Positions 1 to 64,000 of a stretch of 64,000 bases of DNA are shown here, one piece after another. The translations under genes were made by a program, and so were the position numbers. Under the pieces are notes generated by a model, which saw only the letters and a list, made by a program, of their open reading frames with translations, did not search any database and was not told the DNA's origin. This DNA comes from an uncultured Planctomycetales bacterium (GTDB taxonomy: Bacteria > Omnitrophota > Gorgyraeia > Zapsychrales > Aceulaceae): positions 176,128-240,127 of the forward strand of contig CAZYOA010000001.1 in NCBI GenBank assembly GCA_964648665.1. The letters run 5' to 3'. Positions within the stretch are counted from its first letter, which is position 1; the number at the start of each line of letters is the position of its first letter.

Positions 1-180
1 GTTTTAATTGATGAAAAAGTAAAAGATGAAAAGGGAATTTATATAGGACGTAGTCAGTTTGATGCTCCAGAAGTCGATGGCGTTGTTTACGTTGAAAGCA
101 AAAAGAAAATTAAACCTGGCGATTTCATTGAAGTTGAAATTGCAGATAGCTATGAGTATGATCTTGTTGGACAATATTAA
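1..180 (+). CDS. rimO: Ribosomal protein S12 methylthiotransferase RimO, C-terminal TRAM-domain fragment (5' end upstream of window)
   Basis: Frame 1 is open from the window edge to TAA at 178-180. The translation ...[44 protein letters not shown] matches the typical RimO C-terminus (DAPEVDG.V.V....G.F..V.I....YDL.G). Adjacency of rimO and pgsA is common. Confidence 0.7.
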
Positions 181-209
181 GTGATATTATAAAAAGGAGT
201 CGATAGCTT

Positions 210-794
210 GTGAACCTTCCAAATAAATTAACTATTTTACGTATTTTAATGACGTTTTTATTTATTTTCTTAATTCGTCAGGAAGGCTTGATGTTTGCTG
301 TTTCGGCAACAATTATTTTTGCTCTGGCATCGCTAACAGATTATTTCGACGGATATATTGCTAAGAAATATAATCTTATTAGCGATTTTGGGAAATTGAT
401 GGATCCCATTGCAGATAAGTTTTTAATGTTGGCTGCATTTTTAGCTTTCGTTCGTCTTCATCTTGTGGATGATTGGATGGTGATTTTAATTTTTAGCCGT
501 GAGATCATAGTGACGGGTTTGAGAATTTTTGCATTAACAAAGAATAAAGTTTTGGCAGCCGAGCGGGGAGGCAAACGCAAAACGGTATCTCAGATTGTTG
601 CTATTTTTGTTATTTTAGGTTTTATTATTTTTAAAAGATCAACAGTGGCTATTGGGGGGTGGACGGAAGATGTTGAGTTTTGGTGGAAGATCGGTATCAG
701 CATTTCAATGCTTATTACGGTTTGTTTAACCGTAACATCAGGCCTTTCTTATTTATGGCGGAATAGAGAGCTTATAAAAATCAATGAAAAATAA
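210..794 (+). CDS. pgsA: CDP-diacylglycerol--glycerol-3-phosphate 3-phosphatidyltransferase
   Basis: GTG start; 194-aa multi-TM protein. CDP-alcohol phosphatidyltransferase motif DYFDGYIAKKYNLISDFGKLMDPIADK. Confidence 0.85.
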   Translation: MNLPNKLTILRILMTFLFIFLIRQEGLMFAVSATIIFALASLTDYFDGYIAKKYNLISDFGKLMDPIADKFLMLAAFLAFVRLHLVDDWMVILIFSREIIVTGLRIFALTKNKVLAAERGGKRKTVSQIVAIFVILGFIIFKRSTVAIGGWTEDVEFWWKIGISISMLITVCLTVTSGLSYLWRNRELIKINEK

Positions 795-1239
795 TTTAAT
801 AAAAATGGCTTCAACTTTTTTTGGTATTGGATATGCACCTATTGCTCCAGGAAGTGTTGCGAGCTTTGCCGCAGGCGGATTAGCGATTCTTTTAATGGAG
901 CATTTATTTTTGTATATTTTTGTTTTTGTTGGAATTACTGCAATAGGTTTCTGGTCTGCAGGAAAAATGGAAAGGCTTATAGAGGAAAAAGATCCTTCTT
1001 GTGTCGTTATCGATGAGGCATCTGGAATTATGATTGCATTTTTTATGTTGCCAAGAACACCTGAGGTTTTAATCTTGGCATTCTTTTTATTTAGAGCTTT
1101 TGATATGTTTAAGATTTATCCTGTTAGCTATTTTGAGAGAAAACCTGGAGCAACAGGCATCATGATGGATGACATTGTTGCTGGCGTTTATGCCAATGTT
1201 ATTATGCGCATTGCTTTGTATGTTTTAAAATTTGCATAA
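784..1239 (+). CDS. pgpA: Phosphatidylglycerophosphatase A
   Basis: 151 aa; overlaps pgsA by 11 nt. PgpA-like blocks FGIGYAPIAPGSVAS, VIDEASG, FRAFDMFKIYP, IMMDDIVAGVYA. Confidence 0.85.
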   Translation: MKNNLIKMASTFFGIGYAPIAPGSVASFAAGGLAILLMEHLFLYIFVFVGITAIGFWSAGKMERLIEEKDPSCVVIDEASGIMIAFFMLPRTPEVLILAFFLFRAFDMFKIYPVSYFERKPGATGIMMDDIVAGVYANVIMRIALYVLKFA

Positions 1240-1259
1240 ATTTAATTAGGAGATTCTTT

Positions 1260-2036
1260 ATGAGACGTTCAAGTAATCCAGCTTTAAACCCATCTTTGTT
1301 TTCGCAAGTCGGTGTTGCGAAAGGAGATGGCGCTATGAGCATTCAAGGAACAATTAATAAAATTTTTATTTTGCTTTTAGGCATTCTGCTTACCGCTTCA
1401 TGGTCTTGGAGCAAGGTTTATCAGGCTCCGGTTGTTTCAAATACAGGTGAGTTTGTTTTTGCGCCATCAGGTTTTTCAATTGGATTTGCTTCAGTTTTCG
1501 GCTTGGTTGCTTTTGGTCTTGTGATGATAACAATGTTTAATCTTAAGTGGGCTCGTTTTACAGCACCGGCGTATGCGTTATGCGAGGGAGCTTTTTTAGG
1601 AGGAGTTTCTGCGATCTTTGAAATGCAATTTCCTGGGATTGCTATTCAAGCTATGATGCTAACATTTGGAACGCTGTTTGCAATGTTATCTCTTTATAAA
1701 TCAGGACTGATTAAAGTAACTCAGAAATTTAGATTAGGCGTTTCTGCTGCGACTGGCGGAATATTGATTGTTTATATTTTAAATGCGGTTTTACGTTTTT
1801 TTGGAAATGGCTTACCGATTATGTATTCTTCAAGTATGTTTGGAATTGGTTTTAGTTTATTTGTTGTTGGTATTGCCGCTTTAAATTTAGTTTTAGATTT
1901 TGATTTTATTGATCGTGCTGCAAAAAATCACATGCCTAAATATATGGAATGGTATGGCGCTCTTGGAATCATGGTAACACTGGTATGGCTTTATGTAGAA
2001 ATTTTGATTCTCCTAGCAAAAACAAGAAGAAGATAG
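1260..2036 (+). CDS. Bax inhibitor-1/YccA-like integral membrane protein
   Basis: 258 aa, about 6-7 hydrophobic helices. The N-terminus MRRSSNPALN resembles BI-1-like (COG4760-type) proteins. Assignment is by family recollection only. Confidence 0.5.
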   Translation: MRRSSNPALNPSLFSQVGVAKGDGAMSIQGTINKIFILLLGILLTASWSWSKVYQAPVVSNTGEFVFAPSGFSIGFASVFGLVAFGLVMITMFNLKWARFTAPAYALCEGAFLGGVSAIFEMQFPGIAIQAMMLTFGTLFAMLSLYKSGLIKVTQKFRLGVSAATGGILIVYILNAVLRFFGNGLPIMYSSSMFGIGFSLFVVGIAALNLVLDFDFIDRAAKNHMPKYMEWYGALGIMVTLVWLYVEILILLAKTRRR

Positions 2037-2052
2037 CTTTAGGATTATCGAT

Positions 2053-2150
2053 ACTTACTCAAACTTACTCCTAGTAATATCTAATCGTTATTCATTCATA
2101 GATATTATAAATAATCCAATTCCTACACTTACTTAAACTTACTCCTAGTT
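2053..2150. repeat. Iteron-like direct repeats: two 24-nt copies (22/24 identical, 74 bp apart), each made of two ACTTACT heptamers at 10-bp spacing
   Basis: 2053-2076 acttactcaaacttactcctagta vs 2127-2150 acttacttaaacttactcctagtt. Further degenerate copies (gttactctta, gacttaccta, ctacttaag, attacttatg) extend to about 2235. Confidence 0.75.
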
Positions 2151-2527
2151 ACTCTTAGATATATAGTAGACATATATAATTAAGTATTCAGATTATGATA
2201 GACTTACCTATCTCTACTTAAGATTACTTATGATAGTATATTCATACACTTCGAACTATATATATACATATAGATCCATATAAGGCAAATTTCTTATGGT
2301 TTCATAAAATGGTTCTGTATCCGTGAGAGTATTTTAATTTTATTTAAATTCAAATGAATAAAGTTAATAAGTGTATTTTTATTTTTTCTACTTATTTTTC
2401 TTTTTTTTTGATGAACAAGAAAACGCTTTCCCGAAACCCCCAAAATTCCCCTTAAAATTAGTATTAATATTCTATACTTTATATGTTGGGATAGATTATA
2501 TATATCAGTATTAATGGGGAATGGAGA

Positions 2528-2629
2528 ATGTTTAAAAATAAAAGTCATATTTTAATAAAGATTATTGCTCTAGCTGTAATATTCTTCTTTACGGCTACAA
2601 GTATATGCCCTAATCAAGCCCTAGCGCAA
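2528..2629 (+). other. Predicted signal peptide of the giant ORF
   Basis: MFKNKSHILIKIIALAVIFFFTATSICPNQALAQ: basic n-region, hydrophobic core, ALA-Q cleavage-type end. Confidence 0.7.
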
Positions 2630-5600
2630 GTAGTATCAGGACTGCCTGTGCCAGGTACTATGGTTTCTTTAAGCCCGGCCTTCACCCCAGCCATTCTTCG
2701 TGGAATAAGAGTCTATCCTGACAATGCTCTTAAATTCGACTTTATCGTCGATTCTGGAGATACCGGGCTTAAAGGACCTGAGTTAAAAGATGTTTCTGAG
2801 CGTCTCATTAAGTACTTTCTAACCGCTTTAACGATTCCTGAAGACAACCTATGGGTTAACCTATCTCCCCATGAACAAGACAGAATCATTCCTGGTTCTC
2901 TAGCCGTTACAGACATGGGTACAGATATGCTCTCTCAGGACTATCTCTTAAAACAAATCACAGCTTCTTTAATCTATCCAGAAGATGAACTCGGTAAACA
3001 GTTCTGGCAAAAGATCTATAAGAAAGCCTATGAACAGTATGGAACCACTAACATCCCTGTAGATACCTTTAATAAGGTCTGGATCATGCCTGACAAGGCT
3101 GAAGTCTATGTAAAGGATGATAGAGCTTTCGTAGTTGAATCAAAACTTAAAGTTATGCTGGAAGAGGACTATCTTGCACTTGAAAATAACACAGAGTCTC
3201 AAGGAGCGAGGGATGCAGAATCTAAAACTGATAACAAGCTCGCTTCTGAAATCGTCCGTGAAATTGTTATTCCTGCTCTTGAAAAAGAAGTCAATGAAGG
3301 CAAAAACTTTGCTCAACTTAGACAAATCTATAATTCTTTAATTTTAGCGTATTGGTTTAAGAATAATTTAAAGGAATCTATCGTAAATAAAGTTTATTCT
3401 GATCAGCAAAAGATTAAGGGTATAGATGCTGAGAATGTCTCTCAAGATATTTATAAGCAATATCTTAAATCTTTTGAAAAAGGTGTCTGCGATTTTATTA
3501 AGGTTGAATACGATCAATATACGCGAAAGAACATTCCTAGAAAGTATTTCTCTGGAGGTTTTACTGGAAAACTTAAAGTTGGTGAAAGCATAGAATTTAT
3601 TGAAGCAAAAACAAGAAATGGCAGAAGAGCAGGAAGCAATCTTGTCGCTAAGTTAAAGATCGCAACGATTGTTCTTGTGACGGTAGGATTAAGTATTTTT
3701 CAGCAATCAGATGTTTTAGCCCAGAATAATGATAAAGAAAATGCCCCCCTTTCTTATAAAGACGATACTGAAAAAGATTATTGGATAAAATTAGCAAAGC
3801 AAAAATCATCTGAGGTTTTTAAAAGAGAATCTGAATTTAAAGATGCTCCCTTTAGAGAAGAGGTTCTGAAAGTTGCAGCATATATTGACAAAGCCGCGGC
3901 AATTGAAAATTTTAAGGTTATTTCAGGCTATGGTTGGGCTGATTATGGATTTGTGGAAGAAGCTTTGAAAGGTGAGAGATGGGCAGCCTACTGTGTTCTT
4001 GAAGATCCTAGCTTATTAGATAAATTCGATGACAAACAGAAAAGCCAACTCCTTGAAATCGCAGCAGATACTAGTAAAGCTGCAGCAATTTTATTTCTTT
4101 CGAATATTTCAGATTTTGGTTGGGTTGACTATGATTTTGTTAAGAAGGCGGTGGAAAATAGCGATGGGGCAGCTTATTTTTCACTTAAAGATCCAGAACG
4201 ATTTAAAGAATTTAATAAAGAACAGCGAAATGAGCTTCTTTTGATTGCTTCAAAAAAATCCCCTAGAGATGCGTATCGATTTAGGGGATTTCTTTTAAGA
4301 CTTAACAATTCTCCTTTCAATCAAGATTCTTTTAAAAATCTTGTAGACGATAATCCAGATTTATTCTTATCTAAAGCATTTTATTCAGAAGAAATGTCGT
4401 ATTTTAATATTGCTTTAAAAGACACTCCGTACAAAGAAATAATGGATAACAAAACGAATCATCTTAATTTAACTGAGGGACAAAAGACCTCAGCTGCTGT
4501 TTCCTCCATTCGCTTATGTCGCATGCTAGACATTTCTTTCAAGAATTTGCAATATTTTAGTATAAGTGTTGATGTCATTCTGGAGCTTATAGATGTTGCT
4601 TTAGAAGAGATCATATTTGGTAAAACTGATGCACAGGGAAAAGAGATTCATGTTATCAATATAGTAGGTTGGCAGTCACGTTTTAATAAGAATAAATTGG
4701 AAACATTTGAAATTTCAGCTGGAGTATTAGAGAAAAATATTCAGTCTTTTAAAGAGGGTATACATTTAGAAAGAAATGCTATTGAAGCTGTCGAAAAATC
4801 AATAGGACCGTTGAGGATTGTTTATGATGGACATGCAGGAAGAAATTATTTAAATGTGTGGAATCATTTGACATATCAAGAGATGGGAGAGGCACTTATA
4901 AAAAGAGGCAGAGGCAACATTGAAAATGTTTATTTATTAAACTTTAGCTGCCTTTCAAGAAACTTTAATGAAAATCTTAAAAGATATTTGCAAAAAGAAG
5001 GATATCCTTCACCTAAATTTGATATTTCACAAGCTAGTGAAGATGCTCTATCGTTTGGAGGTCCAAGGAATTTCTTAAAGCATATCCAAAAGCAAAGAAA
5101 AGCAAACGGAAAAGAAAAGTCTCCTGTTACATTTTGGGATATTCTTATGGGTGAGACATCTAAGGTGTTAGGAAAGCAGGATCCGTCTGCCTTCTTTTCG
5201 ATATCACCTCAGAAATTCAAAGAGGTTATCACTGAGAAATTTCAAGGTATCTTGTCAGATGATCAACTTAATAAAATTCTTGCTAAAACAGATAAACTTC
5301 CCAATGTTTCAGTACAGCTTATGAGCATCTTTGATTCTTTGACTCAAGGTAAGAAAGGGCGAGAAGTGATTTTATGGTTAATACTTCTAGGCATAATTCC
5401 GGAAATGCTAAAGCTTAAATCAGAAATAGAATTAAACGATGACTTTGACGTAGGAGATATTAGTAGGATGAGGACAGTGCTTAGTAACATTGATTTTGTA
5501 AAATCCAATTATCAAAATATATCTAGTTATGAGCTAAATGGAAAGTATTTTGATTTCGATAAAAAGGACAATGCCCCAGAGAAACTAGATGTACTGGTTG

Positions 5601-8600
5601 CGCTTGCGTTTGCTCAAAGAAAAACCTTATCTGTTTGGGCGATGGGTGATAATGGAGCAAAGCGTTATTCGTTGGTTGAGAAGGTAGAGGGCCAAGAGGA
5701 TAAGTTTGCGCAATTGGTAACTTTTCATGAAGATGTTTTGGTTGAGCGTGTTAAAAATCACAAAAAGGCCTCCAGTAATCAAGCAGCATCATCTAAAATT
5801 ACCTCTACCGGTGATATCGATCTGAACCAGATTATCAGGCCGGTAAACTTAAATGATTTTGATGAGGTTCTTGATGGGAAAGTTTCTCAAATTAAGATTG
5901 ATGATAATGGTGTGTTGCATGTTGCATATACGCCCCCAGATACTAAAGATTTAAAAATGTTGATAGTTTCTATAGATTCTCAGGAAAAAGGTATGCTTAT
6001 TGTAGAAGATAAAAGTACAGCAAAGCAATTGCTCTCAGAAAAAGATGATAACATTACGGGGTTTTTAAGTAATATAAAATATTTTGATTATGCCAAGAAG
6101 GATTCTTCTGATGAAATATTAATTATGAAAGTATTGCAAATATTGATAGATCGAGGATATTTAAATTTACCAAAAGGGAACACGTATGATAAATTTAGCA
6201 AGAATCAAAAAACTATCGATAGTTTTGATCCTAAAGTTACCTCTGGCCAATTAATCACAAGCTCAAAGATGGTTCTTCTTTTATCGAATTACTTAAAAAG
6301 TTATTCTGGTCAGGATGCAACGCTAGAAGGCTTTGTTAATGAAATAAATCAAGAATTTGCCTCTATGGCTAAAAAACTCGGAATTCAAAGGTTTGATAAT
6401 AATACTGTTGTTAATCTTTTAGAGCAAGACGAAATTGTTAATTCCAGAAAATACTTTTCTCCAGATGCTATTCGTATAATTGGACGCCTCGTCGCTAAAG
6501 GAATTCTGAGTATTAAAAAATCTCTGGATGGTACAACCCCAATGCTTGGGGGATTAACTTTTAGCGATGTTCAGCTTGATTCTTCAGAGAAATATTTGTT
6601 TTCATTTTACCATCCTACTACTGGAGACCACTATGCAGTCAACTTTGTTCCAGAGAAAGGTGATTCTAAAAAAGTTAATTTTTATATACGTGGAGTATAT
6701 CCAACAGGGCATGTTTTAATGGGTTATTCTGAAGGAAAGTTTGGCACAAAAAAAATGAACGTATTTGGTGATATCCCAGAAGAGCTAGTAAAAGCACTTA
6801 AATTTTTTCAGAAAAATATTCCTTATTTTGCGCATTTAGGCGGGAGTTCTGGTTTTCTAACAGATTTTGATAGACGTTGGAAATCGAAAGATGTGGAATT
6901 GGCGGAAGGCACAGATTACTTAAAATTTTCTAAAGAAAAATATGGAAACCCTTACGCCGAAATTAAAATTAAATATTATAAAGGGCCAAAGGCTAGAATA
7001 GAGTTCATTAGGGAAGAAAGCTATAAATGGCCGGAGGTTAGAAGAGAGCTGATTGGCAAAGAGAACAGCTTAACAGTTCAGATTTCTCCTAAACTTCCAA
7101 ATGACACAAAATCAAAAGGTGATGATATTTTCTGGAAAGAAGAATACAAATTACATTTAAAAAATATTTGGAAAAATAGAAGAAAGAACTACAAGGGAAA
7201 ACTGATTGATGTTTATGCGAGAATGTTTGATGATGGAATATTAGGAAAAACTATTTTAGAGCTTGGAGGAGGGAATGATCCGGTGTCTGGAGGATTTAAG
7301 GATGGCAAGATTGTAGTTTTGGATATGGGCATTCGAAAGCCTGTCGACAAAGACTACTACCCCAAGGCTTTATTTGTGGAGAATAATGTCGAAGATTTTA
7401 GCAATCTATCTGATGTAGGGTTAGAAGCTATTAAAGAATTTCTAGGTGCGAATGAGGGTGAGACAAAACAATCTATTTTCCATTTATTCGACACTGTGGT
7501 TATTTCAAATCTTTTTAATTATGTTGACTATAGATCCCTAGTAAAACAAGTGGCGCAAACAGTAGCGCCAGGAACAAAAATAGTTATTCAAAATCACGTA
7601 GGATTCGGAGATCCTAATTCTTTTTCGCCTGATGGGGCAAAATCCAATAAGGATATTGTTGATATTTTTGAATCTGATGATTTTGACATTAAATATATCT
7701 TTGGATTTAATGACGAAAGAAGCATAAGTTCTTCTTCTGGAACTGCCATACTCGATGAATTGCAAGAGCTCAAGGAGCTTGATTTAAAAAGCGCAAAGAA
7801 TTCTAAAGACGTATTGTATTTAGTAGCTGAAAAGAAGGACAGGGTGATGAGTTCTAATAAGAAATCAACTTTAAAAGGTAGCAAAAAGATCATTGATGTC
7901 AACTCAAGTCAAACTGCATCGTCAGTTGTCTCGAGTTCTATGAATTCTCCAGATCACGCAAGTTTCCCAGGAACGCTTAATATTGATGAGTTTGAACGAA
8001 TGACGAATCCTGAAATTCTATTTCATCAACAGATCAATGAATTCTTTGGAAGAGGCAATGATTTCGGAAATTTTGCTGGTCAGCTGATTGCGGCGCCTGC
8101 TAGAACATCAAGAACGACTCATGAGCTAGATTTAAATGGATCTTACGCAAGAAAAGCGTATTTAGAGGATACCGTTGCAGAGATCATTGACAATCTTTTT
8201 CGTGATCAAGAAAATATTTCTAGTATGAGAACAAGGGCGGATATCTCGATTCTTCGCGGACCTCAGGGTGAATTATTCTTTAAGCTCGTTGCTTTTCAAC
8301 CAGTTGTTAGTCCTGGAAGATGGCAAAAGATTGTCGGTAATTCGAAATTGTCCATATCAGAATTAAACGATTTAAAATATCGGACGAATAACAATTTAAG
8401 AGAAGGAGGAGGACGAGCTTTTCGGTTTTATGCGTGGTTGACAAGAGGTGCCGGTCCCGATGCTGAACCTCGAGGGAAAGTTCAAAAGACAGCTCTTGAG
8501 TTTTTCAGAAATAAAAGTGGCGACATGATCACGACTTTCTGGGCTGAAGTTGATCGCATTCCTAATAGTTTTAACAGGATTTCAATGGATCCAGAAAAAA

Positions 8601-9517
8601 TTTTAGATAAAGCGCAGATAAGCGGTGAGGATGAACCTGTTATTCGTGCCAAAGGTATCGATGCTTCGACTCCTCTTGGCGTAAATGGCATCAAAGGTGG
8701 TCTCGATTTTAATGCTGAAAACATCAAGAGAAAGGGTTCTAGCGCGCTTGTTAATTTAGAGCTTATTGATGTTTTTTCAACACGTCAAGAACAAAAACAG
8801 GCGGTTCGAGAGATATTAAAAATTGATAAAGAAAATTTTCCAAAATCTCAAAGGTTAAATGAAGCAGAGGTTTTTGATTATATTCGTCAAGAAGGGAAAA
8901 GAGTCCTGATCGCAATAAAAAATAATAAAGTTTTAGGTTTTGCCCTTTATTCTATAGATGCGCTTGGTTTTTCAGAAAAGAGAGAAGCTTATCTTTATAA
9001 AATAGCTTTTTCTAGCAAAAGGCAGGGTTTAGGTGTTGGAAGTCAGTTGATGGATGAGCTCATTGACGAACTTAGAAGAGGTGGAATTGGCGAGCTTACA
9101 TATATTCCTTTCAATAAGGATTCGCTTGAATGGTTTCGAAAAGGATATGTCGAAGAAAGAAAAGATTTAGTTATTGAATCGATGGGCATCGGAGAAAGGA
9201 TTGTTATAAATGAGAAGAACTCGTCTTCAATTTTAAACAAAAAAAATCTTAAAGGCGGTATCGACTTTAACGCTGAGAATATGAACATTATAACTAAAGG
9301 GGATGAAATTGATTTTAATCTTCCATTGGATCTTCAAAATATTAGCTCGAGCAGCATCGAAGGTTTTGTGCCGATTATTATTAATATTACTCCAGTGACA
9401 AATTTTATAGGTCTTTTAGGTCTAGATGATAAAGGCGATGATCTTGTTAATGTGATTAGTCAAAATAATTCGCAACAATTCCACGCCCTTGTTGCTCTTG
9501 ATCTCAAAGATGGTTAA
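2528..9517 (+). CDS. Giant 2,329-aa secreted/membrane multidomain protein of unknown function (signal peptide, internal hydrophobic helix, tandem repeats, SAM-MTase-like and GNAT modules)
   Basis: Uninterrupted 6,990-nt ORF with GGAG 5 nt upstream of the ATG. Domains were read from the translation (see sub-features and findings). Confidence 0.9.
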   Translation: MFKNKSHILIKIIALAVIFFFTATSICPNQALAQVVSGLPVPGTMVSLSPAFTPAILRGIRVYPDNALKFDFIVDSGDTGLKGPELKDVSERLIKYFLTALTIPEDNLWVNLSPHEQDRIIPGSLAVTDMGTDMLSQDYLLKQITASLIYPEDELGKQFWQKIYKKAYEQYGTTNIPVDTFNKVWIMPDKAEVYVKDDRAFVVESKLKVMLEEDYLALENNTESQGARDAESKTDNKLASEIVREIVIPALEKEVNEGKNFAQLRQIYNSLILAYWFKNNLKESIVNKVYSDQQKIKGIDAENVSQDIYKQYLKSFEKGVCDFIKVEYDQYTRKNIPRKYFSGGFTGKLKVGESIEFIEAKTRNGRRAGSNLVAKLKIATIVLVTVGLSIFQQSDVLAQNNDKENAPLSYKDDTEKDYWIKLAKQKSSEVFKRESEFKDAPFREEVLKVAAYIDKAAAIENFKVISGYGWADYGFVEEALKGERWAAYCVLEDPSLLDKFDDKQKSQLLEIAADTSKAAAILFLSNISDFGWVDYDFVKKAVENSDGAAYFSLKDPERFKEFNKEQRNELLLIASKKSPRDAYRFRGFLLRLNNSPFNQDSFKNLVDDNPDLFLSKAFYSEEMSYFNIALKDTPYKEIMDNKTNHLNLTEGQKTSAAVSSIRLCRMLDISFKNLQYFSISVDVILELIDVALEEIIFGKTDAQGKEIHVINIVGWQSRFNKNKLETFEISAGVLEKNIQSFKEGIHLERNAIEAVEKSIGPLRIVYDGHAGRNYLNVWNHLTYQEMGEALIKRGRGNIENVYLLNFSCLSRNFNENLKRYLQKEGYPSPKFDISQASEDALSFGGPRNFLKHIQKQRKANGKEKSPVTFWDILMGETSKVLGKQDPSAFFSISPQKFKEVITEKFQGILSDDQLNKILAKTDKLPNVSVQLMSIFDSLTQGKKGREVILWLILLGIIPEMLKLKSEIELNDDFDVGDISRMRTVLSNIDFVKSNYQNISSYELNGKYFDFDKKDNAPEKLDVLVALAFAQRKTLSVWAMGDNGAKRYSLVEKVEGQEDKFAQLVTFHEDVLVERVKNHKKASSNQAASSKITSTGDIDLNQIIRPVNLNDFDEVLDGKVSQIKIDDNGVLHVAYTPPDTKDLKMLIVSIDSQEKGMLIVEDKSTAKQLLSEKDDNITGFLSNIKYFDYAKKDSSDEILIMKVLQILIDRGYLNLPKGNTYDKFSKNQKTIDSFDPKVTSGQLITSSKMVLLLSNYLKSYSGQDATLEGFVNEINQEFASMAKKLGIQRFDNNTVVNLLEQDEIVNSRKYFSPDAIRIIGRLVAKGILSIKKSLDGTTPMLGGLTFSDVQLDSSEKYLFSFYHPTTGDHYAVNFVPEKGDSKKVNFYIRGVYPTGHVLMGYSEGKFGTKKMNVFGDIPEELVKALKFFQKNIPYFAHLGGSSGFLTDFDRRWKSKDVELAEGTDYLKFSKEKYGNPYAEIKIKYYKGPKARIEFIREESYKWPEVRRELIGKENSLTVQISPKLPNDTKSKGDDIFWKEEYKLHLKNIWKNRRKNYKGKLIDVYARMFDDGILGKTILELGGGNDPVSGGFKDGKIVVLDMGIRKPVDKDYYPKALFVENNVEDFSNLSDVGLEAIKEFLGANEGETKQSIFHLFDTVVISNLFNYVDYRSLVKQVAQTVAPGTKIVIQNHVGFGDPNSFSPDGAKSNKDIVDIFESDDFDIKYIFGFNDERSISSSSGTAILDELQELKELDLKSAKNSKDVLYLVAEKKDRVMSSNKKSTLKGSKKIIDVNSSQTASSVVSSSMNSPDHASFPGTLNIDEFERMTNPEILFHQQINEFFGRGNDFGNFAGQLIAAPARTSRTTHELDLNGSYARKAYLEDTVAEIIDNLFRDQENISSMRTRADISILRGPQGELFFKLVAFQPVVSPGRWQKIVGNSKLSISELNDLKYRTNNNLREGGGRAFRFYAWLTRGAGPDAEPRGKVQKTALEFFRNKSGDMITTFWAEVDRIPNSFNRISMDPEKILDKAQISGEDEPVIRAKGIDASTPLGVNGIKGGLDFNAENIKRKGSSALVNLELIDVFSTRQEQKQAVREILKIDKENFPKSQRLNEAEVFDYIRQEGKRVLIAIKNNKVLGFALYSIDALGFSEKREAYLYKIAFSSKRQGLGVGSQLMDELIDELRRGGIGELTYIPFNKDSLEWFRKGYVEERKDLVIESMGIGERIVINEKNSSSILNKKNLKGGIDFNAENMNIITKGDEIDFNLPLDLQNISSSSIEGFVPIIINITPVTNFIGLLGLDDKGDDLVNVISQNNSQQFHALVALDLKDG
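3659..3700 (+). other. Internal hydrophobic (TM or second signal-like) segment of the giant ORF
   Basis: aa 378-391 IATIVLVTVGLSIF, preceded by RRAGSNLVAKLK and followed by QQSDVLAQ (aa 399). This mimics an n-h-c signal peptide. Confidence 0.6.
3857..4231 (+). repeat. Two tandem ~62-aa protein repeats (plus a degenerate third to about 4390) inside the giant ORF
   Basis: EEVLKVAAYIDKAAAIENFKVISGYGWADYGFVEEALKGERWAAYCVLEDPSLLDKFDDKQKS vs QLLEIAADTSKAAAILFLSNISDFGWVDYDFVKKAVENSDGAAYFSLKDPERFKEFNKEQRN. Confidence 0.75.
7190..7630 (+). other. Class-I SAM-dependent methyltransferase-like module of the giant ORF
   Basis: Motif I-like ILELGGGNDP (aa 1576-1585), then KIVVLDMG (acidic end of beta-2), DTVVISNLFNYV (motif IV-like) and APGTKIVIQN. 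Confidence 0.55.
8765..9175 (+). other. GNAT-family N-acetyltransferase module of the giant ORF
   Basis: YLYKIAFSSKRQGLGVGSQLMDELIDELRRGG matches GNAT motif A (Q/R-x-x-G-x-G/A; RQGLGVG at 9020-9040). Confidence 0.75.
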
Positions 9518-9607
9518 TTAAACCTATCCCACCTTCGAGGTGGACATTGGGCTTGAAACCAATTTAGCCGTTTTAAAAATCATAGATATAGAATTTAAGA
9601 AAAGTTT

Positions 9608-10075
9608 TTATGCTAAGAGCACAAGGAGTAGCTCAAGAGCTTTTTTGCAGGCTTTTGATCGAACTTCAAGACGAGAACCTTTGAAATGACATTGAATACA
9701 AAGGTCTCTTTTTTTAGAACTTGCGGCAATAAACGTAAGGCCAATAGGTTTTTTCTTTGTTGCGCCAGTAGGTCCAGCTATTCCTGTGACGCCAATTCCG
9801 TAGTCGGCATCTATGGCTTTGCGCGCACCATTAGCCATTTTTATAGCAACTTCAGAACTTACTGCACCTTTTGATTTAATAAAATCTGCAGGGATTTTTA
9901 AAAATTTTGTTTTTGCTTGATTTGAATATGCTGTAATACCAGCTTTTAAGAATTTGGAGCTTCCGCTAACATTAATTAAGCGACTTGAAATAAGACCTCC
10001 GGTGCAAGATTCAGCAAGGCAAAGTGTTTTTTTACTGTTGATTAAAATTTTAGCTATTTTTTCTTCGATACGCAT
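9608..10075 (-). CDS. CinA-family protein (nicotinamide-nucleotide amidohydrolase PncC-like domain only)
   Basis: 155 aa; LAESCTGGLISSRL...GSS..F..G...YSN..K, GIGVTGIAGP.G. Confidence 0.8.
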   Translation of the reverse strand: MRIEEKIAKILINSKKTLCLAESCTGGLISSRLINVSGSSKFLKAGITAYSNQAKTKFLKIPADFIKSKGAVSSEVAIKMANGARKAIDADYGIGVTGIAGPTGATKKKPIGLTFIAASSKKRDLCIQCHFKGSRLEVRSKACKKALELLLVLLA

Positions 10076-10120
10076 ATATGTATTATAGACAACTTAAATA
10101 CTCTTGACAATATAAACATC

Positions 10121-10149
10121 TTGAATTTTTTGCCAAAAAGACTTATAAT
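10121..10149 (+). promoter_or_regulatory. Candidate sigma70-type promoter of the rib operon (TTGAAT - 17 nt - TATAAT)
   Basis: TTGAAT at 10121-10126 and TATAAT at 10144-10149, 60 nt upstream of the ribBA ATG. Confidence 0.45.
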
Positions 10150-10208
10150 TCGTTTTATTATTTGGTGTAATATAAATATAGAAATAAATATACAAAGGAC
10201 GGAATAAC

Positions 10209-11423
10209 ATGAGTAATCCAATTGAAGAAATCATCGCGGATCTTAAAGATGGCAAGATGATTATAGTTATTGATGATGAAGGTCGTGAAAATGAAGGAGA
10301 CCTTTTGATCGCTGCAGAATTTGTAAATCCTGATGATATTAATTTTATGGCACGAGAGGCAAGAGGCCTTATTTGCATGCCTATGGAGGGGCGGCGTCTT
10401 GATGAGCTTCGTTTGAATCCAATGGTGCATGCCAATAGCGATTGGCAAGATGAAGGCAATACAGGATGGACAGTTTCTGTTGATGCAGCTAAGAACTCAA
10501 CAACCGGAATCTCTGCAGCAGATCGAGCTCAAACAGTTAAGGTTTTAATTGATCCAAAATCAGATCCACAGGATTTGATTCGACCAGGACATTTATTTCC
10601 GTTGAGAGCTAGAGAGGGAGGCGTGTTGGTTCGTGCAGGTCATACTGAGGCTACTGTTGATTTAATGAAAATTTCAGGACTATATCCGGCTGGCGTTATT
10701 TGCGAGATTATGAAATCTGATGGTACGATGGCGAGAACCACAGAGCTTAAAGAATTTGCAAAAGAGCAGGGATTAAAGATTTGTACAATCGATAGTATCA
10801 TTGAATACCGTCGTAAAAAAGATAAGCTTATTGAGAAATCCGGTGAGGCAGAACTTCCAACAGTTCATGGCGATTTTCGAATGATTGGATACGATTCAAC
10901 TGTTGATGGAACAACTCATATTGCGCTTGTTCACGGTGATATTTCGAGCGATTCTCCAGTTTTGGTTCGCGTTCAATCTGAGTGTTTGACTGGCGATGTT
11001 TTTGGATCAAAGCGATGTGATTGTCGGGAGCAGCTTGACGCGGCATTTAGTGCTATTGAAAAAGAGGGTAATGGCATCGTTCTTTATATGCGTCAAGAAG
11101 GAAGAGGTATTGGCTTGCAAAATAAAATTAAGGCATACCATCTTCAAGATCAAGGCATGGATACGGTTGAGGCTAATGAGGCTTTAGGCTTTGGTGCTGA
11201 TTTACGAGATTATGGCATTGGTGCACAAATTCTTGTTGATTTGAACGTTAAGGAAATTAAGTTGCTAACCAATAATCCTAAGAAAATTGTTGGGCTTGAA
11301 GGTTATGGTTTAAAAGTTGTTGAGCGGGTTCCTATTGTTGTTCAGCATAATGAAAAGAATAAGAAGTATTTAAAAACCAAGAAAGAAAAGTTAGGTCATT
11401 TTCTTGAAACTTTGAGATTCTAA
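10209..11423 (+). CDS. ribBA: Bifunctional 3,4-dihydroxy-2-butanone-4-phosphate synthase / GTP cyclohydrolase II
   Basis: DHBP-synthase half (GRENEGDLL, RAGHTEATVDL) plus GCH-II half (SECLTGDVFGSKRCDCREQL, LYMRQEGRGIGL). Confidence 0.95.
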   Translation: MSNPIEEIIADLKDGKMIIVIDDEGRENEGDLLIAAEFVNPDDINFMAREARGLICMPMEGRRLDELRLNPMVHANSDWQDEGNTGWTVSVDAAKNSTTGISAADRAQTVKVLIDPKSDPQDLIRPGHLFPLRAREGGVLVRAGHTEATVDLMKISGLYPAGVICEIMKSDGTMARTTELKEFAKEQGLKICTIDSIIEYRRKKDKLIEKSGEAELPTVHGDFRMIGYDSTVDGTTHIALVHGDISSDSPVLVRVQSECLTGDVFGSKRCDCREQLDAAFSAIEKEGNGIVLYMRQEGRGIGLQNKIKAYHLQDQGMDTVEANEALGFGADLRDYGIGAQILVDLNVKEIKLLTNNPKKIVGLEGYGLKVVERVPIVVQHNEKNKKYLKTKKEKLGHFLETLRF

Positions 11424-11894
11424 ATGGCAAAAATTATTGAAGGAAATTTAAAAGTAACAAACATTAAGCTTGGAATTGTTGTTTCTCGTTTTAATGATTT
11501 CATAACTTCAAAGCTTCTTGATGGATGCTTAGATAAATTATCTAAACTTGGCGTGAAGTCTTCATCTATTAAGGTTGCTTGGGTTCCAGGGGCATGGGAA
11601 ATTCCTATTGTAGCTCTTAAGTTTGCTAAAAAGAAAGATATTGATGCTGTTATTTGCCTTGGAGCAGTTATCCGAGGTGAGACGCCGCATTTTGATTTTG
11701 TTTCACAGGGGTCTTGTTTTGGTGTTCAGGAAGTTGCTTTATCAACCGGAAAGCCTGCAATTTTAGGAATTTTGACAACAGACACCGTTGATCAGGCATA
11801 CAAGCGATCAAACAAGACGAACAACAAGGGACGCGATGCTGCTTGTGCAGCTGTGGAAATGGTCCAAGTTCTTAAAAAAATAAAGAGCGTATAA
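11424..11894 (+). CDS. ribH: 6,7-dimethyl-8-ribityllumazine synthase
   Basis: VVSRFNDFIT, VPGAWEIP, GAVIRGETPHFDFV. Confidence 0.95.
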   Translation: MAKIIEGNLKVTNIKLGIVVSRFNDFITSKLLDGCLDKLSKLGVKSSSIKVAWVPGAWEIPIVALKFAKKKDIDAVICLGAVIRGETPHFDFVSQGSCFGVQEVALSTGKPAILGILTTDTVDQAYKRSNKTNNKGRDAACAAVEMVQVLKKIKSV

Positions 11895-11924
11895 GCTCTA
11901 GGTCTTTGATTCAATTATTTTAAA

Positions 11925-12350
11925 ATGAGAAAACGAACATTAGCTCGTGAGTTAATTCTAAGAATTCTTTATCAGGCTGATATCAGAAAAGAGCCTATTT
12001 CTGATGTTGTTGGTAATTCTTCTGAATTCTGCGACACAACAGATCCTGAAATTAAAATTTTTTCTAAGACTATCCTCTTCGGTATTGAATCCAATCTAAA
12101 AGAAATTGATCAGAAAATTCTTAAATATGCATCCAATTGGAATTTGAATCGGATGGCATTTATTGATCGAAACATTTTAAGGATTGGTATCTTCGAATTA
12201 CTCTATACAAAAGATATTCCATCTAAAGTTTCCATTAACGAGGCAATTGAACTTGCCAAAAAGTATGGAGATATTGAGTCCAGTAAGTTTGTTAATGGAA
12301 TTCTAGATAAAGCTCATAAAACAAGTTCAGTAGTGAAAGATAAGAAGTGA
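11925..12350 (+). CDS. nusB: Transcription antitermination factor NusB
   Basis: 141 aa; [57 protein letters not shown]. Conserved ribH-nusB pairing. Confidence 0.9.
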
Positions 12351-13174
12351 TGACTCAATTTGCTGATCTGCACATACACACAAATTATTCGGACAGCAGC
12401 TTAACGCCGAAAGAAGTAGTTTGTGAATCTTTGCGTGTTGGACTTTGCTGTGTTGCGATTACAGATCATGATACGTTAGAAGGTGTTGATTCGGCAAGAG
12501 AAGAGGGTCGAGAAAAGAATATTGAAGTTATTTCTGGAATAGAGTTATCTTCTGAGCTAGATGGTCAGGATATTCATATATTGGGTTATTGCTTAGATCG
12601 TACAAATAAAACTCTTCAAGATAAGATTGACGAGATACAGAATGCCCGTGTTGCACGGATTGAAAAAATGATTGAGAAATTGCGAGGCGTTGGTGTTGAT
12701 AATATTGAGTTAGAAGAAGTTTGTGCTTTAACAAAGACAAAATCTGTTGGTAGGCCGCATTTAGCATTTATTTTAAAAAAGAAGAAATGGGTTTCTTCGA
12801 TTAGGGAAGCCTTTAATCGATTTCTTGCTGCAGGAAAAGTGGCTTATGTTGAGAAATATAAACAAACTCCAAAGCAAGCTGTTGATCTTATTCGTTTATC
12901 TGGTGGAGTTGCCGTTTTAGCGCATCCTATGGCTACGAATCGCGATGAGATCATTCCAGGTCTTGTTAGCGCAGGCTTGCAGGGAATAGAAGTTTATTAT
13001 CCTAATTGTTCAAGATCGGTAATTGAATATTATGAGAATCTTGGGAAGAAATATAATTTAATCCTAACGGGCGGGTCGGATTCTCATGGTGCTGGAAAAG
13101 AAAATACATTTATTGGAAAAGCAAAAGTGCCTTATGAAACTGTTGAACAAATTAAAGCATTAGCTAAGAAATAG
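12347..13174 (+). CDS. PHP-domain phosphoesterase (TrpH/YciV-like)
   Basis: [12 protein letters not shown] (HxH), [18 protein letters not shown]. Overlaps the nusB stop by 4 nt and ends 1 nt before ribD. Confidence 0.8.
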
Positions 13175-13175
13175 C

Positions 13176-14270
13176 ATGAAACAAGATTTAGATCACATAT
13201 ACATGAAGGTAGCTCTTGATCTTGCGATTATGGCTAAAGGTAAGACTTCGCCGAATCCTATGGTTGGCGCTGTGATTGTTAAGAATAAAAGTATTATTGC
13301 AAAAGGATATCATAAGCGGTGTGGGAGCGATCATGCAGAAATTGTGGCATTAAAAAAGGCGGGTAGCAAAGCTAAAGGCGCAAAGCTTTATGTGACGCTT
13401 GAGCCTTGTGGTCATTTTGGGCGAACACCGCCGTGTGTTGATGCTATTGTTCAAAGCGGTATCAAGGAAGTTGTTATCGCAACCAAAGATCCTAATTTAA
13501 AAAATAACGGAAAATCAATTCAAAAGCTTAAGCGGGCTGGTTTAAAAGTAACCGTTGGCGTTCTTGAAAAAGAAGCGCTTACGATTAATGAGAGTTTTTT
13601 CAAGTGGATGAAGAAAAAAATGCCTTTTGTTATGATTAAATGTGCACAGACTCTTGACGGAAAGATTGCAACGGTAACAGGTCACTCGAAATGGATTACA
13701 AGTAAAGAAGCGCGTAGTTTTACTCATCAATTGCGCAATGAGTTTGATTCTATTTTAGTCGGCATCAACACGGTTATTAAAGATAATCCAAATTTGAACC
13801 CGACTCTTAAAACAAAAATATTAAAGAAGATTGTTATTGATTCGAATTTAAAAGTTTCATTGAGTGCTAATTTATTTAAAAAAACAAATCATAAAAATGT
13901 CTATATTGCGACGACGAAGAATGCGAGTAAAAATAAGATAGGTCAGTTTCAGAAAAAAGGAATTAATGTTTATGTTTGCACGGGCAAAGATGGACGAGTT
14001 GATTTAAAGGAATTCTTTAAGATTTTAGCAAGAAATGAAATTACTAATATTTTGGTTGAAGGTGGGGCTACCGTTGCAGGCAGCATTATTAAAGAAAAAT
14101 TGGCAGACAAGATGATGATTTTGATTGCACCAAAGATTATTGGTGACCAAGATGCAAAATCTTCAATTTCAGGATTAAATATAAAAAACATTAATCGCTC
14201 TTTAAAATTGCGCGATATTTGTTTAAAATGTTTACAAAGTGATCTTTTGGTTCAAGGTTATATTAAATAG
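13176..14270 (+). CDS. ribD: Bifunctional diaminohydroxyphosphoribosylaminopyrimidine deaminase / 5-amino-6-(5-phosphoribosylamino)uracil reductase
   Basis: Deaminase zinc motifs HAEIVAL and LEPCGHFGRTPPC; reductase half KCAQTLDGKIA, EGGATVAG. Confidence 0.9.
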   Translation: MKQDLDHIYMKVALDLAIMAKGKTSPNPMVGAVIVKNKSIIAKGYHKRCGSDHAEIVALKKAGSKAKGAKLYVTLEPCGHFGRTPPCVDAIVQSGIKEVVIATKDPNLKNNGKSIQKLKRAGLKVTVGVLEKEALTINESFFKWMKKKMPFVMIKCAQTLDGKIATVTGHSKWITSKEARSFTHQLRNEFDSILVGINTVIKDNPNLNPTLKTKILKKIVIDSNLKVSLSANLFKKTNHKNVYIATTKNASKNKIGQFQKKGINVYVCTGKDGRVDLKEFFKILARNEITNILVEGGATVAGSIIKEKLADKMMILIAPKIIGDQDAKSSISGLNIKNINRSLKLRDICLKCLQSDLLVQGYIK

Positions 14271-14292
14271 ATTTTAGAAGAGAGGAAGCAAG

Positions 14293-14904
14293 ATGTTTTC
14301 AGGAATTGTTGAAGAAAAAGGTATTGTTCAGAAAATAGAAAGAAAAGAAAATCTAATTGTTTTATCTATAAAAGCTAAGAAGGTTTTAAAAGGTATCAAA
14401 ATTGGAGATAGTATTTCTGTCGATGGTGTTTGTTTAACTGTGACAAAGCGCAGAGATGATGTTTTTACTTTTGATTTAATGAAAGAAACAATGGATGCGA
14501 CAACATTGAATTATTTAAAGCCTAAAAGCAAAGTTAATCTTGAAGGTGCTCTTCGTGTTAATGATCGGCTTGGTGGTCATTTTGTTTCTGGACATGTTGA
14601 TGGTGTTGGGGTGATTAAGAAAAGAATATCTTTGGTTAATTATGAAGAGTTTCAAGTTGTGATTTCAAAAAGTCTTGCACGATATTTAGCGCCAAAAGGA
14701 TCAGCATGTATTGACGGTATTAGTCTTACGCTTGGAAAAGTTAAAGGGAATCAGTTTTCGGTTTATATTATTCCGCATACGCTTAAAGTAACAACTCTTG
14801 GATCTAAAAAGACTGGTGATAAGGTTAATGTTGAAACAGATCTTTTAGCAAAATATATTTTGTCGGCACGTGAACAAGATTTAATTCTTCAGAAAAAAGG
14901 TTAA
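14293..14904 (+). CDS. ribE: Riboflavin synthase (alpha chain)
   Basis: MFSGIVE start and two lumazine-binding repeats (GDSISVDGVCLTV; GSACIDGISLTL). Confidence 0.9.
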   Translation: MFSGIVEEKGIVQKIERKENLIVLSIKAKKVLKGIKIGDSISVDGVCLTVTKRRDDVFTFDLMKETMDATTLNYLKPKSKVNLEGALRVNDRLGGHFVSGHVDGVGVIKKRISLVNYEEFQVVISKSLARYLAPKGSACIDGISLTLGKVKGNQFSVYIIPHTLKVTTLGSKKTGDKVNVETDLLAKYILSAREQDLILQKKG

Positions 14905-14915
14905 AAATAATTGCG

Positions 14916-16154
14916 ATGAAAAAAAGAGTTCTTATAACAGGTTTGGGTGTTTTGTCATGTATCGGCAAAGGGCGAAAAGAATTTTTTAATTCGCTAAGCT
15001 CTGGAAAGCCAGGTTGGGGCCCGATAACATTATTTGATACATCAGATTTCTTAGTGAATCAAGCTGGAGAGGTTTGGGATTTTGATCCCAAGATTTATAT
15101 GGGGCAAAAAGGGCTAAGGTCTCTTGATCGCAGTACAAAGCTTTTAGTTTCAGCGGCAAAGCTTGCTATTGAAGATAGCCAGTTTACGATTACTGAAGAA
15201 AATACTGATGATCTAGGAGTGTCTGTGGGTACAACGCTTGGAAGTGTTAAAAGTATTGGAGATTTTCAAGAAGTTACATTAAAAGAAGGTCCGCGTTATA
15301 CGAATCCATCTTTGTTTCCAAATACTGTTATTAATTCTCCCGCGAGTCAAGTTTCTATTTGGAACAACATCAAAGGTTTTAACACTACGATTTCAACTGG
15401 ATTTACTGCAAGTATTGATGCAATGAAATATGCTTATGATTTTATTCAGCTTGAGCGTTCAAAATTAGTTTATGCGGGCGGAGTTGAGGAGATGTGTTCG
15501 CAAACGTTTCTTGGGCTTCATGCTCTTAAATTTCTTTCTGGATCGATCGAGGGCGATGAATTCATTAATTGCCCATTTGACAAGAGGCGCAATGGTATTG
15601 TCTTTTCTGAAGGGGCTTGCTTGTTAGCTATGGAAGATTATGATCATGCTATAAAGCGAAAGGCTCCAGTTTTAGGTGAGGTTTTAGGTTTTGGAGTTGC
15701 TTTTGATCCTTATCGAATTCATAAATATAATCCAAAGGCAGAAGGTTTGCAGCGTGCAATTCGTTTTGCGCTCGAAGATGCTAATCTTAAAGAAACAGAT
15801 ATTGATTTGATTGTATCGACGGCTAATTCAACTCCATCAGCAGATCGTGTTGAGGCTTTTGCAATTAAGCAGGTTTTTGGTAAGGCGGCTAAAGATATTG
15901 CGATTACTGCCCCTAAGTCGATGTTTGGTGAATCATACAGCCTTTCTGGAGCACTTGCAGCATCTGCGGCTTTATCTGTTTTTGAGCAAGATGAAATTTT
16001 CCCAACTATCAATTATAAGAAAAAAGATCCGGAATGCGATTTGGATTATGTTGTCAATAAATCGCGCAAAGCAAAGGTTAATAACGTTCTTGTGATTATT
16101 TCAGCGCCAAGTGGAAATAATACATGTATGATTTTACGGAGATTTGAAAAGTGA
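14916..16154 (+). CDS. Beta-ketoacyl-ACP synthase II (FabF) family protein lacking the Cys-His-His catalytic triad (probable non-catalytic KS / CLF-like)
   Basis: Collinear with E. coli FabF (RVLITGLGVLS, FDKRRNG, SEGACLL). The expected Cys163 is Phe (ISTGFTAS, codon 15402-15404), the His303 equivalent is Thr (VSTANSTP) and the His340 equivalent is Glu (KSMFGES). Confidence 0.8.
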   Translation: MKKRVLITGLGVLSCIGKGRKEFFNSLSSGKPGWGPITLFDTSDFLVNQAGEVWDFDPKIYMGQKGLRSLDRSTKLLVSAAKLAIEDSQFTITEENTDDLGVSVGTTLGSVKSIGDFQEVTLKEGPRYTNPSLFPNTVINSPASQVSIWNNIKGFNTTISTGFTASIDAMKYAYDFIQLERSKLVYAGGVEEMCSQTFLGLHALKFLSGSIEGDEFINCPFDKRRNGIVFSEGACLLAMEDYDHAIKRKAPVLGEVLGFGVAFDPYRIHKYNPKAEGLQRAIRFALEDANLKETDIDLIVSTANSTPSADRVEAFAIKQVFGKAAKDIAITAPKSMFGESYSLSGALAASAALSVFEQDEIFPTINYKKKDPECDLDYVVNKSRKAKVNNVLVIISAPSGNNTCMILRRFEK

Positions 16155-16900
16155 ATTTACTAAAAGATAAAGTTGCAATCGTGACAGGTGGTTCTCGTGG
16201 AATTGGACGAGCAATTTGCTTAATGCTTGCTAAACAGGGATGTCATGTTGTTTTTAATTATGCGCAAAATAAGGATGCAGCTGCAACGCTTGAGAAAGAA
16301 ATTAAGACTCTTAAAGTTAAATGCAGAGCAGATCAGCTAGATGTTCGAGATTTTGATAAGGTAAAAGAATGGATTGAGTCTATAAAGAAAGAATTTGGCA
16401 CGTTTCATATTCTAATTAATAATGCTGGCATCATTTGTGATAAAGCTTTGATGTTAATGCATCCTGATGATTGGCAAAAAGTTATTGATACAAACTTAAC
16501 CGGTGTTTTTAATTTAACGCGATGCTGTATTACAACAATGCTTAAGCAAAAGCAAGGCTATGTTGTCAATGTATCATCTGTAAGCGGCAAGATTGGTCTT
16601 CCTCGCCAGTCAAATTATTCGGCAAGCAAGGGAGGGGTGAATGCTTTTACGAAAGCATTAGCTAAGGAAGTTGCAGCATATAATGTAAAAGTTAATAGTG
16701 TTTCACCTGGTTTTATTGAAACGGATATTTTAAGGGATTTCTCAGAAGAAGATATTGAAAAAATTAACAAAATGATTCCACTGGGAAAGATAGGAACGCC
16801 TGAAGACGTGGCGGGATGTGTTAAATTTTTATTAAGCGAAGAGGCGAAATATATTGTTGGAGAAGATATTCAGATGGATGGCGGACTTGCTATTCGATAA
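16151..16900 (+). CDS. fabG: 3-oxoacyl-ACP reductase (SDR family, FabG-like)
   Basis: GTG start overlapping the upstream stop. TGGSRGIGRA cofactor motif, NNAGI, Ser...YSASK catalytic residues. Confidence 0.85.
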   Translation: MNLLKDKVAIVTGGSRGIGRAICLMLAKQGCHVVFNYAQNKDAAATLEKEIKTLKVKCRADQLDVRDFDKVKEWIESIKKEFGTFHILINNAGIICDKALMLMHPDDWQKVIDTNLTGVFNLTRCCITTMLKQKQGYVVNVSSVSGKIGLPRQSNYSASKGGVNAFTKALAKEVAAYNVKVNSVSPGFIETDILRDFSEEDIEKINKMIPLGKIGTPEDVAGCVKFLLSEEAKYIVGEDIQMDGGLAIR

Positions 16901-16912
16901 AAGGAGATTTTT

Positions 16913-17347
16913 ATGCAATTAAATATTCAAGAGATTAAGAAAGTTATTCCACATCGTTTTCCGTTTTTACTTATTGATCGAGTTATTGATCTTCAGCCAA
17001 ATGAGAAGCTTGTTGCGATTAAGAATGTTACGGCTAACGAGCAATTCTTTGAAGGACATTTTCCAAATGAGAAAGTTATGCCTGGAGTTCTTATTTTAGA
17101 GGCAATGGCTCAGGCTGGATGTGTTTATTTTTACTATAGCCGAAATCTTCAAGGAAAAAATCTTTATTATTATCTTGGTAAAGCTACAGTTAAATATATG
17201 GCTCCTGTTGTTCCAGGGGATCAACTTCGTTTAGAGGTAACAACGATAAAATTCTTAAAAAATACAGGAATTCTAAAGAATCAAGCTTTTGTTGGAGATA
17301 AGCTTGTTGCTGAAGCCGATATTGTTTTCTCTACGAAAGAGATTTAA
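16913..17347 (+). CDS. fabZ: 3-hydroxyacyl-ACP dehydratase FabZ
   Basis: IPHRFPFLLIDRV, FFEGHFP...VMPGVLILEAMAQ (catalytic His and Glu present). Confidence 0.9.
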   Translation: MQLNIQEIKKVIPHRFPFLLIDRVIDLQPNEKLVAIKNVTANEQFFEGHFPNEKVMPGVLILEAMAQAGCVYFYYSRNLQGKNLYYYLGKATVKYMAPVVPGDQLRLEVTTIKFLKNTGILKNQAFVGDKLVAEADIVFSTKEI

Positions 17348-17368
17348 TCTTTTAAGAGGTAAAGTGTA

Positions 17369-17788
17369 ATGGGGCAAAAAAGAGCTAGTAATGGTGTTTT
17401 TATTTTTGGAATACTAATTGCGCTATTTGGTATAAATCTTTTTGGCAATTTCTTAATGAAAATGCTTAAACAGCCAGATTTTTTAAGTAGCCCAGTGTTT
17501 GTACAGGCAGGAATTTCTTTCGTCGTTGTTTTCATTGGATGTTTTTTCCTTGTTTGCGGATGGGGGATTTGTACTCTTAAAGAATGGGCTCGCAAGATTG
17601 TTGTTGGTTTTTTTGTTCTTCAGGGAGTTGCAGCCATTATTCTGAGCTTGCAAACAGGAAAAGCTCACAAGCTTTTTATAAATACTCCAGCTTTATTTAT
17701 GTACCTTTTTTTCTTTCTTATATTTATAGGAGGTCCAATTTTCTTTTTGACGCGACCGAGCATAAAAGAGCAGTTTCCTGCATCATAG
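17369..17788 (+). CDS. Hypothetical small integral membrane protein (4 predicted TM helices)
   Basis: 139-aa ORF with 4 hydrophobic stretches and no recognisable motif. Confidence 0.45.
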   Translation: MGQKRASNGVFIFGILIALFGINLFGNFLMKMLKQPDFLSSPVFVQAGISFVVVFIGCFFLVCGWGICTLKEWARKIVVGFFVLQGVAAIILSLQTGKAHKLFINTPALFMYLFFFLIFIGGPIFFLTRPSIKEQFPAS

Positions 17789-17921
17789 AACATTCCTTTC
17801 ATAAGTATTTCTCAAAAACAAAGCTTTCTTTCAAATTCCTTATTTGACTCATCTTTATTTCGGTGATAAACTATTGCCCAATATCGTTATTGTTAACTTC
17901 TTTAGTATAGAATGAAGAAAA

Positions 17922-17996
17922 TGGGAAGTAGCGCAGCCTGGTTAGCGTGTGACGTTCGGGGCGTTAAGGTCGTGAGCTCAAGTTTCATCTTCCCTG
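17922..17996 (+). tRNA. tRNA-Pro (anticodon CGG), atypical (T1:T72 mismatch, degenerate T-arm)
   Basis: Manual cloverleaf: acceptor TGGGAAG/CTTCCCT, D-arm GCGC-AGCCTGGTTA-GCGT, anticodon arm TGACG-TTCGGGG-CGTTA (CGG, G37), T-arm GTGAG-CTCAAGT-TTCAT. No encoded CCA. Confidence 0.6.
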
Positions 17997-18003
17997 TAAA
18001 GTT

Positions 18004-18279
18004 ATGACACAAGCACATATTTTTTATTCTGGAATGGTTCAGGGCGTTGGATTTCGCTACACCGCACAACAAATTGCATTAAACTTAAGTTTAATGGGTT
18101 GGGTTAGAAATCTTTCAGATGGACGAGTTGAATTATTAGTTGAAGGGCCTAAGGAGACGATTGAGCAATTTCTTGTCGAGGTTGATGAACGCTTTTCTCA
18201 GTATATTAAGAAGCGACAAGTTAACTATTATTCAGCTATAGGAAAATTCTTAACGTTTTCTGTCGCGCCAACATCTTAA
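18004..18279 (+). CDS. acyP: Acylphosphatase
   Basis: 91 aa; [16 protein letters not shown]...[17 protein letters not shown]. Confidence 0.85.
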
Positions 18280-18294
18280 AATAAGAGGTGTTTT

Positions 18295-19020
18295 ATGCGT
18301 TATGCTATTTTCTCAGATATTCACAGTAATTTAGAAGCTTTAAATGCGGTTTTAAAAGATCTTCAAGATCAGAATATTGATGCGTATTTTTGTTGTGGTG
18401 ATATTGTTGGTTATGGTGCAGATCCATCTCGATGCATTAATCGCATTAGAGAAATTGGCGCGATAAGCGTTGCGGGAAATCATGATTGGGCTGTTTGTGG
18501 TAAGTCTCAGCATATGAGGTTAAATGCTTTAGCTCGAGAATCGATTCTTTGGACGGCAAGTGTGATTTCGAAAGAAGAAAGAGATTTTTTGTTAGGCCTA
18601 GAATTAGTATTTAGAAATAACGATTTCGTTTTAGTTCATGGTACATTACATGCACCTGAAGCGTTTCATTATTTACTTAGCTTTTTTCATGTGCAGCGAA
18701 CATTGTCTTTGCTTGACGAACCTGTTTGTTTTATTGGTCATTCGCACATCCAAGAAATTTTTGTTCAGAAGGAAAATAAAATTGATCATTTGAAAACTTA
18801 TTCTTTTCACCTTGAGCCAGATTGCAAGTATTTGGTTAATGTGGGAAGCGTTGGTCAGCCTCGTGATCGGGATCCGAATGCTGCATATTGTGTTTATGAC
18901 ACAGAGACCAAAATGATTGATCTTAAGCGCGTATCGTACGATATTAAGAAAACACAAAATAAAATTATGGCTGTAAATCTTCCGAAGGCTTTAGCCTCGA
19001 GGCTTTTGTTGGGAATATAA
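18295..19020 (+). CDS. Metallophosphoesterase (calcineurin-like, YfcE/MJ0936-type)
   Basis: SDIHSN, GDIVGYG, GNHD, GHSH, GSVGQPRD. Confidence 0.8.
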   Translation: MRYAIFSDIHSNLEALNAVLKDLQDQNIDAYFCCGDIVGYGADPSRCINRIREIGAISVAGNHDWAVCGKSQHMRLNALARESILWTASVISKEERDFLLGLELVFRNNDFVLVHGTLHAPEAFHYLLSFFHVQRTLSLLDEPVCFIGHSHIQEIFVQKENKIDHLKTYSFHLEPDCKYLVNVGSVGQPRDRDPNAAYCVYDTETKMIDLKRVSYDIKKTQNKIMAVNLPKALASRLLLGI

Positions 19021-21550
<2,530 letters not shown>

Positions 21551-21553
21551 ATC

Positions 21554-22441
21554 ATGAAAGATTTCTTAGAGGAATTTCTTAATCATTTGTTTGTTGAGCG
21601 GGGATTGGCTAAAAATACAATTATGGCCTACCAGAAAGATCTTATGCAGTATATTAAGTATTTCTCTCGTAGAAGCATTAAAGATCCCGATGTAATCAAG
21701 CGTAGCAATATTACTGAGTACATGCAAAGTCAGAAGACTAGAGGGTTATCTGCAGGTTCAATTTGCCGAAGCCTGGCCGCGATTCGCATGTTTCATCGAT
21801 TCTTGGCGCGCGAAAGACTAGCCAAAGAAGACCCTACGCATTTACTTGAAACACCGAAAACGTGGAAACGGATTCCAGATGTTTTGACCTTGAGTGAAAT
21901 CGAACAAATTATCAAAGTCTCACAAGGTCGAAAGTGGCAGCAAGTTAGAGATAACGCGATATTGGAGCTTTTGTATGCAAGTGGTATGCGCGTTTCTGAG
22001 CTAGTTGATTTAAATGTCGAGAATATAAATACAGAGATTGGATATGTGCGTTGTATTGGAAAAGGCCAGAAGGAACGCATTATTCCTGTTGGACGCAAGG
22101 CAAAGGATGCGGTTATTAAATATCTGGAGAAAGTTCGAGCAAAATTACTTAAGAAGGATTTTAGTTCATCTTTATTCTTGAGCCGTCTTGGAAGAAAGAT
22201 TAGTCGCCAGAGTATTTGGAAAATTATTAAACGTCATGCTCGTCTTGCAAAAATAAAAAAAGAAATTAAACCTCACACGCTGCGCCATTCATTTGCAACA
22301 CATCTTTTGGAGCATGGTGCGGACTTGAGATCGGTTCAGGAAATGCTCGGACATTCTGATATATCAACGACTCAAATTTATACACATGTTGATCGTGAAA
22401 GATTAAAATCAATTCATAAGCAATTTCATCCAAGGCCTTAA
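21554..22441 (+). CDS. xerD: Site-specific tyrosine recombinase XerD/XerC family
   Basis: N-terminal SAM-like FLNHLFVERGLAKNTIMAYQKDL. Catalytic region HTLRHSFATHLLEHGADLRSVQEMLGHSDISTTQIYTHV. Confidence 0.8.
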   Translation: MKDFLEEFLNHLFVERGLAKNTIMAYQKDLMQYIKYFSRRSIKDPDVIKRSNITEYMQSQKTRGLSAGSICRSLAAIRMFHRFLARERLAKEDPTHLLETPKTWKRIPDVLTLSEIEQIIKVSQGRKWQQVRDNAILELLYASGMRVSELVDLNVENINTEIGYVRCIGKGQKERIIPVGRKAKDAVIKYLEKVRAKLLKKDFSSSLFLSRLGRKISRQSIWKIIKRHARLAKIKKEIKPHTLRHSFATHLLEHGADLRSVQEMLGHSDISTTQIYTHVDRERLKSIHKQFHPRP

Positions 22442-22442
22442 A

Positions 22443-23579
22443 GTGTCAAATGTTTCGTTAAAGAATTTACCAAATAATATTGTAGATCTTATTAAGTATG
22501 TTGGACAACATGCGGATCATGAAAATGCTTCTGCGTATCTTGTTGGAGGAGTTGTTCGAGATTTGTTGCTTAAGAAAGAAAATTTTGATCTTGATATTGT
22601 CATTGAGATTAATGCGATTGATTTTGCTGAAACCTTTTCTAAAGTGAATGGATTTTTATTTGTAAAACATCCTAAATTTATGACAGCAACTGTTAATATT
22701 GATAAGAATATACATATTGATTTTGTAACGGCTCGCAAGGAAAGCTATACAAAGCCAGGAGCTCTTCCCGATGTTGTCCCGTCAACAATTGAAGATGATC
22801 TTTTTCGAAGAGATTTTACAATTAATGCGATGGCACTCGTAATTAATGATTCAAACTTTGGAAAGATTGTTGATTTTTATCAGGGGCAGAAAGATTTAGA
22901 AGATAAAATTATTCGCGTGTTTCATGAGCAGAGTTTTGTCGATGATCCAACGCGAATTCTTAGAGCTATTCGCTTTGAGCAGCGTTTTGATTTTAAGATG
23001 GATGACAATACAGAAAAGGCAATGGAAATTGCGCTAAGCGAACCTGTCATCATGTCAGTTACGCCTATTAGATATTTCGAGGAGTTTAAGAAAATTTGTG
23101 TTGAACCAAGAGCGGCTAGTTGTTTTAGGCGACTAGCTGATATTGGCATGCTTAAGAATATTTTTGATAATTTTGCTTTTGATGATAAATGTTTTGAATT
23201 ATTTGATTCGATTGAAAGTTTCTTGGTAGGCTCTAATTTTAAGAATTTTTCATTTAAGTCTTGGATTATTTATATGATGGCAATCTTAGATTGTTTTTCT
23301 TTGGAAGAAGCAAAGAAAATGCTTGTCCGATTTTCGATTGAAAAGAAAGATCAGCAAAAAATTATTTTTTTAAAGAAAAATTCTAATTTGAGTAAACAGC
23401 TTTTGATTGAACAGATAAATTTGGATGAGGTTTTTGATGGTTTTAAAACTTTGAGTGTTGAGGAGATGATCTTTTTTTATTGTAAGAATAAGAAAATCTT
23501 AGTTCAACAATGTATTGATGAGGATTTAAAGGAAATTATTTCCAAAGGAGTATTTAATGGAGCGAATGGATCGAGTTAA
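22443..23579 (+). CDS. CCA-adding enzyme / poly(A) polymerase family tRNA nucleotidyltransferase
   Basis: GTG start; head-domain motif YLVGGVVRDLLL..ENFDLDIV, RRDFTINAMA, DPTRILRAIRF. Confidence 0.75.
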   Translation: MSNVSLKNLPNNIVDLIKYVGQHADHENASAYLVGGVVRDLLLKKENFDLDIVIEINAIDFAETFSKVNGFLFVKHPKFMTATVNIDKNIHIDFVTARKESYTKPGALPDVVPSTIEDDLFRRDFTINAMALVINDSNFGKIVDFYQGQKDLEDKIIRVFHEQSFVDDPTRILRAIRFEQRFDFKMDDNTEKAMEIALSEPVIMSVTPIRYFEEFKKICVEPRAASCFRRLADIGMLKNIFDNFAFDDKCFELFDSIESFLVGSNFKNFSFKSWIIYMMAILDCFSLEEAKKMLVRFSIEKKDQQKIIFLKKNSNLSKQLLIEQINLDEVFDGFKTLSVEEMIFFYCKNKKILVQQCIDEDLKEIISKGVFNGANGSS

Positions 23580-23898
23580 TCAAATGATAAAGCGTGAAGT
23601 TTGTAATATTATTCAGCGAGAGCTAGAAGATCCACGCTTGCATCTTGTTTCAATTAGCAGGATTGAAGTAAGCAAGGATTTGCAGCATTCTAAGGTTTAT
23701 TTTAGTGTTTTAGGGGAAGAAGAAAGAGTAGAGGGTGCGCAAAATGCTCTCAATAGTGCACGTAGTCTTATTCGAAAACGTGTCGCCCAAAGAGTGCGTC
23801 TTAAATTTATTCCAGACTTTAGTTTTTATCACGATAAATCTTTGGAATTTAATATTGAACTTGAGCAGCAATTAGAAAGGTTGAATGATGAACACTAA
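23557..23898 (+). CDS. rbfA: Ribosome-binding factor A
   Basis: RVNQMIKREV..IIQRELEDPRL.LVSISRIEVSKDLQHSKVYFSV. Confidence 0.85.
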   Translation: MERMDRVNQMIKREVCNIIQRELEDPRLHLVSISRIEVSKDLQHSKVYFSVLGEEERVEGAQNALNSARSLIRKRVAQRVRLKFIPDFSFYHDKSLEFNIELEQQLERLNDEH

Positions 23899-24844
23899 GA
23901 AAATTCTTAATGCTATTAAAAAGGCAAACCATATTTTAATTAGTACGCATATCAATCCAGACTTAGATGGCTTGTCTTGTGAGCTTGTTATGACAAAATA
24001 TTTAAAATCTCTAGGAAAGAAAGTCTTGATTGCTAATGCAGAAAAAGTGCCTGCAATGTATGAATTTTTAAAGGGTGCAAAGCAAATTAAAAAGATAAGC
24101 AAAACAGCGAAACAATGCGATCTTGCTATTATTTTTGATTGCGGTGATTTAAACCGAATAGGAGAGGTTAAGAATTTCTTGCCAGAGGGCATTAAAATTA
24201 TTAATATTGATCATCATCAAACAAATAAAGAATTTGGCACGTATAATCTTGTTCTTCCAAAGGCATCTTCTAGTGCAGAAGTTTTATTTAGTTTTTTAAA
24301 TAAACAAAAGTTTAAGCTTACAAAAGAAACTTCAGAGCTTTTGTATTTGGGTATTTTAACGGATACTGGATCATTTCGTTATCAGAGTACTAGTAGCTAT
24401 ACTCATGAGATTGCTGCTCAGCTTTTAAAATTTAATCTTCCAACATCTGATTTATATAAAAAAGTCTATGAAAACTTGAATTTTTCTGACTTAAAAGTTT
24501 TATTGGACGTTCTTAAAGATTTTACATCGATAGAAAATGGAAGAATTCTTTGTGTTGATTTAAAGAAGGAAGTCTTATTAAAGTCAGAAGGGAAGTTTGA
24601 TCTTAGGGATAAGATTTTTTCTTTTTTGAGAATGGTTAATGATTGTGAAGTTATTCTCATTTTCTCAGAAGATTCAAAGAATTTGACAAAGGTCAACCTT
24701 AGATCATCTGGAAAAATCAATGTCGCTTCTTTGGCATCTCAATATGGGGGTGGTGGACATAAGGCCGCTAGTGGATGTCGATATAAAGGAAATTTAGAGA
24801 ACGCAAAGAAAAGCGTTATTTCATCTTTAAGAAGGCAATTTTAA
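23885..24844 (+). CDS. nrnA: DHH-family bifunctional oligoribonuclease / pAp phosphatase NrnA
   Basis: H.NPDLDG, FDCGD, NIDHHQTN (DHH), DHHA1 GGGGHKAASG. Confidence 0.8.
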   Translation: MMNTKKILNAIKKANHILISTHINPDLDGLSCELVMTKYLKSLGKKVLIANAEKVPAMYEFLKGAKQIKKISKTAKQCDLAIIFDCGDLNRIGEVKNFLPEGIKIINIDHHQTNKEFGTYNLVLPKASSSAEVLFSFLNKQKFKLTKETSELLYLGILTDTGSFRYQSTSSYTHEIAAQLLKFNLPTSDLYKKVYENLNFSDLKVLLDVLKDFTSIENGRILCVDLKKEVLLKSEGKFDLRDKIFSFLRMVNDCEVILIFSEDSKNLTKVNLRSSGKINVASLASQYGGGGHKAASGCRYKGNLENAKKSVISSLRRQF

Positions 24845-24848
24845 GCTA

Positions 24849-25550
24849 ATGCAAGAACAGAAAAATTCTATAAACGGTATTTTAGTTGTTGATAAGCCAT
24901 CTGGCATGACATCGCACGATGTTGTTGATGTTGTAAGAAAGAAACTGAAGATGAAACGTGTTGGTCATGCTGGAACACTTGATCCTTTGGCAACCGGAGT
25001 TTTGGTTATGCTTATTGGTAAAGCAACAAAACGTTTTATTGAATTTTCGTCATGCGATAAAGAGTATCTTGCGACAATCACACTGGGAAAAACAACTGAT
25101 ACAGCAGATATCGAAGGAAAAATTCTTGAGCAAAAGTCTTTTGAGCATATTAGCGAATCTATGGTTAAGGACGCTTTAAAAAACTTTTCTGGAGAAATTC
25201 AGCAAATTCCTCCGATGGTTTCTGCGCTTAAGCATAAAGGTAAGCGTTTATATGAGTTGGCTAGAGAGGGAATAAAAGTTGAGATTAAGCCGAGAACGGT
25301 TTATATTTCTTCGATTGAGCTTGTTAAGTTTTCTTTGCCTCATGCTCAGGTTTTAATTAATTGTTCTAAGGGGACATATGTTCGAAAGATTGCTGAGGAT
25401 GTTGGCTCGCTTTTAGGGTGTGGGGGATGTATTACTCAAATCCGTAGAACTAAATCTGGTTCTTTTGATGTTAGTCAGGCAAAAGATCTAAACAGCATTT
25501 CTGCTGAGGATGTTGATCAAAGCATAAAAGATGAGAAATCTAATTTATAA
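24849..25550 (+). CDS. truB: tRNA pseudouridine(55) synthase
   Basis: GILVVDKPSGMTSHDVV, KRVGHAGTLDPLATGVL (catalytic Asp). Confidence 0.9.
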   Translation: MQEQKNSINGILVVDKPSGMTSHDVVDVVRKKLKMKRVGHAGTLDPLATGVLVMLIGKATKRFIEFSSCDKEYLATITLGKTTDTADIEGKILEQKSFEHISESMVKDALKNFSGEIQQIPPMVSALKHKGKRLYELAREGIKVEIKPRTVYISSIELVKFSLPHAQVLINCSKGTYVRKIAEDVGSLLGCGGCITQIRRTKSGSFDVSQAKDLNSISAEDVDQSIKDEKSNL

Positions 25551-25553
25551 ATT

Positions 25554-26474
25554 ATGAAAATAGTAAAAGATTTATCAAAATTTAAAATAAGGAATTCAGT
25601 TGCTGCTATTGGTGTTTTTGATGGAGTTCACTGTGGACATCAAGATCTCATCAAGAGGATGATACGCAGAGCAAAGAAGTTGAATCGTAAGCCGGTTGTC
25701 ATAACTTTTTTTCCTCATCCTGTTCAGGTTTTGAATAAAGACGTTGATGTTTCGCTCTTGGTTTCTCTAGATCATCGTTTTCAGCTTATTGAAAAGCTAG
25801 GCGTTGAAACATGTGTTGTCATTCGTTTTACAAAAAAGTTTTCTTTGCTGACTCCAGAAACTTTTGTTAAGAAGTATTTAATTGATTCTTTAAGAGTATC
25901 CGAGGTTTTTATTGGTGATGATTTTCATTTTGGAAAAAAGGGTGCTGGAAATGGATGCATCCTTAAGAAAATAGCAAAAACATTTGGTGTTAAGGTTAAT
26001 ATTGTTCGATCTGTAACACATGGAAATAAACGAATTAGTAGTTCGCTTCTTAGGAAATTAATTGCTCAAGGAAAGTTAGAGCATGCCAAAAAACTTCTTG
26101 GACGAACAGTCTCAATTCTTGGAAAAGTGATTTATGGTGATCGCATAGGAAAACATATTGGAACTCCAACAGCTAACATTAATCCAGGAAGAGAGATTTT
26201 GCCTCCAACAGGAGTTTATATTTCGCGCGTTTATTTAAGAAATAAATCTTTTGGTGCTATTGCAAATGTTGGTTTTAGACCATCGTTTAAAGAGAATAAT
26301 GCAATTAATCTTGAGGCTCATTTGTTTGATTTTAATAAAAATATTTATGGTCAAGAAATTGAAGTTTTGTTTTTAAAGAAAATTCGCAATGAAAAAAAAT
26401 TTAAAACAACAAAACTTTTGATTGATCAGGTTGAACGTGACAAGAAAAAAGCCCTCCAGTATTTCTCAAAATAA
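25554..26474 (+). CDS. ribF: Bifunctional riboflavin kinase / FMN adenylyltransferase
   Basis: N-terminal GVFDGVHCGHQ, ISSS.LR; C-terminal kinase GTPTANI, LEAHLFDF. Confidence 0.9.
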   Translation: MKIVKDLSKFKIRNSVAAIGVFDGVHCGHQDLIKRMIRRAKKLNRKPVVITFFPHPVQVLNKDVDVSLLVSLDHRFQLIEKLGVETCVVIRFTKKFSLLTPETFVKKYLIDSLRVSEVFIGDDFHFGKKGAGNGCILKKIAKTFGVKVNIVRSVTHGNKRISSSLLRKLIAQGKLEHAKKLLGRTVSILGKVIYGDRIGKHIGTPTANINPGREILPPTGVYISRVYLRNKSFGAIANVGFRPSFKENNAINLEAHLFDFNKNIYGQEIEVLFLKKIRNEKKFKTTKLLIDQVERDKKKALQYFSK

Positions 26475-26629
26475 TAATCATTAAAACTTTACTCCACCTT
26501 TTTAAATTTTACGAAAAGTGTACATTTTTTCATAACTCTATTTCTTTGTCCAAAATGACACAATATCTGGGATAGAAATTGTAATTTTACACAACTTGTT
26601 GTAGGGCATAAAAATATGAGAATTAGATA

Positions 26630-26658
26630 TTGACATGCCTAAATATGTTCTATATACT
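26630..26658 (+). promoter_or_regulatory. Near-consensus sigma70 promoter of the dcw cluster (TTGACA - 17 nt - TATACT)
   Basis: TTGACA at 26630-26635 and TATACT at 26653-26658, 44 nt upstream of the mraZ ATG. Confidence 0.6.
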
Positions 26659-26665
26659 CATAACT

Positions 26666-26695
26666 GTGGAATAAAGTGGAGGAAAGTGGAGGAAA
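26666..26695 (+). promoter_or_regulatory. Three tandem 10-bp direct repeats GTGGA(A/G)(T/G)AAA: candidate MraZ operator
   Basis: GTGGAATAAA (26666-75), GTGGAGGAAA (26676-85), GTGGAGGAAA (26686-95), lying between the -10 and the mraZ start. The last repeat doubles as the SD. Confidence 0.6.
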
Positions 26696-26701
26696 TCTAA
26701 A

Positions 26702-27139
26702 ATGTTTTATGGTGAATATTCGCATAACATAGATAAAAAAGGACGCCTCATACTTCCGGCTCGTTTTCGAGACGTTTCGAAAGAAAATGGAATTGAGCGC
26801 TTTTTCCTTACGCGTGGTTTAGATAAATGTATTTTTATGTTCACAGAACACGAATGGATGACCCAAGAGCAAAAGTTCAAAGGTATGTCTTTTACTAAAC
26901 GCGAAAGCCGCAGTTTTAATCGCATGTTTTTCTCCGGTGCTGCTGATGTTTCTCCTGATAAGCAGGGCCGCTTTATCATTCCTGGATATTTAAAAGATTT
27001 TGCACAGATACGAAAAGATGTTGTTGTCATTGGAGTCTCTAATCGCATAGAAATTTGGGATCAGAAAATCTGGAAAGATTTTTATAGTGATTCACAGAAT
27101 TCATTTGAGGATGTTGCTGAAAACATATTGGACATTTAA
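26702..27139 (+). CDS. mraZ: Transcriptional regulator MraZ
   Basis: Two SpoVT/AbrB-like repeats with DKKGRLILPARFR and DKQGRFIIPGYL. Confidence 0.95.
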   Translation: MFYGEYSHNIDKKGRLILPARFRDVSKENGIERFFLTRGLDKCIFMFTEHEWMTQEQKFKGMSFTKRESRSFNRMFFSGAADVSPDKQGRFIIPGYLKDFAQIRKDVVVIGVSNRIEIWDQKIWKDFYSDSQNSFEDVAENILDI

Positions 27140-27141
27140 CT

Positions 27142-28062
27142 ATGGTTACTATGGCAAATAATATTAAACATGTTCCTGTTATGATTAATGAAATCCTTGA
27201 GCACTTGGATCTCTTTGAGGGTGCTTGTATCTTGGATTGCACCTTAGGGCTTGGAGGTCACAGCAAGGAAATTGCAAGAAAAATAGGACCTCAGGGTCTT
27301 TTAATTGGAATTGATAGGGATGAGGATTCTATTGCTCTTGCTCAGCAAAATTTAGAAGAATTTTCAGGTCGATGTGCTTTTGCTCAAAAAGATTTTAGAG
27401 ATTTAGATGTTGCATTAGATAGCTTTGGCATTGATCAGGTTGATGGCATTTTGCTTGATTTGGGAATCTCTAGCTATCAGCTTGATACGTCAGAGAGAGG
27501 CTTTAGCATACGATCAGATGGGCCATTAGATATGCGCATGGATCGAAATAGTCTCATTAGCGCATATGATTTGATTAATTCGCTTTCAAGTAAAGAAATT
27601 TCATCTATATTGAAGAATTTCGGAGAAGAAAGGTGGCATGATCGTATTGCTGATTATTTGGTCAAATCTCGCATAAAGCATCCAATTGAGTCAACGGAAG
27701 AGCTTAAGAATATTATTTTAAGAGCAATTCCAAATCGTTTTCAAGATCATCATATTCATCCAGCGACTCGAGTATTTCAAGCATTTCGTATTGCTGTTAA
27801 TCGCGAATTAGAGGCTCTTGAGATTGCTTTAACGAAAGCTATTCAATATTTAAAGCCAGGCGCATCTATTTGTGTTATTTCATTTCATTCGCTAGAGGAT
27901 CGTATTGTAAAAGAAAAATTTAAATATTGCGCAAAAGAACAGATCTTAGAAATTATTACTAAGAAGCCTTTGCGTTCATCTGAACAAGAAATTCAAAATA
28001 ATGCACGCGCACGAAGCGCAAAATTACGCGTAGCCAAACGAATTAAAAGAGGAAAAGAATGA
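27142..28062 (+). CDS. rsmH: 16S rRNA (cytosine1402-N4)-methyltransferase
   Basis: HVPVMINE, LDCTLGLGGHS, DLGISSYQLD, SFHSLEDRIVK. Confidence 0.95.
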   Translation: MVTMANNIKHVPVMINEILEHLDLFEGACILDCTLGLGGHSKEIARKIGPQGLLIGIDRDEDSIALAQQNLEEFSGRCAFAQKDFRDLDVALDSFGIDQVDGILLDLGISSYQLDTSERGFSIRSDGPLDMRMDRNSLISAYDLINSLSSKEISSILKNFGEERWHDRIADYLVKSRIKHPIESTEELKNIILRAIPNRFQDHHIHPATRVFQAFRIAVNRELEALEIALTKAIQYLKPGASICVISFHSLEDRIVKEKFKYCAKEQILEIITKKPLRSSEQEIQNNARARSAKLRVAKRIKRGKE

Positions 28063-28442
28063 ATTTTAGGAAATTTCTAATTATAATGCTAAGTGTGACG
28101 GCTGTGACATTGGTTTATATTCAGATGCAGGTCAAGATTTATGATCTAGCTTATCAAGGGAAAAGCCGAGAAACAAAAATATTTAAACTTATTGATGATA
28201 ATGGTTATGTCTCCTATAATATTGCTAAGCTTAAGTCACCAAATTCTTTGGTAGAGCGATTTTTAGCGAAGAATAGCGATATTGATTTCTTAGATTCTCA
28301 AAATATTGTTCAAGTTAAGATCCCAAGTCAACTTGCGGTACAAAAGATTTTTACCCCAGAATCGGTGCTAAAGAAAACAACCGCCATCTTGGCGAGCGTT
28401 TTTTCTGTAAAATCTGTTGCAGAAGCAAAATCAATACGATAA
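28059..28442 (+). CDS. ftsL: Cell division protein FtsL-like (small bitopic membrane protein)
   Basis: 127 aa with a single N-terminal TM. Called from the conserved position between rsmH and ftsI; no sequence motif. Confidence 0.5.
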   Translation: MNFRKFLIIMLSVTAVTLVYIQMQVKIYDLAYQGKSRETKIFKLIDDNGYVSYNIAKLKSPNSLVERFLAKNSDIDFLDSQNIVQVKIPSQLAVQKIFTPESVLKKTTAILASVFSVKSVAEAKSIR

Positions 28443-28462
28443 CACCAATATAATGGCGATCC

Positions 28463-30145
28463 GTGTATTTTAAAAGACATTCACTCCGATTTGTTTTTCT
28501 CTTCCTTTCCTTTTTCTTTTTGCTTGTATTCTTTGTTTTTAAATTAATCATGATTCAGGTTTTTAAATCTGAATATCTTTCAAATCTTGCAAAAAAACAA
28601 CATAGTTATGTCTTAAAGCTTGAGCCTAAAAGAGGAACGATTTACGATCGAAAGCTTCGTCCTTTGGCCCTGAATGTGGCTGCGTTTTCATTATATGCAT
28701 CGCCGCGCACTATGACCGAAGATCAAAAGATCAGGGCTGTGAAGGTTTTAAGTGGTGCGCTAAATCTTAAAAAAAGTTTTTTAGATGGCCGTATGAATCG
28801 AGACAAGAATTTTATTTGGATCGCTCGAAAATTATCTCCAAAAAAGGCTGAGAAAATAAGGGCTCTGAAGCTTAAGGGGTTAGATTTTATAAAGGAAACT
28901 AAGCGTTATTATCCTGGGCAGTCTTTGGGAGCACATTTTATAGGATTTGCAGGGATAGATAATTATGGGCTAGAAGGTCTTGAGTTAAAATATAATGATT
29001 ATTTGCGTGGTCAATTTGGAATGGCTCAAATTTTGCGTGATGCCAAACAAAGAGATCTTTTGATTCAAGAAAGTTTTTTGCAACCTAAGAATGGCTATGA
29101 TCTTGTTTTAACTATTGATGAAACTATTCAATATTTTGCTGAAAAAGCTTTAGATAAAGCATTTGTAAAACATGATGCAAAGGCTGCATGCATTATCATT
29201 ATGAATCCCAAAACAGGAGAAATATTAGCTCTTGCTAATCGTCCAACGTATGATTTGAGTAATATTAAATCTAATTCTTTAGATAGTCGTCGTAATCGAG
29301 CGGTAAGTGATATGTTTGAGCCTGGATCGGTTTTTAAAATTGTAACAGCTTCTGCCGCATTGCAAGAGGGGGCGGTTGTTGAGAGTGATGAAATATTTTG
29401 TGAAAATGGAGAGTACCGCGTTGCTAATCATATCCTTCATGATCATCATTCGCATGGAATGTTAACTTTTAGAGAAGTTATAGAGCAATCAAGTAATATT
29501 GGAACGGTGAAGGTTGCGCAGAAGCTTACAGGCGAGACTGTTAATCATTATGCACGCTTGTTTCAGTTTGGAAAGAAAACTGGTGTTGATTTACCCGGAG
29601 AGGTGCCAGGAGTGCTTAAGCCTGTGTCACGTTGGTCCGGAACATCGATTGGAGCCGTTCCTATAGGACATGAAGTAGGAGTAACAGCTTTACAACTTGT
29701 TTGTGCGGTATCAGCAGTAGCCAATGATGGTATTTACATGAGGCCATTTATTGTTCAATATATTCGGGATCAGAATGGAGATATTGTAGAAGGTTTCTTG
29801 CCACATCCAATTACAGAATCTATTAATCGGGAAACAGCAAGTCGCGTTCGAGATATTTTAGTTGGGGTTGTTGATAATGGAACTGGACGCAGAGCAAGGA
29901 TTAAGAATGTAAAGGTTGCAGGAAAAACTGGGACAGCGCAAAAGATTGTTGATGGTGTTTATTCTCATAGCAAATTTTATGCAACATTTATTGGGTTTGC
30001 TCCAGCTGATGATCCTAAGCTTGCTATGGTTGTATTTTTTGATGAGCCTCATCCCAGTCATTACGGAGGAACTGTTTCTGCTCCAGTTTTTAGAGAAGTT
30101 GCAGAAAATGTGCTAAAATACCTTGGAGCCAGTAGAGGAAATTAG
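28463..30145 (+). CDS. ftsI: Peptidoglycan D,D-transpeptidase FtsI (class B PBP)
   Basis: GTG start, N-terminal TM. Transpeptidase motifs SVFK (SxxK), SSN (SxN), KTGT (KTG). Confidence 0.9.
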   Translation: MYFKRHSLRFVFLFLSFFFLLVFFVFKLIMIQVFKSEYLSNLAKKQHSYVLKLEPKRGTIYDRKLRPLALNVAAFSLYASPRTMTEDQKIRAVKVLSGALNLKKSFLDGRMNRDKNFIWIARKLSPKKAEKIRALKLKGLDFIKETKRYYPGQSLGAHFIGFAGIDNYGLEGLELKYNDYLRGQFGMAQILRDAKQRDLLIQESFLQPKNGYDLVLTIDETIQYFAEKALDKAFVKHDAKAACIIIMNPKTGEILALANRPTYDLSNIKSNSLDSRRNRAVSDMFEPGSVFKIVTASAALQEGAVVESDEIFCENGEYRVANHILHDHHSHGMLTFREVIEQSSNIGTVKVAQKLTGETVNHYARLFQFGKKTGVDLPGEVPGVLKPVSRWSGTSIGAVPIGHEVGVTALQLVCAVSAVANDGIYMRPFIVQYIRDQNGDIVEGFLPHPITESINRETASRVRDILVGVVDNGTGRRARIKNVKVAGKTGTAQKIVDGVYSHSKFYATFIGFAPADDPKLAMVVFFDEPHPSHYGGTVSAPVFREVAENVLKYLGASRGN

Positions 30146-30150
30146 AAAAA

Positions 30151-31605
30151 ATGAAATTAAAAGATTTACTTAAAGATATTTACAGTTTTGAAATCGAAGA
30201 GCATTTTCAGCTCTATGATATTCATGGCATTTCTTGTGATTCAAGAGACGCTCAAGAGGGAGGGATTTTTGTTGCCATCAGGGGATCTGGCGTTGATGGT
30301 GCTGATTTTATTGATGAGGCTATTTCTAAAGGTGCCGTTGCTGTTGCTATTGATCAGAATGAAGTAATAAACTCTTTTAACAAGAATGTTTGCATTCTTA
30401 AAGTTGAGAATACAAGAAAGTTTTTAGCCGAAGCCGCAGGCCAAATTTATAATTTTCCTTGGGAGCAAATAAATTGTTTTGGAATTACTGGAACCAACGG
30501 AAAAACAACAATTTCATATTTAATAGAATCAATCCTTAAATCTGCCCAAAGGAAATGTGGCGTTATCGGAACAATCAATTGTCACTATAGCGGCCAGGTA
30601 ATTCCTATTAATAATACGACTCCTAGCATTGTTGATATTTGCCACTATTTAACTGATATGAAGATTAGAAACGTTCGCGACTGCATCATGGAGGTTTCAT
30701 CTCATGCCTTGGATCAAGATAGAGTTTTAGGAATAGATTTTAAAACGGCAATCTTCACCAATTTAACCCAGGATCATCTCGACTATCATCAAAGCATGGA
30801 AAGTTATTTCTTGGCAAAATCGAAGCTTTTTTCAACGCTTTCAAAGGATTCTTGTGCGGTTATTAATACTGATGATGTTTGGGGTCAGAAAATGATAGAG
30901 AGAACACAGGCAAAAGTAATAACTTATGGAATTGATCGTCAAGCTGACATTATGGCAAGCGATATCTCTTTAGCGTTAAATGGATCTAGATTTATACTCA
31001 AAACAAATGATGTGCATTCTGAGTTTGAAACAACTTTGATTGGACGGCATAACATTTATAATATTTTGGCAGCAGTTGCAGCTTGTTTAAATTATGGTGT
31101 TAGTTTTGAAGATATTCAATCAGGCATTGAATATCTAAATTTTATTTCAGGCAGACTTGAGCCAATTATCGAGGATCAAAATTTCTTTATTTTTGTTGAT
31201 TATGCGCATACAGATGATGCTCTAAAGAATGTTTTGCAGACACTTCAAGATGTTAAGACTGGAAAGCTTATTGTTGTTTTTGGATGTGGTGGAGATCGAG
31301 ATAAAACAAAAAGAATCAAAATGGGTGCTGTTGCAAGTGCGCTTTCAGATTTTGCCATTATCACAAATGATAATCCTCGAAGTGAAAATCCTCAAGAGAT
31401 TGCACATAAGATTTCTTCGGGATTTGATCATGATCGATATTTGATGATTCTAGATAGAAGAGAAGCCATCAAGAAGGCTTTTTCGATGGCAGAAAAGAAT
31501 GATATTGTTTTAATAGCAGGAAAAGGTCATGAAAATTATCAAATTCTGAAACATGAAACAATTCATTTCGATGATCGGCAAGCTGCCAGAGAGTGCTTGG
31601 CATGA
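30151..31605 (+). CDS. murE: UDP-N-acetylmuramoyl-L-alanyl-D-glutamate--2,6-diaminopimelate ligase
   Basis: GITGTNGKTT P-loop; the DNPRSE (DNPR) motif is typical of meso-DAP-adding MurE. Confidence 0.9.
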   Translation: MKLKDLLKDIYSFEIEEHFQLYDIHGISCDSRDAQEGGIFVAIRGSGVDGADFIDEAISKGAVAVAIDQNEVINSFNKNVCILKVENTRKFLAEAAGQIYNFPWEQINCFGITGTNGKTTISYLIESILKSAQRKCGVIGTINCHYSGQVIPINNTTPSIVDICHYLTDMKIRNVRDCIMEVSSHALDQDRVLGIDFKTAIFTNLTQDHLDYHQSMESYFLAKSKLFSTLSKDSCAVINTDDVWGQKMIERTQAKVITYGIDRQADIMASDISLALNGSRFILKTNDVHSEFETTLIGRHNIYNILAAVAACLNYGVSFEDIQSGIEYLNFISGRLEPIIEDQNFFIFVDYAHTDDALKNVLQTLQDVKTGKLIVVFGCGGDRDKTKRIKMGAVASALSDFAIITNDNPRSENPQEIAHKISSGFDHDRYLMILDRREAIKKAFSMAEKNDIVLIAGKGHENYQILKHETIHFDDRQAARECLA

Positions 31606-32954
31606 TGACTGTTAAGGAAATTATAAGCTTAACAAATGGGCGCCTAATTCATGGTGACTTAAAGCAAAAATCTAGTGGAGTTTCAACGGATTCACGAACA
31701 ATTAAGAAGAATAATCTTTTTATTGCGTTAAAGGGAAAAAGATTTGATGGGCATAAATTTCTATTATCTGTTGCGCGAAAGAATATAAAGGTCGTTTTAG
31801 TATCAAAAAAGCCTGAGAAGAAGTATTCGAATATTTCTGTTATTCTTGTTAAGGATACATCTTTTGCTTTGCAAGACCTTGCTCGATCGCATCGTGAGAA
31901 TTTTCAAATTCCTGTCATTGCAATTACAGGAAGCTGTGGAAAAACAACAACAAAAGAGTTGATCGCTTCTGTTTTGTCAAAGAAGTTATGTGTTCTTAAG
32001 AACTTTTCGACAGAAAATAACTTCATTGGCGTCTCTAAAACAATTTTAGAATTAAAGTCAAAGCATGATGTTTTGATTTTAGAGTTTGGGACAAATCATT
32101 TTGGGGAAATTAAAAATCTTGTAAATATTGCCAATCCTACAATTTGCGTATTGACCAATGTTGGCAAGTCACATCTTGAGTTTTTAAAGACATCAGCTGG
32201 CGTTTTTAAGGAAAAAAAAGGAATATATGCAAATTTAGAGAAATCTGGAACTATTATTTTTAATAGGGATGATGAATTTTTATCTAAAATTTTTAAAGAA
32301 AAAACTTTAGCGCAGAAACTTACTTTCTCAATTAATCAAAAATCTAATATCCAGGCCTTAAAAATACAGCGGATGCCAAAAGGAATTCATTTTTTTGTTG
32401 GAAAGCAAAAGTTTTTTGTAAACTCTTTCTCTTATTCTGGAGTTTACAATGCGCTTTGTGCGATTTCCGTAGGTACGCTTTTTAATTTTCCTAAAAAAAC
32501 TATGGCCCTAGCTCTTTTAAAAGCAAGATTACCAGGACAAAGACAAAGCTTATGTTTTACAAAAAAGAAATTCTGGATTATTGATGATAGCTACAACGCA
32601 AATCCTCTTTCTGTTAAGTTTGCTTTAGAGTCTCTTTGCTATCTTCCAACAAAGAGAAAGAGAATCTTTGTTTTTGGGGGCATGGGAGAGCTTGGCCGAT
32701 CATCATCTCAAGCTCATAAAGATATTGGTCATTTGATTGATAAGAATAAAGTGGACTATTTTATAACAATTGGGAAGAATGCTCGTCTTGCAATAAAGGC
32801 AGTTGGCCAAAGACATATTTCGACTTTAAGCTTTGATTCTTGTAAACCTGCTTTGACATTCTTGAAAAGTTTTGTTTGTGCTGGTGATTCCGTGTTAATT
32901 AAAGGTTCTCGCAGCTTTCACCTTGAAGAGATTGTTTCTCAGCTAAAAAAATAA
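31593..32954 (+). CDS. murF: UDP-N-acetylmuramoyl-tripeptide--D-alanyl-D-alanine ligase
   Basis: ITGSCGKTTTKE, DDSYNANP, dcw position. Confidence 0.9.
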   Translation: MLGMMTVKEIISLTNGRLIHGDLKQKSSGVSTDSRTIKKNNLFIALKGKRFDGHKFLLSVARKNIKVVLVSKKPEKKYSNISVILVKDTSFALQDLARSHRENFQIPVIAITGSCGKTTTKELIASVLSKKLCVLKNFSTENNFIGVSKTILELKSKHDVLILEFGTNHFGEIKNLVNIANPTICVLTNVGKSHLEFLKTSAGVFKEKKGIYANLEKSGTIIFNRDDEFLSKIFKEKTLAQKLTFSINQKSNIQALKIQRMPKGIHFFVGKQKFFVNSFSYSGVYNALCAISVGTLFNFPKKTMALALLKARLPGQRQSLCFTKKKFWIIDDSYNANPLSVKFALESLCYLPTKRKRIFVFGGMGELGRSSSQAHKDIGHLIDKNKVDYFITIGKNARLAIKAVGQRHISTLSFDSCKPALTFLKSFVCAGDSVLIKGSRSFHLEEIVSQLKK

Positions 32955-32978
32955 ATTTAAAGGAATCTCTTTAAATTT
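32953..32978. repeat. Perfect 10-bp AT-rich inverted repeat (AAATTTAAAG-6 nt-CTTTAAATTT) at the murF stop
   Basis: Read directly: 32953-32962 and 32969-32978 are exact reverse complements. A TATAAT-like box follows at about 32991. Confidence 0.6.
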
Positions 32979-33027
32979 CCTATCATTTTTATATAATATG
33001 ATTAATACTAATATTTAAGGAGCTTGC

Positions 33028-34113
33028 ATGTTTTATTTCTTTTCGACCCTTCGGGACACATATCCTCAGCTTAATATTTTTAAATATATTACATTTAGGG
33101 CAGGTGCTGCGGCTGTAACGTCTTTTTTGTTATGTATTTTTTTTGCTCCTATGATCATTCGAAAATTGAAGCAGCATAAGATTGGAGAAGATGTTAAAAG
33201 AGAGTACTGTGAAAAATTATCGGATATGCAAAAGGATAAGCAAGGCACTCCGACAATGGGAGGCATCTTTGTTATTGGAAGTATTTTGTTTTCTGTTTTG
33301 TTATGGTCTGATTTAACTAGCCCTTATATTTTGATTACGATTTTAACATGTGCTTGGCTTGCGGTTCTTGGCTTTGTTGATGATTTCTTAAAGATTGCTC
33401 ATGGAAAACATCGTGGAATTCGTGGCTGGACAAAATTGCTTTGGCAATCTATTTTGGGTTGCTTGGTTGGGTATTTTATTTTCTGGCGTCCTGAAATATC
33501 AACGGTTCTCGATGTTCCTTTTTTCAAATCGTTAATACTTAATCTCGGTATTTTTTATATTCCTTTTGCTATTTTGATTATTGTTGGAAGTTCAAATGCT
33601 GTAAACCTTACAGATGGGCTAGATGGGCTTGCATCGGGATGTGTTTTAATTGTTGCGATGGGTCTAGGAGCCCTTTCGTATATTTCTGGTCATTTTAATT
33701 TTGCTGAGTATTTATTTTTACCATATATAGCTGGAGGTGGAGAGCTGTCAGTTTTTTGTGCAGCGATTGTTGGTGCTAGTTTAGGTTTTTTATGGTTTAA
33801 CTGTTATCCGGCATCGATTTTTATGGGGGACACAGGTTCTCTTGCGCTCGGTGGAACTTTAGGAATAATTGCAATTTTAATTAAAAAGGAATTGCTTCTT
33901 GTCATTCTTGGAGGGATATTTGTTGCTGAGGCCTTATCCGTAATTTTGCAGGTCGCTTCTGTTAAAATACGCAAAAAACGCATGTTTAAAATAGCTCCTT
34001 TTCATCATCATCTTCAATTCTTAGGTTGGAATGAATCTAAAATTATTATACGATTTTGGATTGTTGCTATTATTTTAGCCTTCATAACATTAACAACGCT
34101 TAAGATTAGATAA
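33028..34113 (+). CDS. mraY: Phospho-N-acetylmuramoyl-pentapeptide transferase
   Basis: 10-TM protein; NAVNLTDGLDGLA, MGDTGSLALGG, APFHHH. Confidence 0.95.
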   Translation: MFYFFSTLRDTYPQLNIFKYITFRAGAAAVTSFLLCIFFAPMIIRKLKQHKIGEDVKREYCEKLSDMQKDKQGTPTMGGIFVIGSILFSVLLWSDLTSPYILITILTCAWLAVLGFVDDFLKIAHGKHRGIRGWTKLLWQSILGCLVGYFIFWRPEISTVLDVPFFKSLILNLGIFYIPFAILIIVGSSNAVNLTDGLDGLASGCVLIVAMGLGALSYISGHFNFAEYLFLPYIAGGGELSVFCAAIVGASLGFLWFNCYPASIFMGDTGSLALGGTLGIIAILIKKELLLVILGGIFVAEALSVILQVASVKIRKKRMFKIAPFHHHLQFLGWNESKIIIRFWIVAIILAFITLTTLKIR

Positions 34114-34116
34114 TCT

Positions 34117-35379
34117 GTGGATCTGAATAAGAAAAAAATTACAATTATTGGCTTTGGACGAAGCGGAGCCGGGATTGCAAGCCTTGCAATTCAACTTGGT
34201 GGAATTGTTCAAGTTTCTGAGTGCGCATCAAAACAAAAAGTTTCTGATTCTATTTTTCAGGCAAATCTTGGGATTGATATTGATTTTGAATCAGATGGTC
34301 ACAGCGAAAGTTTTATTAAGAATAGTGATTTTGTTATTTTGAGCCCTGGTGTGCGATTTGATTCTCAGTCTGTCAAGTGGGCAAAAGAAGAAAATATTTC
34401 ATGCTTTAGTGAAATTGAGTTTGCGTCGATGTTTTGTAAGGGGCTGATTGTTGCGATAACAGGAAGCAATGGAAAAACAACTGTATCGACTTTGATTGAT
34501 CAAATGCTTCGCGCTGGCGGTAAGAAAACATGTTTGTGCGGGAATATCGGATCGGCGTTTTCGAAACATGTTTTAAGTCTTTCGGAGGATCAGATTGTTG
34601 TTCTTGAGGTGAGCTCATTTCAATTAGAATCCATTAAGAATTTTCATCCACATATTGCAGTATTGCTTAATTGTACTCAAAATCATCTTGATCGTCATCG
34701 AGATATGGACGAATATTTTGAAGCAAAATCTAAAATTTTTCTTAATCAAAATAGAAATGATTATGCTGTTATTAATTTTGATGATGATCGTATAAAAAAT
34801 AATGTCTCTAATATTAAATCAAAAGTTGTTTATTTTAATGGTCCTGATAATTTAAAGAAATATTCAAAAGAGAATCCAAATTTTCTTGCTGCAAGAGGTG
34901 TTGCTCATTTATTTGAGATAGAGGATGAAGTTGTAGACCAAGCTATTAAAGATTTTAAAGGTGTTGAACACAGGCTTGAGCGAGTACGATGCATTGATGA
35001 TATTGTTTTTATTAACGATTCAAAGGCAACGACGGCTGAAGCTGGACGTTGGGCTCTTGAGAGGGCGGATCGTCCAGTGGTTATGATTTGCGGAGGACGA
35101 GATAAGAATATTGATTTCAAAGTTTTAAAAAATATTGTTAAAGAGAAGGTAAGGGTGATGGTTGTTATTGGGGAGTCTCGAGAAAAGATTAAGGATGCGT
35201 TTTGTGATATTATTGATGTTCAGATGGAAGATGATTTAGAGAAAGCTGTTTTGAGGGCTAAAGAGTTTTCTAGTAAAGGCGATTGCGTATTATTTTCACC
35301 GATGTGTACTAGCTTTGATATGTTTAAGAATTTTGAAGAGCGCGGGAAAGTTTTTAAAAACATAGTTGAGAAATTATAA
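34117..35379 (+). CDS. murD: UDP-N-acetylmuramoylalanine--D-glutamate ligase
   Basis: GTG start; ITGSNGKTT, NDSKATT, dcw position. Confidence 0.9.
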   Translation: MDLNKKKITIIGFGRSGAGIASLAIQLGGIVQVSECASKQKVSDSIFQANLGIDIDFESDGHSESFIKNSDFVILSPGVRFDSQSVKWAKEENISCFSEIEFASMFCKGLIVAITGSNGKTTVSTLIDQMLRAGGKKTCLCGNIGSAFSKHVLSLSEDQIVVLEVSSFQLESIKNFHPHIAVLLNCTQNHLDRHRDMDEYFEAKSKIFLNQNRNDYAVINFDDDRIKNNVSNIKSKVVYFNGPDNLKKYSKENPNFLAARGVAHLFEIEDEVVDQAIKDFKGVEHRLERVRCIDDIVFINDSKATTAEAGRWALERADRPVVMICGGRDKNIDFKVLKNIVKEKVRVMVVIGESREKIKDAFCDIIDVQMEDDLEKAVLRAKEFSSKGDCVLFSPMCTSFDMFKNFEERGKVFKNIVEKL

Positions 35380-36470
35380 TGAGAGATTTGAGAATATCGA
35401 TTGGCGTTATTGTGACAGTTTTACTTTGTCTGGGCGTTGTTATGATTTTTAGTTCGAGCGGAATTTATGCGTTGCAAGAACTTGGATCTAGTGGATATTT
35501 TTTACAAAGGCATTTGGTTTATTTGGTGATTGGATTTATGTGCATGGTGGCGTTTATGGCTATTGATTATCGAATTTTAGCGCGTTATGCAAAGCCAATT
35601 TTAATTGGATCTATTGTTTTACTTTCTTTAGTTTTGATTCCAGGAATTGGAACAGAGGTTTATGGGGCTCGTCGGTGGTTTCGATTTCTCGGGTTTGGTT
35701 TTCAGCCTTCTGAGTTTGTTAAATTGGCAGTTTTAATTTATGTTGCAGATTTTATAGCACGCAAACAGCATAAGATGAAAAGTTTTCTGCATGGATTTTT
35801 TCCGCTTATGTGTGTTTTGGGAGCTATTTCGTTTTTAATCCTAAAGCAGCCAGATCTTGGCACAACTGTTTTGATTGCTGCAGTTGTTTTTATAATGCTT
35901 TTTATTGCTGGAACTCGTTTTTTGTATTTATCCGGTATTCTTGTATTGAGTCTTCCTGCGGCATATTATTTAATCGCACGTGTTCCGTATCGATTGAGAC
36001 GTATTCAGGCGTTTCTTGATCCTTGGAGCGATAAGCAGGGTGCTGGATTTCAGCTTGTTCAATCACAGATTGCATTGGGCTCAGGTGGAATTTTTGGTAT
36101 TGGTTTGGGAAAAAGCATGCAAAAATTGTTTTATCTTCCAGCTGCTCATACAGACTTTATTTTGTCAATTATTGGTGAGGAGCTAGGACTTCTAGGCACA
36201 GTGACGGTTGTTATTTTATTTGTGCTTTTTATTTGGCAAGGCGCTAGAATAGCAAAACGAATAGAGGAGCCTTTTGGATATTTCTTAGCAATTGGGATCG
36301 TCTCACTGATAGGTTTGCAGGCAATTGTTAATATTGGTGTTAGTATTGGTGCTTTTCCAACAAAGGGATTACCGTTACCGTTTATTAGTTACGGTGGATC
36401 TGCTTTAATCATGCAAATGATTTGCGTCGGAATATTGTTAAATATTTCAAGAATTCAAGATTTACTTTAA
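35379..36470 (+). CDS. ftsW: Lipid II flippase / peptidoglycan glycosyltransferase FtsW (SEDS family)
   Basis: About 10 TM; QPSEF.KL, HTDFI, PTKGLPLPFISYGGSA. Confidence 0.9.
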   Translation: MRDLRISIGVIVTVLLCLGVVMIFSSSGIYALQELGSSGYFLQRHLVYLVIGFMCMVAFMAIDYRILARYAKPILIGSIVLLSLVLIPGIGTEVYGARRWFRFLGFGFQPSEFVKLAVLIYVADFIARKQHKMKSFLHGFFPLMCVLGAISFLILKQPDLGTTVLIAAVVFIMLFIAGTRFLYLSGILVLSLPAAYYLIARVPYRLRRIQAFLDPWSDKQGAGFQLVQSQIALGSGGIFGIGLGKSMQKLFYLPAAHTDFILSIIGEELGLLGTVTVVILFVLFIWQGARIAKRIEEPFGYFLAIGIVSLIGLQAIVNIGVSIGAFPTKGLPLPFISYGGSALIMQMICVGILLNISRIQDLL

Positions 36471-36478
36471 GAGGATTT

Positions 36479-37543
36479 ATGAAAATAATTATTGCAGCAG
36501 GAGGAACGGGTGGGCATGTTTTTCCAGCAATATCAACTGCACAAGAATTGCTAAGGTCTCATCAAGTTATTTTTTTTACGACTGATGGTTTGGCTGCAGA
36601 AATTATAAAGAAATCTAAATTTCAGCCTTGGATAGTTTGTCAAAAGAAAAGGTCATCAGATAATATTATTATTTTTGTAATAAAAATGATTCAAGCTGCG
36701 AGGGAGTGTTTTTATATTTTAAGAAAGATTTTACCAGATGTTGTTGTTGGCTTTGGAGGCTATCCGTCGTTTCCAGTTGTTTTTGCTGCTTGGATTCTAA
36801 AAATTCCGGTTGTCATTCATGAGCAGAATGTTGTTGCTGGTCGAGCAAACCGATTAGCGGCAATGTTTGCTAGTAAAATTGCCATTAGTTTTGATGAAGC
36901 AAGTCGATACTTTGATTCTAAAAAGGTTGTTTTGACCGGATGTCCTTCACGTTTCACGAGTAATCAGACAAGAACCCGAGAAGATTTTGAGAGTTTTGAT
37001 TTTAAAATCGGATGTCCAACAGTTCTTGTTTTTGGTGGGAGTCAAGCAAGCCAAAGAATTAACAAGGCATTTTCAGAGGCAGCTGTCTTTTTTAAAGGGA
37101 ATTTTAATTTTCAGTTCATTCATATTTGCGGCAAAGACGATTATTCTAAGCTTTGGAAGAAATATTCTGAAAATAAATTAAATTTTAAGCTTTTTGATTT
37201 CTTTGATGACATAGGATCTGCTTATCGTGTTGCGGACTTAGTTATTGCACGATCAGGCGCCTCGACAATTTCTGAACTTATTGCATTTAAAAAGTATTCG
37301 ATTTTAGTTCCGTATCCATCCGAAAAAGTTCATCAAAAAGAAAATGCTTTAGTGCTTTCGAATTTGGGTGTCTCTACAGTCATTGAGGATTCGAATCTTT
37401 CTTCGAACCGGCTGTATAATCAAATTTTGTCATTCTTCAAAGATAAAGAGAATAAAATAAATTTAGATAAAAATTTATTTCCGGAATCGGATATACAGGC
37501 ATCTCAGCGTTTGGCTCAAGAAGTAGAGAGGACTGCTTTTTGA
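36479..37543 (+). CDS. murG: UDP-N-acetylglucosamine--N-acetylmuramyl-(pentapeptide) pyrophosphoryl-undecaprenol GlcNAc transferase
   Basis: MKIIIAAGGTGGHVFPA start (ATG 36479, preferred over 36422, which overlaps ftsW); HEQN, GGSQAS. Confidence 0.9.
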   Translation: MKIIIAAGGTGGHVFPAISTAQELLRSHQVIFFTTDGLAAEIIKKSKFQPWIVCQKKRSSDNIIIFVIKMIQAARECFYILRKILPDVVVGFGGYPSFPVVFAAWILKIPVVIHEQNVVAGRANRLAAMFASKIAISFDEASRYFDSKKVVLTGCPSRFTSNQTRTREDFESFDFKIGCPTVLVFGGSQASQRINKAFSEAAVFFKGNFNFQFIHICGKDDYSKLWKKYSENKLNFKLFDFFDDIGSAYRVADLVIARSGASTISELIAFKKYSILVPYPSEKVHQKENALVLSNLGVSTVIEDSNLSSNRLYNQILSFFKDKENKINLDKNLFPESDIQASQRLAQEVERTAF

Positions 37544-38313
37544 AGAGATTAACATTTTTTATTTTAGTAACATTACTCTTGGGATTTCTTCCTGTTTCAT
37601 CGGCATCAAGCGAATGGAAAGAATTGAAGGGGCGTCATTTTGTTATATATTATAAGTCTTCACCTCGCGATTTTATCAAGACGGTTTTAGATTCTGCAGA
37701 GGATTATTATTATACGATTATTGATGATTTTGGATTCACAAGAGATAAGATTTGGACATGGGATGAACGGGTGAAAATTTATATTTATGATAGTCAAGAT
37801 GATTATATTACGGGTGCCAAGCAGGCCCATTGGTCGGCTGGATCAACAATGTTAGGTTCAAAAACAATACGAACATTTCCGTCGGCTCATGGTTTTTTTG
37901 ATTCACTTTTGCCTCATGAACTTGGGCATATAATTTTTAGAGATTACGTTGGATTTGAATCTAAGATTCCTTTATGGTTTGATGAGGGTGTTGCGATGTA
38001 TCAGGAAAAAGCAAAACGCTGGGGTTCAAATCAGCTTGTGAGTCAGGCGATTAAAGAAAAAACTTTTAAAAATTTATCAGAATTAACTCTTACGCGTAAA
38101 TCGACGCAGGAGGATGTTAATTTATTTTATGCAGAATCAGCAAGTATTGTTTATTATTTGATTTCTGAATTTGGAAGTTTTAGATTTCAGAATTTTTGCC
38201 GAAATCTTAAAAAAGGATTATCGTTTAATCGTTCACTTAAAAAAGCTTATTATCGTTTTTCTAATGTTGAGCAGTTAAATAAAGCTTGGGTATCATATTT
38301 AAAAAATGACTAA
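37540..38313 (+). CDS. Secreted HExxH zinc-metallopeptidase-like protein (peptidase MA / gluzincin-type arrangement)
   Basis: TTG start overlapping the murG stop. Signal peptide MKRLTFFILVTLLLGFLPVSSASS; HELGH followed 20 aa later by WFDEGVAMY (candidate third ligand Glu). Confidence 0.6.
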   Translation: MKRLTFFILVTLLLGFLPVSSASSEWKELKGRHFVIYYKSSPRDFIKTVLDSAEDYYYTIIDDFGFTRDKIWTWDERVKIYIYDSQDDYITGAKQAHWSAGSTMLGSKTIRTFPSAHGFFDSLLPHELGHIIFRDYVGFESKIPLWFDEGVAMYQEKAKRWGSNQLVSQAIKEKTFKNLSELTLTRKSTQEDVNLFYAESASIVYYLISEFGSFRFQNFCRNLKKGLSFNRSLKKAYYRFSNVEQLNKAWVSYLKND

Positions 38314-39664
38314 ATATTATCATCTTATAGGAATCGGTGGAATTGGCGTCGGAACATTGGCGTTACTCTTTTTAGATAATGGGATTTCAATTAGTGGATC
38401 AGATCTTGCAGATAATGATATGACTCGGCTTTTAAGAGATAGAGGGGCGAAGATTTTTATTGGGCATTTAGCTGAGAATATTTCAAATCCAGATTGTGTT
38501 ATTTGCTCATCAGCTATATCACAAGATAATCCGGAAATCATTGAAGCAAAGAAAAAAAAGATTTTAATTAAAAAAAGAGGTCAGGCGCTTGCTGAGTTGG
38601 TTGAGGAAAAAGAGACGATCATTATTGCAGGGGCACACGGAAAAACAACGACAAGTGCTTTAGTTGCACATATTTTATCTATTGCTGGATTAGATCCAGC
38701 CGCTGCCATTGGAGGAGTTGTAAAGACGGGCCAATATAGTAGTCTTTGTGGAAAGGGAAAGCATTTTGTTGCTGAAGCAGATGAAAGCGATGGATCATTT
38801 TTATATTTTCATCCGAAACAAGCGATTATTACTAATGCTGATTTTGAGCATGTTGATTTTTATAAAAATTTGGAAAACTTGATTGATGCATATAAGAAAT
38901 TTATTTCTCAGATTCATGAAAATGGAAGTCTTTTTTATTGTGGTGATGATAAAACGTTAAATCAATTAGCTCAAGAATTTAAAGGATCAAAAACAAGCTA
39001 CGGACTTGATTCTAGTAATGATATTTTTGCAGATGAAATCATATCAAATGGTTTTAAAACTAAATTTTGTTATCACGGCAAAGAACAAGATAGTTTTGAA
39101 TTTGAACTTAATATTCCGGGATATCATAATATCTTAAATGCGTTAGGGGCTATTGGAATGTCATTGTCGTTGGGTGTTTCTGTGGAAAATATTAAGAAAA
39201 GTTTAGAAACATTTCAGGGCGTGGAAAGACGTTTTTCTTGGCATGGAGATTTCAAGGGTGTTTGTGTTGTTGATGATTATGCACATCATCCAAAGGAAAT
39301 AGCTGTAACGCTTAAAGCTGCAAAGAATTTTAAGAAGAAGAGAGTTGTTGTTGTTTTTCAGCCTCATCGGTTTTCAAGAACGAGTCATTTTAAGGATGAG
39401 TTTGTTGATGTTTTACAAAATTGCGATCAACTTATTATTACTGATATCTATAGCGCTAGTGAAAAACCTCAGGGTCAAATATCAGCGTCTATGATCTGCG
39501 ATGAAATAAGTCAGAAACGAGAAAATTTCGCTGTTTATCAAGAATATGATTGTATTGTTGATTATCTTTTAGAAAACTCTGTAGAAGGGGATTTTGTTTT
39601 ATTTTTAGGTGCTGGAAATATTAACCGATTAGCTAAGAAGCTTTCTGAACAATTGGCAGGGTGA
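38306..39664 (+). CDS. murC: UDP-N-acetylmuramate--L-alanine ligase
   Basis: GIGGIGVGTLA, GAHGKTTT, DDYAHHP. Confidence 0.9.
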   Translation: MTKYYHLIGIGGIGVGTLALLFLDNGISISGSDLADNDMTRLLRDRGAKIFIGHLAENISNPDCVICSSAISQDNPEIIEAKKKKILIKKRGQALAELVEEKETIIIAGAHGKTTTSALVAHILSIAGLDPAAAIGGVVKTGQYSSLCGKGKHFVAEADESDGSFLYFHPKQAIITNADFEHVDFYKNLENLIDAYKKFISQIHENGSLFYCGDDKTLNQLAQEFKGSKTSYGLDSSNDIFADEIISNGFKTKFCYHGKEQDSFEFELNIPGYHNILNALGAIGMSLSLGVSVENIKKSLETFQGVERRFSWHGDFKGVCVVDDYAHHPKEIAVTLKAAKNFKKKRVVVVFQPHRFSRTSHFKDEFVDVLQNCDQLIITDIYSASEKPQGQISASMICDEISQKRENFAVYQEYDCIVDYLLENSVEGDFVLFLGAGNINRLAKKLSEQLAG

Positions 39665-39670
39665 GTATAA

Positions 39671-40639
39671 ATGAATTTTAATTTTGATATTGATAAGAAT
39701 ATTTTTGAAAAACGTATTGGTGTTTTGATGGGCGGATGTTCTTCTGAAAGAAATATTTCGATTAAGTCAGGAACAGCTGTTTATAATGCATTGAAAGAGT
39801 CAGGGTGTTCTGTTTTATTAATTGATATTGTTTCTGAGGATGAAAATGAAGTAGTTGATCAGCTAAGAAGTCAGGAAGTAGATCTCGCTTTTATTGCACT
39901 CCATGGTCGCTTTGGAGAGGACGGAATAATTCAGAAGATTTTAGAGAAATTGAGAATTCCGTATTCTGGATCAGGTCCAGCTGCAAGTCGCATTGCAATA
40001 AATAAAATTCTGACTTATGAAGCGATCAAAGAAAAAAACGTTCAAGTTTCGCCCTACATTGCACTTTCTTCTGATACAAGTAATGATTATAATCAGATTA
40101 TTAAAAAAGAATTTTCAGGCGAATCTCTTATTGTAAAACCATGTTCTGAAGGTTCTAGTATAGGTATTAATATTATTAATAATTATAATAATTTAAATGA
40201 TGCGATTACGAAAGCTTTTTGCTATGATAAAGAAGTTATTGTTGAGCAATATATTTCTGGTAGAGAGTTTACTGTTGGAATTATTGGTTCTGAGCCCTTG
40301 CCTGTTGTTGAAATTTGTTCGAAAAATAGTTTTTTTGATTTTTCAGCTAAATATGAAGATGGCGAGACTAAATATATTGTTCCAGCGCAGATTGGCAATG
40401 ATATTGCAGAAAATATGCAAAAAATTGCAAAATGCGTGCATGAAGCTGTTGGTTGTGTTGACTTGTCGAGAACCGATTTTATTTTAGGCGATGATGGTGT
40501 GGCTTATGTTTTAGAGGTTAATACGATCCCAGGTATGACAAATACGAGCTTGCTTCCTAAGGCAGCATTAGCGATCGGTATTGATTTTAAAAAACTTTGT
40601 TTAATCTTAATGAGTTTAACTTATGGCAAAACGATATAA
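39671..40639 (+). CDS. ddl: D-alanine--D-alanine ligase
   Basis: ATP-grasp; GG.S.E...S..SG, LHGRFGEDG, EVNTIPGMT. Confidence 0.9.
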   Translation: MNFNFDIDKNIFEKRIGVLMGGCSSERNISIKSGTAVYNALKESGCSVLLIDIVSEDENEVVDQLRSQEVDLAFIALHGRFGEDGIIQKILEKLRIPYSGSGPAASRIAINKILTYEAIKEKNVQVSPYIALSSDTSNDYNQIIKKEFSGESLIVKPCSEGSSIGINIINNYNNLNDAITKAFCYDKEVIVEQYISGREFTVGIIGSEPLPVVEICSKNSFFDFSAKYEDGETKYIVPAQIGNDIAENMQKIAKCVHEAVGCVDLSRTDFILGDDGVAYVLEVNTIPGMTNTSLLPKAALAIGIDFKKLCLILMSLTYGKTI

Positions 40640-41402
40640 AAGACGTAAAAAGCAAACATTTAATTTCTCGATCTTTCAAGGTCAGTTTGTCCGTTATTTT
40701 GTTGCAATCCTTTTAATTGGATTTATTGTTTTTATATCAACAAAGAAGGGTATTCAGGCTTTTAGAAATTTATCTTATTTTAAAGTTTCATCTATTCGTT
40801 CTTCGACGGGAGAGATTTTTAAAGAAGAAAAACGCTTTTCTTATTTAAAAGGAAAAAATATTTTCTCAGTTGATCTTCAGGAATTTGAGCGTCAATTGAG
40901 ATGGGCATATCCTCAGGCAAAGAGTGTGCGCGTGTTGCGTCAATTGCCAAATGTGATTACGGTTGAGATTAGTGAGCGTGTGCCGTTTGCAATTATTTCA
41001 ATTGCTCGATTAAATGTAACTGTTGATGAAAAGGGATTTGTTGTTTCTAAAACAGCGGTAAATAAAAATCTTCCTCTTATTCTTGGCGTTTCATATCGAT
41101 CAGATAAAGTATTGGTTGGTCGTGTCATCGAGAGCAAGAGCGCTCAGCTTGCTATTTCAATCTTAAAGGCATTTAAAAGTGAATCTCTATCATCACGTAT
41201 TAAAATTGAAAAAGTGAATATCGGGAATTTATCAAAAATTTATTGTTATATTAAAGATGGACCAGAGGTTATTATCGACCAGGATCGTGTTACAGAAAAA
41301 ACTAAGACTTTAAAAATGGTGCTTAATAAAATGAGCGTAAAAATCGAAGATCTTCGATATATTGATTTACGATTTAAAGAGCCTGTTATAAGGAAGAAAT
41401 GA
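40623..41402 (+). CDS. ftsQ: Cell division protein FtsQ (POTRA domain)
   Basis: N-terminal basic tail plus one TM, POTRA-like region. Conserved position between ddl and ftsA. Confidence 0.7.
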   Translation: MAKRYKRRKKQTFNFSIFQGQFVRYFVAILLIGFIVFISTKKGIQAFRNLSYFKVSSIRSSTGEIFKEEKRFSYLKGKNIFSVDLQEFERQLRWAYPQAKSVRVLRQLPNVITVEISERVPFAIISIARLNVTVDEKGFVVSKTAVNKNLPLILGVSYRSDKVLVGRVIESKSAQLAISILKAFKSESLSSRIKIEKVNIGNLSKIYCYIKDGPEVIIDQDRVTEKTKTLKMVLNKMSVKIEDLRYIDLRFKEPVIRKK

Positions 41403-42625
41403 TCAAGGAAAAGATTTATTGTGGTCTAGATTTGGGTTCTCAGAAAATCAAGGCGAGTATAATGCGGATTTCAAAGGATCAACTTGATCTTTTGGGTGTT
41501 TCGCAAATTAATGCTCAAGGTATCTTAAGTTCATCAGTTACTGACTTAAGAGAGCTTTGTGATTGTACGCATCGCATTCTATCAGGCTTGTCTAAGAAAT
41601 CTGGCATAAAAATTAAGAATGTTAATCTTGGTCTGGGTGGTCATCTAGTTGATAGCCGTAACAGTCAGACAGTTATTCCTCTTACAGATCGAGGAAGCAA
41701 GGTGATTACATCTTTTGATATTCGAAAAATTAGTCGGCAAACTTGTCTTTTAGGTGTAAATTTAGATGAGCGATTATTTCATAATTTCCCAACACGATAC
41801 GTTGTTGATGGTTTTAATGTTGCGACGAACCCTTTGGGGTTGTATGGACGAAAGCTTGAAGTAGACAGTCTTTTGTTAGTTGCAAAGAATAATTTAGTTA
41901 ATAACATTTATAAATCTGTTAATCAAGCGGGTTTTGAGATCTCAAGAATCTTTTTTTCTTCGCTTTCTGCTGCTAAAATTGGCTTATCTTCGCAACAAAA
42001 AAAAGATGGATGTCTTTTTGTAAGCATAGGAACTGAAGTGACGGATATTTTATTTTTTAAAGATTATCTTTTGAAAGCTGTACGGATTATTCCTTGGGGC
42101 GGAAATCATTTAACGAATGCAATTAGTAAAGAGCTTGGCTTGCCGTTTGATTTGTCTGAGGATATCAAGCGATCATATGCATCTGTTTCGGATTGCGACC
42201 AAGAAGTCGAGCAGGGTGAAATTTTAGTAAAAAAAGATTCTGGATATATTCCAATACAGCGAGGAGATGTTTCGAAAGCAATTTGTTCATCGGTGCATGA
42301 TTTTATTAAGCAATTCTGTAATCTTCTTAATCAGGAGAAAATTATTGAACATTTATCTCAGGGTATCGTTATGAGTGGGGGTGGATCTTTGTTGCCTGGA
42401 TTGCTTGAACAAATTGAGAAGAAAACAAAGTTGCAGACTCAAATCGGAAAAGTTGGGGTTGAGTCTAGGCGCTTAAGTAATCCGGCTGTTTATGCGGCAG
42501 CAATAGGTTTAGCGCAAGATAATGGCAAGGATTCGTTGAATAATATTTTTTCACCAAATGAAAGTGGATCAGTGGTTAAGCGTTTTTCTAATCGAGTTAA
42601 AGAAATTTACCAGGAGTATTTTTAA
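41399..42625 (+). CDS. ftsA: Cell division protein FtsA (actin-like ATPase)
   Basis: GLDLGSQKIKA phosphate-1 motif, SGGGSLLPG, C-terminal amphipathic tail VKRFSNRVKEIYQEYF. Confidence 0.85.
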   Translation: MIKEKIYCGLDLGSQKIKASIMRISKDQLDLLGVSQINAQGILSSSVTDLRELCDCTHRILSGLSKKSGIKIKNVNLGLGGHLVDSRNSQTVIPLTDRGSKVITSFDIRKISRQTCLLGVNLDERLFHNFPTRYVVDGFNVATNPLGLYGRKLEVDSLLLVAKNNLVNNIYKSVNQAGFEISRIFFSSLSAAKIGLSSQQKKDGCLFVSIGTEVTDILFFKDYLLKAVRIIPWGGNHLTNAISKELGLPFDLSEDIKRSYASVSDCDQEVEQGEILVKKDSGYIPIQRGDVSKAICSSVHDFIKQFCNLLNQEKIIEHLSQGIVMSGGGSLLPGLLEQIEKKTKLQTQIGKVGVESRRLSNPAVYAAAIGLAQDNGKDSLNNIFSPNESGSVVKRFSNRVKEIYQEYF

Positions 42626-43596
42626 TGAATAGTTTAAAAGATTCAAAAGTTGTTGTTACGGGTGGAGCTGGGTGTATTGGTTCTTTTGTTGTTGATGAAG
42701 TTTTGCGACAGGGTGCCAAAGAAGTTGTTGTTGTTGATAATTTTGTACGTGGATTAAAGAAAAATATTGAACCTGCCTTATCAACGGGAAGAGCACGTTT
42801 GATGGAGGAAGATATTAGAGATGCTGATGCTATGAAAGAAGCTTTTAAGGGTGTTGATTATTGTTTTCATTTAGCATCTTTAAAAATTATTCAGTGTAAT
42901 GCTGAACCTCGTCATGCTTTAGAAGTTAATGTTGATGGAACATTTAATGTTTTAGAAGCATGTGCACAAAATAATGTTAAAAAAATTGTTTTATCTTCAA
43001 CCGCTTCAGTTTATGGACATGCGGATAATTTTCCGACTCAAGAAACTCATCATCCTTATAATAGTTATACTTTGTATGGTGCTTTTAAGGTTGCCAATGA
43101 ATTGATGTTTCAGTCCTTTTACCAGATGAATGGACTAAAGTTTAATACTCTTCGTTATTTTAATGTTTTTGGGCCGAGAATGGACGCGCATGGAAAATAT
43201 ACAGAAGTTTTGATTCGTTGGTATCAGTTGATTAAGAAAGGTGAGCAGCCTTTAATTTATGGTGATGGAAAGCAAACTATGGATTTTATTTATGTTGAAG
43301 ATGTTGCGCGCGCAACCGTTTTAGCTTTAACGGCAGATACTTGTAATCAAGTTTTTAATTGCGCAAGCGGAAAAGAAACCTCGCTTGAAGAACTTTGTTG
43401 TGCACTGCTAGAAGTTATGAAATCTGATTTAAAGCCAAAGTATATAGACATGCCAGCGGATAGGAATAAAATTGAAGTTCTTAGACGATTGGCAGATGTT
43501 TCAAAGGCAAGAGAAAATATTGATTTTCAGGTTGAGGTTGACTTAAGGCAGGGGCTAGAAAGACTTGTGCAATGGCTTGAGGCGGAGAAAATTTAA
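42625..43596 (+). CDS. NAD-dependent nucleotide-sugar epimerase/dehydratase (extended SDR)
   Basis: TGGAGCIGS Rossmann motif, SSTASVYG, YGAFK (YxxxK). The ATG overlaps the ftsA stop (TAATG). Confidence 0.85.
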   Translation: MNSLKDSKVVVTGGAGCIGSFVVDEVLRQGAKEVVVVDNFVRGLKKNIEPALSTGRARLMEEDIRDADAMKEAFKGVDYCFHLASLKIIQCNAEPRHALEVNVDGTFNVLEACAQNNVKKIVLSSTASVYGHADNFPTQETHHPYNSYTLYGAFKVANELMFQSFYQMNGLKFNTLRYFNVFGPRMDAHGKYTEVLIRWYQLIKKGEQPLIYGDGKQTMDFIYVEDVARATVLALTADTCNQVFNCASGKETSLEELCCALLEVMKSDLKPKYIDMPADRNKIEVLRRLADVSKARENIDFQVEVDLRQGLERLVQWLEAEKI

Positions 43597-44855
43597 TGAA
43601 AATGATACCTATCACGCGTCCTTTTTTAGGTGAAGAAGAGGTTGAGGCAGCAGCGCGATCTATTCGCTCGGGTTGGGTTACGCAAGGTCCAAAAGTTAAG
43701 GAATTTGAAGATGCTTTTGCGTCGTTTGTTGGCGCCAAACATGCTTGTGCGGTATCAAATTGTACAACCGCACTTCATTTAGCTCTGTTGGCGGTTGGGG
43801 TTAAGCCTGGTGATGTTGTTATAACTGTTAGTCATTCTTTTATCGCAACAGCGAATAGTGTGCGTTATTGTGGCGGAGAGCCAGTTTTTGTAGATATTGA
43901 ATCACAGAGTGTTAATATGTGCCCGAAAGCTTTGAAACTTTTTTTAGAGAATGATTGTGAAAAAAGGCCGACTGGTTTATTTTATAAGCATGTTAATCGT
44001 TTAATTCGAAAAGAATCGCCTTTGTCTAATTTAGTTGGGCAGGATAAAGGGAAAATAGAGAATGTTGGACGAATTTCTGCTATTGTTGCTGTTCATCAAT
44101 TAGGAATTCCGTGTGATTTAAGGAATATTTTACCGCTTTCAAATTTGTATAAAATTCCTGTTGTTGAAGATGCTGCATTTGCTACTGGAAGTGAAATTTC
44201 TTTTGATGATGGGAAAGTTTGGGAAAAAATCGGAAAGCCTCATGGCGACATTGCATGTTTTTCTTTTCACCCTAGAAAACCTTTGGTCACAGGGGAAGGT
44301 GGAATGCTAACAACAGCAAATGAGCAATATGATAGTATGTTTCGCTTGATGCGCCATCAGGGCATGGCAGTTTCAGATTTAGTTCGTCATCAGTCAAAGA
44401 AAATTATTATCGAAGATTATATTGTCACTGGATACAATTACCGTATGACAGATATCCAAGCCGCTATCGGTGTCGAGCAGCTTAAGCGTTTACCGGAGAT
44501 GATTCGAAAGAAGAAAGAAATTTCTGAGTTTTATTTAAAGAATTTCTCAGAAATTTCATGGGCAGAAAAGATTTTAGATCCATCTTATGGTCATTCGAAC
44601 TGTCAAAATTTTCCTATTGTTTTAAACGAATCTGCACCATTGGATCGAGACGAAATAATGCAATATTTCTTGGATCGAGGTATTTCAACGCGTCCGTGTG
44701 TTATGAATTCACATCATGAAATTCCTTATAAATCAGATTTATGGTCTTTGCCAAATTCAGATCGGACTCGCAATCGAGGTATTTTGTTGCCTTTATTTTA
44801 CGAGATAACTGATCAGGAATTAGAACAAATTGTTGAGGCTTTTAAGAATGTCTAA
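43596..44855 (+). CDS. DegT/DnrJ/EryC1/StrS-family PLP-dependent sugar aminotransferase
   Basis: PITRPFLGEEE, G.VTQGPKV.EFE, SFHPRKPLVTGEGGML (PLP Lys). The ATG overlaps the upstream stop. Confidence 0.85.
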   Translation: MKMIPITRPFLGEEEVEAAARSIRSGWVTQGPKVKEFEDAFASFVGAKHACAVSNCTTALHLALLAVGVKPGDVVITVSHSFIATANSVRYCGGEPVFVDIESQSVNMCPKALKLFLENDCEKRPTGLFYKHVNRLIRKESPLSNLVGQDKGKIENVGRISAIVAVHQLGIPCDLRNILPLSNLYKIPVVEDAAFATGSEISFDDGKVWEKIGKPHGDIACFSFHPRKPLVTGEGGMLTTANEQYDSMFRLMRHQGMAVSDLVRHQSKKIIIEDYIVTGYNYRMTDIQAAIGVEQLKRLPEMIRKKKEISEFYLKNFSEISWAEKILDPSYGHSNCQNFPIVLNESAPLDRDEIMQYFLDRGISTRPCVMNSHHEIPYKSDLWSLPNSDRTRNRGILLPLFYEITDQELEQIVEAFKNV

Positions 44856-45498
44856 AGATTTAATTTTATTTCCATTTGGTGGTAGTGCAAGAGAAGCTCT
44901 TGTGACAATTCAGTCGTGCTCTATTTTATCTGACGAGTGGAATATTCTTGGTTTCGTAGACGACAACTCGGAGTTAAAAGATAAAGAATGTTGTGATGTT
45001 AAAGTTTTAGGAGGGCGTGAAGTTTTTGATCAAAATAAAAATGCTTATGTTTTGGCTGTTCCGGCTCATCCAGATAGTTATTTAAAAAGAAAAATGATTA
45101 TTGATAATCTTGGCATTGATTTTAAAAGATGGGCAACGATTATTCATTCGAGTTGTGTTGTTTCGAAAGATGCGCAAATAGGCGTAAATACAATCGTTAT
45201 GCCTTATGGATTTATAAGTTCTAAAGCAAGTATTGGTAATCATTGTGTTATTTTATCGCGATCTATTATTTCACATGATGTAAAAATAAAGGATTATTGT
45301 TGCCTTGGTGGCCATGTAACAATCTCTGGATCTGTTGTGATTGATGAGCAATCTTATATTGGATCATCGGCAACAATTCGAGAAGATATTTCAATAGGTA
45401 GAGGTGCTTTAGTTGGCATGGGATCTAATGTTGTTGGTAATCTTCAGTCAGGTGTTGTTGTTGTTGGAAATCCGGCAAAAGAAATTCGAAAAGAATAG
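44848..45498 (+). CDS. Sugar N-acetyltransferase, NeuD/PglD-like (left-handed beta-helix)
   Basis: N-terminal Rossmann-like LILFPFGGSAREAL...ILGFVDDN, then hexapeptide repeats (IG.N..I). Start taken at ATG 44848 (MSKDL...). Confidence 0.8.
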   Translation: MSKDLILFPFGGSAREALVTIQSCSILSDEWNILGFVDDNSELKDKECCDVKVLGGREVFDQNKNAYVLAVPAHPDSYLKRKMIIDNLGIDFKRWATIIHSSCVVSKDAQIGVNTIVMPYGFISSKASIGNHCVILSRSIISHDVKIKDYCCLGGHVTISGSVVIDEQSYIGSSATIREDISIGRGALVGMGSNVVGNLQSGVVVVGNPAKEIRKE

Positions 45499-45525
45499 TA
45501 TAAAAAATTATACAAGGAAATAAAA

Positions 45526-46446
45526 ATGATCTCAGTAATTTTTCCCGTATTTAATGAGCAGGATAATCTCCAAGAATTATATCAGCGCTTGTCATCCGCG
45601 GTAGAAAAGGTAGAGGGGTATGACTTTGAATTTATTTTTGTTGATGATTGCTCGGCTGATAAAACGCCAGAAATTTTAAAAGATTTACATTCAAAAGATC
45701 AGCGCGTGAAGATCATTCGATTTGCACGTAACTGTGGAGGTCATGCGGCTCTCATGGCTGGTCTTTATTCTTGCAAGGGTGATTGCGCGATAGCGTTGGC
45801 TGCAGATCTTCAAGATCCGCCTGAATTGATATTTGATTTAATTGCGAACTGGAAAGAAGGAGCAAAAATTGTTTGGGCAGCAAGATTAAAACGACAAGGC
45901 GAAAGTTTTTCAGTAAAAATATTTTCTAAGTTTTATTATACGTTAATCAATGTTTTAACAAATGTTCAAATGCCGAGTTTGGGAGTTGATGTTTTCTTGG
46001 CAGATCGCATAGCTATTGAATCTTTAAAAAGCATGCCAGAAAAACATAGCTCTATTTATATGGCGCTTGCGTGGCTTGGTTTCCCTCAAGCAACAATTGA
46101 ATATGTTAAAGAAGCAAGAGCTAATGGGGCTTCAAAGTGGAGTTTAAGTAAAAAAATTAAACTTATGATTGATTCGATTTTATCATTTAGTCATGTCTTG
46201 ATTCGATCAATGAGCATTTTTGGTTTTGTAACAGCGCTTGTTGGCTTTGCCTATGCGGCTTGGATTGTCGGAAAGGCATTGTTGTATGGATTTGCAGTTC
46301 AGGGGTGGTCTTCACTTATGGTGGCTATTCTTGTTGTTGGTGGCATTCAAATGATGATGCTTGGTGTTTTAGGTGAATATCTTTGGAGAACATTTGATGA
46401 ATCTCGTCGAAGACCGAGGTTTGTTATTGAGTATAAAATTGATTAA
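45526..46446 (+). CDS. Polyprenyl-phosphate glycosyltransferase, GT2 family (GtrB/ArnC/DPM1-like)
   Basis: ISVIFPVFNEQDN, VDDCSADKT, AADLQDPPE; two C-terminal TM helices typical of GtrB/ArnC. Confidence 0.85.
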   Translation: MISVIFPVFNEQDNLQELYQRLSSAVEKVEGYDFEFIFVDDCSADKTPEILKDLHSKDQRVKIIRFARNCGGHAALMAGLYSCKGDCAIALAADLQDPPELIFDLIANWKEGAKIVWAARLKRQGESFSVKIFSKFYYTLINVLTNVQMPSLGVDVFLADRIAIESLKSMPEKHSSIYMALAWLGFPQATIEYVKEARANGASKWSLSKKIKLMIDSILSFSHVLIRSMSIFGFVTALVGFAYAAWIVGKALLYGFAVQGWSSLMVAILVVGGIQMMMLGVLGEYLWRTFDESRRRPRFVIEYKID

Positions 46447-46451
46447 AGATT

Positions 46452-48287
46452 ATGAAAAGAAATAAAATTGCAATTGAAGTGTTAATTTTTTCTTTAATGT
46501 TGCTGTCTTTGGCAATTAAGCATTTGAGTCCATATTTGATTCAAAATCTTTATGCAAATAATGAAATCTTTTTACTTAATTTATTTTCTGGCAATTTAGG
46601 CAAGGTTGCAGAATCTGTTGATTTTTATTTGGGTCGATCTCAGGAGGTTCTTTTTGGTCCAGTAAGCCTTATTTTTTCTGGATCAGCTCTTATTTTGTTT
46701 TGTTTAAAATATCTTGAGAGATTAACCTTTTGGAAATTTGCCGCCACACTTTTCATCTTCCTTATTATTACAAAATTTGAAATTTTATTTTTTCCACCTT
46801 ATGGCGATTCGGCAAGCGGGCCTGTCATTGAAGGAATTTGGCTTTTACATAATGATTTTAATTATGCGAAGCTGGCAGGAGAGGTTGTTTTTGTTAGAGG
46901 CGGACCGAAAGTCTACCTTTTTTCTTTATATCCGACTTATTTAGCTATTTTGATGAAAATATTTACAAATGGAAAAATGTTTGTCGCCGTGAATCATGTT
47001 CTTATCTTTGGAGCCAGTGCGATTATTCTTTCATATTTTCGTTCACTGGCTTATAAAATTTTTAATAAGCGTTTATCTGTATTGTTGACTATTTTTCTTT
47101 TATCGTTGCCTCTTGTGCAAAGTCAAATTGAACAAATTAACATGGAAATTCCTGTTCTGTTCTTTGCGATGGCATGTCTTTATTATGTAGCAAATAAGAA
47201 GATTCTTCGTGGCGCTCTTTTTGCCGGTCTTGCTATTTTTACAAAATTGTATTCAGTGTATATGGGCGGAGTTGTTTTATTTGTTGGATTATATTTGTTT
47301 TTCTTTGCAGAGAAACAAAAAGGAAATTTAAAAGTTCTAGGCTCAAGCATTCTTTCTGTTTTCTTTGCAATAGCGGGAGCACTTAGCTTGTTCTTTTTTA
47401 TGAATTTGGATGGAAGCAAGGTTGATAAGGTGGGCATGTTTCAGGGATTTTATTTAATCAAGACATTTCCTGTGACTTATTTTTATACGTTTAGTTTTAT
47501 CGCATTAATTGTTTTTGCAATTTTATTTATTCGAAAGCAGAATAAGAGTGTTTTAAGATCTTTGAATGAGTTTATACTTTCTCATTTCGAAGTTATGGTT
47601 ATTTTTGTTTGCTCGATGGGGTGGTTTGTTTTATTCTTAAACTCAGGCTGGATTCCTCCACGATATACATTGCTTTTGTTGCCATCGTTGATTCTTGGCG
47701 CTTTTTATGTTGCAAACAATTTAATTCAAAATAAGAAATTATTAGAGCAGGGCGTAATGGCTCTAATCTTTATTGGATTTTTGTGTTCCTACGGACTTCC
47801 TTATGAGCCTGTTAAAATTCAGGATCATGCGATTACAGAACGAAGCCTTGAATATAGAAATGATGTTTTGTTGCACATGAAACTTGCGAAATTGCTTGAA
47901 GAAAAGTATTCAAACTTAATTATTGGTGCGCCATTTACGTTAGCTCAAGTATTAGCATTTCCAGAGATGGGATTTACTTCCAAGAAATTAGATATTATGA
48001 TTTATCTATATCCGTGCACGTATGGGGGAGTTCGAAATTTTGAAGGATTTGAAAAGATTAACCCAAAAAATATTGTTTGGGTTGGCGTTAAGACTCCGTT
48101 TATGTTTAGCGAGCATGTGCCGTATGGTCTGCATGATTTAATTATTGAAGAGCTGGAAGTTGGAAATAAATATGCAAATTTATTTGTCGGTGGATTTTCT
48201 GTAAATGCATTGTATCATTATGGTCAATCTTTGGTGCGTCAAATGGAAGCGCATGGTATCAAGAAACCAGAACTTAAAGCTTATTAA
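46452..48287 (+). CDS. Large polytopic membrane protein with C-terminal soluble domain (possible GT-C-fold glycosyltransferase)
   Basis: 611 aa, at least 12 hydrophobic helices, then a ~150-aa hydrophilic tail. Loop FFPPYGDSASGPVIEG and LYPTYLAIL are weakly GT-C-like. Context is next to the GtrB-like GT2. Confidence 0.45.
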   Translation: MKRNKIAIEVLIFSLMLLSLAIKHLSPYLIQNLYANNEIFLLNLFSGNLGKVAESVDFYLGRSQEVLFGPVSLIFSGSALILFCLKYLERLTFWKFAATLFIFLIITKFEILFFPPYGDSASGPVIEGIWLLHNDFNYAKLAGEVVFVRGGPKVYLFSLYPTYLAILMKIFTNGKMFVAVNHVLIFGASAIILSYFRSLAYKIFNKRLSVLLTIFLLSLPLVQSQIEQINMEIPVLFFAMACLYYVANKKILRGALFAGLAIFTKLYSVYMGGVVLFVGLYLFFFAEKQKGNLKVLGSSILSVFFAIAGALSLFFFMNLDGSKVDKVGMFQGFYLIKTFPVTYFYTFSFIALIVFAILFIRKQNKSVLRSLNEFILSHFEVMVIFVCSMGWFVLFLNSGWIPPRYTLLLLPSLILGAFYVANNLIQNKKLLEQGVMALIFIGFLCSYGLPYEPVKIQDHAITERSLEYRNDVLLHMKLAKLLEEKYSNLIIGAPFTLAQVLAFPEMGFTSKKLDIMIYLYPCTYGGVRNFEGFEKINPKNIVWVGVKTPFMFSEHVPYGLHDLIIEELEVGNKYANLFVGGFSVNALYHYGQSLVRQMEAHGIKKPELKAY

Positions 48288-49645
48288 GATTTTTCCTGCC
48301 AAAAAGAGTAAAAACTAACAAATAAAGCAGTTGGAAGAAGATAAAGAATGATGCGGCTTGCTGTGCATTCAAGGCGCCAGGTTAGGTCAAAGTGTGCCGT
48401 TGTGAGGTAAACATAAAGAAGGATAAAACCAAAAAGAACAAAGAAGATGCTAAAAATTTTATTTTCATTTTGAATAAGATTTTTTGGTTTAAATATCCCA
48501 AGTAGAAAAATAAATATCCAAATAAAGTTCCACTTCTTATCCGTAAGCTCTGATCCGTAAAAGCCAACAGTTGTTAATAACCCGTTTAGATTGCAAAATT
48601 CCAGATTCTTTGTTAAAGGATTAAATAAAACTTCTCGAGTGCTTGGAGCAAGAAAGATTTTAAAAATTATAGTTGCTGCACCTGTGCAGGCAAATCCGAT
48701 TAATAAAAATTTAATAATTTTAAGTCTTTTATCAGGATCAATATTTTTATTTAAAAACAAATATCCAATGGTAAGTCCAATCAGAAGGAAAAGCATGACG
48801 ATGCCTTCATTTTTTGCAAACGGCATTAATCCCAGAAATAATCCAGTCAGTAGAGAAAATCTGTGATTCTTTGTTTTCATTGTCAGAGTTAGCAGGATGA
48901 CGCTGGAAAGAAGAAAATAAGCTAAAACGATATCTGCATATTGAGTTGTGCTCCAGAAAATATAAGAAGGTGTTGTCATTAATAAAACAGACGCTAATAA
49001 GGCAACCCATTTTTTTATAAATTGGGAGAGGCCGCTGTAGATGAGAAGTCCGCATGTAGCCGAAAAAATTATAGAAGTTAACGATGCTGCTTTGACGATA
49101 CCACTTTGAAATACTGAGTAAATCCATGTGTTAATTAACGGAAGCAAGATTGGGTAGCTTGGTTGCGTGTGCCAATGAGCTTTTGCAAAATCTGCCCAAC
49201 GTTCAGAGCCGAAAACAAGAAATTTGGCTTTCATGTTGTAGAGTCCCCAAGCATCCCAACCACCAGATGGATATTGTTGAGACAAGATGGAGATGCCGAT
49301 AATCGCAACTCCCCAAGCAATAAATGCTGTTATCCAGAATTTATTATTAATTTTTGGTAATTGATTTTCAGTTTCAATCTTGTTTTCTGGCGAAGAGAAA
49401 TAGAAAATATTTGTAATAAATAAACTTAAAAGGGTGGCAATATTAATTGTTAAAATTGCGGTTTGATTAAATTCCCTAAAAATAAAGAATGAATAAAATG
49501 TGATAGATGCTGATATTCCAAGTCCTAAACCCAGAGATAGGCAGAGAATTAGTAGGCCTGAAATTTGAGGTTGATTTCTAAGAATAAGGCGAATAGTAAA
49601 GAATCCGATAAAAAGAGATATCAGATATGTGAGGAGATTAATCAT
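48284..49645 (-). CDS. Polytopic membrane protein, GT-C-fold (ArnT/PMT-like) glycosyltransferase candidate
   Basis: 453 aa, about 12 TM. The first large loop GGWDAWGLY...HTQPSYPILLPL resembles the acidic-loop plus hPPL motif of GT39/GT83 enzymes. Confidence 0.5.
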   Translation of the reverse strand: MINLLTYLISLFIGFFTIRLILRNQPQISGLLILCLSLGLGLGISASITFYSFFIFREFNQTAILTINIATLLSLFITNIFYFSSPENKIETENQLPKINNKFWITAFIAWGVAIIGISILSQQYPSGGWDAWGLYNMKAKFLVFGSERWADFAKAHWHTQPSYPILLPLINTWIYSVFQSGIVKAASLTSIIFSATCGLLIYSGLSQFIKKWVALLASVLLMTTPSYIFWSTTQYADIVLAYFLLSSVILLTLTMKTKNHRFSLLTGLFLGLMPFAKNEGIVMLFLLIGLTIGYLFLNKNIDPDKRLKIIKFLLIGFACTGAATIIFKIFLAPSTREVLFNPLTKNLEFCNLNGLLTTVGFYGSELTDKKWNFIWIFIFLLGIFKPKNLIQNENKIFSIFFVLFGFILLYVYLTTAHFDLTWRLECTASRIILYLLPTALFVSFYSFWQEKS

Positions 49646-50085
49646 AGTTTACGCTCGACAATTATTTTCCCAAAAGGGTTTATATAGATAGGTTTTCCTT
49701 TAATAATGGATAAAATTGATCCAGCTTTTTGAGGTGTTGATGCATCAATAATGTTAATGTGATGAGCTGGATTGTTTAGATCAAGCAAAATTGGTGCAAG
49801 TATGTATTGAGCCATCATAAAGCGTCCGTCGTTATCTTCTGGTGTTGGTGTTGTTTCGCTCAAGAATCCAACAATGTCATAATCTTCAAGTTTTTCTTTG
49901 AGATCGAAATATTGAAAACCTGGTTCAACTGATCGGTTTGCTACTGTTGTAATCTGAGCCATGATGCTAATAAAATTCAGAACAAGGTTGCTGACGATTA
50001 GAATAACAAGTGCGCCAATTAAGAACTTTGATAAATAGGGTATTTTTTTATTTTTCATATTTATAGAATTAAATTTCAACGACAT
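49642..50085 (-). CDS. Hypothetical bitopic membrane protein
   Basis: 147-aa ORF overlapping the start of the downstream GT-C-like gene by 4 nt. One N-terminal TM, no motif. Confidence 0.4.
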   Translation of the reverse strand: MSLKFNSINMKNKKIPYLSKFLIGALVILIVSNLVLNFISIMAQITTVANRSVEPGFQYFDLKEKLEDYDIVGFLSETTPTPEDNDGRFMMAQYILAPILLDLNNPAHHINIIDASTPQKAGSILSIIKGKPIYINPFGKIIVERKL

Positions 50086-50192
50086 TATATCTTAAAAAAA
50101 ATGTAAATACAAGGAGGGACGCTTCGCTCTTTACATAGGCAAATATTTTTGGTATAAATAGAACCTGTTTTGAGCAATGATTTTAATAAATT

Positions 50193-50266
50193 GCGCCTGT
50201 AGCTCAGTTGGATAGAGCACTAGTCTTCGGAACTAGGTGTCGGGGGTTCGAATCCACCCAGGCGCG
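50193..50266 (+). tRNA. tRNA-Arg (anticodon TCG)
   Basis: Manual cloverleaf: acceptor GCGCCTG/CAGGCGC, D-arm GCTC-AGTTGGATA-GAGC, anticodon arm CTAGT-CTTCGGA-ACTAG, T-arm GGGGG-TTCGAAT-CCACC. Confidence 0.9.
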
Positions 50267-50357
50267 TTTTTTATTTGTTTTTCAAATTTCTAAAAAAAAT
50301 CGAAATCATCTTTACAAAGGTTTCTTCTTTTTATATGACGATTTCAGTAAATCATAG

Positions 50358-51467
50358 ATGGTTTCCATGCAGATAGAATCTTCTCTTAAAAAAACACCTT
50401 TATATCAAAATCATTGTACGCTTAATGCGCGCATGGTTGATTTTGGTGGGTGGCTTATGCCTGTTCAGTATGATGGCATTCTTTCAGAGTATGAGCAATG
50501 TCGTAAAAGTTGTGCACTTTTTGACATATCCCACATGGGAGAGATTATGTTTAAAGGAGATCTTGTTAAAGATGGGCTGGATCGAGTTGTTACTTGTTCT
50601 CTTCAGGATTTAAAGGTTGGGGCGTCTCGATATGGTTTGATGCTCAACGATGAGGGCGGAGTTGTTGATGATTTAATTATTTTTTGTATTTCAAAAAAAG
50701 AATTCTTGCTTGTTGTTAATGCGGCAAATATTAAAAAAGATTTTGATTATTTAAAAAGTCACCTTGTAAGCCCGAATGCGATTTCGGATATTTCTAATAT
50801 AACAGCAAAGCTTGATTTGCAAGGGCCTTTAGCTCGAGATGTTCTGAAAGAAATTGTGCCTGGCATTGAGAATTTAAAATATTTTTCTTTTGATACTTTC
50901 AATATTCTAGGTCAAGAAAGTATTATTAGTCGAACCGGATATACTGGAGAATTGGGATATGAAATCTTTCTAGACTTTGATCATGCAAAAGATGTTTGGG
51001 AGAAACTGCTTGATGATCCAAGAGTTGGGCCAGCTGGGTTAGGTGCACGCGATATTCTTAGAACGGAGATGGCGTATAGTCTTTACGGTCATGAAATCAC
51101 TGATGAAATTTCTCCGTTAGAAGCGGGTTTGAGTCGTTTTATTTATTTAGATAAGAAATTTATTGGAAGCGATTCAATATCAGGACAAAGCAAAGCAGGC
51201 TTAAAGCGAAAAATTATTTATTTTGTTTCAGAAACACGTCGATCTCCTCGTCATGGACAGATGCTTTATGATGAAAATCATGCAGAGATTGGAATTGTTA
51301 CGAGTGGTGTTTTTTCTCCATTTATGGAGAAGGGTATTGGAATTGGTTTAATTAATGTTGACATACAGCTGTTGAGCGATAAAATATTTTTTGGTAATGA
51401 AAAAAGCTTGGCAGCAGCAGATTTAGTAAAAAAGCCGTTTTTAAAGAATGGATCATTAAAAAAATAA
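50358..51467 (+). CDS. gcvT: Glycine cleavage system aminomethyltransferase (T protein)
   Basis: FGGW.MPVQY, DISHMG, RTGYTGELGYEI. Confidence 0.9.
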   Translation: MVSMQIESSLKKTPLYQNHCTLNARMVDFGGWLMPVQYDGILSEYEQCRKSCALFDISHMGEIMFKGDLVKDGLDRVVTCSLQDLKVGASRYGLMLNDEGGVVDDLIIFCISKKEFLLVVNAANIKKDFDYLKSHLVSPNAISDISNITAKLDLQGPLARDVLKEIVPGIENLKYFSFDTFNILGQESIISRTGYTGELGYEIFLDFDHAKDVWEKLLDDPRVGPAGLGARDILRTEMAYSLYGHEITDEISPLEAGLSRFIYLDKKFIGSDSISGQSKAGLKRKIIYFVSETRRSPRHGQMLYDENHAEIGIVTSGVFSPFMEKGIGIGLINVDIQLLSDKIFFGNEKSLAAADLVKKPFLKNGSLKK

Positions 51468-51489
51468 ATCGTTTCAAAAGGAGCTTGTT

Positions 51490-51879
51490 ATGGGTAATGA
51501 AGAAGAATATTTCTATACTAAAGATCATGAATGGGTTTGTTTCGAAGAAGGAAGCGCCTTTGTCGGCATTGCAGAATATGCACAGAACGCTTTAGGCGAT
51601 ATTACTTTTGTTGAATTGCCTGAGGTTGGCGTTGAAGTTGATCAATTTGAACAATTTGCCTCAGTTGAATCTGTTAAAGCCGCAAGTGATATTTTTGCTC
51701 CTATTTCTGGAAAAATTATTGAGGTTAATCAAAATCTTTCATCATCACCAGAGCTTATGAATAAATCTTGTTATCAAAAAGGATGGATTGCTAAGATGGT
51801 GTCATCGGATGTTGGTGAAAAAGATGATTTGATGACAGTCGAGGGATATAGGAAGTTTCTAGAAGGGCTGGATCGTTGA
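51490..51879 (+). CDS. gcvH: Glycine cleavage system H protein
   Basis: YTKDHEWV, GDITFVELPEVG, lipoyl-lysine motif VESVKAASD. Confidence 0.9.
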   Translation: MGNEEEYFYTKDHEWVCFEEGSAFVGIAEYAQNALGDITFVELPEVGVEVDQFEQFASVESVKAASDIFAPISGKIIEVNQNLSSSPELMNKSCYQKGWIAKMVSSDVGEKDDLMTVEGYRKFLEGLDR

Positions 51880-53216
51880 GCTCTTTTATTGCAAACACCG
51901 CACAAGATGTTGACGAAATGCTAAAAATTATTGGAAAGAAGTCCATTGATAGTCTTTTTTCTGATATTCAACCACGGCATGAACCAAAATCTTTCAATAT
52001 TCCGCCTGGTATTTCTGAATTTGAGATTTTAACGAAATTTAATTTAATTGCAGAAAAGAATAATGTAAAGTTAGTTTCTTTTTTAGGAGCTGGTTTTTAT
52101 GATCATTATGTTCCGCAGGTAGTAGGAGCTCTTTCTTCAAGAGCAGAATTTTATACAGCGTATACTCCGTATCAGCCAGAAACTTCACAAGGCATTTTGC
52201 AATCTCTTTATGAATTTCAAAGCATGATAGCGACATTGACAGACATGGATATGGTTAATGCATCTCTTTATGATGGTGGAACGGCTTTATATGAAGCAAT
52301 GATGATGGCGATCCGTATTAATCGCAGAAAAAAAATTATTATGGATGGTGGTGTTAGCCCAATTTATAGAAAAATTATTCGAAGTTATACTTCAAACCTA
52401 GATATTGAATTCAAAGAAGCGAGTGTTGTTCATGGGCGTGCGGATCGTAAAGAAATCCTCGGTATGCTAGATAAAAATACTTCGGCAATTATATTGCAAA
52501 ATCCAAATTTCTTTGGTGCCATCGATGATCATAGCGATATCATTGAATCTGCACATAAGCTGGGTATTTTGGTTATTGAAAGCGTTTATCCTGTTTCTTT
52601 GGGAATTTTAAAGACACCCGGGGAAATGGATGTCGATATTGTTACAGGGGAAGGACAAAGTCTTGGCATTCCATTGAATTTTGGGGGTCCTTATTTAGGA
52701 TTTATGGCAACTAAAAAGAAATATGTTCGAAAAATGCCAGGTCGCATTGTTGGACAAACTGAAGATAAAGAAGGAAGTCGTTGTTTTGTTAATACATTGC
52801 AGGCGAGAGAACAGCATATTCGTCGAGAGAAAGCAACATCAAATATTTGTACTAATGTTGCGCTGTGTGCAGTGCAAGCGTCTATGTTTATGTCTCTTTT
52901 AGGAAAGAGGGGACTTATTGATTTGGCTCAATTGAATTTTGAAAAAGCTGAATTTGCACGTGAAATGCTTGAAAGCGTCAAGGGTGTTGAGGTTAAGCGT
53001 TCATCGCCTACGTTTAATGAATTTACTGTAAAATTGCCATCTGATGCAAGTGATGTTGTAAAGAAGATGATCAAGAAAGGTTTTGCGGCAGGATTTCCTT
53101 TGTCGCGGTATTATCCAGAAATGAAGAATTATTTATTGATTGCTGTAACTGAAAAGCGAACAAGACAGGAAATTATTGATTTTGTAGATGCTTTAAAGGA
53201 GGTCTTGTGCAATTAA
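51876..53216 (+). CDS. gcvPA: Glycine dehydrogenase (decarboxylating) subunit 1
   Basis: TTG start overlapping the gcvH stop; FLGAG.YDHY.P, YTPYQPE.SQG.LQ..YE.Q. Confidence 0.9.
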   Translation: MSSFIANTAQDVDEMLKIIGKKSIDSLFSDIQPRHEPKSFNIPPGISEFEILTKFNLIAEKNNVKLVSFLGAGFYDHYVPQVVGALSSRAEFYTAYTPYQPETSQGILQSLYEFQSMIATLTDMDMVNASLYDGGTALYEAMMMAIRINRRKKIIMDGGVSPIYRKIIRSYTSNLDIEFKEASVVHGRADRKEILGMLDKNTSAIILQNPNFFGAIDDHSDIIESAHKLGILVIESVYPVSLGILKTPGEMDVDIVTGEGQSLGIPLNFGGPYLGFMATKKKYVRKMPGRIVGQTEDKEGSRCFVNTLQAREQHIRREKATSNICTNVALCAVQASMFMSLLGKRGLIDLAQLNFEKAEFAREMLESVKGVEVKRSSPTFNEFTVKLPSDASDVVKKMIKKGFAAGFPLSRYYPEMKNYLLIAVTEKRTRQEIIDFVDALKEVLCN

Positions 53217-54655
53217 TTTTTGAAAAAAGCGTTGCAGGGCGAAGAGGATATCAACTTCCGAAATCGGACGTTAATGTTACATCAAAGATTCCGTCTCAAT
53301 ATATAAGGAAGACGGAGTGCCAGTGGCCAGAAGTTTCAGAATTAGATGTTGTGCGTCATTTTACAAGACTTTCAAAATTAAATTATTCTGTTGATGCAAA
53401 TTTTTATCCACTTGGATCTTGTACGATGAAATATAATCCGAAAATTTCCGAAACAGTTGCTAGTATTGATGGATTTGCAAACTTGCATCCTGTTTTGCCG
53501 CAATTAGATCCAGATCTTGTTCAGGGCGCGTTACAGGTTCTTTATGAAATGGATCAGCTTCTTTCGGAAATTGCAGGAATGCATTGTTTTACTATGCAAC
53601 CGTTGGCTGGTGCGCATGGAGAACTAACGGGAGTCATGTTAATTTCTGCATATCATCGCGCAAAAGGAAATAAGAAAAAATATATTATTGTGCCTGATTC
53701 AGCGCATGGAACAAATCCAGCAAGCGCGACGATTGCAGGGTATGATATTGTTTCAGTTCCAACAGATAAAAATGGTGTTTTAAGTTTAAAAGATATTGAA
53801 GACAAAATTACTGATGAACTTGCTGGAGTTATGCTTACAGCGCCGAATACTTTAGGAATATTTAATTCAGATGTTGATAAGATTTCCGAGGCTGTGCATA
53901 AAGTTGATGGGCTTATGTATTATGATGGTGCAAATTTAAATGCAGTGTTGGGTCGTGCGCGTCCTGGAGATTTGGGTTTTGATATTGTTCATATTAATTT
54001 ACATAAAACGTTTGCAACGCCACATGGCGGAGGTGGCCCTGGATCTGGACCCGTAGGGGTTAAAAAATCTCTTTGTGAATTTCTTCCAATTTCGAGGGTG
54101 ATTAAGAAAAAAGATGATGTTTATGCTTTGGATTATGATTATTCAAAGAGCATTGGTTATGTAGCAGCATTTTATGGAAATTTCTCCGTTATTTTAAAGG
54201 CTTATGTTTATATTATGATGCTTGGAAAAGAAGGATTGAAAGAAGTTAGCGATCACGCGGTTTTAAACGCAAATTATATTATGGAAAGTCTTAAAAAGTA
54301 TTTTGATTTGCCTTTTGATCGAACATGCATGCATGAATGTGTTTTTTCAGCATCTCGGCAAGAAAAGAATGGAGTTCATGCGATTGATATTGCAAAATTC
54401 TTAATTGATAAGGGATTTCATCCTCCGACGATATATTTTCCCTTAATTGTTAAAGAGGCTATCATGATTGAGCCTACTGAAACAGAATCAAAACAGCAAA
54501 TTGATGAATTTATCGAAGTTATGATTGAAGCTGCTAAACTAGCTGAAAATAATCCTGAGGAATTCAAAAATTTCCCAAAAACAACTTCTGTCTGCAGACC
54601 AGATGAGGTCAAGGCCGCTCGCGATGTTGCCTGCAATTATTTCTTAAATAAATGA
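53207..54655 (+). CDS. gcvPB: Glycine dehydrogenase (decarboxylating) subunit 2
   Basis: GTG start; LGSCTMKYNP, HINLHKTF (PLP Lys), PHGGGGPG. Confidence 0.9.
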   Translation: MQLIFEKSVAGRRGYQLPKSDVNVTSKIPSQYIRKTECQWPEVSELDVVRHFTRLSKLNYSVDANFYPLGSCTMKYNPKISETVASIDGFANLHPVLPQLDPDLVQGALQVLYEMDQLLSEIAGMHCFTMQPLAGAHGELTGVMLISAYHRAKGNKKKYIIVPDSAHGTNPASATIAGYDIVSVPTDKNGVLSLKDIEDKITDELAGVMLTAPNTLGIFNSDVDKISEAVHKVDGLMYYDGANLNAVLGRARPGDLGFDIVHINLHKTFATPHGGGGPGSGPVGVKKSLCEFLPISRVIKKKDDVYALDYDYSKSIGYVAAFYGNFSVILKAYVYIMMLGKEGLKEVSDHAVLNANYIMESLKKYFDLPFDRTCMHECVFSASRQEKNGVHAIDIAKFLIDKGFHPPTIYFPLIVKEAIMIEPTETESKQQIDEFIEVMIEAAKLAENNPEEFKNFPKTTSVCRPDEVKAARDVACNYFLNK

Positions 54656-55353
54656 AACTGAAGAACATTTCTTTTTTAGATCCTCGTAAAAATATTTTAT
54701 TTGATGATGTTTTGCTTTCTTTAGCTGAGGAACAAAAGGCGTCAGAAACTTTACGATTATGGGAATCGCGCAAACTATTTATTGTTTTAGGAAAAACTTC
54801 TAGTCTTGAAGATGATGTTCGCATTGATAATGCTAGAAGAAATAACATTCCTATTTTACGAAGGAGCTCCGGAGGTGGAACTGTTTTGCAAGGGAAGGGA
54901 TGTCTAAATTTTTCTTTCATTTTATCTAAAGATAGTCATTCTGATTTGCTTATTATCCAAAAATCTTATCAATTTATTTTAAAAAAAGTCATAAAGGCAT
55001 TAATATCTCTTGGAGTTCAGGCAGTTTGGCATCCTATTTCTGACATTGCGATTAAAGGATCAGATAAAAAAATTTCTGGAAACGCACAAAAGCGAGCAAA
55101 GAAATTTATTCTTCATCATGGGACAATTCTTTATGATTTTAATTTAAAAAACATTGAAAAATATCTTAAAGTTCCTAAAAGTTGTCCTGATTATCGGAAT
55201 GGCAGAGTCCATAAAGAATTTGTCGCAAATATTGATAAAACTTCAGAGAATATTAAGATGGCGATTGCAAAGCAATTTCCTATTTCCTCAGTTGAGAATA
55301 GCATAAATCTTGACGAGAAAGAGTGTTTGGAGAGATTCTTAAGGTTTAATTAG
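54652..55353 (+). CDS. Lipoate-protein ligase / octanoyltransferase family protein (BPL/LplA/LipB catalytic domain only)
   Basis: RRSSGGGTVLQGKG, KISGNAQKR (catalytic Lys context). 233 aa with no LplA C-terminal domain. Overlaps the gcvPB stop. Confidence 0.75.
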   Translation: MKLKNISFLDPRKNILFDDVLLSLAEEQKASETLRLWESRKLFIVLGKTSSLEDDVRIDNARRNNIPILRRSSGGGTVLQGKGCLNFSFILSKDSHSDLLIIQKSYQFILKKVIKALISLGVQAVWHPISDIAIKGSDKKISGNAQKRAKKFILHHGTILYDFNLKNIEKYLKVPKSCPDYRNGRVHKEFVANIDKTSENIKMAIAKQFPISSVENSINLDEKECLERFLRFN

Positions 55354-55412
55354 TAAAAAATATTAGTAATATATTTAAAAGCAAGAATTTTTGTTAAATT
55401 TTTCTAAATTCA

Positions 55413-55440
55413 TTGACAAGTCGGGCTTGTCTTATATAAT
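55413..55440 (+). promoter_or_regulatory. Consensus sigma70 promoter (TTGACA - 16 nt - TATAAT) with an embedded inverted repeat GACAAG-5 nt-CTTGTC
   Basis: TTGACA at 55413-18, TATAAT at 55435-40, palindrome at 55415-55431. Confidence 0.6.
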
Positions 55441-55491
55441 AAATTTATGATTAAAAGAAGGTTTTAGTCTTAATCCTTTAAGGAGGGTTTG

Positions 55492-55890
55492 ATGAAAAAA
55501 ATATTTAGTTTATCTGTTGTTTGCGCTCTAGCTTTAATTTTTTGTTTTGATTCTTTTGCCGGATTAATTGATTGGGAACGCCGAAATCGATTTTTAAAAG
55601 AGAGACAGCAAAATAGCGGATCCGAAAAAGCTATGACTGAAGATGATCTTCCTCTTTGGATGAGAGAAGAGCCTATAATAAAAACGCGTGCAGAGAAGAG
55701 ATATGACGTAAACCGTGATGGTAAATTTCAACCTGCGGAATCTAAGGTTTACTTGCGAAGAGTTATTAAAACAGTTGAAAAAGGTGGAAAAATTGTTTCA
55801 AGGTCTGATATTTTAGAAGAATATGATACAAATGGAGATGGTGTTATTTCGCTTGTGGAAGTAAAAGAAGTTCGAGAAGACGTTTTATAG
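55492..55890 (+). CDS. Small secreted EF-hand calcium-binding protein
   Basis: AGGAGG sits 5 nt upstream of ATG 55492. Signal peptide MKKIFSLSVVCALALIFCFDSFAG; EF-hand loops DVNRDGKFQPAE and DTNGDGVISLVE. Confidence 0.65.
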   Translation: MKKIFSLSVVCALALIFCFDSFAGLIDWERRNRFLKERQQNSGSEKAMTEDDLPLWMREEPIIKTRAEKRYDVNRDGKFQPAESKVYLRRVIKTVEKGGKIVSRSDILEEYDTNGDGVISLVEVKEVREDVL

Positions 55891-55915
55891 ATTTTTTTTA
55901 AAATATAAATAAAAA

Positions 55916-55950
55916 GGCTCGCTTGATAAAATAAGCGAGCCTTTTTATTT
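55916..55950 (+). terminator. Rho-independent terminator
   Basis: Stem GGCTCGCTT (55916-24) / AAGCGAGCC (55933-41), 8-nt loop, followed by TTTTTATTT. Confidence 0.8.
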
Positions 55951-56004
55951 GCAAATTTTTGTTAAAAACCATAGACATTAATACAAATATGTTATAATAA
56001 AAAC

Positions 56005-57261
56005 ATGAAAAATCGAAGTATTTGTTTTTTGATTGGCACTCTTTTTATTTCTTCTATTTTTCTTCAAAATGTTTTTGCCCAACTAAACATAGATCCTAAT
56101 TTAGAGAAAAATGAAGTTTATCAAAGTTATTTAGACTTCTTTGAAGAAATTTATCTGACGATGGATCAAAAGTATTATTATCCAATTCGTAGAAACGATT
56201 TTGATCGTTTCTTGAAGAAGTTTGATTCGGAAATCTACACAAAGATCGACGACAGAAAGAATTTTGATGATTTCATTTCGATGCGCTCGGGAGCGTTGCT
56301 TGTTGATTTCTTAAAGACAAAAGAAGATATCTTTTCAGCTTTATTTCCTCCTCAGGCTGTTGATGATTTTAAGGATGAAGTGTTGGGCAGAAAATCTGAT
56401 CTTGGCATTGAAGGGGAGTTGACAGAGCAAGGGTATCGTGTAACTTTTATTGAGCCAAGGTCTGATGCGTTCTTAAAAGGGTTACGAGTAAATGATGTTT
56501 TAATTTCAATTGATGGCAAAAAAGTTTTGCGTTTAACAGTTGATAAAATTATCGAAAGATTAACTCCTGAAATTAGTAAGCGAGTAAAAATTCGATATTT
56601 TGATACTCAAAATCATAAAAAAACAATTGTTGTTGTATCCAAAGAATATTTTAAGCAAACTGTATTTCCAGTAGCAACATATTTGCCAAATGTTTATTGT
56701 CTTTTGATTGAGCGTTTTAATCGAAAGACATCTGAAGATTTGTCGCGCTACTTATTTATGATTAATCAGCAAGGGTCAACAGGATTAATTTTAGATTTAA
56801 GGGGTAATCCTGGAGGACCTCCGTTAGCTGCGCGTGAAATTCTTTCATTTTTTCTTGAACCAAGTCCTGAATTTGTGTATTTCTTAAGAAAAGATGATCA
56901 CCGCAATACGTTAGATGTTCCTGAGGTTCCTTTGCCGTATCGATATTCTGGGCCAATTGCAATTCTTGTTGATGAAAAAAGTGGAAGTGCTTCTGAACTT
57001 TTTTCTGGAGTTATGCAAAAGCAAAATAGAGCAGTTTTACTTGGAAAGCGAACAGCAGGACAAGTTTTCTTAAAGAGTATGTTTAATTTGGATAATGATT
57101 CTATGCTTGTTTTAGTTACGGCTAGAGGATATTTCCCGAATGGGGAGGCATTTGATTTTGATGGTTTAATGCCACAAGTTCTTGTCGACAACAAAGGTGT
57201 CGATTTATTGTATTTTGCAGCTGGTTTTTTACAGGCAAATCTTAGTAAAAATATATTTTAA
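56005..57261 (+). CDS. S41-family (C-terminal processing / tail-specific) peptidase homolog with PDZ domain
   Basis: Signal peptide; PDZ-like GIEGE...VNDVLISIDGKKV; LILDLRGNPGG; Ser block KSGSASELFSG. Confidence 0.75.
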   Translation: MKNRSICFLIGTLFISSIFLQNVFAQLNIDPNLEKNEVYQSYLDFFEEIYLTMDQKYYYPIRRNDFDRFLKKFDSEIYTKIDDRKNFDDFISMRSGALLVDFLKTKEDIFSALFPPQAVDDFKDEVLGRKSDLGIEGELTEQGYRVTFIEPRSDAFLKGLRVNDVLISIDGKKVLRLTVDKIIERLTPEISKRVKIRYFDTQNHKKTIVVVSKEYFKQTVFPVATYLPNVYCLLIERFNRKTSEDLSRYLFMINQQGSTGLILDLRGNPGGPPLAAREILSFFLEPSPEFVYFLRKDDHRNTLDVPEVPLPYRYSGPIAILVDEKSGSASELFSGVMQKQNRAVLLGKRTAGQVFLKSMFNLDNDSMLVLVTARGYFPNGEAFDFDGLMPQVLVDNKGVDLLYFAAGFLQANLSKNIF

Positions 57262-57280
57262 GAAGAATTAGGAGAATTAA

Positions 57281-57649
57281 ATGATTGAAGCCCTTACGCA
57301 AATATTTATAATGCAAATTATTTTGGGGTCGATTGTTATTTTTGTTCTTAAGAAAATTCTTGATCACCAGCTTAATGAGCTTGCTGTTAAAACATTTAAG
57401 AATGCAAAGCTTGAACCTGATGATTTAAAGCTAGGAAGCATTCTTGTATCATCGCCTTTTCGAATATCGAAGAAAATTCAAGATCGTATTGTTGAAATTG
57501 CAAAAAAGAAGTTTGGGCGCCCTATGTCTATTGTGATTAAGAAGGATCGGTCATTAAAAGGGGGCATGATTATTTATTTGAATAGTTTGATCGTTGATTA
57601 TAGTTTGGTGGGACGCCTTAAAGAGGGCGGCATTATTAGAAAGAAATAG
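57281..57649 (+). CDS. Hypothetical membrane-anchored protein with ATP-synthase delta/OSCP-like C-terminal motif
   Basis: 122 aa, N-terminal TM. The C-terminus SLKGGMIIYLNSLIVDYSLVGRL parallels the delta-subunit ending SLIGG.II..G..VID.SV.GRL. Confidence 0.4.
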   Translation: MIEALTQIFIMQIILGSIVIFVLKKILDHQLNELAVKTFKNAKLEPDDLKLGSILVSSPFRISKKIQDRIVEIAKKKFGRPMSIVIKKDRSLKGGMIIYLNSLIVDYSLVGRLKEGGIIRKK

Positions 57650-57650
57650 A

Positions 57651-58352
57651 ATGAAAATTTTAGTCATTGTTCCAGCGTTTAATGAGAGTGGTAATATAGC
57701 TCAAGTTGTTGAAGATATTCGAACAAGTGGATTTGATTGCGAGATTTTAATCGTTGATGACGGCTCTAGCGATAATACGTATGAAGCTGCAAAAATGTGC
57801 AATGTTCATGTTGCAAGATTGCCTTTTAATCTTGGAATTGGTGGGGCTGTTCAAACGGGATTTCTTTATGCAGCGCGATGTGGATTCGATATAGCGATTC
57901 AATTTGATGGAGATGGGCAGCACGATGCGCGATTTTTAGCTCAACTTATTGATCCTATTGTTAGCAGTGATGCTGATCTAGTTATTGGAAGTCGATTTTT
58001 ACCGCCAAATCTTGGATATCAGTCATCATGGGTTCGCCGTATCGGTATTCATTTCTTTTCAAATTTAATTAGTTTCTTAACTCGATTAAAAATAACTGAT
58101 CCGACATCTGGTTTTCGTGCTTGTGGAAGAAAAGTTATTGAAATTTTTTCAGAAGATTATCCTCTAGATTTTCCAGAGCCAGAATCTATTGTTGAGGTGA
58201 AACGGTGCGGACTTCGCATTCTTGAGATACCTGTTGAGATGAAACAGCGCATTTCAGGACATTCATCAATTCGATATTTTAGAACTTTGTATTATATGGT
58301 TAAGGTAACGTTTGCAATATTGTTATGCATGATTCAAACAAAAAAGAGGTAG
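57651..58352 (+). CDS. GT2-family glycosyltransferase (dolichyl/polyprenyl-phosphate sugar synthase-like)
   Basis: MKILVIVPAFNESGNI, VDDGSSDNT, FDGDGQHD. Start taken at ATG 57651 (the upstream extension overlaps the previous gene). Confidence 0.85.
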   Translation: MKILVIVPAFNESGNIAQVVEDIRTSGFDCEILIVDDGSSDNTYEAAKMCNVHVARLPFNLGIGGAVQTGFLYAARCGFDIAIQFDGDGQHDARFLAQLIDPIVSSDADLVIGSRFLPPNLGYQSSWVRRIGIHFFSNLISFLTRLKITDPTSGFRACGRKVIEIFSEDYPLDFPEPESIVEVKRCGLRILEIPVEMKQRISGHSSIRYFRTLYYMVKVTFAILLCMIQTKKR

Positions 58353-58703
58353 GTGATTATGACACTTAAAATTGTAACGATAGGGCTGTCTCTCGCAATT
58401 CTTTTTATTGTTATTGATTTTTCTCGACGAGGAAAGTTAACTTTTAAATATGCTGCTGGATGGATTTGTTTAGGAATCCTAGGAGCTGGTTTTGCAACTT
58501 TTGATCGTTTTTTATTTCTTTGTTCGGATTTCTTTGGATTTAAGTTGATGAGTAATTTTATTTTCTTTTCTTTATTTTGTTTTTTCCTTTTTTTGAGTCT
58601 TTTGTTGTCTACGTTTTTATGCGATCAAAATAAACGCAATGATATTATGGCGCAAAAGATTGCTTTGTTAGAAAAAGAAGTTTGCACTCTTAAAGGAGAA
58701 TAG
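58353..58703 (+). CDS. Small membrane protein, DUF2304-like partner of GT2 enzymes
   Basis: 116 aa with 3-4 TM plus a C-terminal coiled tail. Immediately follows the GT2 gene, an arrangement recalled as typical for DUF2304. Confidence 0.5.
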   Translation: MIMTLKIVTIGLSLAILFIVIDFSRRGKLTFKYAAGWICLGILGAGFATFDRFLFLCSDFFGFKLMSNFIFFSLFCFFLFLSLLLSTFLCDQNKRNDIMAQKIALLEKEVCTLKGE

Positions 58704-58709
58704 CTTTTC

Positions 58710-59702
58710 ATGGTAAATTCGCTTGTTTCAATAGTCGTGCCCGCATACAATGCACAAAAAACTTTAGGTTCAACTCTAAAAGCTATTTTAAGTCAGACAT
58801 ATTCAGATTCTATAGAAATTATTGTTGTAGATGATGGATCAACTGATCAAACAACAGATCTTGTTAAGTCTTTTGAAAATATTGTTTATATTTATCAAAA
58901 AAATGCAGGTCCAGCAACAGCGCGAAATCGTGGCTTTTCAATAGCTAAAGGCGATTTTGTTTTTTTTACGGATTCAGATTGTATTCCTCATGTAGATTGG
59001 ATTCAAAAATCAATGGATCATTTTTCTGATATCTCGATTGGTGTTGTTTGCGGTAGCTATGGGATTGCAAATCCAAAGAATTTATTAGCAAGATGCATCC
59101 ACAAAGAAATTCTCTTTCGTCACAAAACCCTTATGCCAGATTTTCCCAAGTCTTTTGGTAGCTATAACTTTTGCGTCAGAAAGAATATTTTTGAAGCTGC
59201 TGGCGGGTTTGATTCTCAGTACCGTAGCCCAAGCGGGGAGGATAACAATTTAAGTTATAAAATTTTAAATCTGGGATCAAAGATCTATTTTGAGCGTAGG
59301 TCTATTGTTGATCATTTTTTCCCAGTTTCTTTTAAAAAATATTTTTTAGAACAGTTTCGTCATGGATTCTGGCGTGTTAAAGTTTATATTAGCCATCCGC
59401 TTATGGCTCGAGGAGACGACTACACTTTTTGGAAAGATATTGCTGAACCTGGACTTGTTTTTAGTTTTTTAATGGCAACTCTTTTGTCTATAGTCGGTTT
59501 TCCTGTTTTCTCGGGTGCAATTTTATTGCTTCTTTTGCTTCTTGCAATTGAGCTTTTTTATGGATTTTTAATGACAAAAAATGTGCCGGAAGGCATCTTT
59601 TTGTCTGGCATTATGTTTATTCGTTCATTCTATCGAAGCCTCGGCTTTGCTTACGGAATCACCCGTTTTTTCCTTCCAAAGTTATTCAAAAAGAATCAAT
59701 AA
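58710..59702 (+). CDS. GT2-family glycosyltransferase with C-terminal TM helices
   Basis: VSIVVPAYNA, VDDGSTD, FTDSDC, GEDNNLSY (ED-type motif). Confidence 0.8.
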   Translation: MVNSLVSIVVPAYNAQKTLGSTLKAILSQTYSDSIEIIVVDDGSTDQTTDLVKSFENIVYIYQKNAGPATARNRGFSIAKGDFVFFTDSDCIPHVDWIQKSMDHFSDISIGVVCGSYGIANPKNLLARCIHKEILFRHKTLMPDFPKSFGSYNFCVRKNIFEAAGGFDSQYRSPSGEDNNLSYKILNLGSKIYFERRSIVDHFFPVSFKKYFLEQFRHGFWRVKVYISHPLMARGDDYTFWKDIAEPGLVFSFLMATLLSIVGFPVFSGAILLLLLLLAIELFYGFLMTKNVPEGIFLSGIMFIRSFYRSLGFAYGITRFFLPKLFKKNQ

Positions 59703-59767
59703 GTACTTGCAAAGACAGGTACTTATGATAAGATACTCCTATCAAATATATATATTTAAATAAATAA

Positions 59768-59776
59768 TGTTATAAT
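59768..59776 (+). promoter_or_regulatory. Candidate extended -10 promoter element (TGTTATAAT)
   Basis: TGn-TATAAT read at 59768-59776, 26 nt upstream of ATG 59802. Confidence 0.4.
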
Positions 59777-59801
59777 ACATTCTAAGAGTATATAGCGTCC
59801 T

Positions 59802-60680
59802 ATGGCATACCACACACTACTCGGATTTAAAAAAGAACCTTTTTCAACCAGCCCAGATCCCCAATTCTTTTATCTTACCAAAGAACACGATATGGCATTA
59901 ACAAGCATTTTAATTGAGCTTCGTTTACGGCGCGGACTCACTGTTATTCTTGGCGATATTGGAACTGGTAAAACAACGCTTTCTAGAAAACTTGTTCAAG
60001 AGCTTAAAGATCGCGGAAATATGATTTTTCATATGATTTTAAATCCTGATTTTGAGACAGAAGAGCAATTTTTAACAACTCTTCTAAGAAACTTTGACAT
60101 TGAAATGAAAAGTGATTCTGTTTCAGATATGGCGGGAATCTTAGAGTTAAGAGACTCTGTCGAGAGGTTTCTTATTCAAAAGGCTGAGCAAAAACAAACG
60201 ATTATCTTGATTGTTGATGAAGCGCAAAAATTAAACTTAGTTACACTTGAAGTCTTACGTGTTCTTTTAAATTTTGAAACAAATGAATACAAGCTTATCC
60301 AACTCGTTCTTTTAGGTCAGCTTGAACTTTATTCGAAAATTGTTTCGATGCCAAATTTTATTGATCGTGTAAGTTTTAAATATACGTTAAACCCTCTTGA
60401 TCTCGAGGAGACAAAGGGGCTTATTCATTATCGAATACAAAAAGCTGGATATGAAGGTCACATGGAGCTTTTTAACAATGAAGCTGTCAGCGAGATTTAC
60501 AATTACTCGCGTGGATATCCTCGACACATTACAATGTTATGCCATAAAGTTTTAAAAGAATTAATTTTACAGAATCGAGAAGTTGTTGATCGCGATATTG
60601 TTTTGAGTGTTTTAGAGAAAGAGCGTCGTGTCGGGTGGGGGCGTGCTGAAAAATTCCACCGAGGAAATCCTACATTTTAA
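59802..60680 (+). CDS. ExeA/GspA/MshM-like AAA ATPase
   Basis: FGFKKEPFSTSPDPQFFY N-terminus, Walker A GDIGTGKTT, Walker B IVDEAQ, LVLLGQLEL. No C-terminal peptidoglycan-binding domain. Confidence 0.8.
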   Translation: MAYHTLLGFKKEPFSTSPDPQFFYLTKEHDMALTSILIELRLRRGLTVILGDIGTGKTTLSRKLVQELKDRGNMIFHMILNPDFETEEQFLTTLLRNFDIEMKSDSVSDMAGILELRDSVERFLIQKAEQKQTIILIVDEAQKLNLVTLEVLRVLLNFETNEYKLIQLVLLGQLELYSKIVSMPNFIDRVSFKYTLNPLDLEETKGLIHYRIQKAGYEGHMELFNNEAVSEIYNYSRGYPRHITMLCHKVLKELILQNREVVDRDIVLSVLEKERRVGWGRAEKFHRGNPTF

Positions 60681-60692
60681 TGTGCAAAGAAA

Positions 60693-61412
60693 ATGTCTAA
60701 AAAAGAAACCGCAGAACAAAAACTTTTAAAGATTATTGAAGACGGAGCTAAAGAGGAAAATCAGTCTGCATCAGCTGATCAGTCTCAGGATTCTCAGCAA
60801 ACCGAACACGTTGCTCAAGAAATTGCTTCTGCAGTAAAAGGATCAGGAGCTTCTGGTTCTTCAATCATTTCTGATTTTTCTGAAAAACTTAGAGGGTTTA
60901 ATTTTAGTGTACCAAATTTGAAATCAATTGGTCTTAAGGAGGCAAATCTTGTCTTGACGGCAATGATTATTGGTTCAGTTCTTTTTCTTGGGATTACTTA
61001 TCAGGGTGAAAATAAGAAATTATCAGCAAATTTAAATTTTGTAAAAAATATTACAAAATCAAAATTTGGTTCAGGGTCTGGAATTATGCCAAGCTATGAG
61101 AAGCTGACATCATTTTTAGAGACAATTTTAAGACGAAATATTTTTAGACCTTATGAGCAGAAAGAATCTGAAGTTGCGAGCAATGCTCCCATTGGAACTC
61201 AGAGAGTAGCTGCTAAGCTTGAGAGCTTAAAGCTAGTCGGTATTTCCTGGTTGGATATACCAGGCTCAGCATCTGCGATGGTCGAGAATGCTGAAGGGAT
61301 GACATTTTTTTTAAAAGAAGGTGAAAATATTAATCAAGTAAAAATTAAGAAGATTTACGCTGATCGTGTTATTTTTAGTTTTGAAGATCAAGAAATGGAA
61401 ATTCGTTTATGA
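60693..61412 (+). CDS. Bitopic protein with PilP/GspC-HR-like C-terminal domain (secretin-associated candidate)
   Basis: Acidic/Ser-rich N-terminus, one TM (LVLTAMIIGSVLFLGITY). C-terminus LKLVGISW...ASAMVENAEGMTFFLKEGENINQVKIKKIYADRVIFSF is typical of the PilP/GspC beta-domain pattern. Confidence 0.45.
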   Translation: MSKKETAEQKLLKIIEDGAKEENQSASADQSQDSQQTEHVAQEIASAVKGSGASGSSIISDFSEKLRGFNFSVPNLKSIGLKEANLVLTAMIIGSVLFLGITYQGENKKLSANLNFVKNITKSKFGSGSGIMPSYEKLTSFLETILRRNIFRPYEQKESEVASNAPIGTQRVAAKLESLKLVGISWLDIPGSASAMVENAEGMTFFLKEGENINQVKIKKIYADRVIFSFEDQEMEIRL

Positions 61413-63022
61413 TAAATCAAAAAAAATATACAAAATATTTGAGAATGGTTTTGTTTGTTTTGGCTTTTGTTGTTTTGATGGTTTTCCCGTCGAGAATCTT
61501 TGCTCTTGGCCCAGTGGATCAACCTCGTTCTATCCAGTTTGAGGAAAAGCAAGAACCTTTAGAAGAGCGTATTAATCGAAAGATCACACTCGACGTTAGA
61601 GATATGAATATTATCGATGTCATTAAGTTTCTAGCAATCAAGGGCGATTTTAATGTTGTAACAAGCAAAAGTGTTGAAGGACGCGTAACGCTTTATCTTA
61701 AAAGTGTTTCGATTCAAGATGCACTTGATATTGTTTTAATATCAAATGCCTTGGCTTATCAAATTCAAAATGACATTGTCCATGTTATGTCAGAGGTTGA
61801 ATACGTTGCGACTTACGGACGCAAGTTTAATGATCGAAGCGTTGTTAAGACTATGCATTTAAATTATTCAAAACCAACGTATGTTTTGTCAACGCTCGAT
61901 AGCATAAAAAGTAGTTTAGGTAAAATTGTTATCGATGAAGATACCGGAACAGTTGTCATGATCGATACTCCCGAGGCTATTGCTTTGATGGAAAAAGCTT
62001 TAGTTGAAATTGAAAAACCAATAGAAACATATACATATACTTTGCAGTATGCAAAGGCTGATGTTGTTGTCGAGAAACTAAGAGGACAACTTGAAGATAA
62101 TGCTGTCGGATCCATTATCGCTGATGAACGATCAAATCAAATTATTGTTCGTGCTTTTCCGGGTCGTCGCGATGAGATTTTAGAGGCGATAAAAAAATTA
62201 GATACAAAGACTAAAGAAGTACGTATTGAAGCTCAAATTGTACAAATAACTTTTCGTCCTCAGTATGATATCGGCATTGATTGGAATTTAGATTTTCTTG
62301 ATAGCTCTGATCCTAATATCCGAAAGCTTGATTTTGAAAATGTTTATTTAGACGAAAATAATTTGACGTCATCTGATCCGCTATATTCCCAGTTTGGAAA
62401 GATGGCCGTTGGAGTGCTTAATCAAGATCATTTTAATGCAAGTCTTCGTGCACTTAAGCAAGTTAGCGACACAAAGATTTTATCAAATCCTCAGTTGCTT
62501 GTTATTGATGGTGAGGAGGCCAAGATCCATATTGGTGACACGATCCCATATATTATATCCACAACATCGGGAACTGGTGATAACGCGATTACGAGTGAGG
62601 ATGTTCGTTTTGTTGATGTTGGTTTGAAGCTGACTGTTTCTGCAGATATTAATGACGAAGGTTTTGTAACGATGAATCTTGCTCCTGAAATTTCAACGGT
62701 GACGCGTTATGTGGATTCGCAAGGGGGAGGAATTCCTCAGGTTAATAAGACTGAAGTCGAAACATCAGTTTTGATTAAAGACGGAACGACAATTATTATG
62801 GGAGGCTTAAAGAAAGACGATAAGTCTCATGTTAAAAAAGGTTTTCCGCTTTTAATGGATATTCCGTTTATTGGAAAATTGTTTAGTGCGACAAGTGATG
62901 ATATTTCAAAAACAGAAATTGTAATCTTTATTACACCTCATATCGTATCGGGTGAAGAGCATTATCTTGACGAAAAAGGCACAATTAAACCATATAAATC
63001 TTATCGGGATGAGGAATTTTAA
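61409..63022 (+). CDS. Outer-membrane secretin (PilQ/MshL/GspD family)
   Basis: Signal peptide; N0-like ITLDVRDMNIIDVIKFLA...VTLYLKSVSIQDALDIVL; secretin core ILSNPQLLVIDGEEAKIHIGD, GFPLLMDIPFIGKLFS...TEIVIFITPHIV. Confidence 0.85.
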   Translation: MINQKKYTKYLRMVLFVLAFVVLMVFPSRIFALGPVDQPRSIQFEEKQEPLEERINRKITLDVRDMNIIDVIKFLAIKGDFNVVTSKSVEGRVTLYLKSVSIQDALDIVLISNALAYQIQNDIVHVMSEVEYVATYGRKFNDRSVVKTMHLNYSKPTYVLSTLDSIKSSLGKIVIDEDTGTVVMIDTPEAIALMEKALVEIEKPIETYTYTLQYAKADVVVEKLRGQLEDNAVGSIIADERSNQIIVRAFPGRRDEILEAIKKLDTKTKEVRIEAQIVQITFRPQYDIGIDWNLDFLDSSDPNIRKLDFENVYLDENNLTSSDPLYSQFGKMAVGVLNQDHFNASLRALKQVSDTKILSNPQLLVIDGEEAKIHIGDTIPYIISTTSGTGDNAITSEDVRFVDVGLKLTVSADINDEGFVTMNLAPEISTVTRYVDSQGGGIPQVNKTEVETSVLIKDGTTIIMGGLKKDDKSHVKKGFPLLMDIPFIGKLFSATSDDISKTEIVIFITPHIVSGEEHYLDEKGTIKPYKSYRDEEF

Positions 63023-63056
63023 TCTTTATTTTTTTTGATATTTAAAAGAGGAGCTC

Positions 63057-64000
63057 ATGAAAAAACATATTTTCCAAAATTACTTTTTAAGTTTTTTGAT
63101 CATTTTCTTGATTTTATTTTTAATGCCGATATTTGTGTATGCACAAAATAATTTTTCAAATGATTCTGTGCAGATGATTGAGACGGAAATAGGGATCGAT
63201 CAAATTGTTGGAGGAGATGATAATAATATTTTAAATCAAGAGGTGCCTTTTCTATCAGCAAAAGAAAAGCAAATGATGCAGATTAATAAAAGCTTAAAAG
63301 CGCTGATTGATGAAAATCAAAAATTAACACGTAATAATGAAGAAATTCAGGTTGAAGTTGAACGTTTGCGTGGAGAGAGAATGATTCAAGATAGTCGTTT
63401 AAATGTTTTAGCTGGTGAACGAAAAGATCTTCTTAAAAAATTTGAAAATGCGAATGCGATGACAAGAGATTATGAAAAACAACTTCAAGATTTGACAACA
63501 AGTGTGGAAAAGACAAAAGGATTAAGTGCAGAAGAAATTCGATCATTAACAGAATTAGATTCATTAATTGAAAAAGATCAAACAAGTATTGGTACCGAAG
63601 CGGAGCCTCAGGCTGTAGAAAGAGTTGTATATGCTGTAAAGCAAGAAACGGAAAGCTCATCGATTCTCTCGAAAGAAACAATTCAAGAGCTTAGTGATTT
63701 GATGCAAGAAAATCAAGTTTTGCGCAAAGATACAATTCGGCTGCATTACAATTTAGCAAATTTATTTTTTGAGCAAGGTGAATATGAAATGGCAGCAGCT
63801 GAATATAACCGCGTCTTGGATCTTATGCCGCAAGATGCGGCAACGCATTTTAATTTAGCATTTGTTAGCGAAGAATATCTTGATGATTATAAAACAGCGC
63901 TTGAGCATTACAAGAAATATTTGATTGTGAGTCCAAATGCAAAGGATGCAGGCGTTGTTAAAAATAGAATCGTGAAATTAAAACTAAAGATACGAAATAA
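63057..64000 (+). CDS. Secreted/anchored coiled-coil plus TPR-repeat protein (3' end beyond window)
   Basis: GAGGAG RBS, then ATG 63057. Hydrophobic N-terminus MKKHIFQNYFLSFLIIFLILFLMPIFVYAQ, heptad-rich middle. TPR-like LHYNLANLFFEQGEYEMAAAEYNRVLDLMPQDAATHFNLAFV. The frame is open to the window end. Confidence 0.6.
   Translation, partial: MKKHIFQNYFLSFLIIFLILFLMPIFVYAQNNFSNDSVQMIETEIGIDQIVGGDDNNILNQEVPFLSAKEKQMMQINKSLKALIDENQKLTRNNEEIQVEVERLRGERMIQDSRLNVLAGERKDLLKKFENANAMTRDYEKQLQDLTTSVEKTKGLSAEEIRSLTELDSLIEKDQTSIGTEAEPQAVERVVYAVKQETESSSILSKETIQELSDLMQENQVLRKDTIRLHYNLANLFFEQGEYEMAAAEYNRVLDLMPQDAATHFNLAFVSEEYLDDYKTALEHYKKYLIVSPNAKDAGVVKNRIVKLKLKIRN

What the first reader, a model, noticed from the sequence alone, without database searches (positions are those of the whole stretch)
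8693..9517. Duplicated KGG(L/I)DFNAEN motif brackets the GNAT module and precedes a distinctive C-terminal tail
KGGLDFNAENI (aa 2056-2066, nt 8693-8725) and KGGIDFNAENM (aa 2242-2252, nt 9251-9283) flank the GNAT domain. Of the 9 identical residues, 5 use different synonymous codons (ggt/ggc, gat/gac, aat/aac, gaa/gag, aac/aat). The peptide has therefore been conserved by selection rather than by recent DNA duplication. A degenerate third copy, GDIDLNQ (aa 1095-1101, nt 5810-5830), also follows a Ser-rich linker. The last copy leads into ITKGDEIDFNLPLDLQNISSSSIEGFVPIIINITPVTNFIGLLGL, a hydrophobic beta-rich tail. The motif may mark module boundaries, processing or recognition sites, or a C-terminal sorting/secretion signal. 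I cannot name a described domain for it.
Basis: seen in the sequence. Interest (0 to 1): 0.55.

Follow-up and report, generated by a model that had tools for sequence, protein, structure and literature searches.

The report
Omnitrophota C-terminal tag and insertion scar
The second copy of the motif starts an undescribed ~75-residue C-terminal tag that ends thousands of modular proteins in the phylum Omnitrophota, and the first copy is most likely a scar left when an acetyltransferase cassette was inserted just upstream of that tag.

Summary
KGGLDFNAENI (nt 8693) and KGGIDFNAENM (nt 9251) flank a GNAT domain near the end of a 2329-aa ORF, with 5 synonymous codon differences.

The terminal copy opens a conserved C-terminal module: GGID(F/L)N, then 39-40 residues, then P(V/I)IINITPVxN(L/F)PxLLGL, then an acidic tail. 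An exhaustive profile search found 4908 representative proteins. In all 150 listed, and in all 86 genomic occurrences, the module sits at the very end of proteins of 80-4969 aa. Nearly all the genomes are Omnitrophota, several genes each.

Most carriers also share a Sec signal peptide and a highly conserved ~310-aa N-terminal domain. No Pfam, NCBIfam, PDB or searchable paper describes either part. AlphaFold predicts the module as extended, not globular. It behaves like a cargo-independent C-terminal address or docking tag. Its partner is unknown.

The internal copy is not a general boundary motif. Comparable internal half-modules turned up in only one other of 660 family sequences scanned. Two near-identical metagenome alleles (L081, L084) differ only by a 237-aa M23 peptidase cassette inserted at the module start. 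That cassette is flanked by a duplicated SSTGGI with different codons, the same anatomy as here.

The inference of selection on the internal copy is not.

The parts
2528..9517 (+). Whole gene: a 2329-aa modular protein. It is 100% identical, from M45 on, to the public metagenome protein P0007.
2528..2629 (+). Sec-type signal peptide (aa 1-34). It has a basic n-region, a hydrophobic core and the site ...NQALA|Q.
   Evidence: Read from the sequence and the hydropathy scan. The same ...(S/A)YA|Q type of N-terminus occurs in about 29 of 37 complete family ORFs.
2630..3559 (+). Conserved N-terminal domain of the family (aa 35-344). It contains WVNLSP and ends in the invariant PRKYFSGG.
   Evidence: At least 1273 homologues with E<=1e-5, the best 120 listed 52-66% identical, and no Pfam domain covering this region. 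Invariant columns. AlphaFold pLDDT 75, pTM 0.75, mixed alpha/beta. No PDB fold or sequence match.
3653..3709 (+). Hydrophobic segment (aa 376-394) after the N-domain, with a basic N-flank and a ...VLAQ C-flank. It could be a transmembrane helix or a second signal-peptide-like element. Only a subset of family members have it.
5810..5830 (+). GDIDLNQ after a Ser-rich linker: possibly an older, degraded junction scar.
   Evidence: Pattern hit. Not detected by the half-module HMM. TSTGDIDFN recurs in P0011/L002, with no flank similarity at BLASTP E <= 1e-5.
7184..7594 (+). Weak SAM-methyltransferase-like cargo region (aa 1553-1689), below the Pfam threshold.
   Evidence: Methyltransf_23, E 0.015, 15.4 bits against a cut-off of 27
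8693..8725 (+). Internal copy KGGLDFNAENI: a truncated start of the C-terminal module, read here as a junction scar. The second half of the module is absent.
   Evidence: 3.5 bits against the generic half-module HMM; shuffle maximum 2.4. Analogous scars.
8816..9145 (+). GNAT acetyltransferase cassette (aa 2097-2206).
   Evidence: Acetyltransf_1, E 1.3e-11; RimI-like, below cut-off
9221..9439 (+). C-terminal module (aa 2232-2304). It comprises KGGIDFNAENM (nt 9251-9283), a 39-residue spacer, and the hydrophobic core GFVPIIINITPVTNFIGLLGL (nt 9362-9424).
   Evidence: Profile hit at 100 bits. Family consensus and spacing. AlphaFold model extended, pTM 0.20.
9440..9517 (+). Hydrophilic, acidic tail (25 aa) plus the stop codon.
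   Evidence: Family tails run from 0 to 85 aa, mostly 7-52, are mostly acidic, and 45% end in h-[ST]-x-h.

Best explanation
There are two layers.

(1) The terminal KGGIDFNAENM is the first conserved block of a C-terminal module of about 75 residues. The module reads GGID(F/L)N, then a fixed 39-40-residue spacer, then P(V/I)IINITPVxN(L/F)PxLLGL, then an acidic tail that often ends in h-S-x-L(N). It closes nearly every member of a very large protein family restricted to Omnitrophota. The chassis of that family is a Sec signal peptide, a conserved ~310-aa N-terminal domain, variable enzyme or repeat cassettes, and the C-terminal module. The module is not a globular domain on its own.

I propose that it is a cargo-independent address or docking tag. 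After Sec export, its extended, beta-prone hydrophobic strand would be captured by a common partner. That partner could be a dedicated sorting or anchoring machinery, or the family's own N-domain. Capture would route or hold the variable cassettes at the cell envelope or surface.

(2) The internal KGGLDFNAENI is a vestige of a module start, left when the GNAT cassette was joined in immediately upstream of the module. The boundary between cargo and module is where cassettes are gained and lost, and the event can duplicate the first 6-20 residues of the module.

Shown: the strictly C-terminal position, the abundance, the phylum restriction, conservation among old paralogues, the absence of an autonomous fold, the absence of any described model, and a natural cassette insertion/deletion at the junction with a duplicated motif.

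Inferred: the targeting or docking function, the partner, the compartment, and the direction and age of the GNAT event.
For: Position and abundance:
- A profile search of 1.84 billion representative proteins found 4908 hits at E<=1e-3 and 1583 at E<=1e-10. All 150 listed carry the module at the end of proteins of 80-4969 aa.
- The hydrophobic core lies 18-104 aa (mostly 26-71) from the C-terminus, and the GGID-to-core spacing is 39 in 117 of 147 proteins and 40 in 23.
- In 80 genome loci plus the window, all 86 modules end 1-49 aa before a stop codon.

Taxonomy and copy number:
- The 80 loci are Omnitrophota MAGs or coarsely labelled 'Planctomycetales' MAGs, apart from one labelled only 'uncultured bacterium' and one 'Lysobacterales' contig. 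A single restrictive search pattern found 2-5 loci per genome, and some genes are in tandem arrays.
- Paralogous modules within one genome are only 35-54% identical in protein and 55-65% in DNA, apart from one closer pair in each of two sets (74% and 65% aa). The core positions are therefore held by selection.

Chassis:
- About 29 of 37 complete module ORFs have a signal peptide and the N-domain.
- All 7 apparent exceptions abut or overlap an upstream ORF on the same strand. Two of those upstream ORFs carry the N-domain.

Cargo and fold:
- Cargo is diverse: GNAT, methyltransferase, M23 peptidase, and in N-domain relatives HAD, protein kinase and HEAT. Our middle region has almost no homologues in the other family members.
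- AlphaFold with an 82-sequence alignment gives pTM 0.20 and essentially no secondary structure, with locally confident extended segments.

No described match:
- No Pfam or NCBIfam family is hit by more than one of the 82 members, and the query segment has no hit. There is no PDB sequence match and no literature hit.

Scar model:
- L081 and L084 are the same locus, 99.8-99.9% identical on both sides. They differ only by a 711-nt Peptidase_M23 cassette inserted right after ...SSTGGI. In L081 SSTGGI is present on both sides of the cassette with different codons.
- P0021 has an independent internal half-module that matches its own terminal copy.
- Internal G[GD][ILV][DN][FLIM]N is enriched in the family, 8 observed against 0.5 in shuffles.
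Against: - No partner or machinery was identified. Flanking genes of the 80 loci show no recurrent accessory gene, and the neighbours in the window are housekeeping genes.
- Much of the cargo (GNAT, SAM methyltransferase, kinase, HAD) uses cytoplasmic cofactors. That sits uneasily with a Sec-exported, envelope-located protein.
- Our protein and a minority of relatives have an extra hydrophobic segment after the N-domain, so the compartment of the C-terminus is uncertain.
- No orthologue with the GNAT cassette and the internal copy was found, other than the identical P0007. Conservation or decay of the internal copy could therefore not be measured.
- The recurrence of TSTGDID(F/L)N and of internal GGID in Ser-rich linkers could mean that these internal motifs have a function rather than being inert scars.
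Confidence: 0.55

Rival explanations
1. The GGID motif is a functional processing or recognition site that recurs at cassette boundaries. A protease, for example a double-glycine (C39-type) peptidase, would cut after GG. That would release individual enzymes such as the GNAT from a polyprotein and remove the C-terminal tag.
For: The motif starts with an invariant GG. Internal G[GD]ID(F/L)N strings are enriched in Ser-rich linkers of family proteins (8 against 0.5 expected) and recur with flanks that show no similarity at BLASTP E <= 1e-5. Two papers report that C39 peptidase domains are common in long Omnitrophota proteins, and they suggest polyprotein cleavage (10.1101/2023.11.21.568195; 10.64898/2026.06.07.730766).
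Against: Internal half-modules are rare. Above 8 bits, only P0021 appears among 660 family sequences totalling 427,000 residues, and our internal copy scores 3.5 bits. The retained length varies from 6 to about 18 residues. The six residues upstream of GG show no conservation. From my own knowledge, double-glycine leaders are recognised through conserved upstream positions. No C39 domain was seen in this protein or among the window ORFs that were scanned, which were not all of them.
Confidence: 0.15
2. The N-domain and the C-module are two halves of one structural unit, a split chassis. The C-terminal strands would dock back onto the protein's own N-terminal domain. The variable cargo would then be a giant loop inserted at a GG hinge, and the module would not be an address for separate machinery.
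For: The N-domain and C-module co-occur in about 80% or more of complete ORFs, and the exceptions look like split genes. The conserved N-block ends exactly at the invariant PRKYFSGG, and the C-block begins exactly at GGID. Short N+C proteins with only about 100-150 aa between the two exist (P0327, P0310). An N-domain-only ORF is followed 22 nt later by cargo ORFs. The module alone is predicted to be extended, as expected for a segment that folds on a partner.
Against: The N-domain model already reaches pTM 0.75 without the module. No cargo-less protein with SGG fused directly to IDLN was seen.
Confidence: 0.2
3. The hydrophobic stretch GFVPIIINITPVTNFIGLLGL is a C-terminal transmembrane or re-entrant anchor, making this a tail-anchored protein. 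On this reading the GGID block is merely a juxtamembrane linker.
For: The mean Kyte-Doolittle hydropathy is 1.7 over 19 residues, comparable with the signal peptide. The segment is flagged as hydrophobic in several relatives.
Against: Both prolines bracketing the core strand (P..I..I.P) are invariant and the Asn nearly so, and a Thr and a third Pro are common in the consensus. This pattern suits a beta-strand rather than a helix. AlphaFold predicts no helix there. The tail that follows is acidic and mostly 7-52 aa long, not a short basic cluster.
Confidence: 0.07
4. The duplication is a chance or low-complexity similarity with no biological meaning.
For: The generic half-module profile gives the internal copy only 3.5 bits.
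Against: The match has 9 of 11 identities, against a maximum of 8 in 100 shuffles. The copy matches the clade-specific KGGIDFNAENM consensus of Aceula-type modules. The pattern occurs only in this ORF within the window. The same anatomy is seen in L081 and P0021.
Confidence: 0.03

Closest known systems
Type IX secretion C-terminal domain (T9SS CTD; Por_Secre_tail, TIGR04183) of Bacteroidota
   Same: Both are phylum-restricted C-terminal extensions of about 70-100 aa. Both sit on many paralogous, Sec-signal-bearing proteins with unrelated cargo and with many copies per genome. Both lie strictly at the C-terminus.
   Different: The T9SS CTD is a compact Ig-like 3+4 beta-sandwich (PMC11285876 abstract). 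This module is predicted to be extended, with pTM 0.20. It has no HMM match, occurs in a different phylum, and is coupled to a conserved N-terminal domain, which T9SS cargo lacks.
PEP-CTERM/exosortase, LPXTG/sortase and GlyGly-CTERM/rhombosortase sorting signals
   Same: Each is a short conserved motif plus a hydrophobic stretch at the extreme C-terminus of many otherwise unrelated exported proteins in a genome.
   Different: From my own knowledge, those signals are tripartite: a motif, a transmembrane helix, then a short basic cluster at the very end. Here the hydrophobic stretch is rich in Pro, Asn and Thr, the tail is acidic and mostly 7-52 aa long, and the conserved region spans about 65 residues. 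No NCBIfam sorting-signal model matches.
Giant T1SS adhesins with an N-terminal retention module and a C-terminal secretion signal (LapA/MpIBP type)
   Same: Both have a bookend architecture: a conserved N-terminal module, a long variable middle, and a conserved, uncleaved-looking, unstructured C-terminal signal with an acidic character.
   Different: From my own knowledge, T1SS substrates lack Sec signal peptides and carry tandem GGxGxD RTX repeats. Here there is a classical signal peptide and a single GGID block, and no RTX or T1SS model matches.
Polymorphic toxin systems with a demarcation motif (VENN in CdiA, PxxxxDPxGL in Rhs)
   Same: A short conserved peptide marks the border between a conserved chassis and interchangeable cassettes, and recombination at that border swaps the cassettes. 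The L081/L084 polymorphism shows cassette gain or loss at the GGI junction.
   Different: In those systems the variable cassette is the C-terminal tip. Here the variable cassettes are internal and the C-terminal end is the conserved part. No immunity genes or toxin trafficking domains were seen.
Long multi-enzyme proteins of Omnitrophota ('Archaeovorins' and related; 10.1101/2023.11.21.568195, 10.64898/2026.06.07.730766)
   Same: Both occur in the same phylum. Both combine signal peptides or transmembrane segments with cytoplasmic-type enzyme domains (GNAT, methyltransferase, HAD, HEAT, HATPase) in one polypeptide.
   Different: Keyword look-ups in those papers turned up no description of a shared N-terminal domain or C-terminal module. 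I did not test whether the giant proteins carry them.

Membership tests
GNAT acetyltransferase (the domain between the two copies) | Match to the Pfam Acetyltransf_1 profile above the gathering threshold | tested here: met
   aa 2097-2206, E 1.3e-11, 45.2 bits against a cut-off of 20.7
T9SS C-terminal domain | Match to CTD profile HMMs (Por_Secre_tail / TIGR04183) | tested here: not met
   The query and the 82 module-bearing sequences show no recurrent Pfam or NCBIfam hit, and no CTD model among the isolated hits.
T9SS C-terminal domain | Compact Ig-like beta-sandwich fold | tested here: not met
   AlphaFold with 82 sequences gives pTM 0.20 and no strands assigned.
T9SS C-terminal domain | Extreme C-terminal position on Sec-exported proteins with diverse cargo | tested here: met
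PEP-CTERM / sortase-type tripartite sorting signals | Signature motif, then a transmembrane helix, then a short basic cluster at the very C-terminus | tested here: not met
   The tail is acidic and mostly 7-52 aa long. The hydrophobic stretch is rich in Pro, Asn and Thr and is not predicted to be helical. No NCBIfam model matches.
PEP-CTERM / sortase-type tripartite sorting signals | Co-occurrence with a cognate exosortase, sortase or rhombosortase in the genome | not testable with these tools
   Whole genomes could not be scanned. One Exosortase_EpsH gene was seen 7 kb from a family gene, which is anecdotal.
T1SS / RTX C-terminal secretion signal | No N-terminal Sec signal; tandem GGxGxD nonapeptide repeats upstream of the signal | tested here: not met
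   A classical signal peptide is present in most members. There is a single GGID block and no RTX profile hit.
Dockerin | Match to the Pfam Dockerin_1 profile (duplicated Ca-binding loop-helix) | tested here: not met
   No Pfam hit.
Omnitrophota N-domain/C-module family (defined here) | C-terminal module: GGID(F/L)N, 39-40 aa, P(V/I)IIxIxP...LLG, ending within about 50 aa of the stop codon | tested here: met
   100 bits to the family profile, 25 aa from the stop; spacing 39
Omnitrophota N-domain/C-module family (defined here) | Sec signal peptide plus the conserved N-terminal domain (WVNLSP ... PRKYFSGG) | tested here: met

The most novel reading that the evidence does not exclude
The conserved N-terminal domain and the C-terminal module could be the two ends of one ancestral unit that was split at a GG hinge (...PRKYFSGG | GGIDLN...). 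Omnitrophota would then use this split chassis as a phylum-specific display or secretion scaffold. Arbitrary enzyme cassettes would be spliced into it and exchanged by recombination at the GGID junction, giving a modular cassette system for surface or prey-directed enzymes with its own, still unknown, recognition machinery.
Probability: 0.2. Interest if true: 0.8.

Novelty: new variant of a known kind. Interest (0 to 1): 0.62.

Why it matters
Omnitrophota are widespread, ultra-small bacteria that are largely uncultured. Some are predatory or host-dependent, and they are noted for very long multi-enzyme proteins whose targeting and processing are unexplained (10.1101/2023.11.21.568195; 10.64898/2026.06.07.730766).

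A cargo-independent C-terminal tag, present on thousands of their proteins and paired with an equally conserved N-terminal domain, gives that problem a concrete handle.
- It defines which proteins share a common fate.
- It provides a profile for annotating them, since they are currently all labelled 'hypothetical'.
- It offers a bait for finding the recognition machinery.

The L081/L084 polymorphism also shows how these modular proteins grow and shrink in natural populations, one cassette at a time, at a defined junction.

Tried and rejected
- Known domains. Pfam and NCBIfam scans of the protein, its tail and 82 module-bearing sequences found nothing for the module. PDB sequence searches with the module and N-domain profiles found nothing.
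- Conserved accessory gene. I clustered all non-family ORFs from the 80 loci. The only large clusters were antisense shadow ORFs inside the conserved N-domain coding region and further family genes.
- Orthologues with the GNAT and the internal copy. The metagenome scan returned only other module-bearing genes, and the only full match is the identical P0007. Selection on the internal copy could not be measured.
- Gene conversion between paralogues as the cause of motif conservation. I rejected this because modules within one genome are mostly 55-65% identical in DNA (one pair 77%).
- A class of signal-peptide-less module proteins (about 20% of complete ORFs). This largely dissolved, because all seven genomic cases abut or overlap an upstream ORF on the same strand.
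- A universal transmembrane helix after the N-domain. I rejected this because only a minority of members have one.
- Literature. Searches for the peptide strings and for Omnitrophota sorting signals or C-terminal domains found no description.
Full report
**Observation**

The window encodes a 2329-aa ORF at 2528..9517 on the + strand. They bracket a Pfam GNAT domain (aa 2097-2206, E 1.3e-11).

The 9-of-11 match exceeds every one of 100 shuffles, whose maximum was 8. The pattern G[GD][ILV]D[FLIM]N occurs three times in this ORF and nowhere else in the six-frame translation of the window. The only other Pfam signal in the protein is a sub-threshold methyltransferase match.

**What the terminal copy is**

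A word-index search with the last 96 residues found a handful of short metagenome proteins. They share GGIDFN, then about 40 residues, then GF/ILP(V/I)IINITPVTNFxxLLGL.

A profile of these was searched exhaustively against 1.84 billion representative proteins. It gave 4908 hits at E<=1e-3 and 1583 at E<=1e-10. In all 150 listed hits the match lies at the extreme C-terminus, in proteins from 80 to 4969 aa.

The anatomy is regular.
- The distance from GG(I/L/V/M)(D/N) to the P(V/I)(V/I)x-x-x-x-P core is 39 residues in 117 proteins and 40 in 23. A few proteins carry an insert (L086).
- The consensus is GGIDLNPalLDLQIKRDGnGVPLPl..QpIe.mnIeGFvPVIINITPVTNLPLLLGL.
- A hydrophilic, mostly acidic tail follows (0-85 aa, mostly 7-52). 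In 45% of cases it ends in a small h-[ST]-x-h motif, for example ...EELSRL or ...EEISALN.

**Distribution**

A scan of one genome per GTDB species returned 80 loci. They are Omnitrophota MAGs or coarsely labelled 'uncultured Planctomycetales' MAGs, apart from one labelled only 'uncultured bacterium' and one 7-kb 'Lysobacterales' contig. The best match is Candidatus Aceula meridiana, an Omnitrophota genus.

The single restrictive peptide pattern used for the scan already found 2-5 loci per genome. A profile search of the six-frame ORFs of these loci found 86 modules, every one ending 1-49 aa before a stop codon. Tandem arrays of such genes occur in L034, L071 and L033.

Paralogous modules within one genome are only 35-54% identical in protein and 55-65% in DNA, apart from one closer pair in each of two sets (74% and 65% aa). 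The invariant positions (GGI, P..I..I.P, LG) are therefore held by purifying selection on old paralogues, not by recent duplication or gene conversion.

**The chassis**

Most full-length carriers begin with a classical Sec signal peptide (...(S/A)YA|Q). A strongly conserved domain follows, with the pattern LNLPxPGTMVxLSxxFTPAxxKGIxIxPxNPLxFDFIVDxGD...WVNLSPYEKDRI...PRKYFSGG. Our protein has it at aa 35-344.

A search with this domain found at least 1273 proteins at E<=1e-5. The best 120 listed were 52-66% identical. All are annotated as hypothetical, mostly from Omnitrophota, and none has a Pfam domain covering this region.

AlphaFold models the N-domain with confidence (pLDDT 75, pTM 0.75) as a mixed alpha/beta fold with three long beta-hairpins. 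It has no significant PDB fold or sequence relative.

Of 37 complete module ORFs in the genome loci, about 29 have the signal peptide and N-domain. All seven exceptions abut or overlap an upstream ORF on the same strand. Two of those upstream ORFs carry the N-domain and two run off the locus. The exceptions therefore look like split or frameshifted genes rather than a separate class.

The region between the two ends is highly variable. Outside aa 1-450 and 2200-2329 our protein has almost no homologues among the other family members. Cargo seen in relatives includes methyltransferase, HAD, protein kinase, HEAT repeats, HATPase and M23 peptidase.

**Is the module a described domain or a fold?**

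- No Pfam or NCBIfam model matches it in the query. None is hit by more than one of the 82 module-bearing sequences, and those isolated hits are to unrelated families.
- No PDB sequence matches its profile.
- Full-text searches for the peptide strings, and for Omnitrophota with sorting signals or C-terminal domains, found no description. Keyword look-ups in the two papers on long Omnitrophota proteins and the Ace Lake MAG paper turned up no mention of it either.
- AlphaFold with an 82-sequence alignment predicts an extended chain with almost no secondary structure (pTM 0.20). Confidence is moderate (70-86) only locally, over the conserved blocks.

This is what one expects of a linear segment that acquires structure on a partner. 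It argues against both a T9SS-type beta-sandwich and a transmembrane helix.

**The internal copy**

A generic profile of the first half of the module scores the internal copy at only 3.5 bits (shuffle maximum 2.4), and it does not detect GDIDLNQ at all. The internal copy matches the clade-specific (Aceula-type) consensus KGGIDFNAENMNVTTKGDEIDFN, and the similarity fades after about 11-25 residues. The second half of the module is absent.

Internal half-modules are rare. Among 660 family sequences (427,000 residues) only P0021 has one above 8 bits, and it too resembles its own terminal copy: GGIDLNPNNLEMQT against GGIDFNPNNLEMQT.

The decisive comparison came from the metagenome scan. Loci L081 and L084 come from two samples and are the same locus. 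They are 99.8% identical over 2322 nt upstream and 99.9% identical over 3180 nt that run through the module and downstream. They differ only by a 711-nt insertion in L081, placed immediately after the codons for ...SSTGGI.

The inserted 237 aa contain a Peptidase_M23 domain (E 2e-7, above threshold). In L081 the peptide SSTGGI stands on both sides of the cassette and is encoded differently (ACC GGC GGC ATT against ACC GGT GGT ATT).

This is the anatomy of our protein in miniature: module start, cassette, complete module, with synonymous differences between the copies. Two conclusions follow.
- Cassettes are gained or lost exactly at the boundary between cargo and module, and the event can duplicate the beginning of the module.
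- Synonymous differences between the copies need not mean age or selection. They appear even in an event recent enough to be polymorphic, presumably because the two copies derive from different paralogues.

I therefore read KGGLDFNAENI as a junction scar of the GNAT cassette.

The third copy may be an older scar. The string TSTGDID(F/L)N in a Ser/Thr-rich linker recurs in an Aceula lacicola protein (P0011/L002), and BLASTP found no similarity between the flanks at E <= 1e-5. P0012 has two internal GGID strings in such a linker. Internal G[GD][ILV][DN][FLIM]N strings are enriched overall, 8 observed against 0.5 in shuffles. This same enrichment is also the best evidence for the rival view that internal copies are functional sites.

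**Mechanism**

The module has several properties in common with known C-terminal address tags such as the T9SS CTD and PEP-CTERM.
- It is strictly C-terminal.
- It is independent of cargo.
- It is present on many paralogues per genome.
- It is confined to one phylum.
- It is conserved among old paralogues.
- It is mostly attached to Sec-exported proteins.

My best reading (confidence about 0.55) is that it is such a tag. Its extended hydrophobic strand would be captured by a common partner that routes or anchors the variable cassettes at the envelope.

Which partner is unknown. No accessory gene recurs next to these genes. The gene's immediate neighbours are housekeeping genes: pgsA, pgpA, BaxI, cinA, the rib operon and nusB. 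Further downstream the window carries fab genes, ligA, cca, truB, ribF and the dcw cluster.

An attractive alternative (about 0.2) is that the partner is the family's own N-domain. The conserved N-block ends exactly at the invariant ...PRKYFSGG, and the C-block begins exactly at GGID. Short N+C proteins exist. An N-domain-only ORF is followed 22 nt later by cargo ORFs.

Three weaknesses remain.
- Much of the cargo needs cytoplasmic cofactors (acetyl-CoA, SAM, ATP).
- Our protein has an additional hydrophobic, signal-peptide-like segment at aa 376-394, which only a minority of relatives share. The side of the membrane on which the C-terminus ends up is therefore not settled.
- No experiment bears on any of this.

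**Comparison with known systems**

The module works most like a T9SS CTD or an exosortase-type signal, but it fails the defining tests of both: profile match, beta-sandwich fold, and the motif / transmembrane helix / basic-tail architecture.

It shares the N-module / variable middle / C-signal layout of T1SS giant adhesins. Unlike them it has a Sec signal peptide and no RTX repeats.

Its junction behaviour recalls the demarcation motifs of polymorphic toxins (VENN, PxxxxDPxGL). Here, however, the variable part is internal.

It belongs to the same phenomenon as the long multi-enzyme Omnitrophota proteins described recently. Keyword look-ups in those papers found no description of shared terminal elements.

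**Verdict**

The internal copy is best explained as an insertion scar, not as a selected functional site. The module and the N-domain form a large, apparently undescribed, Omnitrophota-specific family. I classify it as a new variant of a known kind (C-terminal targeting or docking tags), with interest 0.62.

Noticed in passing
window 2630-3559 (aa 35-344 of the ORF): A highly conserved N-terminal domain (WVNLSP ... PRKYFSGG) is shared by at least 1273 Omnitrophota proteins, the best 120 listed 52-66% identical. It has no Pfam model. AlphaFold gives a confident mixed alpha/beta fold (pTM 0.75) with no PDB relative. It is as undescribed as the C-terminal module.
   Followed up: partly
L081:3001-3240 and L084:3001-3171 (metagenome contigs Ga0222628_1000033 and Ga0207996_1000122): This is the same locus in two samples, 99.8-99.9% identical on both sides. 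The only difference is a 711-nt Peptidase_M23 cassette at the start of the C-module, flanked by a duplicated SSTGGI. It is a population-level cassette insertion/deletion.
   Followed up: yes
Family proteins in general (P0021, P0083, P0149 and others); not prominent in the window ORF: The linker motif (A/S)SSP(V/M/I/L) is about 12-fold enriched inside family proteins (90 observed against 7.5 in shuffles). It may be an inter-cassette linker or a modification site.
   Followed up: no
window 3653-3709 (aa 376-394): A second signal-peptide-like segment follows the N-domain: a basic flank, a 14-residue hydrophobic core, and ...VLAQ. P0026, P0019, P0038 and P0097 have the same at the equivalent position, and P0109 has a hydrophobic segment further downstream. 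Most relatives lack it. It makes the topology ambiguous and could mark an old fusion of two exported proteins.
   Followed up: partly
window 59802-63022: A cluster resembling type II secretion lies about 50 kb downstream of the gene: an AAA_22 (ExeA-like) ATPase, a weak GspC-like protein, and a secretin (Secretin, Secretin_N, STN). Papers report T2SS/T4P-like loci next to giant Omnitrophota genes.
   Followed up: no
window 56005-57261: A Peptidase_S41 (C-terminal processing protease family) gene. It is a generic candidate for acting on C-terminal tails, and no link was tested.
   Followed up: no
L022, L047, L004, L049, L040, L009, L069: Module-bearing ORFs that lack a signal peptide all abut or overlap an upstream ORF on the same strand, sometimes in chains of 3-4 overlapping ORFs. 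These may be frameshifted or split family genes, assembly errors, pseudogenes or real splits.
   Followed up: partly
JGI sample 3300050821, 246,841-bp contig (context of P0335; L089 is a shorter copy): An N-domain-only ORF (347 aa, ending ...RKYFSGGV) is followed 22 nt later by 886-aa (deaminase-like) and 1471-aa ORFs. An Exosortase_EpsH gene lies about 7 kb upstream. DNA for the long contig was not available.
   Followed up: no
L086:3001-3546: This is a variant module in which the two conserved halves (GGIDFNAENMNVEI ... IEGLVPVILNIVP) are separated by a much longer spacer than the usual 39-40 residues (the core begins about 66 residues after GGID). The halves can therefore tolerate an insertion.
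   Followed up: no
L034 (three consecutive genes), L071 and L033 (two each), L012 (convergent pair): Family genes often sit in tandem arrays, which would favour fusion and cassette exchange between neighbours.
   Followed up: no
window 46452-48287 (+) and 48284-49645 (-): A 611-aa ORF has no Pfam match at E <= 1e-5. Next to it is a PMT_2-type (dolichyl-phosphate-mannose-like) glycosyltransferase. A tRNA gene lies at 50193-50266.
   Followed up: no

What the first reader, a model, noticed from the sequence alone, without database searches (positions are those of the whole stretch)
26702..48287. dcw operon ends at ftsA with no ftsZ and continues seamlessly into a glycosylation module (21.6 kb, 20 co-directional genes)
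The canonical order is ...ftsQ-ftsA-ftsZ. Here the ftsA stop overlaps (TAATG at 42623-42627) the start of an NAD-dependent sugar epimerase/dehydratase. That gene's stop in turn overlaps the aminotransferase start (43596). From mraZ to the 611-aa membrane protein the largest gaps are 73 and 27 nt, and nine junctions overlap. No ORF in the window carries a tubulin/FtsZ signature (GGGTG[ST]G). Some PVC lineages (Planctomycetes, Chlamydiae) are known to lack ftsZ. An FtsA-containing but FtsZ-less dcw cluster, transcriptionally fused to envelope glycosylation, would be unusual. It hints that septation and surface-glycan modification are co-regulated.
Basis: partly seen in the sequence, partly recalled or inferred. 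Interest (0 to 1): 0.6.

Follow-up and report, generated by a model that had tools for sequence, protein, structure and literature searches.

The report
Omnitrophota cell-wall operon lacking ftsZ
This is the cell-division and cell-wall gene cluster of an uncultured Omnitrophota bacterium, a phylum already reported to have lost the division protein FtsZ while keeping FtsA; the sugar-modification genes that follow ftsA are neighbours found only in one sub-lineage.

Summary
Positions 26702-48287 hold 20 co-directional genes, from mraZ to ftsA followed by five glycosylation genes. The TAATG stop/start overlaps at 42623-42627 and 43594-43598 are real, and no FtsZ or tubulin homologue occurs anywhere in the 64 kb.

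The organism belongs to Omnitrophota; its FtsA is 77% identical to that of Ca. Aceula lacicola. In 114 related loci with at least 1 kb after ftsA, none carries ftsZ.

Loss of ftsZ across the phylum is already published (Seymour 2023 supplement; Pende 2021). The only "Omnitrophica" genome reported with FtsZ, OLB16, has since been moved to another phylum. The headline is therefore a known trait, not a discovery.

The link to glycosylation is confined to the Aceula clade. Other Omnitrophota have yggS-proC-pnp-ileS or signalling genes after ftsA, and the GT2 plus GT-C gene pair also occurs far from dcw. Tight packing is a property of the whole window (57 of 60 genes on one strand).

The module resembles an Arn/Pgf-type pathway that loads a sugar onto undecaprenyl phosphate. 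The 611-aa protein has a GT-C glycosyltransferase fold.

What remains unstudied is how FtsA works without FtsZ. Its C-terminal YQEYF tail is invariant.

The parts
26630..26658 (+). Best sigma-70-like promoter match (TTGACA-17-TATACT), in the 227-nt gap upstream of mraZ; the likely start of the dcw transcript.
   Evidence: 11 of 12 matches. Promoter-like sites overall occur at chance frequency, so this is only suggestive.
26702..27139 (+). mraZ
   Evidence: PF02381, E = 1.6e-38.
27142..28062 (+). rsmH/mraW, 16S rRNA methyltransferase
   Evidence: PF01795, E = 1.9e-103.
28059..28442 (+). 127-aa protein with one N-terminal TM helix, in the ftsL position
   Evidence: No Pfam or NCBIfam hit. One TM helix at residues 3-21. 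Called FtsL-like from position only.
28463..30145 (+). ftsI (PBP3-type transpeptidase)
   Evidence: PF00905 plus PF03717.
30151..32954 (+). Two Mur ligases, named murE then murF from their position
   Evidence: Mur_ligase N, M and C domains in both.
33028..34113 (+). mraY
   Evidence: PF00953 plus the MraY signature.
34117..35379 (+). murD
   Evidence: MurD-like N domain plus Mur ligase M and C domains.
35379..36470 (+). ftsW
   Evidence: PF01098, E = 7e-113.
36422..37543 (+). murG
   Evidence: PF03033 plus PF04101. Public gene calls start it 19 codons later.
37540..38313 (+). Secreted HExxH metallopeptidase (Peptidase_MA_2), a lineage-specific gene inside the dcw cluster
   Evidence: PF13485, E = 2.5e-16. 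N-terminal hydrophobic segment and HELGH at residue 126. Present between murG and murC in 59 of 82 Omnitrophota loci.
38306..39664 (+). murC
   Evidence: Mur ligase domains.
39671..40639 (+). ddl (D-Ala-D-Ala ligase)
   Evidence: PF07478 plus PF01820.
40623..41402 (+). ftsQ
   Evidence: POTRA_1 plus FtsQ_DivIB_C. One TM helix.
41399..42625 (+). ftsA, last gene of the dcw block. It ends in the Omnitrophota-invariant tail KEIYQEYF.
   Evidence: TIGR01174, 214 bits against a cutoff of 176. SHS2 and FtsA domains. PDB FtsA hits at E = 1e-34. Tail conservation in alignment A1.
42612..42627 (+). ftsA/SDR junction: AGGAG Shine-Dalgarno sequence (42612-42616, inside the Q-E codons of the FtsA tail), an 8-nt spacer, then TAATG, where the ftsA stop and the SDR start overlap
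   Evidence: Sequence read.
42625..43596 (+). NAD-dependent sugar 4,6-dehydratase/epimerase (SDR)
   Evidence: PF01370, E = 2.8e-53. Best NCBIfam matches are LegB, GalE and RmlB, all below their cutoffs.
43596..44855 (+). DegT-family sugar aminotransferase
   Evidence: PF01041, E = 7e-94. Similar to PseC, LegC and ArnB.
44830..45498 (+). NeuD/PglB/VioB-family sugar N-acetyltransferase
   Evidence: TIGR03570, 172 bits against a cutoff of 161.
45526..46446 (+). GT2 polyprenyl-phosphate glycosyltransferase (PgfS/ArnC-like) with two C-terminal TM helices
   Evidence: PF00535. PgfS 223 bits and ArnC 167 bits, both below cutoff. TM helices at 223-241 and 252-270.
46452..48287 (+). 611-aa GT-C-fold glycosyltransferase belonging to an Omnitrophota-specific family
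   Evidence: No Pfam, NCBIfam or PDB sequence hit. AF2 pLDDT 93. Foldseek top hits are ALG12, ALG9, ArnT, AglB and PglB. All 69 homologues are either named Omnitrophota or unnamed.
48284..49645 (-). Convergent second GT-C glycosyltransferase (PMT_2 family); it marks the 3' end of the co-directional run
   Evidence: PF13231, E = 4.9e-9. Syntenic in all Aceula-clade loci.
49642..50085 (-). 147-aa single-TM protein that always accompanies the PMT_2 gene
   Evidence: No family hit. Conserved at 48-70% identity in clade-A loci only.

Best explanation
The window comes from an uncultured Omnitrophota bacterium related to Ca. Aceula. Its dcw cluster stops at ftsA because the whole phylum has lost ftsZ while keeping an intact, conserved ftsA together with ftsQ, ftsW, ftsI and the Mur pathway. 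In the Aceula clade only, the position after ftsA is filled by a glycosylation module. I infer the following pathway from the enzyme families. An SDR dehydratase/epimerase, a DegT aminotransferase and a NeuD-family acetyltransferase make a nucleotide-linked acetamido sugar. A PgfS/ArnC-like GT2 transfers that sugar to undecaprenyl phosphate. Two GT-C-fold enzymes (the 611-aa protein and the convergent PMT_2 protein) then transfer it to an unknown acceptor on the periplasmic side. The module is probably read through from the dcw promoter, since the stop and start codons overlap, Shine-Dalgarno sequences are present and there is no room for a terminator. That compaction is typical of the whole genome, so it does not show that division and glycosylation are functionally linked. 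I also infer, without direct evidence, that division runs without FtsZ, with membrane-bound FtsA (possibly aided by MreB) organising septal peptidoglycan synthesis by FtsQ/L and FtsW/I.
For: Taxonomy: the FtsA homologues are named Omnitrophota or Ca. Aceula lacicola, and 77 genome loci are almost all titled Ca. Omnitrophota. No ftsZ was found in the window or in 141 fetched loci totalling 1.91 Mb. Of those loci, 114 have at least 1 kb after ftsA and 56 have at least 8 kb. Synteny falls into three classes. In 57 loci ftsA is followed directly (gap of about 10-700 nt) by yggS-proC-pnp-ileS-dksA-lspA-lgt. In 45 loci it is followed by other arrangements, mostly a convergent small membrane ORF with signalling genes. 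In 12 loci it is followed by the glycosylation module. Published phylum-wide absence of ftsZ: Seymour 2023 supplement, Pende 2021 legend and supplementary table. OLB16, the sole exception in those surveys, is now classified as Ca. Hinthialibacterota. Module enzymology. Homologous GT2 plus GT-C pairs occur away from dcw in other Omnitrophota. Packing is genome-wide. The same arrangement appears in independent ENA, JGI and Logan assemblies.
Against: I could not scan the rest of this genome. Only 64 kb of a contig of about 243 kb was available, and attempts to extend it failed. Absence of ftsZ in this particular organism therefore rests on the published phylum survey and on synteny. Reviews from the PVC field say that Omnitrophica have FtsZ, but that claim traces back to OLB16. 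A 2025 paper groups Omnitrophota with phyla whose dcw genes are 'highly conserved', without giving per-gene data. The sugar made by the module and its acceptor are unknown, and no flippase was identified. There are no transcript data.
Confidence: 0.85

Rival explanations
1. Simple rearrangement: a normal ftsZ sits elsewhere in this genome, and division is conventional.
For: Only 64 kb was inspected. PVC reviews and a 2025 survey describe Omnitrophota as retaining dcw genes or FtsZ.
Against: The Seymour 2023 supplement reports that species representatives across the phylum lack ftsZ, apart from one copy 89% identical to an archaeal protein. Pende 2021 found FtsA but no FtsZ in three Omnitrophica proteomes. 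The genome behind the 'has FtsZ' statements, OLB16, is no longer placed in Omnitrophota. The KO list of one genome (labelled 58 in the supplement) has K03587-K03590 but not K03531.
Confidence: 0.05
2. One reading: the glycosylation module is a functional part of the division operon. Envelope glycan modification (for example of septal peptidoglycan, lipid II, lipid A or divisome proteins) would be co-regulated with septation, perhaps compensating for the loss of FtsZ.
For: The stop/start overlap or a gap of at most 2 nt between ftsA and the SDR gene is kept across the Aceula clade down to 47% FtsA identity. No terminator-like site lies at the junction. Shine-Dalgarno sequences sit 8 nt before both overlapping starts.
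Against: Only 12 of 114 loci have this arrangement. All other FtsZ-less Omnitrophota lack it, so it cannot be a general substitute for FtsZ. Paralogous GT2 plus GT-C pairs lie in unrelated contexts. Overlaps and small gaps are equally common outside the cluster. The module sits between ftsA and gcvT, a region where related genomes carry a variety of other genes.
Confidence: 0.2
3. A very divergent tubulin/FtsZ-like protein, or an unrelated replacement protein, is encoded elsewhere or in the vacated slot and takes over the role of FtsZ.
For: FtsA is strongly conserved and has an invariant C-terminal motif, which could mean it still binds a partner. Many genes downstream of ftsA in related loci have no Pfam hit.
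Against: Nothing tubulin-like was found in 1.91 Mb around ftsA, even with the FtsZ HMM run with --max at E up to 10. The genes found in the slot are response regulators, histidine kinases, GGDEF-HD proteins, NUDIX, MORN and a small membrane protein. None of them is conserved across all three synteny classes.
Confidence: 0.07
4. Assembly or binning artefact: ftsZ was dropped, or a chimeric join was made at the ftsA/SDR junction.
For: The source is a metagenome-derived contig.
Against: The identical FtsA protein is on record on 8 contigs from NCBI, JGI, ENA and Logan assemblies; in the 3 whose DNA could be read (L001-L003), tblastn shows 100% identical proteins on both sides of the junction. The junction is also present in related species.
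Confidence: 0.01

Closest known systems
Phylum-wide ftsZ loss in Omnitrophota (Seymour et al. 2023, Nat Microbiol, Supplementary Information; Pende et al. 2021, Nat Commun, Fig. 5 legend and Supplementary Data)
   Same: Same phylum and same trait: no ftsZ, with ftsA, ftsQ, ftsW and ftsI kept. This window is one more example.
   Different: Those papers give only presence/absence calls. They do not describe the dcw gene order, the empty ftsZ slot, the conserved FtsA tail or the Aceula-clade glycosylation neighbour.
FtsZ-less division in Chlamydiota and Planctomycetota
   Same: PVC lineages that keep peptidoglycan synthesis genes but lack FtsZ.
   Different: They have also lost FtsA (Pende 2021; iScience 2025), and in Planctomycetota the dcw cluster is fragmented. 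Here the dcw cluster is intact and colinear from mraZ to ftsA, and FtsA is conserved.
Canonical dcw cluster of E. coli and B. subtilis (mraZ ... ftsQ-ftsA-ftsZ)
   Same: Gene order from mraZ to ftsA is canonical.
   Different: There is no ftsZ and no murB in the cluster. A secreted Peptidase_MA_2 gene lies between murG and murC. ftsA is followed by sugar-modification genes instead of ftsZ-lpxC or ftsZ-ylmD-ylmE-sepF (that canonical order is from my own knowledge).
Arn pathway (ArnB, ArnC, ArnT) for lipid A aminoarabinose modification
   Same: The logic is the same: an aminotransferase acts on a nucleotide keto-sugar, the amino group is N-acylated, a GT2 transfers the sugar to undecaprenyl phosphate, and a GT-C enzyme transfers it on the periplasmic side. 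ArnT (5f15) is a top structural match to the 611-aa protein.
   Different: All sequence scores fall below the Arn equivalog cutoffs. The acyltransferase is a hexapeptide NeuD-type enzyme rather than the ArnA formyltransferase. No ArnD or ArnE/F is present. There are two GT-C enzymes, and the acceptor is unknown.
Streptococcus mutans Pgf protein-glycosylation system (PgfS, PgfM1, PgfE, PgfM2), as I recall it
   Same: The best NCBIfam match of the GT2 is PgfS (223 bits). Both systems combine an epimerase, a GT2 and two large membrane proteins.
   Different: The score is below the 500-bit cutoff. This organism is a diderm PVC bacterium, and the module has an additional aminotransferase and acetyltransferase.

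Membership tests
dcw (division and cell wall) gene cluster | Colinear order mraZ-rsmH-ftsL-ftsI-murE-murF-mraY-murD-ftsW-murG-murC-ddl-ftsQ-ftsA | tested here: met
   Pfam on each ORF. FtsL is assigned from position and one TM helix only.
dcw (division and cell wall) gene cluster | ftsZ immediately after ftsA | tested here: not met
   The next gene is an SDR epimerase. No FtsZ was found by regex, tblastn, Pfam or HMM.
dcw (division and cell wall) gene cluster | murB within the cluster | tested here: not met
   No MurB domain among the 20 genes. A Peptidase_MA_2 gene lies between murG and murC.
FtsA (TIGR01174) | Score above the curated equivalog cutoff | tested here: met
   214.2 bits against a cutoff of 175.85. 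PDB FtsA hits at E = 1e-34.
FtsA (TIGR01174) | SHS2 (1C) subdomain inserted in the actin fold | tested here: met
   PF02491 at residues 81-159.
FtsA (TIGR01174) | C-terminal amphipathic membrane-targeting helix | tested here: met
   VKRFSNRVKEIYQEYF aligns with the E. coli sequence IKRLNSWLRKEF. This is sequence-level evidence only; membrane binding was not tested.
FtsA (TIGR01174) | Residues in subdomain 2B that bind the FtsZ tail (E. coli R300 and E303; their role is recalled from the literature, not checked here) | tested here: not met
   In a MAFFT alignment of 14 Omnitrophota FtsA with E. coli FtsA, these positions are not conserved and the helix is 7 residues shorter (the same gap appears in the HMMER alignments). 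Alignment in this region is weak, so treat this as a lead.
FtsZ-less PVC lineage (Omnitrophota) | Belongs to the phylum Omnitrophota | tested here: met
   Names of the closest FtsA proteins and titles of 77 genome loci. NCBI lineage of Ca. Aceula.
FtsZ-less PVC lineage (Omnitrophota) | No FtsZ homologue anywhere in the genome | not testable with these tools
   Only the window and 10-kb flanks of related loci could be read. The feature is supported by the published phylum survey and by Pende 2021.
Polyprenyl-phosphate-sugar periplasmic glycosylation (ArnC/ArnT, GtrB/GtrA/Gtr, Pgf type) | GT2 polyprenyl-phosphate glycosyltransferase with C-terminal TM helices | tested here: met
   Similar to PgfS and ArnC, below the equivalog cutoffs. 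Two C-terminal TM helices.
Polyprenyl-phosphate-sugar periplasmic glycosylation (ArnC/ArnT, GtrB/GtrA/Gtr, Pgf type) | GT-C-fold transferase that uses the lipid-linked sugar | tested here: met
   The 611-aa protein matches ALG12, ALG9, ArnT and PglB by Foldseek with a pLDDT-93 model. The second enzyme hits PMT_2.
Polyprenyl-phosphate-sugar periplasmic glycosylation (ArnC/ArnT, GtrB/GtrA/Gtr, Pgf type) | Small multi-TM flippase (GtrA or ArnE/F) | tested here: not met
   No GtrA or EamA-type hit. The 147-aa neighbour has one TM helix and no family match.
Polyprenyl-phosphate-sugar periplasmic glycosylation (ArnC/ArnT, GtrB/GtrA/Gtr, Pgf type) | Defined sugar donor and acceptor | not testable with these tools
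   The enzyme families (LegB/GalE-like SDR, PseC/ArnB-like aminotransferase, NeuD-family acetyltransferase) point to an acetamido-deoxy sugar only.

The most novel reading that the evidence does not exclude
Omnitrophota may be the one bacterial lineage that lost FtsZ but kept FtsA, and may divide with an FtsA-centred divisome. On this reading, membrane-bound FtsA filaments directly organise FtsQ/L and FtsW/I. The phylum-invariant C-terminal YQEYF tail and the shortened 2B helix would be adaptations to a new partner, or to life without the FtsZ tail. In the Aceula clade, an undecaprenyl-phosphate-linked acetamido-sugar glycosylation system would be expressed on the same transcript to modify the newly made envelope.
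Probability: 0.3. Interest if true: 0.7.

Novelty: already known. Interest (0 to 1): 0.35.

Why it matters
The headline, an ftsA-containing dcw cluster without ftsZ, is a published trait of the phylum Omnitrophota, so it is not a discovery. There is still something useful here for the cell-division field. The literature is inconsistent: PVC reviews say Omnitrophica have FtsZ, on the strength of one genome (OLB16) that NCBI has since moved to another phylum. The gene-order data gathered here show that the ftsZ slot is empty in every Omnitrophota locus recovered (114 loci, including GTDB species representatives), while ftsA stays intact and keeps an invariant tail. This makes Omnitrophota a natural case for asking what FtsA does without FtsZ. 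The glycosylation module adds one more Arn/Pgf-like system with an uncharacterised, Omnitrophota-specific GT-C family.

Tried and rejected
1. Extending the window. Exact-protein look-ups with genes near both window ends gave nothing on one side and only a 5.8-kb contig on the other. The contig of about 243 kb seen could not be retrieved, so no whole-genome FtsZ scan was possible.

2. A protein-database search with FtsZ as query was considered and dropped. It lists only the 120 best hits and has no taxon filter, so a negative result would say nothing about Omnitrophota.

3. A replacement gene in the vacated ftsZ slot. Downstream ORFs of all loci were clustered and representatives were scanned. 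They are a response regulator, a histidine kinase, a GGDEF-HD protein, NUDIX, MORN, a metallo-beta-lactamase-fold protein, VanZ and a small membrane protein. None is tubulin-like and none is shared by all synteny classes.

4. Homology between the 147-aa protein of the window and the small convergent ORF that follows ftsA in class-B loci: none was detectable.

5. The 611-aa protein gave nothing by Pfam, NCBIfam or PDB sequence search. Only the structure prediction resolved it.

6. Megrian et al. 2022, on dcw cluster evolution, is not held in the library. A 2026 preprint with 176 complete Omnitrophota genomes does not mention FtsZ or FtsA in its text or its held supplement. The supplement of the 2025 iScience paper has no Omnitrophota rows.

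The exact species is therefore left as 'Aceula-related'.

8. Promoter and terminator scans are at chance level and cannot define transcript boundaries.

Full report
**Observation.** Pfam and NCBIfam scans of the 20 ORFs from 26702 to 48287 give this order: mraZ, rsmH, a 127-aa single-TM ORF in the ftsL position, ftsI, two Mur ligases (murE and murF by position), mraY, murD, ftsW, murG, a Peptidase_MA_2 gene, murC, ddl, ftsQ and ftsA. FtsA scores 214 bits on TIGR01174 against a cutoff of 176. After ftsA come an SDR epimerase/dehydratase, a DegT aminotransferase, a NeuD/PglB/VioB-family acetyltransferase (above cutoff), a GT2 and a 611-aa membrane protein.

The ftsA stop and the SDR start share TAATG at 42623-42627. 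The SDR stop and the degT start share TAATG at 43594-43598. The largest gaps are 73 and 27 nt, and 9-11 junctions overlap depending on start-codon choice.

No FtsZ is present in the 64 kb. A six-frame search for the tubulin signature found nothing. tblastn with E. coli and B. subtilis FtsZ gave no hit better than E = 8. About 60 ORFs of the window were scanned against Pfam without a tubulin or FtsZ hit. An FtsZ HMM run without filters gave only noise. The positive control, E. coli against B. subtilis FtsZ, gives E = 3e-99.

**Is the tight packing special?** It is not. In the window 57 of 60 genes are on the + strand and about 95% of the sequence is coding. Same-strand gaps have a median of -1 nt inside the cluster and 3 nt outside, which is not a significant difference (p = 0.12). 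The run is bounded upstream by a 227-nt gap holding the best promoter-like site, TTGACA-17-TATACT at 26630-26658. It is bounded downstream by a convergent PMT_2 gene.

**Which organism.** The closest FtsA proteins are named Ca. Aceula lacicola (77% identity) and Ca. Omnitrophota or Omnitrophica. The identical FtsA protein is on record on 8 contigs from NCBI, JGI, ENA and Logan assemblies. The three whose DNA could be read show the same genes on both sides of the junction, so this is not an assembly artefact. NCBI places Ca. Aceula in Ca. Omnitrophota within the PVC group.

**Synteny across the phylum.** I fetched 53 metagenome loci and 77 loci from GTDB species representatives, plus several loci found through exact-protein look-ups. 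The GTDB scan used the FtsA C-terminal pattern [KR][ED][IL]YQEYF, and nearly all of its loci are titled Ca. Omnitrophota. None of the 141 loci (1.91 Mb) contains ftsZ. Of these, 114 have at least 1 kb downstream of ftsA, 85 at least 3 kb and 56 at least 8 kb.

Three arrangements follow ftsA:
- **Class A (12 loci, FtsA 47-100% identical, the Aceula clade).** The SDR-DegT-(acetyltransferase)-GT2-(radical SAM)-GT-C module, then the convergent PMT_2 gene and a small ORF, then gcvT.
- **Class C (57 loci, FtsA 27-36% identical).** yggS (ylmE)-proC-pnp-ileS-dksA-lspA-lgt begins about 10-700 nt after ftsA (Pfam). From my own knowledge, ylmE and ileS/lspA lie downstream of ftsZ in many bacteria. This therefore looks like the ancestral neighbourhood with ftsZ cleanly removed.
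- **Remaining 45 loci (mostly FtsA 38-45% identical).** Typically a small convergent membrane ORF and a receiver-domain gene, then variable genes, and in many cases gcvTH.

The genes that occupy the vacated slot are signalling or housekeeping proteins. None is tubulin-like.

**Literature.**
- Seymour et al. 2023 state in their Supplementary Information that Omnitrophota lack a homologue of ftsZ, "except for one occurrence". That one copy is 89% identical to an archaeal protein and is attributed to contamination or recent transfer.
- A KO list in the same supplement shows one genome (labelled 58) with K03587-K03590 (ftsI, ftsW, ftsQ, ftsA) and K03569-K03571 (mreBCD) but without K03531 (ftsZ).
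- Pende et al. 2021 write that FtsZ is absent from Planctomycetes, Omnitrophica and Chlamydiae, and that FtsA is also absent from the first and last of these. Their table lists FtsA without FtsZ for three Omnitrophica genomes.
- The opposite statement in PVC reviews, that Omnitrophica have FtsZ, rests on 'Omnitrophica bacterium OLB16'. NCBI now classifies that genome as Ca. Hinthialibacterota.

I could not scan the rest of this particular genome.

**FtsA itself.** It is a full-length FtsA with the SHS2 1C subdomain, and it is intact in all loci. Across Omnitrophota FtsA proteins that share only 28-77% identity, the last residues are nearly invariant: KEIYQEYF, with E406, Y407 and F408 invariant. 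This tail aligns with the E. coli membrane-targeting helix, VKRFSNRVKE against IKRLNSWLRKE.

In the same alignment, all Omnitrophota FtsA are 7 residues shorter in the long 2B helix, and the positions of E. coli R300 and E303 are not conserved. I recall those two residues as needed for binding the FtsZ tail, but I did not check this against the literature. The alignment there is weak, so this is only a lead. It fits relaxed selection on an FtsZ-binding surface.

**The glycosylation module.** The SDR is closest to LegB, GalE and RmlB. The aminotransferase is closest to PseC, LegC and ArnB. The acetyltransferase is a NeuD/PglB/VioB family member. The GT2 is closest to PgfS and ArnC and has two C-terminal TM helices.

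The 611-aa protein has no sequence-family hit. It has about 11 TM helices followed by a soluble C-terminal domain. Its 69 homologues are all either named Omnitrophota or unnamed. An AlphaFold model built from a 48-sequence alignment has pLDDT 93. Its best structural matches are the GT-C enzymes ALG12, ALG9, ArnT, AglB and PglB. The convergent 453-aa gene is a PMT_2 GT-C.

I infer this pathway: a nucleotide-linked acetamido-deoxy sugar is made, transferred to undecaprenyl phosphate by the GT2, flipped across the membrane, and transferred to an unknown acceptor by one or both GT-C enzymes. No flippase was identified.

**Is the module part of the division programme?** Co-transcription is likely. 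The overlap, or a gap of at most 2 nt, is kept throughout the Aceula clade. AGGAG lies 8 nt before the SDR start and GGAG lies 8 nt before the degT start. No terminator-like site lies at the junction.

Functional coupling is not supported. The arrangement is confined to one clade. Homologous GT2 plus GT-C pairs sit in unrelated contexts in other Omnitrophota. The module lies between ftsA and gcvT, where related genomes hold a variety of other genes. Overlapping junctions are also the genome-wide norm.

**Verdict.** The FtsZ-less, FtsA-containing dcw cluster is a known trait of Omnitrophota, although it is buried in a supplement and contradicted by reviews that relied on a misclassified genome. 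The glycosylation adjacency is a clade-specific neighbourhood in a compact genome. The open and more interesting question is how FtsA functions without FtsZ in this phylum. I rate novelty as already known and interest as 0.35.

Noticed in passing
window 37540-38313 (+): A secreted HExxH metallopeptidase (Peptidase_MA_2, HELGH at residue 126) lies inside the dcw cluster between murG and murC. It is present at that position in 59 of 82 Omnitrophota loci. It might act as a septal hydrolase, but nothing here shows that.
   Followed up: partly
window 42602-42622 (FtsA residues 402-408): The FtsA C-terminus KEIYQEYF is nearly invariant across Omnitrophota FtsA proteins that share only 28-77% identity overall. 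The pattern [KR][ED][IL]YQEYF recovered FtsA loci from 76 genomes, nearly all titled Omnitrophota, in 185,579 genomes. Such strict conservation suggests the tail does more than bind membrane.
   Followed up: partly
window about 42250-42330 (FtsA subdomain 2B): All Omnitrophota FtsA are 7 residues shorter than E. coli FtsA in the 2B helix. The positions of E. coli R300 and E303, which I recall as FtsZ-tail contacts, are not conserved. The alignment in this region is weak.
   Followed up: partly
L025 11357-18235, and 56 other loci: In most Omnitrophota, ftsA is followed directly by yggS(ylmE)-proC-pnp-ileS-dksA-lspA-lgt. This looks like an ancestral post-ftsZ neighbourhood with ftsZ precisely absent.
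   Followed up: yes
NCBI taxid 1617433: 'Omnitrophica bacterium OLB16' is the genome on which PVC reviews base the claim that Omnitrophica have FtsZ. NCBI now classifies it as Candidatus Hinthialibacterota.
   Followed up: yes
window 2528-9517 (+): A 2329-aa ORF whose only Pfam hit is a C-terminal GNAT acetyltransferase domain. Very long proteins are the subject of a 2026 preprint on Omnitrophota.
   Followed up: no
L005/L064 14456-15901; L063 about 13200-16900: The module varies within the Aceula clade. In L005 and L064 a B12-binding radical SAM gene is present and the hexapeptide acetyltransferase is missing. L063 has two tandem copies of the 611-aa GT-C gene.
   Followed up: no
L007, L069 and about 25 other loci, immediately after ftsA: A conserved small (111-175 aa) membrane ORF lies on the opposite strand, convergent with ftsA. 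It is often followed by a stand-alone response-regulator receiver gene. L120-L122 carry NUDIX, a PAS histidine kinase and a GGDEF-HD gene between ftsA and yggS.
   Followed up: partly
window 57594-59702 (+): A second small glycosylation unit, GT2-DUF2304-GT2, lies downstream. It is followed by an AAA ATPase, a T2SS-C-like protein and a secretin at 59802-63022.
   Followed up: no
window 50192-50267 and 17922-17996: tRNA-Arg(TCG) lies between the glycosylation block and gcvT. tRNA-Pro(CGG) lies upstream. ARAGORN called tRNA-Pro, but Rfam did not at gathering threshold.
   Followed up: no
Seymour 2023, Supplementary file 1: The same passage that reports ftsZ loss also claims a lineage-wide absence of ftsY (the SRP receptor) in Omnitrophota. 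That would be unusual. It was not examined here.
   Followed up: no

Follow-up and report, generated by a model that had tools for sequence, protein, structure and literature searches.

A predicted polyprenyl-phosphate-sugar glycosylation module with an unannotated GT-C membrane protein in an Aceula-related Omnitrophota bacterium

Introduction

The Arn pathway (PmrHFIJKLM: ArnA, ArnB, ArnC, ArnD, ArnE/F and ArnT) puts L-Ara4N on lipid A, the Gtr system (GtrA, GtrB and GtrC) is responsible for O-antigen glucosylation, and the Francisella FlmF2/NaxD/FlmK and Bordetella LgmA/LgmC/LgmB systems modify lipid A with hexosamine. In the last two, an ArnC-like GT2 loads N-acetyl-hexosamine on undecaprenyl phosphate and an ArnT-like GT-C enzyme transfers it, and a deacetylase for the lipid-linked sugar is included. 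The Pgf operon of Streptococcus mutans, composed of PgfS, PgfE, PgfM1 and PgfM2, mediates protein glycosylation (PMC5856776, PMC12041528) and modifies membrane-associated proteins, with FtsQ peptides recovered in small amounts (PMC12041528). In mycobacteria, PpgS (Rv3631), Rv3632 and Rv3779 act in the GalN modification of arabinogalactan (PMC3485146).

Here, we describe, in an Aceula-related Omnitrophota bacterium, a locus that probably encodes a module for extracytoplasmic glycosylation from polyprenyl-phosphate sugars ('Arn/Gtr/Pgf-type') and shares a transcript with the last part of the dcw operon. Its kind of pathway is ordinary (a sugar is modified, loaded onto a lipid carrier and transferred outside the cytoplasm); its proposed final enzyme belongs to an unnamed GT-C family.

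Gene content and genomic position

The window, that is the whole stretch of 64,000 nt analysed, covers positions 176,128-240,127 of the forward strand of contig CAZYOA010000001.1 (assembly GCA_964648665.1), from an uncultured member of the Omnitrophota (Zapsychrales; Aceulaceae). The host is a diderm, and secretin/T2SS genes are present in the window. The ORF listing and translations confirm the seven ORFs within 42625-50085 on which the original prediction was built, with their coordinates and the SFHPRK and ADLQDPPE motifs. The features are as follows:

41399..42625, + strand: ftsA, last gene of the dcw cluster (Pfam FtsA/SHS2_FTSA), context only
42625-43596, + strand: extended SDR, epimerase-type, 323 aa (PF01370)
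43596-44855, + strand: DegT/ArnB-type PLP sugar aminotransferase, 419 aa (PF01041)
44830-45498, + strand: NeuD/PglD/VioB-family left-handed beta-helix N-acetyltransferase, 222 aa (TIGR03570)
45526-46446, + strand: GtrB/ArnC/PgfS-family polyprenyl-phosphate GT2, 306 aa (PF00535)
46452-48287, + strand: polytopic protein with a predicted GT-C fold, family unannotated, proposed terminal transferase, 611 aa (AF2 and Foldseek)
48284-49645, - strand: predicted GT-C glycosyltransferase, PMT_2/GT39-like, 453 aa (PF13231)
49642-50085, - strand: bitopic protein, 147 aa (138 aa from Met10), no family match
57594..58700, + strand: PpgS-like GT2 (252 aa) and DUF2304 small membrane protein (PF00535, PF10066), tentative

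Judged by their orthologues in many Omnitrophota MAGs, all seven ORFs are genuine genes, not chance ORFs. The TAA stop of ftsA overlaps the ATG of the SDR gene (TAATG), and ftsA and the SDR, DegT and acetyltransferase genes are joined by TAATG and ATGT overlaps; for the acetyltransferase, the ATG at 44848, overlapping the DegT stop, is the more likely start. The module is thus read as sharing its transcript with the dcw operon, at whose end it lies. The ftsA-to-SDR junction is also present in five loci of relatives (L001, L003, L005, L006 and L036), and the ftsA adjacency is limited to the Aceula lineage.

Sugar tailoring and loading of the lipid carrier

The SDR matches the Pfam Epimerase model (PF01370, 181 bits) and meets no NCBIfam equivalog cut-off; its nearest PDB entries, 6dnt (best), 4zrm (GalE), WbpP and WbgU, are annotated as epimerases or epimerase/dehydratases. 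It carries GxxGxxG, S-T-A-S (SSTASVYG) and YGAFK motifs, with the active-site motifs kept in all 11 orthologues, and the T-D/S-E dehydratase/decarboxylase signature is absent. We propose that it is a nucleotide-sugar 4-epimerase or C4 oxidoreductase, so that of the earlier assignment as an epimerase/dehydratase the first half stands and the second does not; a PglF/E/D- or VioA/B-like synthesis, as also suggested, needs a 4,6-dehydratase and does not fit the epimerase-type active site. Because the signature is missing, the genes of the window do not account for the source of the keto sugar, nor hence for the identity of the sugar, and since genes for a GFO oxidase, a dehydratase, a deacylase or a flippase are also absent from the 64-kb window, the sugar pathway encoded by the locus is incomplete.

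The aminotransferase matches DegT_DnrJ_EryC1 (PF01041, 315 bits), has its PLP lysine in 'FSFHPRKP' and bears an insertion of ~40 aa following residue 107; its best NCBIfam matches (PseC, LegC and ArnB) all fall below cut-off, and in the PDB it comes closest to ArnB (8sng, 1mdo) and perosamine synthase. The acetyltransferase meets the NeuD/PglB/VioB model TIGR03570 (172 bits, cut-off 160.8) and is nearest to VioB (7txp) in the PDB. Together with the SDR in the cytoplasm, these ArnB/Per-like and NeuD/VioB-type enzymes would make an N-acetylated amino sugar out of a nucleotide sugar. The keto intermediate would be supplied either by a C4 oxidoreductase activity of the SDR or by an oxidase/dehydratase encoded elsewhere.

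The GT2 matches Glycos_transf_2 (PF00535, 101 bits) and carries the motif 'AADLQDPPE'. PgfS is its best NCBIfam name (223 bits), with ArnC at 167 bits and both under their equivalog cut-offs, and against the PDB it scores 228 bits with Synechocystis GtrB (5ekp) and 138 bits with ArnC. A GT-A domain is followed by two C-terminal TM helices (TM segments at 223-286 in the hydropathy scan). By homology, it is very probably a GtrB/ArnC/PgfS-type polyprenyl-phosphate glycosyltransferase, and Pfam, NCBIfam and hydropathy thus agree with the original calls for this protein, the aminotransferase and the acetyltransferase. It would load the N-acetylated amino sugar onto undecaprenyl phosphate at the inner face of the membrane, a step for which the homology is strong. 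The lipid-linked sugar would then be flipped; in the loci of relatives, this position is taken by an EamA/ArnF-like 4-TM protein, and the window has none, as had been noticed before.

Two membrane proteins with a predicted GT-C fold

The 611-aa protein has no match in Pfam or NCBIfam, the PMT/ArnT models included, whereas the 453-aa protein matches PMT_2 (PF13231; 37 bits, cut-off 26.1) and has relatives annotated as 'glycosyltransferase family 39'. By hydropathy, the former has at least 11 hydrophobic segments and the latter ~9, and the AF2 models (pLDDT 94 and pTM 0.94 for the 611-aa, pLDDT 89.8 for the 453-aa protein) contain 12-13 membrane-length helices; the 611-aa protein bears two extra N-terminal TMs. 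All Foldseek matches of the 611-aa model at E≤0.1 are GT-C enzymes (ALG9, ALG12, ArnT, PglB, AglB, AftA and Emb), with E 1e-5 and TM 0.51-0.56 for ALG9 and E 6e-5 and TM 0.44-0.49 for ArnT. The 453-aa model matches STT3, PglB, AglB, ALG9, ArnT and PMT, and its matches at E≤1 are all GT-C-fold proteins, nearly all of them glycosyltransferases. The 611-aa family profile matches PIG-M (E 1e-5), PMT_2 is matched weakly by 10 of its 63 members, and the two families align with 81% hhalign probability across the same core region. Both proteins are therefore modelled as GT-C folds, in line with the original prediction. That they are instead polytopic envelope proteins of another kind, for instance an O-antigen ligase/polymerase or a transporter, is very improbable: the missing Pfam or NCBIfam match of the 611-aa protein and its moderate TM-scores (0.4-0.56) and high rmsd to GT-C enzymes would be compatible with this, but transporters and oxidases appear among the matches only at E≥0.2 and E≥0.9, with probabilities ≤0.2, and the profile similarity to PIG-M and PMT_2, the conserved periplasmic acidic motifs and the systematic adjacency to polyprenyl-phosphate GT2 genes speak against it.

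In the 611-aa protein, the periplasmic loop 117-173 contains the conserved D119/E127 in 'PPYGDxxxGPxxEAxWL'; other conserved elements are 'QSQxExINME' (E227, N230 and E232), K265 and R404/Y405, and a C-terminal alpha/beta domain of ~160 aa contains 'LERSLEYRND'. Invariant in the 453-aa family are D131 ('GGWDAW'), Y236/D238, K278/E280 and R431. The positive-inside rule places D119/E127 and E227/E232 of the former and D131 of the latter on the periplasmic side. The 611-aa protein is a predicted terminal transferase, and conservation and topology point to D119/E127 and E227/E232 as candidate catalytic residues, with which it would attach the sugar, at the periplasmic face, to an acceptor in the envelope. 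It represents an unannotated GT-C family of ~1,600 cluster representatives, a large membrane glycosyltransferase family that is still nameless in databases.

Conservation of the module in Omnitrophota

About a dozen loci of diverse Omnitrophota share the order SDR–DegT–(acetyl- or formyltransferase)–GT2–…–611-aa GT-C; it is seen in L001/L004, L003, L005, L006, L007, L009, L013, L036, L041 and L051, and L011 has it without the GT2. In L011, L013 and L051 (and L030), an ArnA-N-like formyltransferase stands in for the acetyltransferase, which is missing, unreplaced, in L001/L004, L006 and L036. Accessory genes of relatives encode this formyltransferase, an EamA/ArnF-like protein of 127 aa (a flippase candidate), a GFO oxidoreductase and a WbuX amidotransferase; the first three have no counterpart in the window. 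Among 44 genes of the 611-aa family, a GtrB-type GT2 lies within 200 nt of 24 and within 3 kb of 33, and 11 have no GT2 within 3 kb; a relative in the Kiritimatiellia is encoded directly after a 315-aa GT2. In ~25-30 'type-B' loci, a GT-C paralogue sits directly beside a GT2 without sugar-tailoring genes, and genomes carry several paralogous pairs each, every GT-C having its own GT2. Because many type-B members adjoin a GT2 alone, the GT-C has no strict need of amino-sugar genes.

The type-B loci, and a window sugar pathway without oxidase or dehydratase, would also suit an arrangement in which the soluble trio feeds a conventional O-antigen/capsule pathway of the cytoplasm and the GT2 and 611-aa GT-C form a separate, simple Gtr-like pair by which a common sugar (Glc or GlcNAc) on undecaprenyl phosphate is passed to a surface glycan. 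We regard this as distinctly unlikely: the order SDR–DegT–acyltransferase–GT2 is kept across Omnitrophota although the 611-aa orthologues are just 37-48% identical, the window junctions have start/stop overlaps, the GT2s of the loci with this order form an orthologue group (phmmer 415-574 bits) distinct from the type-B GT2s (186-242 bits), and Wzx, Wzy, an initiating transferase and any further cytoplasmic GTs are absent from the locus. With GT-C folds predicted for both membrane proteins and linkage of the soluble genes, GT2 and 611-aa GT-C conserved, the core of the original prediction stands: folds, GT2 homology and gene linkage support its three stages of tailoring, GT2 loading and GT-C transfer. 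Overall, the observation is confirmed and its interpretation partly supported.

Comparison with known systems and possible acceptors

By comparison with relatives, the gene content of the module is closest to that of an Arn pathway in split form, with a formyltransferase/acetyltransferase swap and a small ArnF-like membrane protein. The two agree in logic and share an ArnB-like aminotransferase, N-acylation of the amino sugar before it is put on the lipid, a GT2 of the ArnC family and a GT-C enzyme for the last transfer. Modification of lipid A itself, with an N-acylated amino sugar on undecaprenyl phosphate and the 611-aa GT-C as an ArnT analogue targeting lipid A phosphate, is rather unlikely. 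It draws on ArnB being the closest solved structure to the aminotransferase, the 138-167 bits of the GT2 with ArnC, the ArnA-N-like formyltransferase (in place of the acetyltransferase) and ArnF-like protein of Omnitrophota relatives, ArnT among the top structural matches of the 611-aa model, and a diderm host with secretin/T2SS genes in the window. However, the SDR is epimerase-type where ArnA is a decarboxylase (39 bits to ArnA, T-S-E motif missing), acetyl replaces the formyl group of Arn, the window is without deformylase, deacetylase or flippase, and by sequence the 611-aa protein does not belong to GT83/ArnT. Because the window holds no ArnD-type deacylase, the sugar would remain uncharged and lack the cationic charge central to Arn, and the Francisella and Bordetella systems differ likewise in their deacetylase. 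That genomes have several paralogues, every one with a GT2 of its own, is more reminiscent of Gtr or Pgf than of Arn.

GtrB is the closest solved structure to the GT2, and adjacent GT2/GT-C pairs, with several paralogous ones per genome, are a further likeness to Gtr; in contrast, there is no GtrA flippase here, dedicated amino-sugar tailoring genes lie upstream, and the GT-C has no sequence relation to known GtrC families. The likeness to Pgf lies in a single locus with a GT-A polyprenyl-phosphate transferase, a GalE-like (4-)epimerase and two GT-C membrane proteins. A Pgf/PMT-type protein O-glycosylation, in which both GT-Cs use undecaprenyl-P-HexNAc-type donors to modify extracytoplasmic Ser/Thr-rich regions, possibly of divisome or cell-wall proteins, is a tentative possibility, to which the PgfS name of the GT2, the epimerase-like SDR, the PMT_2/GT39-like 453-aa protein and the translational coupling to ftsA add weight. 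Against it, PgfM1 and PgfM2 belong to the YfhO family, which is matched by neither GT-C here, Pgf lacks an aminotransferase and acetyltransferase and works in a host that is not diderm, the ftsA adjacency is confined to one lineage, and no candidate Ser/Thr-rich acceptor was identified. For the glycosylation module as we read it, decoration of a glycan or protein (Gtr/Pgf-like) is somewhat more likely than that of lipid A (Arn-like).

A second transferase unit

The 453-aa gene is convergent with the 611-aa gene (4-nt overlap), and the 147-aa gene lies upstream of it with a start/stop overlap of 4 nt. The 147-aa protein has one N-terminal TM and an extracytoplasmic domain of ~100 aa with 'AQYxLAPxxLD', no family match in Pfam or NCBIfam, and few database homologues, all hypothetical, in which gene calls begin at Met10 (138 aa). 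A homologue is found directly upstream of the 453-aa orthologue in L001, L003, L005, L006, L056, L057 and L058, and the pair occurs elsewhere without SDR/DegT/GT2 genes. It is thus an independent conserved pair, adjacent to the locus in the Aceula lineage only, which weakens the earlier argument that two GT-Cs imply two acceptors; we read it as a second, separately inherited transferase unit that may use the donor of the locus or another.

The mycobacterial PpgS system also relies on a GT2-made polyprenyl-P-HexNAc donor used by a GT-C, albeit in a different envelope architecture, and the window holds a PpgS-like GT2 beside a DUF2304 protein at 57594-58700, beyond the stretch covered by the original prediction. 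Its best NCBIfam match is PpgS, weakly so at 112 bits (cut-off 370), and proximity (~8 kb) is what ties the pair to the 453-aa GT-C. Tentatively, and by analogy, this pair is a second candidate for the synthesis of a polyprenyl-phosphate sugar, from which the 453-aa GT-C could draw its donor.

Organisation and chromosomal setting of the locus

The sugar locus is composed of seven ORFs, and the ORF list of the window places each of them exactly where the original prediction had put it:

42625-43596, + strand, extended short-chain dehydrogenase/reductase (SDR)
43596-44855, + strand, DegT-type aminotransferase
44830-45498, + strand, NeuD/PglB/VioB-type acetyltransferase
45526-46446, + strand, GtrB/ArnC-type GT2
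46452-48287, + strand, 611-aa GT-C protein
48284-49645, - strand, 453-aa GT-C protein
49642-50085, - strand, 147-aa bitopic protein

The locus has a G+C content of about 35%, the same as the remainder of the window, which Pfam searches of the larger ORFs show to be ordinary chromosome. Upstream lies a complete dcw cluster (mraZ … ftsW, murG, a Peptidase_MA_2 gene, murC, ddl, ftsQ and ftsA), and downstream a tRNA-Arg gene followed by glycine-cleavage genes. Between murG and murC sits the Peptidase_MA_2 gene (37540-38313, +), an insertion also found in L001, one of the related Omnitrophota loci (L001-L058) used for comparison; its product has a signal-peptide-like N-terminus. Gene packing is tight: overlaps of the form TAATG or ATGT join the ftsA, SDR, aminotransferase and acetyltransferase genes, with 44848 as the probable start of the acetyltransferase, and a scan of promoters and terminators gave no signal exceeding shuffled expectation.

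The last gene of the dcw cluster, ftsA (41399-42625), overlaps the sugar operon via TAATG. The position after ftsA is the usual place of ftsZ, and translational coupling of a sugar operon to ftsA at this position is a new feature of the Aceula lineage. No reading frame of the 64-kb window or the 58 related loci contains the FtsZ tubulin signature GGGTG[ST]G, and a review has called the presence of FtsZ in Omnitrophica unclear (PMC5147048). The relatives returned by homologue searches with the 611-aa and 453-aa proteins are all from Omnitrophota MAGs, the closest being Candidatus Aceula with 68-71% identity.

A new GT-C family

The GT-C family of the 611-aa protein, for which neither Pfam nor NCBIfam has a model, is the new element of the locus. 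The AF2 model of the protein, built from an alignment of 63 homologues, is of high confidence (pLDDT 94, pTM 0.94), and its Foldseek PDB matches with E<=0.1, most of them with a probability of 0.9-1.0, consist entirely of GT-C glycosyltransferases, including ALG9, ALG12, ArnT (E 6e-5, TM 0.44-0.49), PglB, AglB, AftA and EmbA/B/C; matches to unrelated membrane proteins do not exceed a probability of 0.2. At the profile level, residues 170-305 of the family match GPI mannosyltransferase I (E 1e-5), and the same core region matches the 453-aa family with 81% hhalign probability. The 611-aa protein itself has no Pfam or NCBIfam match, including to the PMT (PF02366) and ArnT models that would place it in the ArnT/GT83 family, and since PMT_2 is matched by 10 of the 63 family members, each time weakly, the family is not a member of PMT_2 by the Pfam test.

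The 453-aa protein is modelled with a pLDDT of 89.8 and matches STT3, PglB, AglB, ALG9, ArnT and PMT; its Foldseek PDB matches with E<=1 are all of the GT-C fold, nearly all glycosyltransferases and mostly at probability 0.9-1.0. Its family profile found nothing among PDB sequences. The protein belongs to PMT_2 (PF13231; 37.0 bits, cut-off 26.1), a better match than that to PF02366 (23.5 bits, cut-off 22.7), and ArnT models do not match it.

Conserved polar residues of the 611-aa protein include D119 (87% in the family) and E127 (92%) in ‘PPYGDxxxGPxxEAxWL’, E227/N230/E232 in ‘QSQxExINME’, K265 and R404/Y405, and those of the 453-aa protein D131 (100%) in ‘GGWDAW’, Y236/D238, K278/E280 and R431. 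Counts of K and R in short loops place the motifs of both proteins on the non-cytoplasmic side (positive-inside rule), and in each protein the first extracytoplasmic loop of the core holds one or more conserved acidic residues. The conserved residues lie at the expected GT-C active-site position and are candidate catalytic residues. Taken together, the models, the Foldseek and profile matches and the conserved residues dispose of the possibility that the two membrane proteins lack a GT-C fold, and their description as GT-C-like transferases passed the fold check.

The N-terminal pair of TM helices in the 611-aa protein is an addition, as shorter relatives (490-560 aa) begin at about profile position 90. 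An exhaustive profile search returned 1,616 cluster representatives at E<=1e-3, of which 526 also pass E<=1e-30, mainly from Omnitrophota, with the shorter relatives in Latescibacterota, Gemmatimonadota and Kiritimatiellia; all members with a source name are annotated as ‘hypothetical’, and a literature search on Omnitrophota glycosyltransferases and PDB codes 8VR2/8VR3 yielded nothing relevant. With the model, the candidate catalytic residues and the rule of GT2 adjacency described below, the family can be annotated.

Putative sugar synthesis and lipid loading

The soluble enzymes had been predicted to make an acetamido sugar by a PglF/E/D- or VioA/B-type route. Such routes begin with a 4,6-dehydratase and the Arn route with a decarboxylating oxidase, and these enzymes carry T-D-E or T-S-E beside the catalytic Thr, the T-S-E motif being required for ArnA activity. 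The SDR, an extended member of the epimerase/dehydratase family (PF01370, 181 bits), instead has the motif S-T-A-S…YGAFK, kept in all 11 orthologues. In NCBIfam searches it reached no cut-off of the dehydratase, ArnA (39 bits) or UXS models and scored far under those of PseB, RmlB and LegB; its nearest solved structures, annotated as epimerases or epimerase/dehydratases, are 6dnt (the best, with a generic name), GalE 4zrm, WbpP and WbgU. The motif and the model scores rule out both an ArnA-like decarboxylase and a 4,6-dehydratase, and with the acid/base pair missing, the PglF/E/D- or VioA/B-type route fails at its first step. The SDR is either a true epimerase, with a keto sugar supplied by an enzyme encoded elsewhere, for which relatives have a GFO oxidase, or a non-dehydrating C4 oxidase, a type of SDR that is known to exist.

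The two enzymes that follow can be assigned to families. The aminotransferase is a member of the DegT/DnrJ/EryC1 family (PF01041, 315 bits; PLP lysine in FSFHPRK), whose nearest matches are C4 enzymes (ArnB, perosamine synthase, PseC and LegC), and the acetyltransferase belongs to the NeuD/PglB/VioB family (TIGR03570, 172.4 bits, cut-off 160.8), closest to VioB, PglD and PerB, with VioB as the nearest structure. Because of these neighbours, sequence comparison favours a 4-acetamido sugar as the putative product of the window.

The GT2 (PF00535) consists of a GT-A domain and two C-terminal TM helices (segments at 223-286). Residues 2-301 align to GtrB 5ekp with 228 bits and to ArnC with 138 bits, which makes it a GtrB/ArnC-type enzyme; its best NCBIfam names, PgfS (223 bits, cut-off 500) and ArnC (167 bits, cut-off 529), lie below equivalog level.

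Conserved core and variable tailoring genes in relatives

Sampling a single genome from each species gave 53 loci, all in Omnitrophota, some of them labelled ‘uncultured Planctomycetales’, and ORF calling with phmmer searches using the window proteins revealed two arrangements. Type A loci have the order SDR–aminotransferase–(acyltransferase)–GT2–[variable genes]–611-aa GT-C and comprise L001/L004, L003, L005, L006, L036, L007, L009, L013, L041 and L051, as well as L011, which is without the GT2. In type B (about 25-30 loci), a GT-C paralogue is directly followed by a different GtrB/ArnC-type GT2; the type A GT2s form an orthologue group (415-574 bits in phmmer) distinct from those of type B (186-242 bits). 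Linkage of the soluble trio with the GT2 and membrane genes is thus conserved in type A loci, and the contrary expectation of no conserved linkage was not borne out. Of the family genes, 44 are flanked by 1.2 kb or more of sequence on either side; a GtrB/ArnC-type GT2 lies within 200 nt of 24 of these and within 3 kb of 33, and a Kiritimatiellia relative of the GT-C also follows a 315-aa GT2. This adjacency (33/44 within 3 kb) is the evidence that points to a polyprenyl-phosphate-linked sugar as the GT-C donor. Some loci hold more than one copy of the 611-aa GT-C gene, in tandem or close together (L001 8163-9971, L007, L013, L030 and L032), with up to four copies in genome JAHFGL01 (L007 plus L045).

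Around this core the tailoring genes vary. An ArnA-N-like formyltransferase takes the place of the acetyltransferase in L011, L013, L051 and also L030, and the position is empty in L001/L004, L006 and L036. A GFO/IDH/MocA oxidoreductase, with UDP-GlcNAc 3-dehydrogenase as its best match, directly precedes the SDR in L007, L041 and L051 and lies further upstream in L009, L011 and L030; it would argue instead for a 3-amino sugar. Between GT2 and GT-C, relatives encode at least one of several further proteins: a four-TM EamA protein of 127 aa that is weakly similar to ArnF/SMR (a flippase candidate), a methyltransferase, a B12-binding radical-SAM enzyme, and a CN-hydrolase with a WbuX-family N-acetyl-sugar amidotransferase. 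The radical-SAM gene (HpnJ/‘lipid biosynthesis B12-rSAM’-like) is found in three Aceula-related loci (L005 8487-9935; L006 and L036 8488-9963). The CN-hydrolase gene is directly followed by that of the WbuX-family PP-loop amidotransferase in L007 (7812-9981), L013 (6004-8043) and L051 (7904-9930). By analogy with NadE, the two look like a split glutamine-dependent amidotransferase, which suggests that these relatives make an acetamidino sugar. An ArnD-like deacylase was also considered for the CN-hydrolase, but a glutaminase partner of the adjoining WbuX is more likely by the analogy with glutamine-dependent NAD synthetase; likewise, a 390-aa protein of L053, considered as a NodB/ArnD-like deacetylase for its ‘HDIDT’ motif, was discarded as it matches no Pfam or NCBIfam model.

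By tblastn, the window has no homologue of the flippase-like, CN-hydrolase, WbuX, radical-SAM, deacetylase-like, methyltransferase, GFO or formyltransferase genes of its relatives, and its minimal gene set is identical to that of Ca. Aceula lacicola (L003). Given the variable acyltransferase, GFO and inserted genes around GT2 and GT-C, the locus family resembles an Arn-type pathway that is split and variably tailored, with GT2 and GT-C as its fixed core, and this modular tailoring set is a new feature. The swaps (acetyl- versus formyltransferase, GFO oxidase, WbuX plus CN-hydrolase, B12 radical-SAM, ArnF-like flippase) provide a natural experiment in the diversification of Arn/Gtr-type systems.

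Proposed pathway and acceptor

In the proposed model, an N-acetylated amino-sugar nucleotide would be synthesised in the cytoplasm, its sugar would be transferred to undecaprenyl phosphate by the GT2, as the 228-bit similarity to the GtrB structure suggests, the lipid-linked sugar would be flipped by some protein, and the 611-aa protein, given its GT-C fold, would transfer it to an envelope acceptor. The overall logic is that of the lipid-carrier glycosylation systems Arn, Gtr, Pgf and PpgS–Rv3779, and no concept is changed, the mechanism being standard two-step lipid-carrier glycosylation. Details differ from the known systems. Arn uses an ArnA-type UDP-GlcA C4-oxidase/decarboxylase (T-S-E), whereas the window SDR has S-T-A-S; formyltransferase, ArnD deformylase and ArnE/F flippase genes are absent from the window (tblastn and Pfam of all larger ORFs), whereas relatives carry a formyltransferase and an ArnF-like protein. 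Pgf uses the YfhO-family proteins PgfM1/PgfM2, whereas neither window GT-C matches PF09586; YfhO genes do adjoin the 453-aa orthologue in other genomes.

Two kinds of acceptor can be weighed. The Arn-like gene content of the relatives keeps cationic lipid A modification in play, whereas decoration of a glycan or protein, as in Gtr and Pgf (PMC12041528), fits better with the several paralogous pairs of GT2 and GT-C found per genome and with the lack of a deacylase. A far more specific proposal, to which we give very little credence, has Omnitrophota and a few neighbouring phyla using the new 611-aa GT-C family for a dedicated envelope modification; expressed in the Aceula lineage from the divisome operon, at the usual place of ftsZ, it would add an unusual N-acetylated amino sugar to septal peptidoglycan or to divisome proteins. 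If true, this would couple glycosylation of the envelope with cell division in a lineage of unclear FtsZ status.

The 453-aa GT-C and its bitopic partner

The 147-aa protein has one TM segment and matches no family in Pfam or NCBIfam. A homologue is encoded directly upstream of the 453-aa orthologue, with a start/stop overlap, in Aceula-type loci and in the distant L056, L057 and L058, where the pair is neighboured by YfhO-like or other genes and not by the SDR/DegT/GT2 set. Since the pair is kept there on its own, it is a conserved GT-C-plus-bitopic-partner module separate from that set; its convergence with the 611-aa gene, with a 4-nt stop-codon overlap, is an adjacency confined to one lineage. 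A second candidate donor system lies further downstream in the window:

57594-58700, + strand, PpgS-like GT2 (252 aa) and DUF2304 small membrane protein, second candidate polyprenyl-phosphate-sugar synthase
57594-59699, + strand, the same cluster including a further GT2 (330 aa, EpsD/MftF-like)

The PpgS-like GT2/DUF2304 pair has its counterpart in the mycobacterial PpgS/Rv3632, which feeds the GT-C Rv3779 (PMC3485146), and by this analogy and its proximity it is a possible donor source for the 453-aa GT-C. In L057 (5070-7382, -), the 147-aa/453-aa pair divergently adjoins genes for a GFO_IDH_MocA protein, a hexapeptide acetyltransferase and a 243-aa GT2, which may be that pair's own donor pathway.

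Two further ORFs of the window are of note. A 2,329-aa ORF (2528-9517, +) has a C-terminal GNAT acetyltransferase domain (residues 2097-2206) as its sole Pfam match, and a recent preprint deals with very long Omnitrophota proteins. A 122-aa ORF (57281-57646, +) weakly matches the C-terminal part only of ATP synthase delta/OSCP; it stands apart from other ATP synthase genes and is kept in L001.
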